Positions 1 through 56,346 of a DNA stretch of 56,346 nucleotides are shown piece after piece. Position 1 is the first letter of the stretch; each line of letters starts with the position of its first letter. Under the pieces are notes generated by a model. That model saw nothing but the letters and a program-made list of their open reading frames with translations. It had not been told where the DNA came from and made no database searches. This stretch comes from Rhizaria sp. SCN 62-66 (lineage: Eukaryota): positions 1 through 56,346 of the forward strand of contig MEDY01000177.1 in the NCBI GenBank assembly GCA_001724265.1, in the 5' to 3' direction. A program made the position numbers and the translations under genes.

Positions 1-285
1 CTCCTGACGGACGAGACGGAACTTGGGCTCGACGTCGAGGGCGTCCTCGAGGGAGTCGTAGATGGTGGCGAAGCCGGTGGACTTCATGCCGCCGACGTCA
101 GTCTTGAAGCCGAAGACGAAGACAGTCTTCTCGTCAGCAGAGTACATCTTGGCGAGGAGGTCGCGGATGGTCTTCTTGTCGGCAGTGCCGGAGTTGGGGT
201 GGTGGACATCAAGCACCATCTGACGGCGCTTAAGGAGGGTGTTCTTGATCACCTTGCGCGTGCGCACGGAAACCTTGCCAGCCAT
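1..285 (-). CDS. RPS24: 40S ribosomal protein S24 (eS24), 3' end runs off the window
   Basis: Manual translation from the ATG at 285 gives MAGKVSVRTRKVIKNTLLKRRQMVLDVHHPNSGTADKKTIRDLLAKMYSADEKTVFVFGFKTDVGGMKSTGFATIYDSLEDALDVEPKFRLVRQE, which matches eS24 motifs (RTRK..N.LL.R.QM, FGF.T..GG.KS.GFA.IYD, EPK.RL.R). It is not in the ORF track because there is no stop in the window. Confidence 0.95.
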   Translation of the reverse strand, partial: MAGKVSVRTRKVIKNTLLKRRQMVLDVHHPNSGTADKKTIRDLLAKMYSADEKTVFVFGFKTDVGGMKSTGFATIYDSLEDALDVEPKFRLVRQE

Positions 286-797
286 CTATGAGTGGGAGAA
301 ACGCAACAAGCATGAGGAGAAGGGAAAGAAGGAGAAGAAGAAAAGCGAGGAAGAAGAAAGAGAGTGAAAGGGGGTGAGATGGGAACGAAGGGAAGCAGCA
401 GCAGCCGGGGTGGCCATCGAGACTAGAAGAGAACCCCACGACGGGGAGCAAAAGCGAGCGCATGGCAGGACAGGGCGGCGACAATAGCGTCGGTAGACAA
501 TGAGCACATTGCTGAGGAAAGGTCTGACGCTATGGAAATACCCATGACTCAGCGCGGCGCGTTCGTGGCCGCAGAGGACGACCGCCAGAGTGGCCGACTT
601 AGTGGCCGACTTTGTGGTCTGCGCAAGACTAAAGCGTGTCCGGAGCGAGGCAACGGGAACGCACATCTGGGGCGTAAAAGAACCCGCAAATAAATCCGTC
701 CGTAATAAATACGTCAATTTCACTACAAAGATATAGCTAAGGGTTTTACCGCTCAAAAGCTCTGTTTTTGTCCCCACGGTAGTCTGCCCTCACTTAC
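286..797 (-). other. Putative 5'UTR intron of RPS24 (acceptor clear, donor uncertain)
   Basis: On the minus strand a long pyrimidine tract ends in CATAG immediately before the ATG. The only strong donor I noticed upstream is GG|GTAAGT at 797, but the true donor may be closer. Confidence 0.4.
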
Positions 798-1211
798 CCC
801 TGCGGCTTAACTTTGCCCGGGCTCGCCGACTTTATGCGAACCAGACGCAGCGGTCAGAATGTGACAGACTCACTCAATCGATAGATCGACCCAAGAAACT
901 TCTTTTAAACTTACTCCAATGCCTGCAGACGGCATGTAATACTTATTTTATTTTGAAATCGTGATTTAGCGCCTATGATACCTTGGACCATCTGCTTTAT
1001 GAACCTATTGACGATCAAATGATAGAGATACTGAGTGGATTCTACTTGAAGAAATGGTCTCTGAATCCTCTTTGGCCACATGCATTTCTGACGCCCGGCT
1101 AAACTATATCTTCTTCTATTCGCGCCGTTCTTTATTGCAGTAGAACTACCGTTGACTTATACTTCCTTGTGAAGTTTCACCTGAGTCAGTGGCTGTCTTG
1201 CCCTTTTCGTG

Positions 1212-4200
1212 ATGCAGTCTGCCTCGCGGGCCGCCCGTTCGCTGGTGGCCCAGCTCAAGCGGCTATCCCCTCACAGCCCCGCAAACCGCGTTCATGACCT
1301 TCCATCACTCCGAAATTACTTTACTCGCACCAAGTCGATCGGAGTTGTACTGGTTTCACGGACTCCAGCGCCTGTGTCGCTCGTCCCACGCCGCACCATC
1401 ACCCGTTCGCTCCAGCTGTCAGCGTCTCGCCCAGTCCTCGCTCCCGTGTCCTTCGCCTCCCTCGCCACCTCCACAGCCTCCGACGGGGCCTCCCCGGCCC
1501 CCGCGCCGTTAGCCGCGCCCGCGAAGCTCGACTATTCTGACGCAGTCCCGTCCTCGACGCTCCGCGACTCGCTGGCGCTGCGGCAGCTGCTGTACGAGTT
1601 CCGCAGCCACGGCCATGCATACGCGCGGACGGACCCGCTTGCGCCCACGCTCGCCGCGCTCACGCGGCAACGCGCTCTGCAGCAGCAACAATAGCAGCAG
1701 AAGCAGCAAGCGCAAGAGCATGAGCATGAGAGTGCGGCATCGCCGAGCGCGGCAGCGCCCTTTGTCGCCCCCGTCACGCCGCTGGACCCGCCCGAGGCCG
1801 GCGGCGTGTGCCCACTGCTGCCCGCGCTGCTCAACGCGATGGCGCACTTTGGCGTGTCGGAGTACCGCGTGACGCCGGCCGCCAGGCGGCGCCGACGGGA
1901 GCGGCGAGAGCGCGCGCGCGCCGCCGCAGAGGCCGCGGTGGCAGCGGTCTCTGCCTCGACTACGGCGTCAGCACCGGCGTCAGCGTCTGGCGTCAGTCGC
2001 GGTCAAGGTAAAACTGCTGGTGCTGACGCGAGTTCTGGTGGCGTGTTGGGCGCGAATGAAGCTGTGCCGGTGTCGCTGGCGCGCACTGGAGAACAGGCTG
2101 AGAAGCTGCGGGCGCTCGAGCTCAAGCAGAAACAGCAACAGGAGCAGCTAAACGGTAACGACAATGACGACGACGACGATATCGACGACGATCGCGGCTA
2201 TCCCAACAACAGCAACGACATCGACTGCGACCAGAGCGATAACAGTGCTGCCATGGCAAACAACGCCCGTGGTGCGAGCGTAGACATCGCCTCGTCGCCG
2301 CCGCTGGCGCGTCTGGCGGCCGTGCTCGAGTCTGCGCCCGCGCGGCGCCCGTCGCGGCCGCCCACGGCGCGCGAGGAGACGATGCTGCGCGACGCCGGGC
2401 TGTGGCATCTGCTGCTGGAGCCCGCCACGCCCGTTTACCTCGGCGCGCAGCTGCTGCCGGGCTTCCACGCGCAGGATGCGGGCAACAATGGCGCCGATGG
2501 CGTCACTAACACCGCCAGCGCGGTTAATAGCGACGGCAGCGGCGGGAGCGGCGGGGGCTTGGTTGCGGCGAGCGCGAGCACAGACAAAGAGTGGTGGTCT
2601 GTGGGCGAAGTGCTGGAACTCATGCGTCGCGCGTACACCGGCCGCACGGGCGTCGAGTACGTGCACCTGGCCGACCGCGCGCAGGGACTGTGGGTACGCG
2701 ACCAGGCCGAGGCGGACGCTTACTACGCCATGATGCGGCAGAACTACCTCTACCTGACAGAAACGCTCACGCCGCAAAGCAACGCCACCGCTAGTCCGAA
2801 TGGACACAGCGCATCGAGTGCTCCGAGCGGAAGGTTTGGGGTCGGTGCCTCCGCCGCAGTTGCGAGGCGCGCGCTGGCGCCGTCGACGCTTGCGCCCGCG
2901 TTTGCGCATTTTGCGCACACGCACGGGATTAAGAAAGAATCGCAGTCAAACCCTGATGCTGCGACTGCAGCAACAAAGAGCACGGCAAACTCTAAGAGTA
3001 TCGATGGCACGAAGGACGGCGACGCAAAGGCTGCGGCCAGCGCCGCTAGTGCTGACCACGCAGAGGACTCGGCGGCGGCGAGCGCCACCCCTGCAGCTCT
3101 GACGCACGGCGGCGCCTTCACACGGTCGATCAGCTCGATGGCGTTCCTGGCGTCGCGCGCCGAGGCCGAGTCACCGGCGTCCTTCCTCACGCGAGCGCTG
3201 CGGTCCATCGCGGGCCTGCCTTCGCTCATCGCGCTGCTGCCGCAGCCGACGGCACCGCCGTTACAGCCACATTCACAGTCACCGGCGCAGCCGCAGTCGC
3301 CTGACTATAGCGCGTCTCAGAGCCCGACTAGCGCTCAAAGCGGTGTAAACGCAAGTCCGACTGTGAGTGGGAGTGGCACTGTCCGCAAGCCGCCGCCGCC
3401 GTCTCTGGCCCCGTCCGCCTCTGACCGGCTGGCCCTGCTCTCGGCTCTGGCCACCGCAGAGGCCTTCGAGACCGCGCTTCAGACGTCGTATCCCGGCGCG
3501 AAGCGGTTCTCGCTGGAGGGCGCAGAGGCGCTTGTGCCGCTTGTACAGGTGCTGTTGAGCGCGTCCGCGATCGGCTCTCCCGCACCGTGCATTAACAACA
3601 GCAACGCCGGCAACAGTAGTGATTTTACGTCATCCAGTGCTTCTGAGTCGAGTGTACTCGGTGCCAGTATCACCAATGCACCTCACACTGCGAGGGTCGG
3701 CGAGGTTGTATTTGGCATGGCCCACCGTGGACGTCTAGCACTGCTGGCGTGCGTTATGGGCAAAGCCAGCGAGGTATTCGCGCAGTTCATCTCTGGCGCA
3801 CGTGCTCCTTCTGTGACGAACAGCGGTGCGACCGCAAACAACACAGACGCAGATGGCAACGCGCTCGGTCCCAGTGCTTCTACGAGCAGCGTGAACGAGG
3901 CCGGCGATGTCAAGTATCACTTGGGAGCGCAAACCACAGTCTGGGTGCCAATTCCCTCAAACAACAACGCTAATAGTTCTGGCAGCACGACAGCAGCGCC
4001 TGATAGTGAGTGTGCTGACGAAGCTTGCACTGCAACTGTGCCATTGAAGCTGTCTCTCGTGCCCAACCCCTCGCACCTCGAACTCGTTGGGCCCGTCGTC
4101 GCCGGCGTCGTGCGGGCGCGGCACACGTACCGGCCTTACATCGACAAGCACTCCGTCTTTGCGACGGCCGACGTCAATGCCAGCGTAGGTGACAACAGCG

Positions 4201-7200
4201 GTGGCTCGGGTCCTGTAGCAGCGGGCGCCGGCTCTGTCTCCAGTCTCCCTCTCTCCGACTCTGGCTCCACCCCCGCGACCGAGCCCGGCGCCGGCGTGCT
4301 GGCCATCGTGCTCCACGGCGACGGCTCTTTTGCCGGCCAGGGCCTCGTCTCCGAGACGCTCGGCCTGACCGAACTCGCGCCCTACGCCGCCGACGGCGCC
4401 ATCCACATCGTCGTCAACAACCAGATTGCCTTCACGACGCCGCCGCACCACGGCCGCACTTCGCTGCACCCCACCGACGTCGCGCGCGTGGTCGGAGCGC
4501 CGATCCTGCACGTCAACGCCGACGACGTGGACTCGGTATACCGCGTCGCGCGGCAGGCGGCGGCCTTCCGCGCGCGCTTCAAGCGCTCCGTGATCATCGA
4601 CCTGGTGTGCTACCGCCGGCGCGGGCACAACGAGCAGGACGACCCGTCGTTCACGCAGCCCGAGCGCCACGCCGCGCTGGCGCGTCACCCCGCGGCCGCC
4701 ATCGCCTACGCGCGGCGGCTTGTGCGCGACGGCGTGTGCACGCCCGAGGACGTGATCGCGATTGGCGAGCGGGCGCGCGCGGCGGTCGCGGCTGCGCACG
4801 AGGCCGCGCGCGCGAGCGTCGACGCCGACTCCGCTGCACCGGCTGACGCGACTGATACTACAGTTGCTGACGAGAGGAAAGGAGCGGCTGAGAATAATAA
4901 TGCTGCGACCAAGGAAAATGCGAACGGATGTGCGAATACCTCTGAAGTTCCACTGACCCGCGCCGTCGCAGACGCGACTGGAGTCTCTCTCGCCCCGTCT
5001 ACATTCCTGGCTCAAAGGCTGTCTTACCAACCCCGTTTCGACACTTTTGGAAAACGGTTGTCGAGCGGTGACTCTCAGCTGTCTACCGCCGTTGCGATTC
5101 TTGAGCACGTGCTCGCCTGCTCCCGTGGCCGTTCCGCCCCCCGCACCGGTCTGCAGCGCTCCGAGGCGCTTGCAGTGGCCGAGGACCTGTGCACTGCGCC
5201 CAGCGGCGGGCACTTCCGGCTGCACCCCGGCGAGCTCACAGTGCTGCAGCAGCGGCGCCGCATGCTCGTCGACTGCGCGCGGCCCGTATCCTGGGCCGCA
5301 GCCGAGGCCCTCGCGTTGGGCGCGGTCGTGCGGGCGGGCGCGCACGTGCGGCTCACGGGGCAGGACGTCGAGCGCGGGACCTTCTCGCAACGCCACGCCG
5401 TCGTCGTCAACCAGGACTGCGAGGCCGAGAAGGTGACGCTACTGCACGGTGTGCGCACGCTGCCCGCGCCCGCCGCCGCGCGCCGCGACCTCGCCGGCCG
5501 TGCGGCCCCGGCGCCGGTGATTGCCAACAGTCCGCTGTCCGAGGCCGCCGCACTGGGGTTCGAATACGGCTACGACCTGGCGGCGGCGCCGCGGCAGCGG
5601 CTGGTGCTGTGGGAGGCGCAGTTCGGCGACTTTGCCAACTGCGCGCAGACGGTGATTGACTGCTACCTCGCCGCGGGGGCCGCCAAGTGGGGCGCGCGGT
5701 CCGGGCTCGTGGTGCTTTTGCCGCACGGGCTAGAGGGACAGGGCCCGGACCACTCGTCGGCCCGACCCGAGAGGCTGCTGCAGCTCGTCGACGAGCCCGT
5801 GTACACGCTGGACGCCGATAGCAACGGCAGCAGCGAGGTGAGTCTTGATGACGTCAGTGTCCTTGTCGAGAACGCTGCGATCGAGTCGCTGCGAAATTTG
5901 CGCTTTTCGCTCGGGCTCAATATCACTGCCGGCGACCGTGTAGCGGCGGATGGGCTGCGTGTGTTGTTGCGCGAAGGCCGTCGACGGGCGCGATTGAACT
6001 CTCCGCTCTCAGTTGCTGCTGCTTCCGCCACGGAGGCAGCGCCCGGCTTAGAGCTGGGGCTTGGACTGAGCTCAGGTCCGTTTGAGCGCGCTTCGCTGGG
6101 TGCGCAACGCGACATCAACGCTGGAGTGCTCGGACTCGGCTTCCGACTAAACTCTAACTCCAGCGACGCGACCACCACCAATGCAAGCATGAATGCGGGC
6201 AACACTGTGAACAGCTCGAGCGAGAACACGAACTGTGATAGCGAGGGCATTTGCGACGAGGACATCGACACACTCATGGCGCTTCTCTCCAACAACAACA
6301 CGACCGTTGACGACTACGGCGCACCCTCGTATTGCGACATGGCGTGGCGCCGCGCAGCCCGCTCCCTCCGCGCTTACACCGCCGCGCAGGCTGTGAACAT
6401 CGCCGTCGCATCTCCGTCTACGCCCGCACAGTATTTCCACCTGCTCCGCCGCCAGGCCGCGGCACCCACGGGCCCGCTATTCGTGCTGACGCCCAAATCA
6501 CTGCTGCACGACCGGGCCTGCGTGTCTGAAATGGCCGCGATGGGGCCCGGGACCGCGTTCGAGCCCGTGTTGGTGGAACGCCGCGGGGCCAGCATTAGTG
6601 CGGATGCGCTCTGCGACGGCGTCGGCTTGCTGACCGCAGAAGAGCTTCAAAGTATTGAGAGTGAAAACGTCGGTGACGACGCCGGTACTGGGTCTGGTGG
6701 TCGATCTGATGCTGGTGCTGATGATGGGACTGCGGTGGCGAAGGCCGCTGTCGTTGCTGTACGTGGCGCTACTCATGTCTGGTTTTGCACTGGCAAGGCC
6801 TACTACTCCCTTGTCCTGCCTGCGCTCGCGTCCCTCGCGAACTCTACTGTCTCAAAAAACCCTTCGCGGACCGCGGCGGCCGACGTCCTCGTCGTGCGCC
6901 TCGAGCAGCTCTCCCCGTTCCCCACAGAGTCCGTCGTCGCGCTGCTCGCCGCGGCGGGCCCGCAGGCGCGCGTGCGCTGGGTGCAGGAGGAGCCGGCCAA
7001 CCAGGGCTGCTGGGGCTACGTGCAGCCGCGGCTGGACGCTCTGCTGCGCGTACAACGATCGGCTCAGGTATTCTTGAGTGATGACGCGGCTCTCGACAGC
7101 AGTGGCGATATAAGGCATGTATGCGCGAGGGCTGGCGGTGTCCGGGTGGCGTACACAGGCAGGCCTGCCGCGGCCGCCGCGGCGGGAGGCTCCATGGCGC

Positions 7201-7283
7201 AACACAAAGCGGAGGAAGAAGCGATGCGCAGTATGTTAGTGCGCTCAGTCCTTGAGCACAAATATGTCTTTCCGAGTGACTGA
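1212..7283 (+). CDS. OGDH: 2-oxoglutarate dehydrogenase E1 component, mitochondrial (about 2023 aa; one in-frame TAG at 1692-1694)
   Basis: ORFs 1209..1694 and 1806..7283 share a frame and are separated only by a TAG. The first has an Arg/Ser-rich presequence and LLYEFRSHGHAYARTDPL (the OGDH N-terminal RGH..A.LDPL motif). The second has KRFSLEG, GMAHRGRL, GDVKYHLG, NPSHLE, HGDGSFAGQG..NNQIAFTT (ThDP motif), RRGHNE, GQDVERGTFSQRH, WEAQFGDF, HSSARPERLLQ and QEEPANQG. It ends TGA TGA. Confidence 0.93.
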
Positions 7284-7468
7284 TGATTCAAAACGAATAA
7301 TTTATTTATTGTCTTGTTCACAACTTATCCACAATAGCTCTCCAAAATCTTTTTAATACATCTATATTAATATCACCTTCATTCTTGTCAGTATCGGCTG
7401 GTAGTGTCGACGGCTACCTCTTTCTCTCGTTGTTCTGTTCCAAAATATCTTGGCGTGCATCCTTCAAT

Positions 7469-8295
7469 ATGAACGCTGAAGACGCATTTGAAAAGGACGG
7501 TGAAGGCGGTAATGGTACGTATTTTTGCATTTTTGAAATAACACTGCTGTATTGCACACGGCGTCCCAACGCACTCACTAGTTAAGCCAACTCTTCCTTC
7601 CTTCATTGTAGACGGTCTGGGCGTCCCCGCGGCCGCTGCAGCGCGTTTAAAGCCACTACGTTACACCGCTGAGCTGGATATCGCCATTCTCGAGAGCGTT
7701 TTGCGCAACAATGTGTGCGTTGCGCGCCACGGCGCAGTCGCGGCCTCTTGGACCAACGTCGCGTCCGAAGTGCAGCCGCTGGTGCCTGACTCCGCGGCTC
7801 TGGTCGAGCCACGCAAGCTGCAGGACCGCCTTCGGCGCATGCTGGGACTTTTTTACACCGACAACATGTCCCCTATCGAGAACCACACTTCGCCCGCCCT
7901 CAACGAGCGCCGCCGTAGACTGATCGCGCAGATCGGCGAGCTCGAGTCGGCCCGCAAGCGCCACCGCGCACGCTTCCGTGGCGCCGGCGAGAACGCAGTC
8001 GCGCACATCCCGCTGCCGGGCATCGTGCCCGTCTTGCTGCCCACCGCGCTGATGCTGCACGACCAGGACGACGGGCACGCCGGCGGCCCGCTGCTCGCGC
8101 CGCCGCCGCTGTCGGCGTCCCAGCTCGCGCACCACCACCTGCACCCGCAATCTGGGCTGATCACCGGCGCCGGCGGCGACGAGCTGGCGGCGCTGTCGCT
8201 GTCTTCCTACGACGCCGCCGCGCTTGCAGGTATGTCATCAGGCGCGTCCTCCGTCTCTGACTCGGCCGCTGACTCCGCTGCCGACTCCTCCACAG

Positions 8296-8326
<31 letters not shown>

Positions 8327-9672
8327 GGGCTCCGCCGCCGTACCACCGACTGTCGCAGCCGCGGGCACGCCCGGCGCGGCGCTGTCGCTGGCGATCGCGG
8401 CCTCACAGCTGGGCTTGTCGTTCGCGCCCGCCGCGCTGTCCACGAGCGCGGGCGCCGAGGCGCTGTTCCGCGCGGTCTCGGCTCAGGTCGAGCGCGCGGA
8501 GCGGGAGCTGCAGGCGCGCATGCGAGTGCTGGCTGCGGCGCGCGCGCACGCCGTGGCGACGCTGGCGCGCGAGGAGGAGTAGCTGGCCGCCGAGGCGGGG
8601 CGTCGCCGCGACCGCGCGCGGTCCATGCTCGACGTCGCCAACGCCACGCAGCAGCCGCAGCAGCCGTCGCCGGTGCCGGGGCGCGAGGACCACGCGCACG
8701 CGCACGGACACGCGCATGCAATGGCGCTCACCCCGAGTCCCACCTCGGCCTCCAACGCACACCAGTCGCACGGCCAGTCTCACAGCACCCCCGCCGTGAC
8801 GGTTTCGGCCGTGGCGGCGGCGGCAGCCGCGGCGGCGGCGGCGGCATCGGCGAACGCGCCGTCCGCGCGCGTGCCCTTCCCCCTCGCCGTCGCGGCGCCA
8901 CCGTCTAGCGCAGTCTCGGCCGCGGTGTCCGACTCACGGCTCGCGGCCATGGCGGCGGCGGCGGCGGCGGCGGCGGCCAAGGCGGCCGCGGGGCCCGGTC
9001 CGGGCTCGGCCGCCGTGGGCCCCGGGCTTGGGTCCAGCGCGAGCGCGAGCGCAATCGCCGCGGCGGCTGCGGCCGCGACGGCAGCGGGCGGCCACCCCGG
9101 CGGCGGCTCCGGCAGTCACGGCCCCGACTAGAGTGGCCTGCGCTCCCTTCACACCAACAGCCACTCTCTCGGCAACAGCAGCAGTAGTAACAGTGGTGGC
9201 GCGAACAGCGCGAGCGGCCGCGGCGGCCGCGGCGGCCGCGGCGCTGGCACAGCCGACCCCAACGTTGGCGACAGCGGCGACAGCGGCGGCAACAGCAACA
9301 TCAACAGCAACAGCAACAGCAGGCAGTCTGCGCTCGCTGCGACCACCGCGACCGCCGCGACCACCGCGGCCACGGCGGCGGCGGCGGCGGCCGGAGCACG
9401 GCCGGCGCAAGGCAGGACACGCGCCGCCGCTGCGAACAGCAGCATCGCGCTGACGCCGACCGGCGCTGCGCTGGCGCTGCCCGCGCTTCCTGCGGTCACT
9501 GGCGCGGTGGCGGGCGCTGACGCCTCCGCTGCCGCTGCTGCTGCTGTGGGCCAAATGCTCGCAGCGCAGCAAGGCCTGATGCAGACGGAGCCGCCGCAAA
9601 TGCAGATGACGCTGCAACAACTGCAGCATTTGCAGCACTTGCAGCAGATCCAGCATCACATGCAACAGCAAC

Positions 9673-9703
<31 letters not shown>

Positions 9704-9707
9704 GTAA
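7469..9707 (+). CDS. Myb/SANT-like (trihelix-type) DNA-binding protein with Ala/Gln-rich tail; exons 7469-7514 and 7612-9707; in-frame TAGs at 8580-8582 and 9129-9131
   Basis: ATG 7469 and a phase-1 intron join into the frame shared by ORFs 7701..8582, 8625..9131 and 9507..9707. The N-terminal RYTAELDIAILESVL..RHGAVAASWTNVASEV..PRKLQDRLRRML resembles a Myb/SANT-like domain. It ends at TAA 9705-9707, or at TGA 9732-9734 if that TAA is not the stop. Confidence 0.7.
7515..7611 (+). other. Spliceosomal intron (97 nt)
   Basis: G|GTACGT ... pyrimidine tract TTGTAG|AC; AT-rich; splicing restores the frame (GAC). Confidence 0.8.
8298..8324 (+). repeat. (GCC)9 coding microsatellite (poly-Ala)
   Basis: Read directly from the sequence; one of many GCN triplet runs in coding regions. 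Confidence 0.9.
9663..9701 (+). repeat. CAA/CAG poly-Gln tract (13 codons)
   Basis: Read directly from the sequence. Confidence 0.9.
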
Positions 9708-11262
9708 CAACAGCATGGTGACAACACTGTGTGATAGCTGGACGACTGACTGTGCACTTTTCATCTCATTTCCCCCTTCGAACCGAACCTATTTGTTTTC
9801 CTATTTTTTCCTCGTCGTTCCCGGCCCTTTCTCCCGACGCCCGCAGTCAGAGATTCCTACTCACCCTCCCCTCACTTATCTGTTGGAACCCATTGCTCCT
9901 ATACCACTGACTCACAATCGCATGCTCCAACGCCCACCCTATTTTGAAGATACCTAGTTTAGTCTGAATTGCAGGTTTTTGTATCTCGTTATCCCTTCAT
10001 ATAAGTCCCCGGTTTTGTTTCTGTCTTCCTTATTCCTCGATGTTGCAACCAGTCATACCCTTGACGTCGCATTGCCCTGCCTGTCTAGATTCCATGACTT
10101 TTAATTTCAGCTTGTTTTATCTCAGCTTGTTTTAAGTTTATTTTTTTGATTGTATAGTTCACCATTATTTTTTTGCTGTTAACTATATTTGCATCTCTTT
10201 TTTTAAATTCCTCATCCTTCTGTATACGTATGCTCATGGTTTGTCTCCCTCTTGTATCATCATCTTTGTCCCGTCTTTCAGGTGTTGTGTCTCCGTATCT
10301 GCTTGCGCTTCTTGGTCTTGCGCATTTTATCAGATTTACTTGCATTTATTGCCAGTACATATGTTTCTCTCCCACTTTACTGTTTTATTGTGTTGTTTGT
10401 ATGTTCTTGTGTTCTTTTCTTCCTCCTTTCCTTTTCAAAAATGTACTTAATATGTAATTTTTCTGCACAATGTGTGTCGATCGCGCTTTACAACCCCTCA
10501 CAATTACTCAGTCTCCTGGTTTCACAGTCACATCACTCCCCACTGCCGATGTCTCTGCCTCTGTCTTGCAGTGTTGTCCTGTGTTTAGTGATACTAGCCT
10601 CGACTGCGACTCAACTACTGCGATATCGATGGAGGGAAAGAGTGGTTCATTGAGCTTCTTTCAAATCACACTCCCGCCCCCACGTCGACGCACACGTGCA
10701 CCACAGTGACCCGAACACGAATGTCTGCATCTCAATCATGTTTTTGTCTTATCTCTGTTTTCTTTTTTCCCCTTGCGAAGTTCTCCCCACTAACTATTAG
10801 TTTCACATTAACAGTTTTTATTACTCGATGTATTACCTCTCGCGTGAATCTTCTCATTTTTATTTCTGCCCTTCACGTGTATCTTATTTTGTCAAACTCA
10901 TGTACGTTTGTTTGCCCGTGCTTCTTTGCGCTGTTTTTCTTGCATTTACGATTTTATGTGATAAGCGCAAATGCAATGCATGTGTGTTGTCGCTCCTGTC
11001 TGTCAGCGTGCTTGCATTGTGCAACCATGACAGCAGAGCGCACACGTGTCACGATCATGTTTCATATATTAGTACAACTGTTAGTAAATAGATTTCTATT
11101 CTTTCCGACCCTCGGCAACCGTCCTTAGATAAACTCTTCACTAGTCAACACATAAACTCTCCCTAAGTGTTCATCTTCAGAGCCCGAAAAGTGGAGGTAA
11201 TCAGCCCACATATGCCTATAGACGTGGATCAGTATCTCGTGTATTAAGTCTACTGTGCACAA

Positions 11263-11826
11263 TTATTCGTTCTTGGCGCCCTTGCCCGCGGCGAGGATCT
11301 TGCGCCCGAAGAACGCGAACACGAAGAGGGGGCCCACGAGCCAAATCGCGTTGGGAATCACGTACATCTGCACGACCGTGGACAGCGGGCTGTGCGAGAC
11401 GTGCGCGAAGCCGGCATAGATGTCGATGATCCACTTGAGGATGGACTTGCCAAACTGCATCGAGGTTGCGATAAGCGCGACGAGGTCGGAGCGCTGGGGC
11501 AGCGCGAGCTGCTGCGGAGTCTGGCGCTGCTCGGATGGGTGCAGAACGAACATGGCGATGGCCAGGATGGCGTTCTCGACAAGGCACATGGTCGACACGG
11601 CCCAGCCAAGGGGGTTCTTGACGTCGGCGTAGTCGCTGTCGACGGCCATGTAGGCGTGGATGGCGGGGAACATGAAGCCCAGCTTACCCTCGGGGAAGGA
11701 CAGCGGGCGCAGAAGGATGAATGCGCAATCGAAGGAGATCACGACGAGCTGAACCCAGAACCACACGCGCAACCACATGGGCCACGAGTCGGGCTGGGCC
11801 TTAGCAGCGGCCTTCGCAGAAGCCAT
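11263..11826 (-). CDS. EXPERA/emopamil-binding-protein-like membrane protein (187 aa)
   Basis: About four hydrophobic helices, with WF..DCAFILLRP, Y..VD.DY, VEN, KS.L.W and YVIPNAIWLV.P motifs typical of EXPERA/EBP-like proteins. ATG 11826, TAA stop. Confidence 0.7.
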   Translation of the reverse strand: MASAKAAAKAQPDSWPMWLRVWFWVQLVVISFDCAFILLRPLSFPEGKLGFMFPAIHAYMAVDSDYADVKNPLGWAVSTMCLVENAILAIAMFVLHPSEQRQTPQQLALPQRSDLVALIATSMQFGKSILKWIIDIYAGFAHVSHSPLSTVVQMYVIPNAIWLVGPLFVFAFFGRKILAAGKGAKNE

Positions 11827-12264
11827 ACTTGTCTCGGGACTGCGGAGGCGTAGCAGAATCGGTGGCAAGAGCGAGCGCAAAGATGAAATGAGTTAAAGGA
11901 TTGACATGGGGGTTAGTTACTAATTCAGAATGCATTATTAAAGGACCATACCAAAATTTTCACAGACAATTTGGACAAACTCAAATCAGACGCACTGACG
12001 ATGTGGATATCTCCTTTTACGCTACCAAAGTTAAACAAATCGGAAAAAGAATCTGACTCCACCGATCAAGTTCAAGTTCATATAAACTTTGATGTTCCAA
12101 ATCACATAGGTACAAAGCATGCGAATTTGAACATCATGTGTGTATTGTATTATTATTTTTTCTTGCCTTTGTCTAAGCGCTTTATTATGGCGCAAAATCG
12201 TTTGATTTGTTGACTCGTACTGTCTGCGTCACTCGTCGCAGCCGTTCGTTTCTCTCATATCCTC

Positions 12265-15200
12265 TCAGCCTGACCCACTAAACAGTGTGACACGACGACC
12301 ACCGCCCCGCTGCAGTGCCTGCTCGGCCTGCAGCACTGGATCCGACGGCAGCAGCAGCCCGCGATCGAACCCTGGCGGTAACAGACTCACAGTCACGCTC
12401 TGCGATCTCGTTGCCGTGATGGTCGTCGCCGCAGACGCAGGCCCCGCCTCATGCTGACTGCCTGCCTCGTCCGCACCTGTACTGCGGAGGTTGCCGCCGC
12501 TGTGCCACATGCGCGGCCCGCCCTGTCCGTCGCCCTCACGGTCGAACTCGGCCTCCAGAGTCGCGCGTTCAAGCAACGCGCGCTCTCTTGCTGCCGCAGC
12601 CGCTGCGGCAGTCGCTGCTGCACTCGCTGCCTCAGCTGCCGCTGCTCCGGAGGCCGCGTTGTTTGCCGCCGCAGTGCCGGAGCCTGTGGTAAACGATGAT
12701 GGGTTTGTGCTGCTGCTGTTGCTGGAGTCAGTAGTTTGGGGATAGGCGACGGCGTAGTAGTAGTCAATCGCCTCCGCCTCGTCATCTTCTTGGTCTTCAT
12801 AATCATATTTCTCGTTGTAGTCGTCATAGTCTTCATCGTAATAGTAATCGTCGTCATCGTTCTTGTTGCCGCCCTTGATGATGACTGTGTTCTCAGAGTT
12901 GCGATTGTTTGTGGTCACACGGGCAGCAGGCGCGGTGCTGACATCACTTTCAACATTGCCTCTGTGGGCTGGAACAGCATGCGCGTCAACACCAGTGCTG
13001 CCCATGTTTTTTCTCTCGATCTCGTCATTGCTTCTGTCCTTTCTCTTTGTGTGACGCCTTTCTCTGTGCGCTGGCCCTCCACTTGAGCCGTCTCGTAGCA
13101 CGCCACCAACGCGTCGACGTCTGCGCTTGCGAGAGCGCTCATGTACGTGATCTGTGTCGTCGCTCGCGCTCATTCCAACGCTGCGCTCACTTTGACTGGG
13201 CCAGCCAGATTTGCTCCTCTACACTGATCCCGCGTTTGGTATCACAACCACGGGGCGCACCGCCTCCGGCACTGGCACAGGCACAGATACCGGGACAGGC
13301 ACAGGCACCGTGACTGTCTCGCTTACAGTCACCCCGCTCGTTTTGTTAGTGCGCGTCTTGTTCACGCCGATACTGCTCCACACAGCGCGCTGCGTGGCCA
13401 GCCTCTCTTTACCCGTGTTTGTGCCAATGACAGTGCTGTTGAGAGTGACAACAGCGTTCTTCAACGGCAAACCAAGGTTCCGCGGAACTCGCACTCTCTC
13501 CACGCCATCCACTGCGTCTTTGTCCCCGGCCTTGCGCAACGCCTTTGCGGTGTCGGCGGCAGACTTGCGGAGCTTTCCCGCAGCTGCAGCGGCAGCTGAA
13601 AATGGCTCGTCCGCGGCGACCGAGGCCCATGCGGCTGCAAGATCGCCCTCCAGTCCTGCGCGCGTTGGCAGCAGCTGCATCGGTTGTGACGCCGACGCCG
13701 GCGCGGACAAAGTCAACCCGGACTCAGATAAATTAGTCAACGTTGGTGGCTGTAAATCGCCTGTGAGCGTTTTTGCTCGGACGTCACTTGCTGGTGTCGT
13801 GCTATCAATGATGGAGCCGAGCGTGTCACTTACGGTGCTTTCAGCCGCTGCAACCGCTGCAGCTGCGAGTGTATTCGCGGCGGTGAACCCTGCCCATTGA
13901 CTTGTCACGTAGGCGACAGGCAGCGCTGCTCCGCTCTGCGTTGCAGTCTCGAGCTCAGCCGCGCTCAGCGCTCCTGTGCCCGCTTCGCTCATGACGCCCA
14001 GTCCGCTTTGCGCTGGGTGGATGTGCGGCGCACTGCTGAGCGTCCCCGCTGCCGCTGCTGCTGCTCGGTCATGGTGCGTCAGCCTAGAGCGCGGCCAGTC
14101 GTCCGGCGGCGGCACTGGCAGCGGGTCGCTGGTGCGTTTCCGTGCCGCGCGCAGCCGCAGCTCTCGGTTCCGCGCGCGCTCTCGCCACTGCGTCGACGAC
14201 ACGTGCGGACCCGGCCACGGCGCGTGCCACGTACCAGACCCGTGCCAAGGCGCCGGCGCGATTTCGCCAAGGGCTTCGGCGTCGGCTGCTGGCTCAGAGT
14301 GCGCTGCTGGAGTGGGGGGAGCGACTTCCGGGTGACCTGACTTGTGAAGTATCTCTGGCTCTGTCTGTGTTGCCTTTGACTTATAGTGCGGCTTTGGCTG
14401 TAGCTTCGGTTGCGGCTCTGTCGGTGACGGAGGCTGAGGCGGTCGGGGACGCGCAGAGAGCGCGGGCAGCGGCGACGGGAGCTCTAGTGGGAATGCACGT
14501 CGTGACTGCAACTGTGTCTGTGTCTGAGAGCCGCCAGTGCTGCCACCCTTGCTCTTGCGCGCCTCAAGTGCTGCGACCTTAGCCTGCGCTGAAGTAAGAC
14601 TGCCGGCGGAAGTTAAGCCGCCAAGACCCTACACATTTTCTTCGAGTAACACTTGTTGTGACTGTTGCAGCTGCTGCTTCTGTTGCCCGTGATGCGGATG
14701 TCTGTCACGATCGTGCTTATGGCCAAGCTCATGTTTTTGTTGCTTTTGTTGACTCTGTTTCTCCCTAGTCATCTACATTGCTGCGACTGTTGATAATGCT
14801 GGCTTGACGTTTGCCTCTGCTGCGACAGTAGCGGCGCGCGCCTGAAGCCGCATCATACCAGTCTGGCTTCCAAGCCTGCTGCGGGCCGCGTTGACCCACT
14901 CGGCTTCAATTGAGTCGTCAACAGCTTCTTCGACTGCGTCCATAACATTGCTATCCGCAATCGCATTTTCGGCATGATTTTCACTGTCAACATCTGTGTT
15001 GGCCGCGCTTTCTACCTCGGCCTCGGTCTCCGTTCCCGTCTGTGCCGCGCTCTCGTGCATAACTCCACCATTGCTGTCAAATACAATACCGTGCTCAGCG
15101 GCCCAGTGCTCCTCGCGCTCGTGCCTGCGCTCAGCCACAGCCTGAACATACTCTAGCGGCACCGTCAGAGTACCCGCGCCGACGATCGCACTGTTCACTG

Positions 15201-18200
15201 CTGAAAGCAGTCCACTGAGTCCTGCACTAGCTTCTGCTCCAGCGTTAGCAGCTGTGGCAGCATTGTGCTCTGTGCCAGTGTCAGTAACTGCGTCTGCAGC
15301 CACGACCATGCTCACCGCTTTGTCACCCATAAGCGCTGCAACATTGCTTTTGTTGTCGGTGTGTGTGGCTACAAGCATGGCATCGTGCGCGTTCTGCGCT
15401 GCACCCAGCTGCTCACTGTGCGGCGTTAGAGCCTCTGTGACACTCTGGACCAAAGGCGGCTTCTCAGTAGGGCTCACAGTGCGACCCAACGTGAGCCGCG
15501 GCGCGCCGACCGTTGGCCCCAACACAAGCGTTGTTGCCGCGGCCGCAAACGTGGTGACGACGATGACGATACCCACTAGCACTGTGAGGAGCCGCCGGCG
15601 GCGCGCGCGAGTGAGTTCGCTCCGCAACGCGCGCCGAGCTCCACGGTCAAGCTCAACGTTGCCGTCTGAGTGAACCGAGCCCGTGAAACTGCGTGCACTG
15701 TTGCCGAGCAGCGAAGTACCCGGACCGCTGCCGAGGCCCGCGTCCGTGTCGTCGTCAGCTCCGTCGGCGTTGGCTGACGAGAAGAACGGCGTGTTGGCCG
15801 TCGCGCTGTTGTGTGCCGCTGAGCTTGCCGATGAGGTTGAGAGCATGAACGAGAATGGCCAGCGCCAGCCGCTGCTGCGGCCGCCGCTGATGTTGCCGGG
15901 GATGTTGACGTCGGACGAGTGCTTACTTGCGTTCTGCTCTCTGTCATTGTTGTCACGATTTACAGGCGTCTCGATGGGAAACGGTGGCCTACATGGTACA
16001 AAGTTAAATACATATTTGGCACAAATTAGTTTAAAATCCCAAACAATCTTTACGTGTAGGGACTTATACATAAACACTAGCTTTCCATATTCTTCTCCGG
16101 CTGAAGTGCAGTCGTACCTAAGCTGCTCCAGCTCTTCGAGGCTGAGCATACTTCCATAGTCGCACTGCGGCGCCCCACGGCCCTGCATATTATTTCCATG
16201 ATTGCCACTCTTTTTATCGAGCCTTATTATATCACGACTGCCGCTTCTAGAGCTCTTGTTCCGGCCAGTGTCACGGTTGCTGTTTTTGCTACTACTGCGG
16301 CGTTCCAGCGCAACCACAATGCCCGCGCCGCCGCTGCGAGTGTTTGTTGTGCTGACGTTTCCCGGTGTGAGAGACCCCTGTTGCTGCGCCAGAGCATGCG
16401 CGTGCGTGTGTGCGTGTGCGTGAAATCGTGGCGTTGGTGGCAGCAGAGTTGTCGCACTTGCAGATCTGCTGTGGGTTGTGCTACCACTGCGACTGTGTCC
16501 GCGGCTCTGAGTGTGCTCGTTCGAGTGAGCATGAGTGGCCCATACGCCGTCAAACAACCCCGCGTCGTCATCCTCGCCACTATACCCGCCGCCGTAGCCG
16601 CCGCTGTTCTCGTAGTCGGTGCCGTAAATGTTCTCGTACTGATGCAAGTGAAGTGCAGCGGCGTCTGAGTCAGCGTCATCTGCATTCAGCGCATTGTCGT
16701 CGCCCCAAAGCCCGTCGTCACCGCTGACAGCGCTTGCAGCGCTTGCAACGCTGTCTGTGCGCTGGCGGCCCGCAACGCGATCGACGGAGCCCCGTCTATA
16801 ATCAGGAGCGACAGCGCTGGACTTGGCCTCTGAATTAGCACCAGAATAATTAGCGATTGCAGTGGCAAGCTTGTGTTGCAGCCGCGCAAGCTCTGGGCCG
16901 AGTCGGTTGGTCGGCAGGCTCTGACGGTGCTGCTGCCTCTGCAGCTGCTGTTGCTGCTGCTGGCGCAGCTGCTCCTGTTGCTGCTGCGCTAACACTGTGG
17001 CTGCAGTTGAGCTGGCGGGAACGGGGCTTGTCGGGCCAGGAAACGGTGAGTGATGCGCTGCATTGACTCGCGCTCCCACTGACGGGTTCAGCTGAGTTTT
17101 GTGTCCCTCAGCAGCAGAGTGTCCAAGCGTCACTGCAGAAGCTGTGAGGCTGCTCGCAGGGCTACTGACGTGGTTGTTTGCCTCGGCGAGAATGCTGAGC
17201 AGGTAGCGCGAGTCGGTGCGGAGCGTCAGCTGCCCCACCAACGGAGACCGCGGTGGCAGTGCAGCAGAGCTACCTACAGTCGGCTTTGGCTGAGACGGCA
17301 CTTGGTCAGTCTGCGCAGTATGGGAGGCCGCTGATCTTTGCTGCGCAACATGGTCAAGGCTGGTGGTGATGTTGTTAGTCGTACATGTGACTATGGGCTT
17401 CGCCGCAGGTGCGCCTGAGGAAGACTGGGTCGACGCAGGAACGAGTAGGGCAGCGGTGTCGGGAGACCGAACTGCAGGCGCGGTCAGCACAAGGCCAATC
17501 TACATAAATAAAAAGAATCGTTGTTGAAATAACGTGAGCGTTTGAGTCAACAGCTACATTGGAATTTCTGAATTTGTTTTTTTAAGTTTGTTAAGTTTGA
17601 TTGCTTGCTTACCTGTTGTGCCTGAGCGTGGATGACCAGCGCCGGATGAGGCTGCGATATCCTTGTCTCGTGTAAGTTCCCTCTGTTGCGCGCAGAGTCT
17701 GTGTTAACGGTGGAGTGGGTTGGCACTGGTGCTGCTTGGGCTGGTGTTGTGGGGGCCGCGTGAGCAACAGGGTTCGCAGCGGTGATAGCAGGCTTACGCT
17801 GTTGCTGTTGCAGATGTTGTTTTTGCTCCTGCTCCCACAGATGGTTCTGTTGCGCCTGTTGGTGCTGCTCCTGCTGAGACAACAGCTGCTGCTGCTTTTG
17901 CCGGAGAACCTCCACGTCGTGCTGCCGCTGCCGCATCGACGGCGAGAGCGGTGGCAGATGACTCTGGCCGTGACCGTGACCGTGAGTAAGCGAGTGACCG
18001 TGAGCGTCGGATGTGGGCCACACGCGCAGCGGTGCCAGAGCGACAACGCTTTTGCCGTCCTTGAGATTACTGTGACCGGGGCCATTGCCCTCAATGTCGC
18101 TATGGGTGATGCCCTCAGTCTTAGTGTTGCTGGTCACAGCTGCGTGGTCACCGCCGACAACACGAACATCAACGTCGCTCTCGCGGCGGTCACGATTGTT

Positions 18201-18521
18201 GTTGGAGGTGTCCCGGCTGCTATGCGCAGTTGCGATACTCTCCAACGCAGCTGCTGTGTTCGGGTTCACGTCGCGGGTGATTGCGTTGGCGTGAGTGATG
18301 CTGTTGATGCTGTGGTCCCATGCAGTGCCCCACTGAGTCCAAGGTCCTTGACTGTAGGGCATGCTTGCGTGACTTGCTGCGGGGCTTACAAACTCCGGTC
18401 CTCCGCTTGCGGCGCCGGATGGCGCGACAATGCCGTCAATTGGCAGCATTGGTGGTCGAGGCGCAAGCTGGGAGGACTGTGTTGCAACGGCCGCTGCAGA
18501 CTCAGCGCTAAGAAGAAGCAT
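12265..18521 (-). CDS. Large (about 2000 aa) low-complexity single-pass membrane protein of unknown function; intron 17500-17612, possible intron about 15989-16069; in-frame TAGs at 14773-14775, 14629-14631 and 13219-13221
   Basis: ORFs 17547..18521, 14773..17490, 13219..14511 and 12265..13173 join into one frame through one phase-0 intron and three TAGs (checked codon by codon across 14772-14581 and 13218-13173). There is one TM segment (RRRRLLTVLVGIVIVVTTFAAAATTLVLG). TGA stop at 12265. Confidence 0.65.
15989..16069 (-). other. Possible in-frame, stop-free intron (81 nt; donor uncertain)
   Basis: An abrupt AT-rich segment within GC-rich coding sequence ends in ATGTAG|G. The candidate donor AT|GTATAA keeps the frame; a GC donor a few codons upstream is also possible. 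Confidence 0.45.
17500..17612 (-). other. Spliceosomal intron (113 nt)
   Basis: CAG|GTAAGC ... TTTTTATTTATGTAG|ATT; AT-rich; phase 0, joining the two frames. Confidence 0.8.
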
Positions 18522-19628
18522 GATATCGTGAAAGAGATTGAATTAGAAGAAAGAAATGGTGTAATATAGTATGTGACAATAAAGAATACATGCGAAAAAC
18601 GTACATTTTTCTTTCGCCTGGATTGGCGTCATGCGCGTTGTCGTTGCTTTTGCTTTTAGAGGCGACCCTGGACATTGGAGTCTGACTCGCAGTTTTTGCA
18701 CCTCTTGTAGACCCACCACTATGAGTATTATTATAATTCCGATGAAGATAAATATAGAAATAAATTGTTAGTCATCGTTATTACGTAAAACATTCTATTC
18801 TACTGATGTGATCACTGTGTAACACTTGATCGAAATCAGGGTCGATGAGTCCCATCACGCGCAGCTTCAGACCCTCCAAAGCGATGTCAGCGTACTGACA
18901 CCAACTGACAAGCTCTCGGGCACCAATCGCTTTAAAACGCAACATGTGCATCTGCATTACGTTGTTCCCTGTCTTCTAATAAATGTTTTCCTCGCTTCAC
19001 ATACGTTGAACTGTGATACTCTCATGAAAGTGACAATTGTGATTGCGTCATCAGACGATTCAACTTGAAGCAGGTGAGTTATATAGCATAATAAAGTGCA
19101 TATACAAGACATATCGCATTTTTGAGTTCCCGTTATTTATTTATCCAGATAGTTGAATCGCAATGCATGGGACACAAAAATGTCAGTTTCGCAGAAGGTC
19201 GGACTCCATCGATCATCCTTCACAATTCCAGTCACACCTGTATCATATTAAATCAAATGTTTTCACCAACTTAGAATCAAATATAATGCCCCATATTGTG
19301 GAAGATATCCAACGGTTAATGCGCATAAACTTCATTAATATTGTTATTTCTCTCTCTAAGTCATGCCAAACAGGAGGAGGACTGTTTGGAGCCAGAAACG
19401 CTCGCTTGTGGTAGAAGTTGGGGACTGGGCACTGGGCATCGACAGTTCAAAGCTCAAGTTTCAATCAAGATTTCCCAATAGTCACTCGCCCAATGTGAAT
19501 GCAGGCCCGAGATTGCATTTATTCGCTGCATTTTCTAATGGGACCTTTAATTAAATCGCAACAGACTCCTATATCTTACAACCTCAATGTTTGCATCGCC
19601 CCTCTCAGACAAAGTCAAACAGAACACG

Positions 19629-21209
19629 ATGTCCTCTCCCTCGCCGACCGCGCCCAAGACGGCGCTGTCGTGCGCTGAGCTCTCAGCTGCCGCCGCGCAG
19701 CTGCCCGAGTTTCCCACCTGGCCCGCGTTGACTGTGGATCCCGACACATACCCTGCTGACCTCGCAGGCCTGCTGCTCGAGCGCCCATCCCCGCGCGCGC
19801 CAGCGCCGCCCCTGCCTGCGTTCGCGCCCTCACCCAGCGCCGACATGTCCGCGTTCCTCTCTTCCGCCGCGGAGGCGCTGCGGGCCGCGCTTGATGCCCA
19901 CGCCGCGCACGCCGCCGCGCAGTCCGCCGCTGCCGACGAGGAGGCCGCCGCGTGGCGCGCGCACCCGGTCGCCGTGGCCGAGCTCGCGACTGCGCTGAGC
20001 GACGCGCTGCAGGACCGCCGCGCGCGCTGGGACGCCGAGCGCGCCGCGCTGGACGCACACCTTGAGCGTCCGCGCGCGCTGCTGGCCGCCACAACCGCCG
20101 AGTCCGCTCTGGCGGCGCGAGGGGTCGCCCTCGCCCGCAGGCGCGCTGCTGCTGCTGAGGCCGAGTCGGCGTCGCTCGCTGCGGCCTTCGCCGCCGAGCG
20201 CGCGGCAGAGGACTTCGGGCGCCTTCCGCGGTCTGCGCTGCGCCTTGTCGCGGGCTTCCTGCGGCGGCGCGAGGTGGCGGCATGCGTTCGCGTGTGCCGG
20301 CGCTGGCGCTACTGCCTTGACCGCGGGTTCATCTGGAAAGAAGTGCTCCGCGGCGCTGTCGCCGAGACCGCGGCGCGGCGCGTGGCGGCCGCAGAGAGCG
20401 CCGAGGTTGCCGCGCTGGCCGCGATGCTGCCCACGGCTGTGACAATCACCCTGCGGGATCCTCACAAGAAGGCGCGGCACGCGGGGCGCGCGCAGGTGTA
20501 CGAGACGTGTTTGGCGCAGGTGCGCGCGCAGGTCGAGGCTGTCGAGTCGGAGCGCGAGGATTTGTTCTCCAACGCCAACACCGAGGAGCAAGTGCTGAGC
20601 TTTCTCCGGGACACGCTTGCCACTGAGCGCGCCCGCTACGGCGCTGCTATCAAAGAGCGCACGGCGGCGGAGCGCGCGCAGGCCGAGGCGGAGACGCTAA
20701 AAACCCAGCTGATGGCGGAACTGGGCGAGCTGGAGGCCGAGACGGCCGCCGAGGACGCCGCTCGCTGCCGCGCTGATGAGGCCGCTGCACAATCGATCAC
20801 AGCGCTTGAGCGCACGCTGGCGATGGTCGGCGAGGACGCCGCTGCGGGCAACCAGACGGCGGGGTCGACCACGGCTGCGGTCGGAGGAGGCGGCGGTGGT
20901 ATGCTGGGGGATTTCCTGCTTGGCGAGCCCGCTGTGCCTGCGGCTGGCGGGTCCACGAACCCGTTTGACGACGACTTCATGGGGAACGCCGTTGCTGCGG
21001 GGCTCCAGTCGCCGGGGCCCGTGGGCGCGGGCGCGGCGGGCGGCAGTGGCAGCGGGGCGACGCTGGACGAGCTGACGCAGCAGATGAAGCAGCACAAAAA
21101 GCTGTTGGTGCGCGCTGTGAAGCAGCTACGCAGTGATGTTACAACCGCAAAGCAGGCAAATGACCAGCTCGAAGCGCAGTTGCGCATGCTTGGCATCGAG
21201 CCTGCTTGA
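19629..21209 (+). CDS. F-box protein with coiled coils (alternative start 19587)
   Basis: FGRLPRSALRLVAGFLRRREVAACVRVCRRWRYCLDRGFIWKEV matches the F-box consensus (LP.E.L..IF.FL......C..VCRRW). It has flanking heptad-like helices and an NPF motif. TGA stop. Confidence 0.8.
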   Translation: MSSPSPTAPKTALSCAELSAAAAQLPEFPTWPALTVDPDTYPADLAGLLLERPSPRAPAPPLPAFAPSPSADMSAFLSSAAEALRAALDAHAAHAAAQSAAADEEAAAWRAHPVAVAELATALSDALQDRRARWDAERAALDAHLERPRALLAATTAESALAARGVALARRRAAAAEAESASLAAAFAAERAAEDFGRLPRSALRLVAGFLRRREVAACVRVCRRWRYCLDRGFIWKEVLRGAVAETAARRVAAAESAEVAALAAMLPTAVTITLRDPHKKARHAGRAQVYETCLAQVRAQVEAVESEREDLFSNANTEEQVLSFLRDTLATERARYGAAIKERTAAERAQAEAETLKTQLMAELGELEAETAAEDAARCRADEAAAQSITALERTLAMVGEDAAAGNQTAGSTTAAVGGGGGGMLGDFLLGEPAVPAAGGSTNPFDDDFMGNAVAAGLQSPGPVGAGAAGGSGSGATLDELTQQMKQHKKLLVRAVKQLRSDVTTAKQANDQLEAQLRMLGIEPA

Positions 21210-21613
21210 AAGGAAAACAAACGTCGAGAGCACTTATAATCCAGAATGTCAGAATGAACACGCTTATCCCTGCTATTGTGGTGTGAAAATGATGTTGCTT
21301 GAGGCGGTTCAGTTTATTTTTCAAGTCGCAAGTCCCTCTTCACTTCAAGTGATGGCCAGTGAGCAAATACAGTGCCAAATCACTTGATGAACTTCGCCAC
21401 ACACGATTTTCTTCATCTCGTCTTATTATCGTTTGATATTCTCTTTAAATCTATTTTTTATTTCTTCCCAAGCATTGTCTTTATTCGATTCTAGTTGGTT
21501 GCTTCCTTCCTCACCCGCCTTGTCACTTCGGTTTACTCCCTGACGTTCACTGCTTGCTACACCTGCGTGCATCATCGCCGTCGCGCTTTTGCATCCCCCA
21601 GCGTAGCTATCTT

Positions 21614-22429
21614 ATGAGCAAGATTGAGCCGCGCCAGCAGCCGGGCCCGCAAGGCCGTGCCGCCGCGCCAATCAAGAACATCGTCTCCTCCCGCTCTGGC
21701 CAGAGCCAAGGCGGCCAGGACCAGAACCACGACGACAACGACGATGAGCGCCGCAGCCGCAGCCGCGAAGGCCGCGCCGCCGCCCCTCAACCGCAGCAAC
21801 AGCAACAGCCGATGCAGCAGCAACAACAACAGCAGCAGCGCCCCAAGCCTTCGTCAGCACCGTCGCAGTCCCAGTCCCAGGCACAGCCGCAGTCGCATTC
21901 GCAGCCAGAGCTGTCATTCACGCCGAACCGCTTCTCCGCAGCGTTCCCGCAGGACGCGCTGTCTCGCTGGTCGAACCAGTTCTGGGGCGCCGTGGGCGCG
22001 GGCTACGAAATGATCCAGCCGTGGCTGTTGTGGGCGTGGAACCTCGTCACCTTCGAGGGCCGGCTCTGGGGCTGGCTGCTCGCTGGGCTGAGCGCCACGG
22101 CGGCGTTTATGCGCCGCCACAGCGAGGCCATTTCGGCAATCCTGTCCACGGTCAAGTCGGTGCTGTTCACGCTGCTGGGGCTCGCCATCATCGCTGTGCG
22201 CGCTGCGGTCGGATGGGGCATCGCGGGGTACCAGGCCATGCGCGGCATCGCCAGCGGCAGCGGGATTAAGGGACTGCGCGGCAACGGCGACGCCGAAATT
22301 TCTGCCGCCGCCGCGCAACGTGGGCGCCAGCAGCCAGAGCGCGAGATCAAGCGGTTCCTCTCTGACCGGGAGGGCCGGCAGCAGCAGCCGGGGCATGTGC
22401 GCCACAGGGAGCCAGCCCCCGCGTACTAA
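21614..22429 (+). CDS. Hypothetical membrane protein with Gln-rich N-terminus
   Basis: GC3-rich ORF bounded by AT-rich flanks, with Trp-rich hydrophobic helices. TAA stop. Confidence 0.7.
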   Translation: MSKIEPRQQPGPQGRAAAPIKNIVSSRSGQSQGGQDQNHDDNDDERRSRSREGRAAAPQPQQQQQPMQQQQQQQQRPKPSSAPSQSQSQAQPQSHSQPELSFTPNRFSAAFPQDALSRWSNQFWGAVGAGYEMIQPWLLWAWNLVTFEGRLWGWLLAGLSATAAFMRRHSEAISAILSTVKSVLFTLLGLAIIAVRAAVGWGIAGYQAMRGIASGSGIKGLRGNGDAEISAAAAQRGRQQPEREIKRFLSDREGRQQQPGHVRHREPAPAY

Positions 22430-23039
22430 GCGAAAGCAAGTGCACAGCAAAGTGCGCACGCAGGGGCGCATAGTGAGGGAAGCGGCGTTTGCGTTGGGAC
22501 ATGTGGAGTGGATAACAAGTGTGTAAGGTAACTGTACGGAGTACTTTGACTGGCTATAATCCGAGCGCGATTGGTATGCGGTTATAACAGTTAAAGGCTT
22601 AATTTGAAGAACTGAAGATATGACATTTCAATAAATTGATTAAGCTAAGCATTGACGAAAACTCATATATTCACATCTCAAAGATAACGTTGCATTGTCT
22701 TCGAACGTCACACAAAAAATGAGAATTGTATTTTTTAAACTGAACATCAAAGGAAACCACAGGTTGATTTTGATCATAATAGTGGCACACCGCTCGTGAT
22801 TCTTGATGGTGAAAAAGAAGTACTAATATACATAGACGTATTCATAGCAAATACATAGCAAAAAGCAATGTTAAACTCATCGGTCCAATTTTTCATGCAA
22901 TGCGCAAACTCACCCGACATAGCGTGTCGACGTGACTACGTATTCATGCATGTGATCACTTACTGCAGCTCATCCAGACTGAGCTTCAAAAAACTAACAC
23001 GACCGATACTAGTATCACTGTACGCGCATAAAAAACACC

Positions 23040-26000
23040 TTACATGATGGTGCACTTGCCCTTAGCCTCGACGTTGGGCTCCACGTCATCAGGGTCCCGG
23101 GCGTCTGTGCGGCCCGGCGCCAGCGGAGCGAAGCGCTCCTCGTCAAGCGCGGCTGCCAGCGCGGCGTGGCGCGGGCACATCCAGAGTGAGCGCGTCTTCT
23201 CGCGGTCGCGCACGCGCGTGAGCCCCGCCGTGTGCTTCGCGGGCCGCCACCGGCCCAGGCGCGGATTCGTCTCGGCCACGAGCTCGTAGAGCGCCTCGCG
23301 CGAGCGCAGGAAGAACGGGCTCAGCGCCTCAGCGTTCTGACCGCCGCCGCTCTTGCTGTTGCCGCTGCCGCTGGCGGGGGAGCGCGCGCCGCTGACGTTG
23401 CTGCTGCCGCTGCCGGTGCGGTTGTTGCCCGAGGCGCCCGACTTGCCGTTGCTGTCGTTGCTGTTGCTGCTGTTGGGCGCGGCGAGCGGCGACCACGGCA
23501 CCACGGGCTCGTACGTGGCAAAGAACCGCGCAACCTGTTTGTGGTCAGACGTGTCGACCGCGGCCCCGCCGGCGCCGAGCAGCCCCAGCACACGGAGGCA
23601 CTCGACGGCCTGTCCTTCCCAGTCAACCTCCTCGGCGAGCACGTAGCGCAGCGCTGCACACGTGGCGTCGATGAGGTGGCTCTCGACCACGGGCTCGTTG
23701 GCGCGGAAGCGGTGGAACTCGTCCCCGATCACGCCCGCGTTGCCGGAGCACAGCACGTCGAGCTCGCGCTGGGTCTTGTCCAGCGGGAGCGCGGAGACAG
23801 GGCGCGCGGGGGGCGGGTACGGCGCGCGCAGGCGGCCGCCGGGGGGGCTGGTCGCCGCGCCGTAGCCGTAGCCAGAGCCGGAGCCTGGGGAGCAGACCGC
23901 GCAACCTGCACCACTGGGCGGCGACTGCGCCTGAGTCGGCGGCTGCGACTGCTGACCCATGGCCTGGGCCTGCGCGAGCGTGGGGAGCGCGCACGGGCTG
24001 CTGTGGCCGCTCGCGGGCGGGACCGGGCTGGAACAGGAACACGCTGCGCCGCCGAGCGACAGTGAGGGCGGTGCCGCGTCCGAGCCCGAGACCGGGACCG
24101 AGACGGAGCCCGCCGTCGCGGGGGTCGAGGGCGCGAACGACGGCGTCGATGCGGGCGTCACGGCTCTCGACAGCGACAACGCGCCGCCGCTGCCGCTTGT
24201 GCTGGTGAGCACGGAGGCCGGGCGGCCCATGCAGATCGGGGACGTGCACGACGCAGCGGTGCCCGCGTTGGCGGCGGCCGCGGCGGCGATAGCGAGTGCG
24301 CCTGCGGACGCGCCGTTGGGGGCGCGGATACCTTCGTGTTCCAGCAGCGCCGCGGGCAGCGGCAACGGGTGACCGTGAGCGTGGGCGTGACCGTGACCAG
24401 CGTGACCGTGAGCAGCGTGACCGTTGGCGGGATGCAGAGAGCGCGCGGGCGGCGGGCTCTGCGGCGAGGACGTGGCGAAGGACTCAGGGGAGCTGGGGGG
24501 CTCGGACTCGGCGGCCTGCAACTGCGAACGCGAGCGCGGGGGCGGGTTCGCCTTACCACCGGTGGCGTCGGCGTGAGGCTGTGTGAGTGAGCCAGATTGG
24601 GATTGGGGCGACCGTGAGAGCGAGACGGGGCTGGCGACGGCGACAGCGGAGGCAGTGACGCTGTCAGACTTGTTCGCAGATGCGTCGGCAGTCTCAGACT
24701 CGCTAACATCAGTCTTAGTCTCACCTCCAGTGCTCGAGCCACCGGTAGACTCTTCGGACTCGGTCTTCTTCGCGGTCGCAGAGGGAGAGGCAGAGTCAGA
24801 ATCAGACGGCTGCACCGGCGCGGCTGCTGTCGCGGTCGCAGGTGCAGAGTCCGTCTCCTTCGAATCAGAGGTTTCAGCGTGCTTCTCTGCATTCTTCTTC
24901 TCAGTGGTCTTCTTAACCTCAGCGTCAGTCTTGGCGTCCGCCGTCTCGGGCGCCTTGAGAGCGACACCGCCAACAATCTCAGCCGCACTCGCAGCAACAG
25001 CAGCAGCGCTCGCGTTGGCGCGCGGACTGGGGCTCGGGCTGGCCGATGACGACGCAGCGGCGTTAGTGGGCGACGCCGCTAGCTTTGCTTTGGCCTCGGC
25101 AGCCTTGCGCGCCTTCTCCATGCCCGCGCCGGCCCTGGCGGCGTCGGCGGCGTCCTCCTCCGCCGTCGTCTCCTCGGCCGCCATGCCGGGACCCACCATC
25201 GAGCAGGCGCGCGTGCGGCCGGCGCCGCCGTCGCTGCCACTGGTGCCGGACGGGGTGGGCGAGAGGACGAGTCCGCTGAGCACGTGGCGGCCGGTCATGG
25301 GCGGCACCAACGGCGCCGGACCCGCACCCGCACTTGCACTCGCAGTGGCCGTGGCGCCGTTGCCACCACCAGCGGCGCTGTTGTTGCCGTTGAGATTGAG
25401 AGCGCTGGATGCGGTGGACGTGGTGGTCGTCGTGTCGATCGTGGGGGAAAGCGCGAGCAGCCGCGCCGCGTCAGCGTCGGCGTCGGCGTCGACGGCCACG
25501 ACAGCCAGCTCGTCGATCGGCGCCAGAGTAAGCCCGCGCGCACTGCCAGCGCTGACCGCAGCGGCGGCGGCGACGGCGGCCTCGGCGGCGGCGGCAGCCT
25601 CGGCGGCCTCGGCGGCCTCAACCTCCTCGAGCGTGGGAGGGATATATGACAGCAGCCGCGAGCCGTTAAACGCGACGAGCTGTCCAATCGTCCACAGCAC
25701 GTACGCCAAGTAAGGGCCCACACGAAGCAGCTCCCAGTCGTTGAGCCGCAGCGTAAAGCCGCCGTGACCACAGTCGCAGGGCTGCAGTGAGATGACCCGC
25801 GTGGTCGCCAGCAGCGGCAGCGCCCAGAGCCCGTCGCACAGCAGCCGCAGGCGGAACACGTGCTTGCGCGGGGCCGATTGCGCGCGCGACAGAGCCAGCT
25901 CCAGCGATGCGCGGCGCGCGGCGGCCGTCGCGGCGGCCGCGGCGGCGGCTGACACGGCCAGCGGCGGCCGCGGGAGACGCGCAGAGGTGTACCTGCCGCC

Positions 26001-28544
26001 GCCCAACGGCTGCTGCTGTTGGTTGTTGTTTCCCTGCTGGGCGGCGGCGGCGGCGGCAATCGCCGCGGCGGCGGACGCGGCCGAGACAGGTGCGCCGCTT
26101 GCCACCACCGCAGGACTGGCCTTGTTGCCCTGCTGCTGCTGGGGGTTGACGGGCGCGAAGACGCTCTTGAGCGACGCACTGCGCGCGTACGGCGACGGCG
26201 GTGACCGCACGCCGCTGGCGCCGCTGGCACCACCAGCGTCCGCTGCGGTCGCGGCGGCCGCGGCGGCGGTGCCAGCGGGCGCGAGGGTCTTGACGGGCCC
26301 CCCCGCCTTGTTACTACTGCTATTGGTGTTGAGGCCCGTGGGGCGCGGCGCCGGCGCGGTGACGATGGTGGAGGACCCGCGGCGCAGCAGCGGTGGTGGC
26401 TGGTACATTGTTGCGCCCTCGCCGTCGACCCCGCCGCCGGCGCCGTTGCGGGCACTGGCCTCGGCGTCGGCGTCAGCAGAGGACGGCGAAGCGATGTCGT
26501 CGCCGTAGAACCCGTCGTCGCCGTCGCCGTCGCCGTCGGGGCCAGAGGCCGCGACGGAGGACCGGCCGGACAGACCGACACTCTTGCTCCCAGCACCAGC
26601 CCCAGCGCCAGCGCCATTGCCATTGCCAGCTCCGGTGTTGAGCGAGACAGGTGCTCCAGGGTTCGCGGTGGTGGCGCGGGCCAACACCGGGGACGTGGCG
26701 CCACTCGCGGCGGCGCCGCCCTTGCTAGCGGCCATAGTACCAGACGCAGTCACATTGCTACCGCCGTTCGCAGCAGAGGCCTTGTCCCCAGGCTTGCCGC
26801 TGCCAGCGGCGGCCGGTCGCGCCGCCGCGGCGGGCCCGGGCGCGGGCGCTGGCAGACCGCCGATGTTGGCGTAGGCGCACTGTAGCGTCAGCGGCAGCTC
26901 GAGCCACCACTTGTGGCGCACAAGACTCGGCACCGGCGCCCCGAACGTCTGGTCCGGCAGCGGCAGCGGCGCGTGCGCGGCGTCAGGCGGCAGCGCGGTG
27001 GAGAACGTCGGCGCCGGCGCGCGCTCCGCCGCGGGCGGGTCGGGTGCGATGAGCTTGGAGCGGAACATGACGGGCAGCAGCGGCAGCGGGCACGGCAGCG
27101 CTCCCGGGTCGGCGGTGACGGCGGAACACAAGGGCTCGAGCTCCGTCTCGCGCGCGGCCTCCATCGCCTGGACCTCGGGCCGCGCAGCGAGGTTGCGCGC
27201 CGACGACAGCCGCTCGTAACCGCGCAGCATGCGGCGCACCGAGTCGACGGCGTGCGCGGCCGACGGGAAACCGTGCGTGACGGCGGCGACTGCGCGCTGC
27301 ACAGCGAGTCGCTCGCGCTGCGACAGCCGCATGCGCTGCAGCGCCTCGTGGAAAATTGGCGAGACCAGCATCGCGCCGGTGAACGCGCCCGCGGCGGCGA
27401 CCTGCGACTTGACGTGCGTGGCAGACAGCACCAGGGGCAGCGACGCCTCGAGGAAGAGTAAGACTTCGCGCGGGGACCAGTCCGAGGCGGGCTTACTCGC
27501 GAGGAGCTGTTTCGCCTCCAGATACGCGCGGCAGCGGCGAGAACCGGCGGCGCGGGCAACATCGGCGGCCCTTTTGCCGTCGGGCCCCGTGTACGTGATC
27601 TCGGCGCCATCGTCGTAGAGCCGCCGCACAGCCGCGAGGTCGCCGCGCCGGGCCGCGGCGAGAAGGTTCTCGTTGAGGATGAGCTGCCGCGACGGCGCCG
27701 ACACGCCGATGATCGGCGCGGGGCCCGAGCTGACCGTGGGCGCCGCGCCGCCGCCGGTGCCAGTGCCTGTGGGGGCGAGGGCGGGGGAGCGGCGGACCGC
27801 GGCGGCGGCGGCGCCGGGGGAGGTGGTGACGATGCCGCACGCCGGTGCAGCGCCGACGGGGGCCGGCACGCGCGGGGCCGCCGCGCTGCCCACAGAAGTC
27901 ATCGGGCCCGCCGCGCTCTCTCCGCCATTAGCGCCGGCGGGGACGAGTGACGGCCCGTGCTGAGTGGGGGCGGCGGCGCGGCGGAGGGCGCGCTCTTCGT
28001 GCAGCGCGGTAGGGTCGTGGCCGCGGCGGTCAAGCTCGCGCTGCAGCAGCGCAACGACGGCGTCGTGTGAGCGGCGCAGCGCAACGATGAGCGGCGTCTG
28101 CGCGGAGCTGGTGGCGGAGTTGACGCCTGCGCGCGCGGCGACGAGGTCCTCGACAATGGGGGCGTGGCCAGCATAAGAAGCGAGGAACAGAGGCGTCCAG
28201 CCGTGGTCGTCTGCGGCGTCGGGGGATGCCTTCTTGGCGAGCAGCAGGCGCACAACGGCGCGATGGCCGTGCAGCGCGGCGAGCGTAAGCGCGGTCCAGC
28301 CGTGGCGCGTGGCCGAGTCAACGGCGGCGCGGCGCGAGAGCAGCTATTTGACGAGCTCGGTGTGGCCGCCCTGCGACGCGACCATCAACGGACGCCACTC
28401 CGTCTCCATCACCAGGTCCGGGTTGGCGCCGTTGTGAAGAGACTCACGGAGCAGCTTTAGGTTGCCTGTCTGCACCGCCGAGACCAGGTCTGCGCTCGCG
28501 CGGGCGCCCAGGACGGAGCGCGACGGACGCCCGGGCTGGGACAT
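23040..28544 (-). CDS. Ankyrin-repeat + SAM-like protein with C-terminal CaaX (about 1834 aa; in-frame TAG at 28344-28346)
   Basis: ORFs 28344..28544 and 23040..28253 are in frame across one TAG inside an ankyrin repeat (WRPLMVASQGGHTELVK*LLSRRAAVDSATRHGWTALTLAALHGHRAVVRLLL..GWTPLFLASYAGH). SAM-like segment DWSPREVLLFLE..FTGAMLV..LQRMRLSQRERLAVQRAV. It ends KGKCTIM-TAA. Confidence 0.85.
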
Positions 28545-29615
28545 GCTGCGAGGTGGAGGGCGAGGCGGGCCGCGGCCACAAAAGGGGTTGGAGACGCAAG
28601 AGTGCGGCGGATCAATATAATAGAGTAGGTTGTATCTGCTCGTTGATCTCTGTCTTTAGGGTATGTCTATGAAAAAAGATACAGAGGAAGATTTGTGCCG
28701 GATGGATGACGTTGGAGTGAGCACGAGGCAGCGACCGTCAAGCAAGCATAACTCTGCAGAGTTTCCGACAATCAATAACAGTATATCATTAACTTGTAGT
28801 TTCGAGTGCATTGTAGTCTGTTGCATTTCTTCTTCGTGAAGCCTGCGACTGTATAGGACATGAAATTGAGGTGGCGAATCTTCTCGAGAACGAGTAGCCA
28901 CGCCACAGGAGACCGTGAACCAGCAAGGTTTCAAGGTGACGACATTCGACTATGTTCCTGCAACACGTCTCAGCTTTTGTTTTCAGTTTTAAAAATGCAT
29001 GTTCTATGTAGTTTGTTTGTGATTCTTTTATATCGCATTTCTTATTATTCTGAAACTCGACATTCAAACTCGATATCGTGTCTCTTTTGCGAAAATCTTA
29101 GGTAAATGACACTTGAAAGCTCACTTTATGCGGGTAGATACAGTGGCTAAGGGGTGTTTGGGATAAAATAAATAAACGGAAGTAAAATATGGTATAGTTA
29201 CTTACAGAAATTACGAGCACTCTTAAGAAATGCTCCATGTCATCAAGAATTCAAGTCCTGAACTAATACATAACCACGAAATCCGACAAAAAACGGTCCT
29301 AGTGAGGCTAATACAAGTATAAGTCGAGAAGTAATCATGAATCGCAGAAAACAACATGTTTTCAGTATATATTAACAAAATTCTCCAGTGTACCTTCTCT
29401 TCTCACATGCTTCCGTAAGCGCTTTGACAACAACAAATTCACTGTGCAACACTGAGCTGACTTGAACAAACCTCAACACAACCCGTTCAACGCATGCAGC
29501 ATACTGTAGAACAATGCCCCTTGCAAATCCCATCTGTCTAATGCTGCTTTGACATGCTTTCTTTAGGTTATCCTTATTTTAGCTTTAGGAGACTGTATAC
29601 CGTGGCGAACCTTGC

Positions 29616-32600
29616 ATGGATAAGGCTGGCGAAGACGCTGCGAATCGCCGCGTTTCGTTGTTCAGCCATTCATCCCCTGCGGGAGAGAACGCGGTGCTTG
29701 CTCACATTACAGACTCACTTATTCCACGTCTCAGCAGTGTTGAGTATGCGCAACTGATTGCCTATGCCGGACTGCGCAAAAACATTGCACGCTACGCTTC
29801 CGCTTGTGGCAAGTCCCCATCCTCTTCCTCCACACCGTGCACCGATGCCGATGCTGCTTCACCCTCTTCGGCTGAGTCGTCGTCAAGCTCATTCTCGCCA
29901 GGAAAAACGAATTTAACATCTGACGCGCAGGCAGACCGTGCGCACCATGCCGCAAACCCGCTCGCCTCACCCTTGCTTCTCGAGGCAGGCCAGTCAGCAC
30001 GCGCCAACAGCAATCATGGAAGCATCGACGGCGTCGGCACCGACATCAACAACGTCAACGAATGTGTCTCCAGCGCTTTAACTGCGCATCCGCACTCTTC
30101 ATTTCCAATCTCGGATGAAGTTATCATTGACGACTCTGGAGTAGTGCACCCGCTTTTCACACTGCCGCAACGCGTTTGGCTTTGCATACACAGCATCATC
30201 GCGATTGCTGCGGCCACCGGCGCGCTGCTTGTGCTACTTGACCCGCCGGCTACGTTACCAGCGTTGCATTTGTCACCGCTGTTAGCATACTTGCTTTCTA
30301 CGCTCCTGTTGTCGCTGGTAACAGCACTAGGCTCTGCATACGCGTCCTGTGGTTTTGCTTTCGCACTTCGTATTGACTCCATCCCACTCCTCCGTGGCGC
30401 GCGTGTAGCCCGCATTGTTGCACTCAACGCACACCTTGTTGCCGCGGTTAACGCGCCCGTATTGCTGTGCATTGCGCAGGCTGCACGGTCGCCAAAGCTG
30501 TCTCAGCAGACACTGGTGCTGGTGCGCGCTTGGACCGCGTTCGCAATTGCGTATCACGCCGGTCTATTGCTCGCCGAAGTGTGCGCGCCGCGCGTTGCCG
30601 CCGCCGCTTCTGTGGTAGGCTCGGCGTTTTTAGACCGCGAGTCGGCAGCGCACCGCGCTGCGCGTATTGACGGCGCAGCAGTGTCCGTGAGAGCGCGCCG
30701 CGGCAGCGGTGGGAGCGACTTCGGCTATTACACAGAGGCGGAGGTTGCCGAACTTGTGGCTGCTGCAGACGCGGCCACAGCGGCTACAAATGCAGCCGCC
30801 GCGCGCTCGTTTGCCGCAGCTGCGGCAGCTGCCGCGCAACGCAGCGATCAACGGCGGTTGCAACAACAGAGTCAACAGCCGCAGCAGAGGCCGTCTCTGA
30901 TGCAGCAGCTGCTCGCGGCGCGGGCAATCCGGCGCGAGCGCTTATGTCCTTTAACACTCGCTGAGGTTGCTGCAAACACTGAGCTTCTCACGGTCACCGG
31001 TGACAATGAAGAGCTTGTCGCCATTGTGCAGGAGCGGTGTGCAATATGTCTTGGAGGCCTGCACCGAGACCCTGCGCCTGCTGAGACTGAACACAGCGCG
31101 GGACGTGGTAATGCCATCGGCAATTTTTTTCAAGGTTTGGCAAACCGAATTAGTCGCAGCAGTCGTGACAGTGTGACAACTAGTACATCGCGCACAAATG
31201 CGTCAATAAGTGCGCACAGTGATCCCGGTGCACGAGAGGCTGCATCATTAACAGCATCTGTGCTGGGAGCAGTGGGATTGCGACGGTTACCTTGCGGCCA
31301 TTGCTTTCATCGCGGATGTGGCGACAGATGGCTGCGGCAAAGCCCGCGCTGCCCGCTGTGTCGACGCAATGTCCTTGTCGCTGCCGAGGAACGCCGCCGC
31401 GCAGTTCTGAATGGCAACGTAATGCAGCGCAGCCCTGAAGCAAGTGTAAGTTTGCGTGACGTCAATAGTGTCTATAATGGCAGTGGCGCACCAGGAAGTT
31501 GTATTAGTGAGAATGAAAGTGTACAGTCAAGCTTTAATACGCTTGACGTGCAGTCGCGAAAATCATGTTGCACACAAAGTGGTGCGTCTATCAAAACTAA
31601 TATTAGCGGTAGTGCTAGAACTAGCGTGGTGAGCAGCAATAGCAGCAGTCTGAGTGGTATCATAATCAACACTGCAAGCGAACCTCATGACAATTACAAT
31701 GCATCTTGTTCTAGCTCGACGTCGCAAACTTTAAGCTCGCTGTCAGACAGCTCATTAACAGGTTTAACGTGCAGTCATAAATCTAGCTCACTTTCTAGAG
31801 ACTCACACTCAAACACAACAGCGAGTGGTGTCAATTCGTTGTCCCGGCGACCGCGTGTGTCGACTCCACGCCGTCCGACTCCGCCGGGCAGCAGCTCGCT
31901 AATGGTAGCAACAGCTGCGTCAACGGCAGCTGCAGCTAACGCCGGCAAGTTTGCATTGCTGCGTATTGCGCTTCCACCTCCGAAGCCGCAAGGCCAGCAG
32001 CAGCAACATGGCAGGTCGACCAAGGTTAAGCAGCGCACAGCAGCGTATAAAAGCAGTGTTGATACTGGTGTCAATGGTTCCAGCAGCAGTCCTTGCAGCG
32101 CTACTGCAGATGACTCTATCGATCAAAGCACTTCTCCGCGTAGCAACGCTGCATCTCGTTCGCCACGCGCCCAATCACTTCTGCAGTCGCCCTCACAGTC
32201 GCGGTCAGACTCGCTCTCACGCTCTCAATCACAGTCTCGATCGCAGTCACTCTCACAGACGCTGAGTTTTTCAGCGCCTACGACGCCGCCCGTTTGCAGT
32301 GCGGTTGTGGTCAGGGCTGTCGACGGGCCAGGCGGACTGCTCGGGGCAGGTGGACTGAAACGCTGCCACCGCGGCGGCGCAGCGGCACCAGCCGAACTGT
32401 TAGGGCTTCTCCGGCTTGTGGCTGCTGCCGCCGCGACAGAGATCGCCCATCGTGGCAGCTTTGTTGTCAGCGCTAACGGACAGCGTGGTACAGCGGTTGC
32501 AACAGGAGTGAACAGTCGCTAGCCTGCGCTGGCGGTTACAGCGCTTGCTGGATATGAGAACTGCGCTCTTAGCACAAGTCCTAAGGCTGTCGGAAAATCG

Positions 32601-32996
32601 GCCGCGTGTACCAGTAACAACACGAGCACACCTGTGGTTTGTAGGGAGTTCAAGTCCTCCACTAGCAGTCGTCATGGCAGCGCCAGCGGCTGCAGCAATA
32701 TCAGTGGCTATGATACAGCTTTAAGTGTCAACAACGATGATGAGGTTGGGGTGGGAGACGACTCGATTCAACTCGAGTTGGTCTTTGCGCAATCGGGTGT
32801 GATGCAACAGCTGCAGCAACAACAACGTGAACAGCCACAGCACAGCGCAAATAAAGGGCGTTTTAGCGGGAAGGACTTTGATGAAATGCGGAAACGCGTA
32901 ATGCGGCGCTCAGTGTGCGCCATGCTCTACAGGCCGTCGCCCAGTGCAGTGAAAACAAAGGAGCACGATCATGACGAGGCAGGCAAGAACAATTAA
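29616..32996 (+). CDS. Transmembrane RING-H2 E3 ubiquitin ligase-like protein (in-frame TAG at 32520-32522)
   Basis: CAIC-x81-CGHCFHRGC..WL....RCPLCR is a RING-H2 pattern, preceded by several N-terminal hydrophobic helices. ORF 32634..32996 continues the same frame after the TAG to a TAA at the edge of AT-rich DNA. Confidence 0.8.
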
Positions 32997-33209
32997 AAGG
33001 GAGGAAAGAAGTGTGGGTACAGAGATGTAACACGCTTGTACATGAACCAACAAGCGAACTTATCCTGTTGCTATTAGCGCAAAAACACAAATCGGTAGAA
33101 AATGCACGACAAAACCAAATAAAAATGTCATCAATTTTGAACAAGCTGTTGTATTTTAACACGTTACATGTACTATCTCTGTTCAAGTGCAACTGGCGTG
33201 TTCCAGCAA

Positions 33210-33740
33210 TTAGCGTAACCTGCGGATATTGGGTACACGCAGCAGCGGCAGCCCCGTGCGCGCGCGCCACTCCTGCTCTTCGCGCATTGCCTCCCTGATG
33301 CGCCGCCCGCGCCAGTCGGGAATGTCACGGCCCGTGGCGGCCTCGAACTCGCGCGGCGTTACAGACCGCGCGGAGGAGTAAAACCCCAGTCCGTAGCCGC
33401 GCACGTAGGTCCCGCCGCGGACGGCGTCGCTGCTGGGAAACGCGCCGCTGGCCAACAGCGCGGCGTCGTTGCTGCCATAAGCCGCGTCGTCGGGGCTCAT
33501 GGGCACTGACAGCGGCGCGCTCGCGGCGGGGTCGAACGGACCGTTGCTGCCGCGGGGGCGAAACGACGTGGGGTCCGGGCCGGAGTTAGGGATGGCGCCA
33601 AAGAGCGGATCTATGCGGTGCCAGGGCGCGTAGTACCAGCCCAGCGACGGCAGCGGGGGACGCGCTGCAGACGCAACGGAGACTGTTAACAGAACGAAGA
33701 GCAATGACAATAGCACTGCGAGCTTTGGCAGAAACAACAT
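33210..33740 (-). CDS. Hypothetical secreted protein
   Basis: Signal-peptide-like MLFLPKLAVLLSLLFVLLTVSVASA; GC3-rich body; TAA stop. Confidence 0.65.
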   Translation of the reverse strand: MLFLPKLAVLLSLLFVLLTVSVASAARPPLPSLGWYYAPWHRIDPLFGAIPNSGPDPTSFRPRGSNGPFDPAASAPLSVPMSPDDAAYGSNDAALLASGAFPSSDAVRGGTYVRGYGLGFYSSARSVTPREFEAATGRDIPDWRGRRIREAMREEQEWRARTGLPLLRVPNIRRLR

Positions 33741-34211
33741 TGGAACCAATGTTCAAGTATATATGGCAAAAACTTGTCGGCCAACTTAAAGCGTGTCTCT
33801 GCAAGACAATGTCATCGCAAAATGAAATGTGATGAACTTGAAGATAGGGATCGCCCTTCATTTCGCACTCTCGTGTCATATAGCTCATTCTCGCTAATAG
33901 TATATGTTAGCAACTTATTAGAGTATAGAAAGAGCAACAATACAACCATTTTAAATCTTGTATTTCAAATAACACTTGAATACGCCTGTAAAACAAAACA
34001 AAAACACCAGCTTCTTCAAGTTGACTCAAACAAGCTTGAGCTCAAGAAAGTAAAGGCTGAAACACATTGAGATTTTTTCGCATCATACGGAGACAAATAT
34101 GATTATCGGTATAGATCACAAAATAAGAAAAGAATCGCCTTTTGGCAAGCATCACTCCTGCCCCAACAAAGCGAAAATCGGCTGTCCGTATTAAAAAAAA
34201 AAACGATACAT

Positions 34212-35309
34212 TTAGACCTTGGCAGCGCTGGGCTTCCACGAGTCCTTCCACGTCCTGAGCCGGGCGAACTCCTCGTCGCTCTTGGCGCGCATAAACACGT
34301 TCGTGGCGCGTTCCTGTCCCATCGTCGACGGTTGCGTCAGCTTCGCGCCATCATGCCCGCCCGCGGCGACCCACGATAACTTCGCTTCGATCGCTGCGAG
34401 AGCGTCCTTGGCCTCGGGGACGCCCTCACCGCTGGCCGTGGCGCCGGCGAGTGCGTCGGCGGCGGCGTCGCGGCAGAAGAGCAGGTTGCTGCGAGTGTAC
34501 TCGTGCCCCGTGTACACACGCGTTCCATCAGGCAGCGCGCCGAGCAGGGAGGGGGACGTGAGGTTAGCGCGCATTTGGGCCGCGGAACCCTCGAAAAGTC
34601 GCCCGCAGCCGCCGACGAAGAGCGTGTCGCCAGAGAAAACCGCGCCCGCAGCGTCCTCGGCGCTCACACCGCTTGCAGCAGAGTCGGCTTCACTGCTGTT
34701 GTGCGCAACGGCGGCGGCGGGGCGAACCCAGTAGCAGATGTGGCCCTTGGTGTGGCACGGGGTGTGGATGCAGGAGACTGTGAGCGCGCCGACGGTCACC
34801 GTGTCGCCGTGCGAGACACTCATAGTCGCGCCAGGGACCGCGTCCAGCACACCACCGACGACGCGGACAGCGCTCGCGTCATCATTCGCACTCCCGCTCG
34901 CACTCTCGGCACCCGCAGTTGCAGTCGCAGTGTTGGCGGCACTGCTGGCGGAGCCGATGCTGCGGGCGTTGTTGAGGAGCTTAACCATCTCGAGGTTGCC
35001 GCCCGAGTGGTCCCAGTGCTTGTGTGTGGTGAGCACGGTGCTGATGCGCGCGAGCGGGACGTTTGCGGCCGCGGCCGCGGCGGCGACGGCGGCCGGGTCG
35101 ACGGGGTCCACCACTGCGGCCTCGCCAGTCGCGATGTCGAGCAACAGATAGGCGTAGTTGTCCTCGAGGCACGGGATGGCGGTGACGGTAAAGGCTGGGG
35201 CGGACATGGTGGAGTATGGAAGCGCGGGGAAGCGGAGCAGCGGGCGCTGGGGGGACACAGAGGAAAGACGAGGACCGAGGAGACGAGCGACGACGCGGGA
35301 CAAAAGCAT
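34212..35309 (-). CDS. HAGH: Hydroxyacylglutathione hydrolase (glyoxalase II)
   Basis: IPCLEDNYAYLL, THKHWDHSGGN, HTPCHTKGHICY, FSGDTLFVGGCGRLFEG, YTGHEYT..NL.F, PST..E..TN.FMR and LR.WKD. ATG 35309 (presequence) and ATG 35207. TAA stop. Confidence 0.95.
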   Translation of the reverse strand: MLLSRVVARLLGPRLSSVSPQRPLLRFPALPYSTMSAPAFTVTAIPCLEDNYAYLLLDIATGEAAVVDPVDPAAVAAAAAAANVPLARISTVLTTHKHWDHSGGNLEMVKLLNNARSIGSASSAANTATATAGAESASGSANDDASAVRVVGGVLDAVPGATMSVSHGDTVTVGALTVSCIHTPCHTKGHICYWVRPAAAVAHNSSEADSAASGVSAEDAAGAVFSGDTLFVGGCGRLFEGSAAQMRANLTSPSLLGALPDGTRVYTGHEYTRSNLLFCRDAAADALAGATASGEGVPEAKDALAAIEAKLSWVAAGGHDGAKLTQPSTMGQERATNVFMRAKSDEEFARLRTWKDSWKPSAAKV

Positions 35310-35579
35310 CCAACGGAGGCGCTTGAAAGGGGAGAACGCTAAAAAAAGCAATCCATTTGGAAACAAGGCGTTAGTAACTATATGAATCTGGGAGCATTTT
35401 GCGATAAATCATTATTTGTATAGATCTATAGAGAAAACTAGGTAGCTCGGCCGGAGGCGATCGAGAATAGTCCAGACCGAAAGCTCCGAATGAAGATATG
35501 ATGGTGATATAGCAAACGTAGCAAGATATTATAAAGGTGAAATTGAGAACATAAGGCCGTAAACCTCAGACACAGCTTC

Positions 35580-36010
35580 TTATGCCTTGTCCTCGAGCTC
35601 CTTCTTCGCTTGCTCGTGCATGGCATACATGAGCTTGGTGATACGCTCGCAGAGGGCCTTATGGTCGTTCTGCGCGCGCACAAGGTCATGCCGCACCTCG
35701 CGCACCTGATACACGTCGATGTCGGCGCGCGGGAAACCTTCTTCGTCTACCAGGCGCGCGCCTGCGCCGTAGGAACCCATAGCGGTGCTGTGGGTCATGT
35801 GAAGGGGGGAAAGCAACAAACAAGAAAGCGGTTTGTGGTCAGCGTGGGTCTACAACGGGATCAGGCGTGCAACGAGTTCAAATAGGGGATATACCAGTGC
35901 GTTAGCACGTACCGCTCCACAGTTTGCATGTCTACAATCTTGCTCTCGAGCTCAGCGCGCTCCTTGGCGAGATCCTTGAGCTGCTGCCTCATCTCCGCAG
36001 CGGTGGACAT
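35580..36010 (-). CDS. PSMD9: PSMD9/Nas2 N-terminal-domain protein (101 aa); exons 36010-35913 and 35787-35580
   Basis: Spliced translation ..LAKERAELESKI..RLVDEEGFPRADIDVYQVREVRHDLVRAQNDHKALCERITKLMYAMH matches the Nas2_N signature LVD.EGFPR.DID.Y.VR..R......NDH. No PDZ domain is seen. Confidence 0.85.
35788..35912 (-). other. Spliceosomal intron (125 nt)
   Basis: CG|GTACGT ... CCCACAG|C; phase 2, restoring CGC and the frame. Confidence 0.85.
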
Positions 36011-36252
36011 GTTGGGCTGAACCCGTGAAAGGCCGCCAACGTGAATAGACAGTGTTATTCATGTTTCTGTGAGATATTATTTAACACAATAGGATTATTT
36101 GTTGGTTCATCGATTATATTATAAAAGAACTTCTGTTGTCGGACGTTTTAACCACGAACATCACATCCGAAATCTCGGATCAATGAGTCACGTCTCTATC
36201 CACTCGTGGTCACCCTGCTCACCTCATTCGTTCTCATCTGCTTTGTCTTAGC

Positions 36253-37962
36253 ATGAGCGCTCCTGCTGCTTCCACCGAGGCTCCCGTGCCGTCTTGCGGT
36301 TCCAAGAGCACCGGCACCTGCGGCCGCGCCTCCGACCCCGCGCCCAAGGGGTGGGGCTCGTTCCACTCGGAGCGCGAGGACGAGCGCGTCGAAGTCCTCA
36401 TCCGCAAGCCCGAGTCCGAGTACAAGCCGCCCGCGCTGGCCGTTCCGCTTGACGCCTGGTGGCGCGCGTTTCCTGTTCCGGGCTCCGAAGCTGCGGCGGC
36501 GACAGACTCGTCCCCGGCCGTCGTGCCTTTCGGCGCCGAGACCAAGCGCGCTCTCTTCCACCTCGAGCCGTCGTGGGCGTTCCTCAACCACGGTGCGTTC
36601 GGCGCCGCGCTGCGTCCCGTCGTCGCCGCCGCGCGCGCGTGGCACGACCGCATGGAGGCGCAGCCGCTGCGGTTTATTGACCGCGAGATGTTGCCGCTGT
36701 TGGTGTACGTCACGCGCGAAACGGCCAAGTACTTTAACGCGCCTGCCCTCGACGTGGTGATGCTCGCTAACGCCACAACGGGACTCAACACCGTGTTCCG
36801 CTCCCTGGGGCTGCGCGCGGGCGAGCGCGTGGCGACGCTGGACTTGGGCTACGGCGCAACGGACAAGATGCTGAAGCACGTGTGCGCCGAGGCTGGCGCC
36901 GTGCACGACCGCATCGGCATCCCGTTGCCCGTGCCATCAGTCAAGGCGCTTGTCGGCGCAGTCAAGCGGTACTTCATCCGCCACCGGCCCGCGCGCCCCG
37001 AGGGCAAGAGCGCTGAGGCCGAGGGCGACGGCGCTGGTGCTGCCGCGAAGGACGGCAGCGCTGCGGGGACGAAGGATGACGATGCTGGTAGTGCTGGTGA
37101 CGCGCTTGTCGACGCGAGCGGCAACGCCGTGACGGCGGTGTTCGGCCAAGACGTGCTGCCCGTGCGCCGCGGCACTGCGCGCGACGGCGGCGTGCGCTTG
37201 CTCGTGCTCGACTATGTTAACAGTAATTCTGGCGTGCGCCTCCCGCTGGCCGAGCTCATCGCCGCCTGCCGCGCTGAGGGCGTCGAAGTGCTCGTCGACG
37301 GCGCGCACTGCTGGGGCTCGCTTGAGGTCGACCTGGCGGCGATTAAGCCGACGTACTTTGTCGCCAACGCGCACAAGTGGCTGTGCGCGAGCAAAGGGTG
37401 CGCGATGCTGTACGTGGCGCCCGCGGCTCAGGCTGGGATTGTGCCGCTTAACATCTCGCACGGCCACGGTGGCGGCTTCACGTCGAGCTTCACATGGACC
37501 GGGCTGCAGGACTACGGGCCCTGGCTCGCGCTGCTGACGGCATTTGACTTCTGGCGCCGTGCGGGGCCCGAGCGCCTGCGCGGGTACATTCACTCTACTG
37601 TCCTGGCGGGCGCGCGGCTGCTGTGCGAGCGCTGGGGCACGGAGCTGATCGCGCCCGAGGAGATGATGCTGCCGATGGCCACGGTGCGACTACCGGGCCC
37701 GCGCGTGCCGCGGTCGGGCAGCGAGCACACACAGCTGCAGGATGCGCTGCACTTCCGCTTCGGCGTCGAGGCCCCCGTGCGCATGCTCAACAACAGGCTT
37801 TATGTGCGTGTGTCGGCGCACATCTACACCGATCTCAGCGAGTTCGAACGCCTCGCCGACGCCATGCTCGAGTTGCGCCCGCGGCTCAGTGCGGAGGAGG
37901 ACGAGGCCGACAAGGAAGCCGCGGAGAACGCCGAGGTCGTCAAGCCCGACAGCGGCTGTTGA
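36253..37962 (+). CDS. Class-V PLP-dependent enzyme, L-cysteine desulfhydrase / hercynylcysteine sulfoxide lyase (Egt2) / isopenicillin N epimerase-like
   Basis: FLNHGAFG, E.QP.RF, NATTGLNTVFRS, VDGAH, ANAHKWLC (PLP lysine), ISHG, F.WTG.QDY and YVRVSAHIY. TGA stop. The exact substrate cannot be determined from sequence. Confidence 0.88.
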   Translation: MSAPAASTEAPVPSCGSKSTGTCGRASDPAPKGWGSFHSEREDERVEVLIRKPESEYKPPALAVPLDAWWRAFPVPGSEAAAATDSSPAVVPFGAETKRALFHLEPSWAFLNHGAFGAALRPVVAAARAWHDRMEAQPLRFIDREMLPLLVYVTRETAKYFNAPALDVVMLANATTGLNTVFRSLGLRAGERVATLDLGYGATDKMLKHVCAEAGAVHDRIGIPLPVPSVKALVGAVKRYFIRHRPARPEGKSAEAEGDGAGAAAKDGSAAGTKDDDAGSAGDALVDASGNAVTAVFGQDVLPVRRGTARDGGVRLLVLDYVNSNSGVRLPLAELIAACRAEGVEVLVDGAHCWGSLEVDLAAIKPTYFVANAHKWLCASKGCAMLYVAPAAQAGIVPLNISHGHGGGFTSSFTWTGLQDYGPWLALLTAFDFWRRAGPERLRGYIHSTVLAGARLLCERWGTELIAPEEMMLPMATVRLPGPRVPRSGSEHTQLQDALHFRFGVEAPVRMLNNRLYVRVSAHIYTDLSEFERLADAMLELRPRLSAEEDEADKEAAENAEVVKPDSGC

Positions 37963-38207
37963 ATAGAACAAGTTGTTATGTTACAGCCAACCGCAAGTGT
38001 TGAGTGCGTGTCGCGTAGACTAGTCAGGCCGGTGTGTAGTTTGAAGACTTAAAGATTTGAATTGAAAGTTCGCAGCTGTATTCGTACCAACAGTTGTAGT
38101 CCACTAATGTAAATAAATATGTCTAAGTAACTATTAAAATCATTGATTGGAGTAAGTGTGGAGAAAATTATCGGTGCAAGTATCACCTTGATCGAAAAAC
38201 AAAACGA

Positions 38208-41200
38208 TTATTCTAAAGGAATAATGTTGTCTTCATCGACGTCATCATCGCACGCGTCATCGGCATCCTCCATGTTCAAGCCCGCGTCGGCAGCCGCATC
38301 GTCGTCTTCGTACTCGTAAGCGATCCCATCTTCGTCCTCGTCCTCGTCCTCCTCTTCGTCGTCGCCGTCCACGAACTGCACCGTGTCGGTCACGCGCCAT
38401 CGCAGCCGCGGCCACGCCCCCGCCACGCGCGCGTCCTCTACGGTACCCGCGCCGCCCTCTGGCCCCGCGGCGCGCAGCAGCGTCGTGGCGGCGGTGGCGG
38501 CGGCGCGCGGGGGCAGCAACACCGCCGCGGCGGCCATAAACACATCTGTCAGCGCGCCCAGGGGAACGGCGTTCAGCGCGGCAACGGCTCCGCTGCTTCT
38601 CGCTGTGTCAGAGGTCAACGCAATCTTGCGTTTGGCCCATTTGCTCTTGCTCTTTTTCGCAGCCATCAGCGCGTTCAAGTGCCTATAAGGCTGGATCTCG
38701 TGGTTCTTATGTGGGCGCTGTAGCTGCACATGCTGCTGCTTCGCTCCACCCTGTGACTGCGGCTGCTGCGGTGCACTGCGCGATAGGTCAGGCGCATCCG
38801 TTGCAGCGCGCTTGGTTCCAGCGCCAACGCGCGCTTGCTCTGTCGCATGGGCGTTAGCGTTCGCAGTTGCCCGCGCTTTCGCTGCCATTGTTGCGTCGAC
38901 CATCTTGCTATCATGAGCGCCTTCGCCCTCGTCGTCGTCAGAGTCCGCGACAGTGTGGCGCGGCGCTAGACGGAGCGCAAACTCGCCCGGGCGCGCGGGC
39001 CCCGGCGGCAGCAGCACGCGCCCGCACAGCGTCGCGCGCGTCGCCGGCGTCGCGCCGCAGCGACAGTCGAGCCCGTGTCCGCACGTGTTAACGCAGAGCG
39101 CGCACATGCCGAACCCGCGCGGCACCCCGTGCGCACAGTTGGTCTCGCCCGCGACCGCATCCGAGGTCAGTGTGCGGTGGTGATGCTGCGCCTCGCTCAG
39201 CATGACTTCAAGGTCGCCGTCGCGCGCGTTCGCGGGCAGCATGCACGTCAGCAGGGCGCGGTGCAGCGCGAGTCCTGCGCTCTCCGCTGCCTGTTGTGTG
39301 TGCGCCTGTGCCTGTGTGCCTGATGTGACTGCGGACGGCCATGCTGCGAGGTCGCAGGCGGGCCAGCGGTCCACGCCGGCCGCGCGCGCCGCCGCGGCCT
39401 GCGCAGCATCGGCGACCGCGGATGCACTCGGCATCACCACCGTCGCCGCAGCTGCAGCCGCACGGTCCGGTTCGCAGTGGTCAAGCAGACGCACGTAGTC
39501 AAAGTCGTCGACCTCCGCAGTGTCACCATTCTCCCCTGTCTCTGCTGTGCTCAGGCGCACCGCGGCCAGGAATGCAGTCACATCGGCCTCGCTCAAACCA
39601 GGGTTTGCACTCAAAACATCATGAGCAACAGCATTTGCAACGGCGCTGGGATTCACAACAGCAGCAGACGGATCCGCGTCTGCTGCAGGCAGCGAGAGTC
39701 CGAAGAACTCTTCAGCAGCGCGGCCTGACAACTCGACCCACACCGCATCCGGCGGCGGCGCTTCTACCGCGGGCTCCTCCACCACATGCCCGCCCAGCGC
39801 CTCGTCCGCCATTGCGGCGGAGATCGCGGCGGCGGCCGCCTCAATCTCGGCCGCGGTCATCGCGCCGTCGCCGTCGCTGCCTGCGCCGGAGCCCGCGGCG
39901 GTCGCCAGCGCCTGGTTACCATACACTGCAGCAGCGCGCGCGGCGTTGGTGGTCTGCGCGGCGGCCGCGTCGCCCACTGTGTCGGGGTCGGACAGCCGCA
40001 GCGCGATGCGCCACCGCCAGCGCAGTGCGTGGAGGCAGCGGGGGCACACTCCCGGGCACGACGCCGGCAGCGGTAGGTGTGTGGACGCGGCCGACATCCT
40101 CTGCAGCAACGCGAGCGGCAGTTGCGAGACGACGGCGGCGGATGTGGCACCGCGCCTGCTGTGCACAGCGGCGAACTCGTGCCATGTGCGGATGGCGGCG
40201 TTGCGCGTCGCGTAGCGGCGGCAGCGGCCGCAAAAGGGTCGTGAAAAATCTGACGCAGCGGCGGGCAAGTGCGCAGTTACGCAGCCGAGCACGCGCCGCA
40301 GTCGCGGATGCAGCCGCAGCATCGCGCGCGCGACTGACGGCGCGATGGCCTTGGCCTCCCGTTCGCCCAGCTGCAGCTGCGCAATCTCTTGCTCACGCGC
40401 GCGCGTCTTTTCGGTGCAATCCGCACCAGGTGCGTGCAGTGCAGCGGCGCTGGCATCTAGATCGGTCAGAAGAGTGTCGAACTCGACGGGCGCCCACGCG
40501 CCCGCGCTGTCTTCGCCGATCTGCATCGCCTCTTCGAGATGCTCGCGCGCCGCACCCAGCAGCGTCACCAGCCCGGCCGGCGTCAGCGGCTCGCAGTCGG
40601 CAGCGGCGGCAACAGCTGCAACCACGGCGCTGGTAGCAGTGGCGTTAGATTCCACGGCAACATCGTCAACGATCGAAGCAGACGTTGACTCTTCGTCATC
40701 GCCCTTGGCATCGCCATATGTATTGGCATCAGCATCGATGTTGTCATGAGAGTCACGATCATGCATTGCATTGCGTTCGTTAACATCTGCGCTACTATCA
40801 TCCTTGTTATCACTTTGCGCGCCGGTCCGGGCAAGCCGCGCAGCACGGCGTGTTTGCCTGCGCGCCTCGGCTTCAGCGAACCGGGCTGCCTGGGCTGAAA
40901 TCAACGTCGCCGCTGCAGCGCGAGCGGCGACAGTTGCTACAGCGCCCGTGGCCACAAAAGATCCAGGGCCACCGCGCGCCTGTGCGGGCGGCGGCTGACC
41001 GTACCTATGCTGCGGCAGCGGTTGTGGCGCCGATGCGGCGGGCACGTAGCGGTAGTTACGCAGCGAGCGCCGCAGATACCGGGCGAACGCGACTGCTGCA
41101 GTTGTGGGTCCCTTCTCCGTCGTCGCCTCGGTCTTCACAACCACCGCACCGCTTGCATCTTCACTGGCACTCGCGCTTGAGTGTGACTGGCGGCTTGGCT

Positions 41201-44200
41201 GGCACACCATGGTCGGCGGCGGCGTCGGCAGTGTGCGTGGTGCGCCGTGCGCGAAGAACGCGGCCTGGAAAGCCCCCACCAGCGCGGCGCCCAGGCGCGG
41301 CAGCGGCGCGGACAGCGCGACAGCGGGCCACAGCAGCGGCAGTCCCCGCCAGCACTGCGGCGCAACGGTGTCGCAGCAATCCTGGTCCACGGGCGTGGGG
41401 GCGCTGCATGGCGCCAGGAGCGAAAATGAAACGACCGCACCCGGGCCCGCAACGCGCGCGCTGCACGGCGCCGCTGACTCCGCGACAACGCCGCCAGACG
41501 CGGAGTACGTCGCGGTGTAGGTGGGCAACAGGACGGGAAACACGGCACCGCGGCTCGGGCGCAGCGCCGCAGGCAGCAATGCGCGTGCGCGGGTGCACGC
41601 TGCAGACATCGCGGCAATGCGTGCAGATGTGCGAGAGTCTGTAGCTGCGGCTTCAAAAGCAGCAAGCGCAGATCCGTCCCAAACCAGTGCGACGGACAGC
41701 GGCGGCGCGGTGGCGTTGCTCGCCGGGGGTGTGAGCGTCAACGCAGCCAGTACAAGGGCAAAAGCGCGTGACGAGGGCGCGGCTGCTATCGTCGTTGCAG
41801 CAGAAGTCGCTGCAGCGGAGGGAGCAGCAGTCGCAGCGGCGGCAACCTGGCCGAGGGGCAGCGCGAGGCGGTCAAGCAAAGGCAGAGGATAAAGCCATGG
41901 CAGATTTGATGCAGGTAAAGGAAACGAAAGCGCCGCAGCGGCCGCAGAAGCAGCGGTTTCCTCATCTTTGTCCTCACCGTCGACAGCGTTGTTGCTATTG
42001 CAACTCTCGTCGACGTCAGAATCAGCGTCAGAGTCGGGCGCAGATGCAGCGACAGGCTTCGTTGTTGCATCAACAATACTGCCATTTGCGCCCGCAGTCG
42101 CGTTCGCAGCACTGCTGCTTCCATCTTTATCACCATCTCCCATGTTCGCCCCCGCAACAGCACTCCGGACGCTTATAGCAGCAGCAGGCTTCGCGAGAGG
42201 CCGCTCCATCGGACTGACCGTGGCCGCGTGGCGCGCCCACTCGCGCACGAGCTCACTGAGCTTGACACGCGCGCCGGGGGGCACGACGCCCGCTGCGACA
42301 ACCATGTCCGCGCCCGTCACGCCGCCGCCACGCCCACTCGCGCGCGCGTTAGCCGCGGCGACACCGCAAGAGCTCTCGGCGTGCATCGCGGCCGCGGCAG
42401 CAGGAACGGATGAGAAGACGGGGCCGAGCGCGGCGGCCCAGCGCAGCGGCGCGGGCACCACAGTGGAGCCCGTCGCCGATACAGCCGCGAGCGCGCTGCA
42501 CTGCATCATCGCGTCAAACGCGTCAATGCACACGAGTACGCAGTCACTGTTCTCATGATCGCTGGCAGTCGCATCAAGCGAGGTTGCTGCCGCGACGGCG
42601 CACGAGGCCGCCGCGGCCGTGGCGTCAGCGGCCGCCGCAGCGGTGGAGAGTGTGGCTGCGTGCCAGGCAAGCGCGCGCTGCACGCGCGCATAGTCCTCCG
42701 CGTCCGGCACCGAAGGTTCGGTGCGGGTGTCAACGCGGAGCTGCAGCGGGCGACTCGCGCGCAGCAGAGTCGGGACAATGCCCACGCCCGTGCTTGCAGC
42801 CGCACCTGCGCTCACTCCTGCAGCTGTGACTGGAGCTGGCGATAAGGACTGTACCTGTGGGGCCTGAGACTGTTTGTTGCTGCGCTTGCCCCGGCCCCTG
42901 GCACGAAGCACCGGCTCCGTCGAGTTCGCGTGTGCGCCTCCACTTGCACTGTCATTGTGTCTGGCGGCCGCGAACGCGCACGCAAGCGCGCGCGGCACGG
43001 CGGCCAGCAGAGACGCGGGCTTCGCAGCGTCGGCCTTGTTCAGCGTGCGGAACGACGTCTTGGGCGGCGTGCAGAACAGCCCGCGATTGCGGTCGTATGT
43101 GAGCCGCAGTTGCACGGGCTCGCCCGTCAGCGCCGCCGCAGGCAGCGCGCGCAGCACGAAGTCGGACTCGGCCACGAACACGCGTAACACGGTGCCGGTG
43201 CGCGGTAGAGCGCGCAGGGGGAGAGCCGGCGGGGGCAGCGTGCGGCCGCCCGCGCCGGCGCCCACACTGGCGCTGCTGGTGTTGTTGCTCGCGGCGGGAG
43301 TGTTGGTGTAGTCCGGCGGATGCAGCGGCACAGTGGACGGCATAATAGAGCCGTCCCACACATCGACCACGGCCTCGGCATTGCTGTTGGCGTAGCTCGA
43401 CGCTGACGTGTAGCGCAACACAGCGACGAGCACAGTGAAAAACGTCTGCGAGCGCACGTTATCAGTGAACGTGGCCGCGCCCATCTCAGCCAGCGAGATG
43501 AGCGCCGCCGTCGTAGGCCGCACGTCGCCGCCGCTACTCACGCTGCGGGACGCGGCCTGCGCGGCTGCCACGGCGCACGCGCCCGTCCCGCTCGCGACGG
43601 GCGCCAGCAGCGCGGGAGGTACTGGCCAGCGCACGCAGCAGGGGAACGCCGGGTGCGCTAGCCCGGGCGGCACCGCGGCGCGCGCGGCGGCGGCGACGGC
43701 GAGCGCGGCCACCTCGGCGCGCGCGTCGGCGCGGCCCTCGCTGTGCGCTTGCGCCGAGGTCATTTGCGACTGCGCGAGCTCCTGCAGCGCCGCGAGGGGC
43801 GGCAGCGCGGCGGGCGCGGGCAGCCACGGCGGCGCGAGCAACGGCAGCCACAGTCGCGGCGCCTTGCCGCTCGCGCGTGCAGAAGCCGGTGCAGCTACGC
43901 TGGATGAATTCGGCGAGTTCACGGTGGTCGTTGGAGCGGCAGCAGCAGCGGCGGCCGCGGCGGCTTGGTTCGCGGTGCGCAGCGCTGCAACGGCTGTCTT
44001 GGCGGCGGACGCGGCGACCATGCACATCTCGGCGTTTTGCGCCGCGGACACCGTCGTGCGCGCCAGCACGTGCACGACGCGCCCGGCCACCGTCCCCGCG
44101 GTCGCCGCCGAGTCGTCCACTGGGTGGCCGTAGGCGTCGAGGGTCTGGGTCGCGGGTGGGGGTGCAGCGGCAGCGCCGCGGGGGCGCGGCAGCGGCGCGG

Positions 44201-47200
44201 GTATAGGCAGCAGCAGCGCGGGCAGCGCCTCGGCAGACTCCAACAGCAGCGCATAGCGCTCTACGGCGTCGTCCGCCGTCGAGTCCAGGTCAGCACTCGC
44301 ACTTAAGCGACTGGTGGTATCGTGAGCGTTGTTGACAGGGAGCCTTGTGAGGAGAATGCTGGCAGGATCTAAGTACCCGTCTAGGGAGATGACATCGAGG
44401 TCAAGCACGGGATCTAAGTAGAACCCATCTCTATAGCCGCCGCGGAGCTCCCAGTGTGCGCCGTCCCACAGCCCCGGTCCGTCACGCACCGCTGGGTGCG
44501 GACACAGGTACTGCAGCAGCGGCACCAGCGGCCGCAGCCGGGCCGCGCTGTGTGCGCCGTGGCTCGACGGCACGCACGCAATGGGCCGCGAGTCGCCGGC
44601 GCCGACGCCTTCGCCCAGACCGGCCGCGGCGCCGCGCGCGGTCGCCGCGGCATTCGCGACCGCGCCGCGTAGCACCGCGCGCTCGTGCTCACGGTCACTC
44701 ATCACTAACGCACTCGCACGCGCGCTCGCACTTGAAATCGGGGAAGGGTCTTGCGTCATCGTGAGCGTGAGAGTAAGTGACAGCGCAGCTGCGACGACAG
44801 CGTCAAGTGCGCGCTGCAGCGCGGCGGGCGCAGCGGCTGCTAACACGTTCTCAACATGCCACGCCAGCGCTGCAGGGGTTGCGAGAAGCGGTGGAGTGAC
44901 GGTGCCAGCGCTCGCGTCGCCTGCGTGCGACGGCGGCTGCGACGGCGGCTGTGACGGCGGTTGCGACTGCGCGAGAGAGTGCGACTGTGTGCGCCCTTGC
45001 GGAGAGCCAAGCTGAGTCCGTGCGCGACGTGCGGCAGCAGCGGTGATCGCAGGCTTCGAGCCGCCGCCACCGCCCCCGTGGAGAGCGCTGTTCGTGGCAA
45101 CGGCGCGCACGACAGAGGCGACCGCAGCTAGCGACGCGGGCGCGGGCGCGCGGGCGAGACGGCGGCACAGCGCAATAAACGGCTCCGGTCCCGGCTGCCC
45201 GCCGCCGAAAACAGTCCTGTACTCGACGTCATCATCGTCGTCATCATCGTTCTCCACGTCAGCGTCGCGCATGTTCGCGCTCGCGTTCATGTTGTTAAAA
45301 TTGCTGTTATTGTTATTCGCGCCGACTACCGCAGCGGGCGAGACTGCGCCGTGCAGCAGCAGCCAGCGCGCGGCGAGGCGGCGCAGTGGCGCGCGCGCGG
45401 CCGGCGCGGCGGGGTCACTCAGCACCGCCAGCAGCGCGCGCGCGGGTGCCGTGGACAGCGCGGCGGCGGCGGCGGCGGTCAGCGGCGCAGGCAGCGGTGA
45501 GGGCAGAGGGACCATCAGCTGCAGAGAGAGGAACAGACTGAGCGCCTCTGCAGGCAGGGGCAGCAACAGTGCGGGGCGCGGCGCCAGCGCTGCCGCGAGA
45601 GGGCCCCGCGCAACTGTGGTTGTAGTAGCTGCAGAGGCACCGAAGGATGGCCGCGCTGGGGGACCGTATGGGTTTGGAGGCCTTAGTGCGTTGAAGCTGC
45701 CGGTGGCAGGCTGTGGTGTGGCGTTGAACTGAGGAACCGGAGCAGTTGACGGTGTCGCGTGTGATGTCGGAGGAGGCCTACGAGCATAGATGCTGCCCAG
45801 CCCTGACGAAGCAGTCACAGCAGGTGTTCCAGTAGCAGTAGAAGCAGTAGCGCTCGTGGATATAGCTGACGCACGCTCACTGTTGCCGCTGCTACTATCG
45901 GTGCTGATGTTTGAAGACTCTGCAGCAGTTACTGACTGTGGCTGCGACTGTGAGAGGTCAAAGTCAAGCCGCCTCACTGGGTCCGCCTGCGACTGCTGTG
46001 ACTGATCTTGCGTCGTGCTCGCCGATGTAGACTGCGTCGATTGCGACTGCGACTGGGCGCCGAGCGGCCTGCGCGGGCCTGCGATGGCGGCGAGCGTCGC
46101 CGGCGACGCGCTGCGGATGCTTGTCGACATCGCATCGTCGCCCTCGTCGCTCAGGCTGTCGCCGCGGGTGCAGCGCTGATAAGTGTCGCCCGGCAGGCGG
46201 TCGGTCACGCACGGGCCGTACCCGCTGATGATGCCGCGGGACCCCGGAGTCGCGCCGGCGTCCTGGCTCATCGCCGCCGCGGGAGCGCGGCTGCTCTCGC
46301 CAGTGGAGCTGTGCAAGGCCACGCGGGAGCGCGGGCCGCGGACACCGCCTGTACTTTGCGCAGCAGCAGCAGCAGTATATCCGGGGCCAATCACCCCGAC
46401 GCTGCTGTCGTTGCTGCTGCTACTTGAGTTGCCTTTCGAACTTTCGGTCGTCGTCGGGCTGTAGGCGACGTCAAGACTGTTGATCGCATCCTGGCCCTTC
46501 TCCTCGCCGTCACCCAACGCTCGTCGCCACCGGCGCTCACTGCTATCGCTACTACTGCCGTCGCCCTGGCGCGAGCCCAGGACAGTCTCCGCATCAGCAG
46601 CGTTCGCGGACACAGCAGCGGCGGCAGTGGAGCCGGCGCCAGGGCTCGAGCCAGAGTCCGAAGACAGCGAAATCGCGTCTCTGTCGCAGTCGCCACGGAG
46701 GCTGCGCACTGCAGTTGCGGCAGCTGCAGCGGGGGCAGCGGATGTGGTGAACGGCTCCAGTGGCGGCGGCTGCGACATAAACTGCATCTGTGACTGAGAG
46801 TCAAATTGCTGCTGCGATGGTGCCACGCCAGCTTCAGAGCTTGCGCCCGCATCGGTCATGGCAGCGCCGGCGGCTGTGGCTGCGTCGGTTTCAGTTGCTG
46901 GCTTAAACGTCAATTCGGATTTGACCTCATCGCCGCGGACTTTACTGTCAATACTCTCCTCTTGCTTGGGAATCACGACCTCCAACACCTCCAAATCGCT
47001 GTCATCGTCATCGCTGTCGTTGTCACTTTCAGTCTCGGAGTTTGCCGCAGCGGGACACCCGCGCGTCGCTTGCGCTTCTTGAGCTGCAAAGGTTGCCGTT
47101 GATGGTGCTGCTGTCGCAGACGCAGCAGAAGTCTCAGCTGTAGTATCACCTTGACTGGGACTGCGTTTCACCTCATGAGGCTCATCATGAGCCTTTTCTT

Positions 47201-49028
47201 GTGCGAGCTGTTGTTCTTGTTGTTGCTCTTGTTGCTGCTAATCTTGTTGATGCTGTTGTTGCTGATGCTGTTGATGCGAGCGGTGTTGCGTTTGCTCTTG
47301 CTTCACACACACATCCGTGTTACCGTGCGCATTGTTCGGACCACCATAGCCGTTGTGGCCGTACGCGTTGTAGTTGCCGTACTCGTCGTAACCACTCTCG
47401 CCGTCGCCGTTGCTGTTGTTGCCGTAGTTGCCCCTGCTAAGCGCAGCCGCCATCGCGGTGGGCCCTATCACCGACACGACATCGAGCCCCTCGGCCGCCA
47501 TCGCGCTGACCACGTGTTCCACCCGCGAGTTGAACAGCGCCTCGGCCAGCGACACGCACCGCAGCGAGGAGAAGTGTTCCAGCATCGTCCACGGTGTGCG
47601 CCGCTGCGGAACCAAAGCCGCGCCGCCGGGTCCTGGTGAGCCCACGGCCCCCGGCACAGTGCCGAGGCCGCCGGTGCCGATGCCAGAGCCGACGTGGGTG
47701 TTGACAACAGCGAGCTGGAGCCTCAGCATCGCCGCGGACGGCGCCGCGCGCTGGCCGTCCCACGCGTCCGCTCCCAGTGTCGCCCTCGCGCTCGCACTTC
47801 CACCAACATTGCCAGGAGTCGTACCGGTAGAGTTGGTGTTTTGCGCGCGTGCGGCCATCGCTGCCTCAAGCGAGCCCTCGCGCGGTCCACGCGGGTACCT
47901 GCGCCGGTCATGCGCGTCGAGCGCGGCCTCATACGCGCGAGTCTTTGCGGCCGGCACGGCCTGGCGGTGCGAGTGGTACGAGTGGGACGCGGGCCCAGTG
48001 CGTTTGTGGTAACGCTCGCCCACGCGTACCAGCGCCCAGCACTCGCGGTACACGCAGTCCGCGGCGGCATCACCGCCGTCGCCGGAGTTGTTCAAGTTGA
48101 TCGAGTTATTCGAGTTGTTCAAGTTGTTTGAGTTGTTCACGTCGTTTTTAGTGTAGAACGACGGGGGAGGGACCAGGTCGTCCCAGTGCACCGGCAGCGG
48201 CAGCGGCCCCACGCGCGCCGCGGCGGCAAACACGGCGGCCTCGTCGTCCTCCACCTCGGCGAAGCCGCGCTCCTCGCCCGGGTCGCGGCCGGTGATGGCG
48301 GCGGAGAGAGTGGCGAGCGCGTCGGCGTAGGCGGGGTGTTCGCGGTAGTACTGGCGCACCGCGCGCGGCACCGGCGCGGCCAGCTCGCACACGTCCGCGT
48401 GTAACTGCTGCTGCTATTGCTGTGGCTGTTGCGTGACGCGGAGGGGCGGGAGCAGGGGGTACGCGCGCAGGACAGTCCACGCCGAGCCTGAGATCTTGTT
48501 GACCGTGATCTGCGGCCGCTCAGTCTTGCTCGACAACGAAGCGTTGTGCAGACACAGGATGTCCCCCGCGGCCATGGGGATAAAGTTCTCGGCGTACGGG
48601 AGGAAGAAGATGACCTGGAGGTCGTGCGAGTAGCCCGTGTCGCCGCCGCGGGCCGCGCTAGCGCGCGAGAGCGAGGCGTCGGTGAGGTACAACGTGATCT
48701 TCAAGTCGCTGCCGCTGGTCCGGCTGGGCACCGCGAGCACGGGCGAGGTCACCATGCCAACCATGCTCACCGAGAGGAACTTGTCGGCGTCGCGCGCGCC
48801 GCGGAAGCGCGCGTTGGGGGGCAGGCCGTTCATGCTGTTGCGGTTCTGCTGGTTGGTCTGGAGCTGATGCCGGCTGAAGGCGTCCGCCAGCTCGACCACT
48901 TCTTGCAGGGTCAGGAAGCCGGTCGGCGCGCGGAACCCGTCGTCAAGATTGGGGTGGAACGCGCCGGGATGGCTGTGCGGAGGCGCGTTACCGGGAGGCG
49001 CGAAGCCGCCCGGGAAGCCGTTGAACAT
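38208..49028 (-). CDS. POT1: Giant POT1-like telomeric ssDNA-binding OB-fold protein (about 3606 aa; in-frame TAGs at 48414-48416 and 47238-47240)
   Basis: ORFs 48414..49028, 47238..48392 and 38208..47171 form one frame split by two TAGs in poly-Q. The N-terminal VSMVGMVTSPVLAVPSRTSGSDLKITLYLTDAS..LQVIFF...E.FIP..AGDILCLH..SAWTVL resembles POT1 OB1. Two VWDGS-containing OB2-like units follow, then a C-terminal CGRC..CPRC..WRIALRLSD..LSGRAAEEFFG zinc-ribbon OB fold. TAA stop. Confidence 0.72.
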
Positions 49029-49337
49029 CGCGACGCACTGGGAAGCAGTTCGGCCTTGCCAGCTCTGGCTGTGGTGATAGACTGAGCATTGGAAATATAT
49101 AATTTAAGCAGATAAAACAAAGGTAAAAATTAGCTTGGGTCTTCGTGGGATTATACTTAGTTGACGGATGTTGAGGGGCTGTAGCGATATGATCAATGTG
49201 GTAACGAAGGCGCGCAGACCGAGCTGGGCAGCGACTGTGGGCGGACAAGGGGAGAAACGAAGGAGAAGAAGACGAGTTTTGTTATCATCAAACGCGATCA
49301 ACCATCGTCAGTTTGTTCTGCTGTTGAAGTATCTGAA

Positions 49338-50586
49338 ATGAGCTCGAGCAAATCAACTAGTGGTTCAAATATGGCCTCGCCCAACTCTGTTGGAGACTCC
49401 ACTGACAGTACGTCTATGCCGTCGCCTTCCGTCGACCTCTCTGGCGTTCCCGGCGCGTCCCGCCGCGATAACACCTCGAAGGGCGACACTGAGGTCAGCC
49501 CTATTATCCTGCTGCGTCGTCGCTCCTCTGTCTACGACGTTGCAGATGTTACGCACGACTCCACGCTCACAAAGTGCCTCAAGGTGCGTCTCTTTTCTCT
49601 CTCGTCATCTCAGTTCCCGATCTTGCCTTGGTTCTTCTAACTCACTCTCATGCGCCCCACGCTCACCGCAACTTCCCCGTTTCTTTGCTGTCACACAGCT
49701 GCACGCTGATGTGCGCGCGCTGACCGGCTCCATCTTCACGCTGGCAAACGTCGCGCCGCTGTGGCGCCGCTACAAGAGCGACCTTCTGCTGGACCCCGCC
49801 GTTCCGACCACGGGCATCGCCGTCGGGCTCGTCAACGAGCTCGTCCTCGTCTCCCTCGTCGCTCTCCGCCACATCATCTCCACCGCGATCGGCAACACAC
49901 TTATGGGCCGCGGCGTCCCCGCGTACGCCGCCGCCGTGGCGTCCGAGTTCGTCGCGTCGTGCTTCGACGTCGTATCCGACACGACCATCGCGCAGCTCGT
50001 GATCCAGCGCGCCGACGTCGACGACGACGGCAACATCACCTTCCAGCAGTGCGTTGACGAGCTCAACAAGGCGCTCGCGTTTGTCATGCGCCGCGATGTT
50101 GAGCTTAAGCCCGCGTTTGCGAAGCACGTCGACCCCGCGCTCGCGCAGGCCAACCCTGACACCAAGCTCGAGGACCTCCGTCTCGTCAATATCGGTACGA
50201 CAGTGAAGATATCTCTTCTTAGCGACGATTTATCGAGTTAAATCGTCAAAATTCGCATATAATGGCGTTTTTTGTGGATATATTTTCTGTATTCAAACTT
50301 AAAGGCTCACATATTTTTGTGTTTATTCCTCTGATATGTTCGCTTGCATCCTTCCTCCCTTGCAGACGTTGCGGCCGTGCTGCAGAAGATGTCTATCGAG
50401 AACAAGGTCGAGCACGACCGCCGCGAGTCGACCGCGCGCGCCCAGGAGCTCGAGGAAGAGGATGAGCTGCTCCGCCAGGCTGAGGAGGACCGCCAGGGCT
50501 CCGTCTCCCACTTCGACGAGGGCATTCTCGAGATGCGCCGCCGCTCGCTCGTAGAGGAGCTCATGAAGTCGAACCACCCGGCTTAA
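49338..50586 (+). CDS. Hypothetical protein with an EF-hand-like loop (about 320 aa); exons 49338-49583, 49699-50194 and 50366-50586
   Basis: Two frame-consistent GT-AG introns link ORFs 49338, 49360 and 50344. DVDDDGNITFQQ is an EF-hand-like loop. TAA stop. Alternative ATG at 49371. Confidence 0.72.
49584..49698 (+). other. Spliceosomal intron (115 nt)
   Basis: AAG|GTGCGT ... TTCTAAC (branch-like) ... CACACAG|CTG; phase 0. Confidence 0.85.
50195..50365 (+). other. Spliceosomal intron (171 nt)
   Basis: G|GTACGA ... CCTTCCTCCCTTGCAG|AC; phase 1. Confidence 0.85.
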
Positions 50587-51287
50587 CTTTGGTGCGTCCC
50601 GGCTTTGGCTGTGAGATGCACGATGCAAGCAACGACGCGGCGCTGAACTGTTGTTGTTTGACTGTGTTGTCTTGGTGCGTGTCCGTTGTGGTTGTGGTTG
50701 TGCAAGTGCTAATTGGCGTTTGTCACTCGCTCTCTCTTCTTCTCATTTGTTTTATCATTTTCTCTTTCTTTCATTTCTGTTTAGTATTGTCCTCTTTGTC
50801 CTTTTTTTATGTTATATCTTTGCTCCCGCTTTGCTCTGTTTCCCCCCGCTCTACACTTTCGTACCAGTGTATCGCCATCACTGCTTTCCTTCTTCTTTTT
50901 TACGCTGTTTTCATCGTGCTTCTCTGTTGTTTTTGCCTGCTTACAAAATACGATGCTTCGCACAGTTGCACATGTATCGTGCACGGTTCTCATTGTACAT
51001 TATGCAGCAAGCAAAAACAAGTTTGAAAAAAGCAAGGCTCTGATGCAGCAAGTATCTTCCGTCACGCCGTGTACTGTTCCCGTGTTGTCTTTAGTCAACC
51101 CTGTTACTTGCAAGTTGTCCGTGTTTTTATACCAAAAATCAAATACAAACAACACTCGTTAATAGTACGATTCGCAACAACAGTATGTATTCTCTGTCCC
51201 TGGAACATGGCATTAAATATCACGGTGGGCCCGCTTGCTGCAAACGAACCACTCTACTCAAAACAGACCAGCTCACAGCATCCAAGC

Positions 51288-52244
51288 TCACTTGGTCTCG
51301 CTGAGAACCCTGTCGACGACTGGTCCGAGGCAGTCCTTGACCCCCGGCACCGCTGCGGCGGCCTGCGCGCGCGCCATGGTCACGGCCTGCTCCTTGCCGA
51401 GCCCGAACCGCTGCTCACAGTCGTCGAACATGCGCTGCAGCCGGCGCGCGTCGGGCGGGTGCGTGCGGCGGCGTTCAGCCTCGGACGCCTCGGCCATGCC
51501 AGCAAGCCCAACGCCGCGGAGCCGCGAGGAGACGGTGTCGTGCATGAGCTCCATCTTAAGCAAGTGCTCGATGCCGCCGAGCGCGACGGCGAGTTCGCTG
51601 CCCTGCCCTGCGCCGCGTGCGGAGGCAGCGGCCGCGGCCTCGGCATCGGAGAGCCCCGGGACCGCAGCGGCCGCGGCGGCGCGCTCGGCGGGCAAGAGCA
51701 CCAGCGGAAGAGTGAGCGCGAAGGCGTCTGCGGCGAACTCCTGCTTGTGCAGCATGCGCGACTCGGGGGACAGCCTCCGGTCGTCGTCGCCTGACTTCTT
51801 GCCGAAAGGAAGAAACGAGGCGAGCTTGTCAAGCGCAGACTCGGGCTCTGGGTGCGCAAAAAAGTCGCCGTTCATGAGGTGGCCCAGCTCATGCGCGATC
51901 ACAAACGCCGTGCGGCCCTGGCTCCACGTGCCGAAGCACACGAGCGTGTCCAGCAGCACGGGGTCGCGGTCGAGCGGCAAGAACGTCGTCCGCGCGCGCG
52001 GCTCGATGCTGTCCTTAAGCGCCTTGGCGACGGCGGCGCGCGTGGTGGCCGTGACCATGGGCGGCATGCGCACGTCGACGGCCTCGACCGCGCTGCGTGG
52101 GTTGTACGTTACAGTCACTTGAAACGGGTTGTCGTGGTCCGCGATCACTTTCAGCGTCGAGTGCTGCTTGAACGCGGCCGGGAGGCGGCAGGCGTCGGCC
52201 ACGCGGTCAAACAGCGCGCGTACAGTCGCGGGGCTGCGGGCCAT
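51288..52244 (-). CDS. Peptidase M48-like zinc metalloprotease
   Basis: AFVIAHELGH (HExxH), downstream QEFAADAFA (third ligand motif E..AD) and RTHPP..RRL. ATG 52244, TGA stop. Confidence 0.82.
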   Translation of the reverse strand: MARSPATVRALFDRVADACRLPAAFKQHSTLKVIADHDNPFQVTVTYNPRSAVEAVDVRMPPMVTATTRAAVAKALKDSIEPRARTTFLPLDRDPVLLDTLVCFGTWSQGRTAFVIAHELGHLMNGDFFAHPEPESALDKLASFLPFGKKSGDDDRRLSPESRMLHKQEFAADAFALTLPLVLLPAERAAAAAAVPGLSDAEAAAAASARGAGQGSELAVALGGIEHLLKMELMHDTVSSRLRGVGLAGMAEASEAERRRTHPPDARRLQRMFDDCEQRFGLGKEQAVTMARAQAAAAVPGVKDCLGPVVDRVLSETK

Positions 52245-52774
52245 TTGAGTGGAAGTCCCGGGGAGTGCGCTGGGCTGTGTGCAGAGAGATGTTGGGAAGA
52301 ACAGCGCATGTGGTGAGTTGCGGGTCGCAAAGATGAAGGCGTAACAGTGCAGATAAATCGATATATAGGGAATGTCACAGCGAGTCAAATCGAGAAACTC
52401 AACACACTCATCATATCAAAACATCACTTGTATATACGATAATATTGCATGAGCAAGTCCTGTTTAAAGAAGCATCTTCTGTCGGTGGTTGCTGCCGGTC
52501 AGCGAGAAGGTGGTGTGCAAGCTGTTTGTGGCCCTGCTCAATCCAAGCTATATCTCGCTGCACCATCCGTTACTTGCGGCATCAATCTTGAATCCAACGC
52601 AAAACTTAGCGGCACATATCGTCCTTATTTAGTGGCTTTCCAAAAACGCTTTATCCCCACTATCTCCCTCGAGATCTGAAACAAGTCACTTTCAGCTGAC
52701 AGTCTGTGGTCTGGCCCGACTCACCCTCCCGTTCCCCGCCTCCCTATTCCTGCATCATCCACACAGGAACCCTG

Positions 52775-54981
52775 ATGAGCGCGCCGATCTTTACTCTGCG
52801 TGTTCAGAGTTCCGCCGGCACCAAGCGCATCCTGTTTCCCGACGGGCCTACCCGTGCCACCTACAAGCAGCTCCAAGATGAGGTTCGTCCACTCTACTCT
52901 ATCGCGTGCTATCTCTAACGAATTTTAACAAAACGGAACCAAACTTTGACCAGAGACTGCTAACCTGTATTCTAATGTTATCGATAACTGTTACCTGTTT
53001 CTGTGCTCCTTTACAGGTTGCAGCCCAGTTTTCAGTCCCCGTGGCGAACCAGCTCCTGTCGCTGACGCCGCCGCATGACCCCACCCCTGTCCCGCTGCGG
53101 CCTTCCGAGCCGCTCTCGGCGTGCCCTGTGCTGCGCCACGGCACTATGCTCTATCTTGTTGACCTCAACGAGCCCGCGCCTCAGACCGCGGCGTCGGCCG
53201 CCGCGACGTTCGCCGCCGCCTCTGCCGCGGCCGCCGGCTCCGGCGCGCCGACCGCGCGCTGCCAGCACGGGCCGCGCGGCCGCTGCGTGCACTGCGCGGG
53301 CGTCGCGCCAGGCGTTGAGGTCGTCTACTCGGGCCACTGCACGCACCCGCCCGGCGCCGTCTGCCTCCACTGCTCGACGTACGTCAAGGAGGGCGTGGCG
53401 GCGGACAAGGCGCTCGCGGCGGCTGGCGGCGGCGCGGGCGCTGCGGCGGCCGCAGCCGAGGGCGACGCCGCGGCGGCCGCCGCGCTAGCCGCCTCGCAGC
53501 CCGCGGCGTGGCTCTGCACGCACCCACCGACGGCCTTCTGCCCCAAGTGCCTGCCGCCGCCGCCACCCGCGGCCGACACCAAGCCCAAGTACGACAAGAC
53601 GCCCTTCGCGCGGGTGCTGGCCGAGCGCGCGCGCGTGTGCTCGGGCCGCCACGGGCCCGCCAAGACGTGCGCCCTGTGCGCGCCGCAGCCGCAGCCGTCG
53701 TCGCTGGGCAACCCGCACTGCACGAACGGGCACCGGCCGTGGCCGCAGGGCGTGTGCACGCGGTGCGCACCCGCCAACGTGAACCTGCGCAGTCAGGAGT
53801 ACCGCCACTGCGACGCCGTCTCCCTCCCCGCGGGCCCGCTCCAGGACTTTTACCGCGCGTGGACGCAGGAGCAGCGCCGCGCCACGCAGCGCGCCGCGTT
53901 CCTCTTTGGCAAGCACATTGATGAGCCGGCTGAGAGCCAGAACCCTGGCGCCGTGCGTGCGGTCGTCGCCGCACTCTACGAGCCGCCGCAGGTACGAGAC
54001 GCGAAAATCGACGATATCTCCATTCTATATGCACATACTAAGAAAATTTTGCATACCTTTACTTTGAATAAGTATATCTATTTGCGATCTTAATTTACAT
54101 GAGATATCTCTAAATCCCATTGCTCTGTGCTCTATTATTTTTTTTCGCGTCTCACACAACAATAAAAGGACGCGCTGGTGGACGGCGTGCGCCTGCTGGC
54201 CGACGCGGACGAGGCCACGGTGCTCGGCGTCGCCGCCGCGCTGGGCCTGTCCCCGCTGGGCTGGGTGATCACCACGAACGAGCGCCCCGGCGGCGAGCCC
54301 TACGGCGGTAAGGTCTTCCTCTCCGGCCTCGAGGTCTGCACCGCGGCCGCGCTGCAGCAGCGGTTCGGCACGGGCGTGGCCGAGCTTTCGCGCTTCGTTA
54401 CCGTGGTGCTAGAGCAGGCCGACGACATCGAGCCCCGCGCGTACCAGGTGTCGGACCAGTGTCAGGCGCTCGTCCGCGACGGTTGTCTGCTCCCAGGCCC
54501 CAAAGACCCGCTCTTGGTCGCCACGCGCTCCGTCGCGGCGAACGAGATGGCGCCGACGATCGTGTACCACGACCGGCCGCTGGACAACGGTGCCGAGTTT
54601 GTGCCCGACGCCTTCCTCGTCAAGGTCATTGTCATGACCGCGGGCCCCGAGCAGGCGCTGTTTGTGCACAACGACTTCCCCTCGCTCCCGCGCCTCGGGC
54701 TCTCCGGCGCCGCGACCGCGACGGCGACGGCGGCTGCGGCGGCCGAGAGCGCGGCGCGCGCGCGCGTCAAAGCCACTCTTGTCTCGCGGCAGTCCGAGCC
54801 GTACCACAAGCGTCTGAGCGACTTCGCGCTGCTCGTGGCGCTTGCACGCACCGGTGTGTTCGATGCCGCCTTGATTGCGCGGCTGGGCGCAGAGCTGGTC
54901 ACCAAGCAGCCGCTGTCGCAGAGGCTCAGTGAGGACGTTGACGTTGCGCTGCTCCAACACCAGCTGCTCGACTTTAAGTAA
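52775..54981 (+). CDS. NPL4: Nuclear protein localization protein 4 (NPL4, Cdc48/p97 cofactor; about 631 aa); exons 52775-52882, 53017-53991 and 54169-54981
   Basis: N-terminal LRVQSSAGTKRI..LRHGTMLYL (UBX-like), CQHGPRGRCVHC and GHRPWPQGVCTRCAP zinc fingers, QEYRHCD, QRAAFLFG, ALYEPPQ, LGL..LGW..T, FLSGLE, SRFVTVV, AYQVSDQC.ALV, FLV and LSDF.LL. TAA stop. Confidence 0.92.
52883..53016 (+). other. Spliceosomal intron (134 nt)
   Basis: GAG|GTTCGT ... CCTTTACAG|GTT; phase 0. Confidence 0.85.
53992..54168 (+). other. Spliceosomal intron (177 nt) with AAG acceptor
   Basis: CAG|GTACGA ... CAACAATAAAAG|GAC; phase 0, giving YEPPQ-DALVDGVRLL as expected for NPL4. Confidence 0.75.
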
Positions 54982-56099
54982 GGACAGCCAAGTCAAGAGT
55001 GTATGATGGATAACACAGCGCTTAGGGAGTGGACTGGGATGATGACGATGTGAATGCAAAGTGTAAAGTAAAAATGCAAAATGAGCAACAACAGCAACAA
55101 CAAAAAATGATTATTATGAACTGTTTGATAATCTTGATTATAAATAAAGATGTATTAATTTGTGATAACTGTGCTCCTCTGTGACGTAGACCCGAAACTG
55201 GTCTGTCAACGAGTTTGCGGTCGCGACAGCCGCGTCTACCGTGCCCGTGCGGAGGCTCGCTAACAGCAAGACACCAAGTCTGGCATGATGCGGGCCGTTT
55301 ATGGGGCACCGCCGATTATTGTTAAGGACATCGACGGCCACGCAGTGAGCCTGCATCGCGTTCTGGCGGACTTGTTCATGGACCTTGTGTTACGCAGCCT
55401 TTTGTCAAGAAGCTCGCGACGGCCGTGCCGGAGGCGATGGAAGATTACCACGTCAAAAATTATCGCCGTCAGTGATTACACTGCTGCTGCAATGCAAGAA
55501 TATGAATATGAAGAGGATGGGAGGAAGCATGGATGGCAACAAATCAGTAAGCTTAAGTTTTTAGTCGTAACTAGTAACGAAGCGTACGTGGAGGGTAAGA
55601 ATGAGAAGGAGGACGAAATCTTAACACAATACAATGAAAATGATAAAGTAATGACTATTGTTATTAAAGTGTTTTGTTTTATTATATGGTATTGTGATCA
55701 TTTACGGTGAAAGCTGAATAAGCAACAAGACGAAAGAAAAAGACGACTCCTGCATGCGACAGCACTGTACACTGTGTCAACACTGTGCAAGTAAGGTAAA
55801 TCACCCGCACAGCGCCAGCCCATAAGCTCAAACAAACCCTAAGCGCGAGAGAGCCATAGAGTAAAGATGATATCATATTGAGCCTGTGAAGAGAGACAGG
55901 CACAACAAAGTGCAACCTTCACAGCGACATGAGACAGCAACAGTGTTGATGCCTGTCAGTCACTGTGAGCGAGCAAGAGCTATGTGGGCGCAGCAACGGT
56001 GGTTACCGCAGCTCACATGTGTGCACGTGTAGATAGCAAAGAAAAGACGTCTTGGGAGAGAGAAGTGCAGGAGAGAGTTTCTGTTTCCGGTTTGATTGC

Positions 56100-56346
56100 T
56101 TAGAAGCGGAGCTTCTGGAAGAAGTACTGAACACCAGTGGAGTGCTTGGCGCCACGGGCAATGTACTTGGCGGAGAAGGTACGGCGGACGCGGGCAACAA
56201 TCTTGTCGCGGCCAGCACCGGCGTTCTCGACCTTCTGGGGCACAACGATGTCGTTGAGCTTGATGTCGGTGGCGGAGTAGCGGGTGGGCATGATGTGCGC
56301 GGCGTTGATGTTCTTGACGAAGACCTTGATGGAGGACTTGCGCATG
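56100..56346 (-). CDS. RPL27: 60S ribosomal protein L27 (eL27), 5' part outside the window
   Basis: KSSIKVFVKNIN..HIMPTRY and the conserved C-terminal YFFQKLRF followed directly by TAA. Confidence 0.93.
   Translation of the reverse strand, partial: MRKSSIKVFVKNINAAHIMPTRYSATDIKLNDIVVPQKVENAGAGRDKIVARVRRTFSAKYIARGAKHSTGVQYFFQKLRF

Follow-up and report, generated by a model that had tools for sequence, protein, structure and literature searches.

The window analysed here (the whole stretch of 56,346 nucleotides, derived from wastewater and bioreactor samples) is GC-rich, as originally proposed, at 62%. It encodes a 2-oxoglutarate dehydrogenase (OGDH) E1 whose expected presequence was borne out, an M48 peptidase and a series of long genes with TAG codons inside them (Table 1). 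All ten of the in-frame TAGs of the original prediction were recovered, each in the frame of its gene; minus-strand TAGs are named by the lowest base of the codon.

Table 1. Coding features, in-frame TAG codons and introns, in window coordinates
Feature	Coordinates	Strand	Evidence or remark
OGDH E1 gene, about 2,023 codons, TGA 7281-7283	1212-7283	+	Pfam E1_dh, Transket_pyr, OxoGdeHyase_C; orthologue P0003
TAG in CAG/CAA run (OGDH)	1692-1694	+	low-complexity insertion without counterpart in P0003
Myb-like ORF, TAA 9705-9707	7542-9707	+	ORF; no Pfam match
TAG right behind three GAG codons (Myb-like)	8580-8582	+	TAG frame best of six on both flanks
TAG in low-complexity region (Myb-like)	9129-9131	+	in frame
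Large membrane-protein ORF, TGA 12265-12267	12265-17499	-	ORF; no Pfam match
TAG between 469 and 317 open codons (membrane protein)	13219-13221	-	X3 and X4 contigs
TAG (membrane protein)	14629-14631	-	X3, X4, X5 and X8 contigs
TAG (membrane protein)	14773-14775	-	X3 and X4 contigs
Two TAGs, 17500-17502 and 17554-17556	17500-17556	-	AT-rich, upstream of membrane-protein coding part; uncounted
Ankyrin-repeat protein gene, about 1,834 codons, TAA 23040-23042	23040-28544	-	Pfam Ank_2; orthologues P0260, P0265
TAG in second ankyrin repeat	28344-28346	-	between invariant K and invariant L; homologue column E, E, Y
RING-finger membrane protein gene, TAA 32994-32996	29616-32996	+	Pfam zf-RING_2
TAG 157 codons ahead of the TAA (RING-finger)	32520-32522	+	TAG frame best of six on both flanks
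POT1-like giant protein gene, about 3,606 codons, TAA 38208-38210	38208-49028	-	Pfam POT1 OB fold
TAG heading Q-rich stretch with period-4 E (POT1-like)	47238-47240	-	between 391 and 3,009 open codons
TAG in CAG/CAA run (POT1-like)	48414-48416	-	in frame
NPL4 intron 1, 134 nt, GT..AG	52883-53016	+	tblastn of orthologue P0257
NPL4 intron 2, 177 nt, GC 0.33, GT..AG	53992-54168	+	orthologue-verified
NPL4 terminator TAA	54979-54981	+	matches C-termini of P0245, P0246, P0257

We counted codons in 15 coding segments, each from its first plausible ATG onward. The 14,371 codons included 10 TAG, 0 TAA and 0 TGA, and were internal stops drawn with the frequency that TAG has in the six frames (0.21), the probability of 10 of 10 being TAG would be 1.7e-7. 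The earlier claim that these genes are open for kilobases with only TAG inside is partly true by construction. Across all six frames, 10 TGA and 10 TAG codons had at least 150 open codons on each side, and the length of an ORF is by itself no proof here. When 100-codon flanks were scored with a codon-usage model, the TAG frame came out best of six in 17 of 20. The remaining three were the upstream flank of Myb-like TAG 9129, where an antisense frame lay marginally above the TAG frame (0.38 vs 0.35), and the downstream flanks of membrane-protein TAGs 14773-14775, with a score of about zero in a frame that stays open, and 13219-13221, with a negative score. The case for the membrane protein rests on its open frame. 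Downstream of the RING-finger TAG, the TAG frame had 0 stops per 100 codons versus 1–9 in the other frames. TAG occurs at about 0.7 per 1,000 codons, mostly in long, low-complexity, fast-evolving proteins, and three of the ten (1692, 48414 and 47238) do fall in CAG/CAA runs, as had been noted. Four further TAGs appear in stop-to-stop ORFs read with TAG as Q (17556, 17502, 29580 and 29586); they were left out of the sense count, as they had been from the earlier one, each either preceding the first ATG or falling in an acceptor-like region rich in AT. A pyrimidine tract precedes the TAG at 17500-17502, resembling a splice acceptor.

Gene ends in the window are TAA and TGA only. We placed 16 (11 TAA, 5 TGA and 0 TAG), one fewer than the 17 (12 TAA and 5 TGA) counted earlier, with the absence of TAG unchanged. 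Three of the 16, those of the ankyrin, NPL4 and OGDH genes, fall exactly at the C-termini of orthologues or a few residues away. Were 21% of ends TAG, the probability of finding none in 16 would be 0.023, and 16 ends are too few to exclude TAG terminators elsewhere. Introns of roughly 100–180 nt had been predicted, and the two verified in NPL4 lie within that range. The stretch 52904-53013, overlapping the first, has a GC content of 0.38; the second is in frame and carries TAA 54091, TGA 54100 and TAA 54163. GC in the TAG neighbourhoods is 0.47–0.78, versus 0.33 and about 0.38 in the verified introns. Introns at the TAG sites were considered and rejected, since the verified introns are AT-rich and one has TAA and TGA in its reading frame, features that the TAG sites do not share.

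Orthologue alignments crossed two of the ten TAGs, at the OGDH and ankyrin sites. The OGDH orthologue P0003, a single ORF, can be aligned from residue 63 almost to the C-terminal end, matching OGDH residues 63-163 before TAG 1692 and the catalytic domains after it. The 60 nt upstream of this TAG contain no GT dinucleotide, and an OGDH stopped there would lose all three catalytic domains. In the ankyrin gene the Pfam Ank_2 match itself (ORF residues 58-148) crosses the TAG. P0260 and its cluster mate P0265 are colinear with the ankyrin protein, share its terminal residue and align to it without gaps across the TAG column; identity to P0260 is 62% across the N-terminal portion that aligns, and the start Met of P0265 lies upstream of both the ankyrin repeats and the TAG column. 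In the POT1-like gene, the Pfam OB fold (ORF residues 111-214) lies upstream of both TAGs.

Independent assemblies retain the four TAGs that they span. Contigs from run X3, which belongs to another study, span 1100-5161, 12114-13360 and 13332-17626 with 0 differences each, thereby covering TAGs 1692, 13219, 14629 and 14773. In X4, a variant strain that differs at 14 of 3,822 nt retains all three TAGs within its sequence (13219, 14629 and 14773), and an X5 contig (14160-14722) spans TAG 14629. This comparison covers 15 of 189 joints. A contig from polyA library X8 (14328-14669) carries the TAG at 14629-14631 unchanged, with 0 differences, DNA carry-over being possible in such libraries. The TAGs are real DNA and in frame, and they lie inside coding sequence that forms a single protein in the orthologues.

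Two TAG-spanning orthologue alignments, TAG-keeping independent assemblies and a variant strain, the absence of internal TAA and TGA from the codon counts, and TAA and TGA terminators (three of them orthologue-verified) all support the central prediction. We therefore consider it very probable that the nuclear genes here use a variant code in which UAG encodes an amino acid and the stop codons are UAA and UGA. The orthologues are the strongest support for TAG as sense, ORF length being weak evidence in DNA of 62% GC.

As to which amino acid UAG specifies, glutamine is the most likely, with a probability somewhat better than even. The earlier "probably Gln" survives as the best single guess from codon context, but the lone conserved column has Glu twice and Tyr once. 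At least two of the four neighbouring residues are Q for 3 of 10 TAGs, compared with 23% of Q, 2.3% of L and 1.6% of E codons. The resulting likelihood ratios favour Q by about 200 over E, about 200 over L and about 470 to 1 over Ser, provided that the TAGs sample the sites of their residue at random. Whatever the assignment, the same Q-run signal would arise from CAG-to-TAG transitions that polyQ tolerates. Serine is disfavoured by the context and by the E/E/Y column.

Glutamate, with UAA and UGA still stops, is a possible though less favoured residue. At the TAG 28344 column, the sole conserved TAG column found, P0260 and the more distant P0262 have E and P0264 has Y. In well-aligned blocks, an orthologue E stood opposite 61 of 85 window E, 2 of 47 window Q and 0 of 187 window Leu, and the column accordingly gives a ratio of about 17 for Glu over Gln. 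TAG 8580, after its three GAGs, and TAG 47238, at the head of its period-4 E stretch, could each have come from GAG by one G-to-T change. However, this reading draws on one conserved column, two TAGs sit squarely inside CAG/CAA runs, and the context ratio for Q over E, if TAG sites are a random sample, still leaves about 12 to 1 for Q when combined with the column.

UAG might also be dual, context-dependent or partly reassigned, read through in these genes and a terminator for others, which we consider unlikely. The gene ends examined number just 16, the rarity of TAG (10 of 14,371 codons, and none in nine shorter segments) would fit inefficient decoding, and ambiguous stop/sense codes are known from ciliates and Blastocrithidia in the excerpts of the literature used. 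Yet none of the 16 ends is TAG, and the TAGs are remote from the 3' ends. In the ankyrin ORF of 1,871 residues the TAG falls at residue 104, where partial termination would waste most of the product; the OGDH TAG likewise precedes every catalytic domain.

Leucine, a reading prompted by the weak rhizarian hint described below, is very unlikely. In the general consensus of ankyrin repeats, Leu occupies the position of the TAG 28344 column, and Plasmodiophora brassicae is the best named NPL4 match (among 13). The rhizarian exLh combines UAG as Leu with UAA and UGA stops, according to the portions of PMC5304391 consulted, and there UAG is abundant (384 in 71 genes), in contrast to its scarcity in the window. 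The conserved column itself speaks against leucine: the ankyrin family's own homologues have E, E and Y there, and none of the 187 window Leu residues stood opposite an orthologue E. The context ratio for Q over L points the same way.

The least probable reading is the standard code with the TAGs untranslated, as assembly errors, pseudogene nonsense, in-frame introns, separate adjacent genes or RNA-edited sites: GC-rich DNA does give rise to long chance ORFs, nonsense codons arise most often by a CAG-to-TAG change, and the contig's database gene models P0002 and P0259 are truncated at TAGs as the standard reading predicts, but the TAGs persist in independent assemblies and a variant strain, all 10 interruptions are TAG with no frameshift, TAA or TGA, the ORF downstream always keeps the frame, the genuine introns here are AT-rich and contain TAA or TGA, two of the sites are bridged by unbroken orthologues, and, as weak evidence, TAG 14629-14631 is unedited in the one polyA-library contig.

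If UAG is sense, a cytoplasmic tRNA with anticodon CUA would decode UAG and not UAA, and could outcompete an eRF1 with weakened UAG recognition. The rarity of UAG and its long, low-complexity, fast-evolving host proteins would be expected of a recently captured or poorly decoded codon. Within the window, ARAGORN found no tRNA genes, there was no eRF1 gene, and Rfam gave 0 matches, rRNA included.

Reassignment of UAG only is a rare kind of nuclear genetic code change, and the comparisons below refer to the excerpts of each cited source used here. In the fornicate Iotanema spirale, UAG is Gln and UAA is the main stop (PMC5304391). Like the window organism, Iotanema reassigns only UAG and keeps UAA as a stop, and it uses Gln, the leading candidate here; UAG is a minor codon there, at about 8% of Gln codons (PMC5304391). 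In the window, TAG would make up less than 2% of Gln codons (10 vs 557). Iotanema is an anaerobic metamonad, whereas the window organism is GC-rich, with a presequence-bearing OGDH E1 and an M48 peptidase. The sainouroid rhizarian exLh, with 56 UAA and 15 UGA stops (PMC5304391), shares with the window organism a non-ciliate, UAG-only reassignment in which TAA terminators outnumber TGA, and a common rhizarian ancestry may be weakly hinted at. It differs in being insect-dwelling, whereas the window DNA comes from wastewater and bioreactors, and in its abundant UAG decoded as Leu, which is disfavoured here.

Among ciliates, UAG alone has been reassigned in phyllopharyngeans (Leu in a TARA lineage; Gln in Hartmannula and Trochilia) and in Protocruzia (Gln), the same class of code change as here, with UAA firmly a stop (PMC11687900). 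The window differs from these ciliates in belonging to a contig that is at least 109 kb long, and in its 62% GC, its AT-rich spliceosomal introns of 134–177 nt and its giant low-complexity proteins. Ciliate genomes are AT-rich, a contrast drawn by composition only. The green alga Scotinosphaera, with UAG as Ser and UAA as a stop (cited in PMC11687900), is likewise a UAG-only reassignment outside ciliates; its Ser assignment is disfavoured here, and no green-plant NPL4 was present among the 13 NPL4 matches. In the oligohymenophorean ciliate PL0344, UAG is Glu and UAA is Lys (PMC10553269, PMC11687900). Its UAG residue is the second candidate here, but its UAA is sense, whereas UAA ends 11 of 16 genes in the window. 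In the excerpts compared, no nuclear genome is reported with UAG as Glu together with UAA and UGA stops, PL0344 pairing it with UAA as Lys.

The organism is a GC-rich microbial eukaryote from wastewater reactors. Judged from its sequence, it is possibly a rhizarian, on a weak hint: for the zinc-finger/MPN part of NPL4, Plasmodiophora brassicae was the only named match among the 13 (145 bits, 44% identity), with fungal and human NPL4 in PDB at 62–75 bits. RPS24 is distant from its apicomplexan and kinetoplastid counterparts. Taken together, the organism's traits argue against ciliates, Iotanema and the Leu-decoding exLh. The UAG-only reassignment is probably that of a new lineage within a known class of nuclear code change. 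Tentatively, and with confidence well below even, the organism could be an aerobic, GC-rich, possibly rhizarian protist recurring in wastewater reactors, in which UAG means glutamate and UAA and UGA are still stops. If true, this would constitute a new, independent, non-ciliate origin of decoupled UAG and UAA meaning.

All ten in-frame TAGs of the original prediction lie where it had placed them (table). Each taken from its first plausible ATG, the 15 coding segments comprise 14,371 codons, of which ten are TAG and none is TAA or TGA; the part of eS24 inside the window (95 codons) contains no TAG. Four further TAGs within stop-to-stop ORFs (17556, 17502, 29580 and 29586) are not sense codons: they sit upstream of start codons or inside an AT-rich, acceptor-like stretch. 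A 5' exon and an intron probably lie upstream of the membrane-protein coding part. The window (56,346 bases, 62% GC, with AT-richer spacers between GC-rich genes) encodes plainly eukaryotic proteins, including ribosomal protein eS24, NPL4, a POT1-type OB fold, F-box, RING and ankyrin proteins, alongside Nas2, glyoxalase II, an M48 peptidase and a 2-oxoglutarate dehydrogenase (OGDH) E1 whose N-terminal extension agrees with the presequence foreseen for it. Scans of the window for tRNAs and Rfam families returned none.

Main features of the window, with the in-frame TAGs of each gene
Feature	Position	Strand	Remarks
TAG before eS24	286-288	-	in frame, immediately precedes the eS24 start codon
OGDH E1 gene	1212-7283	+	TAG at 1692
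Myb-like gene		+	TAGs at 8580 and 9129
GCN/CAG trinucleotide repeat	8898-9454		
Membrane-protein gene		-	TAGs at 14773-14775, 14629 and 13219-13221
GCN/CAG trinucleotide repeat	16696-17252		
AT-rich stretch	17500-17560	-	pyrimidine tract ending in TAG, just 5' of the membrane-protein coding part
Coding-like ORF	17547-18542		further 5' of the membrane-protein coding part
Ankyrin gene	23040-28544	-	TAG at 28344
RING gene		+	TAG at 32520
Glyoxalase II gene	34212-35408	-	directly downstream of the Nas2 ORF
Nas2 N-terminal domain ORF	35580-35951	-	123 codons, TAA end
POT1-like gene	38208-49028	-	OB fold at ORF residues 111-214; TAGs at 48414 and 47238
NPL4 gene	52775-54981	+	
NPL4 intron 1	52883-53016	+	134 nt, GT..AG, GC about 0.38, boundaries by orthologue alignment
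NPL4 intron 2	53992-54168	+	177 nt, GT..AG, GC 0.33, boundaries by orthologue alignment

Frame length had been offered as evidence for the reassignment. The frames are open as described, but a six-frame control found 10 TGA and 10 TAG codons with at least 150 open codons on either side, and antisense and off-frame ORFs are also long in this GC-rich DNA; length was therefore dropped as a test. When 100-codon flanks were scored in six frames with codon usage learned from ORFs lacking TAG, the TAG frame ranked first in 17 of 20 flanks. The misses were the upstream flank of Myb TAG 9129 (antisense frame 0.38 versus 0.35 for the TAG frame) and the flanks 3' of membrane-protein TAGs 14775 and 13221, with scores at or below zero. 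The model discriminates frames weakly in this lower-GC gene; the case for the latter two TAGs rests on the open frame (48, 469 and 317 codons, with 1–8 stops per 100 codons in the other frames).

Translation through the TAGs is supported most strongly by relatives among public metagenome proteins. Searching with the non-ankyrin part of the ankyrin protein recovered an orthologue, P0260, at 56% identity, whose cluster mate P0265 has its start Met upstream of the ankyrin repeats. The alignment of these homologues has no gap across the TAG column, which falls within the second ankyrin repeat and is flanked by a K and an L that are both invariant, and the Pfam Ank_2 match runs across it. The OGDH orthologue P0003 aligns to residues 63–163, conserved N-terminal motif included, and continues through the catalytic domains as a single ORF; the OGDH TAG is located in a polyQ insertion that P0003 does not have. 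As no GT dinucleotide occurs in the 60 nt upstream of this TAG, a GT..AG intron would remove conserved residues. The two NPL4 introns bear out the predicted intron length of about 100–180 nt. Intron 2, itself in frame, carries a TAA, a TGA and a second TAA, which is how untranslated sequence looks here; TAG neighbourhoods have a GC of 0.47–0.78.

Many low-complexity insertions (poly-A, poly-Q, N/S-rich) make the OGDH E1 about twice the usual length. Some of them recur in P0003 (1,636 aa), and 21% of the columns in the pairwise alignment are gaps; the Pfam N-terminal OGDH domain was not detected in the window's protein, though the N-terminal motif aligns. Two E1 matches, P0125 and P0135, carry EF-hand domains, an unusual architecture with no relation to the TAG finding; one of the two stems from a collection of marine protist transcriptomes. 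The POT1-like protein joins its telomere-binding OB fold, the only Pfam domain found in it, to more than 3,300 mostly alanine-rich residues and is unusually large among POT1-like proteins. The Nas2 ORF, for which no PDZ part was found, is a tentative gene model.

Independent assemblies support the TAGs as real DNA. Contigs of run X3, from a study other than the possible source, show no differences over 1100–5161, 12114–13360 and 13332–17626 and confirm TAGs 1692, 13219, 14629 and 14773. The strain in run X4 has 14 differences in 12482–16303, none at the three TAGs, and TAG 14629 is also covered by an X5 contig (14160–14722) and, with no differences, by a contig (14328–14669) of the polyA library X8. 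The contig comparison covers the 40 differences and 15 joints listed, out of totals of 71 and 189. TAGs 8580 and 9129 fall outside every long contig piece listed, and a variant or joint could still occur at either. RNA evidence for the TAGs is weak because the RNA libraries may contain DNA and the listed joints and differences are partial; stretches without RNA-library contigs carry no evidential weight. Listed differences within the OGDH and membrane-protein genes number 28, mainly from X4; with 10 synonymous and 18 non-synonymous changes, they are too weak a signal to show purifying selection 3' of the TAGs. In each run compared, the GCN/CAG repeats are matched by contigs of other organisms in their hundreds, at a depth of 200–1,280 against about 6 elsewhere; depth peaks and most listed joints were thus ignored as products of repeats common to other organisms.

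A terminating role for TAG in other genes seems rather improbable. The predicted use of TAA and TGA at gene ends, with a GC drop downstream, held up, but the count is 16 (11 TAA, 5 TGA) rather than 17. As the ORFs behind these ends are delimited by TAA and TGA, we searched the window for TAGs with coding-like 5' and non-coding 3' sequence. The strict threshold returned no TAG, versus three TGA and four TAA. The loose threshold returned 11 TAGs, nine of which were dismissed (seven antisense to genes, one off-frame, one past the TGA of OGDH); the other two are membrane-protein TAGs 14775 and 13221. The ankyrin and NPL4 genes (both TAA) end exactly at orthologue C-termini, and OGDH (TGA) ends a few residues from its orthologue's.

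For the amino acid at TAG, codon context and the conserved column pull apart. At least two Gln residues among the four neighbours are found at three of ten TAGs, versus 23% of Gln, 2.3% of Leu, 1.9% of Ser and 1.6% of Glu codons, and a three-class context model, on the assumption that TAG sites sample the sites of their residue at random, prefers Gln over Glu or Leu by about 200 to 1. Context thus favours Gln, as originally proposed; a CAG-to-TAG change tolerated in polyQ would give the same pattern under other assignments. The sole TAG in a conserved column, that of the ankyrin protein, faces Glu in P0260, Glu in the distant homologue P0262 and Tyr in homologue P0264. In 1,495 well-aligned columns of two orthologue pairs, a window Glu faces an orthologue Glu in 61/85 cases, a window Gln in 2/47 and a window Leu in 0/187, a ratio of about 17 for Glu over Gln at the conserved column, which favours Glu. 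TAG 8580, with three GAG codons immediately 5' of it, and TAG 47238, heading a stretch with Glu at every fourth position amid Gln, both fit derivation from GAG. The substitution counts strongly disfavour Leu; as evidence for Leu, the general ankyrin consensus was considered and then given less weight than the homologues from this family. Overall, we consider Gln the somewhat probable assignment, Glu a tentative one and Leu very improbable, with the remainder left to other residues.

Placement of the organism is less firm. The zinc-finger/MPN part of NPL4 had one named match among 13, Plasmodiophora brassicae (Rhizaria; 145 bits, 44% identity), against 62–75 bits over this stretch for PDB entries of NPL4 from fungi and human; closer relatives share 71%, 59% and 50% identity. 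eS24 scored 93–96 bits against the best-matching ribosome entries and 61–73 bits against entries that we take to be apicomplexan, kinetoplastid, Trichomonas, Giardia and Euglena. Together these scores give a weak hint of membership in Rhizaria and make an apicomplexan or kinetoplastid identity seem unlikely. The best named OGDH matches were bacterial and vertebrate, so they hold no taxonomic signal. Searching metagenome contigs with OGDH did not recover the window's own contig but gave three loci at about 30% identity. A 68% GC metagenome contig (L004, 1846–5618) has its OGDH split into seven or more exon-like pieces that differ in frame; this intron-rich, distant OGDH of another lineage was dismissed for the code question. 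A genome-contig search with the NPL4 orthologue P0246, P0265 and a 40-base window word found no relative, and the best Protein Atlas match of NPL4 (score 0.76) was discarded as an unrelated zinc-finger cluster.

To our knowledge, UAG and UAA have nearly always been reassigned together. Nuclear reassignment of UAG alone is given as a handful of cases in the discussion of a 2024 paper (a few ciliates besides a single rhizarian, fornicate and green alga; PMC11687900): Ser in Scotinosphaera, Gln in Protocruzia, Hartmannula and Trochilia, and Leu in a TARA phyllopharyngean lineage, with PL0344 reading UAG as Glu plus UAA as Lys. PMC5304391 reports the rhizarian exLh (Leu) and Iotanema (Gln). The window's organism differs from Iotanema in its aerobic mitochondrial genes and from exLh in the residue and in the rarity of UAG, and its residue evidence points away from the Ser of Scotinosphaera. 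Composition and contig architecture would also set the window apart from ciliates. The full-text literature searched, covering few subscription journals, held no GC-rich wastewater eukaryote with a UAG-only sense code.

UAG as a sense codon with UAA and UGA as stops is thus a well-supported real case, most likely an additional lineage of an already known kind of code change. Public models are cut short or split by standard-code calling: that of OGDH (P0002) has 1,746 residues versus about 2,023, that of the ankyrin protein (P0259) begins 3' of the TAG, two and a half repeats short at its start, and that of NPL4 (P0244) has 372 residues. Annotation of eukaryotic bins from wastewater metagenomes therefore has to take the code into account. 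The window's DNA is present in metagenome runs from six studies, labelled as bioreactor, wastewater, microbial fuel cell or activated sludge, and one of these runs may be its source. The organism, which would be an aerobic, GC-rich, intron-bearing protist, recurs in engineered water systems and so might be culturable. A further UAG-only case would provide independent data on how eRF1 and a CUA-anticodon tRNA can separate UAG from UAA, and would inform whether GC content or polyQ-rich proteomes promote UAG capture and how old such reassignments are.
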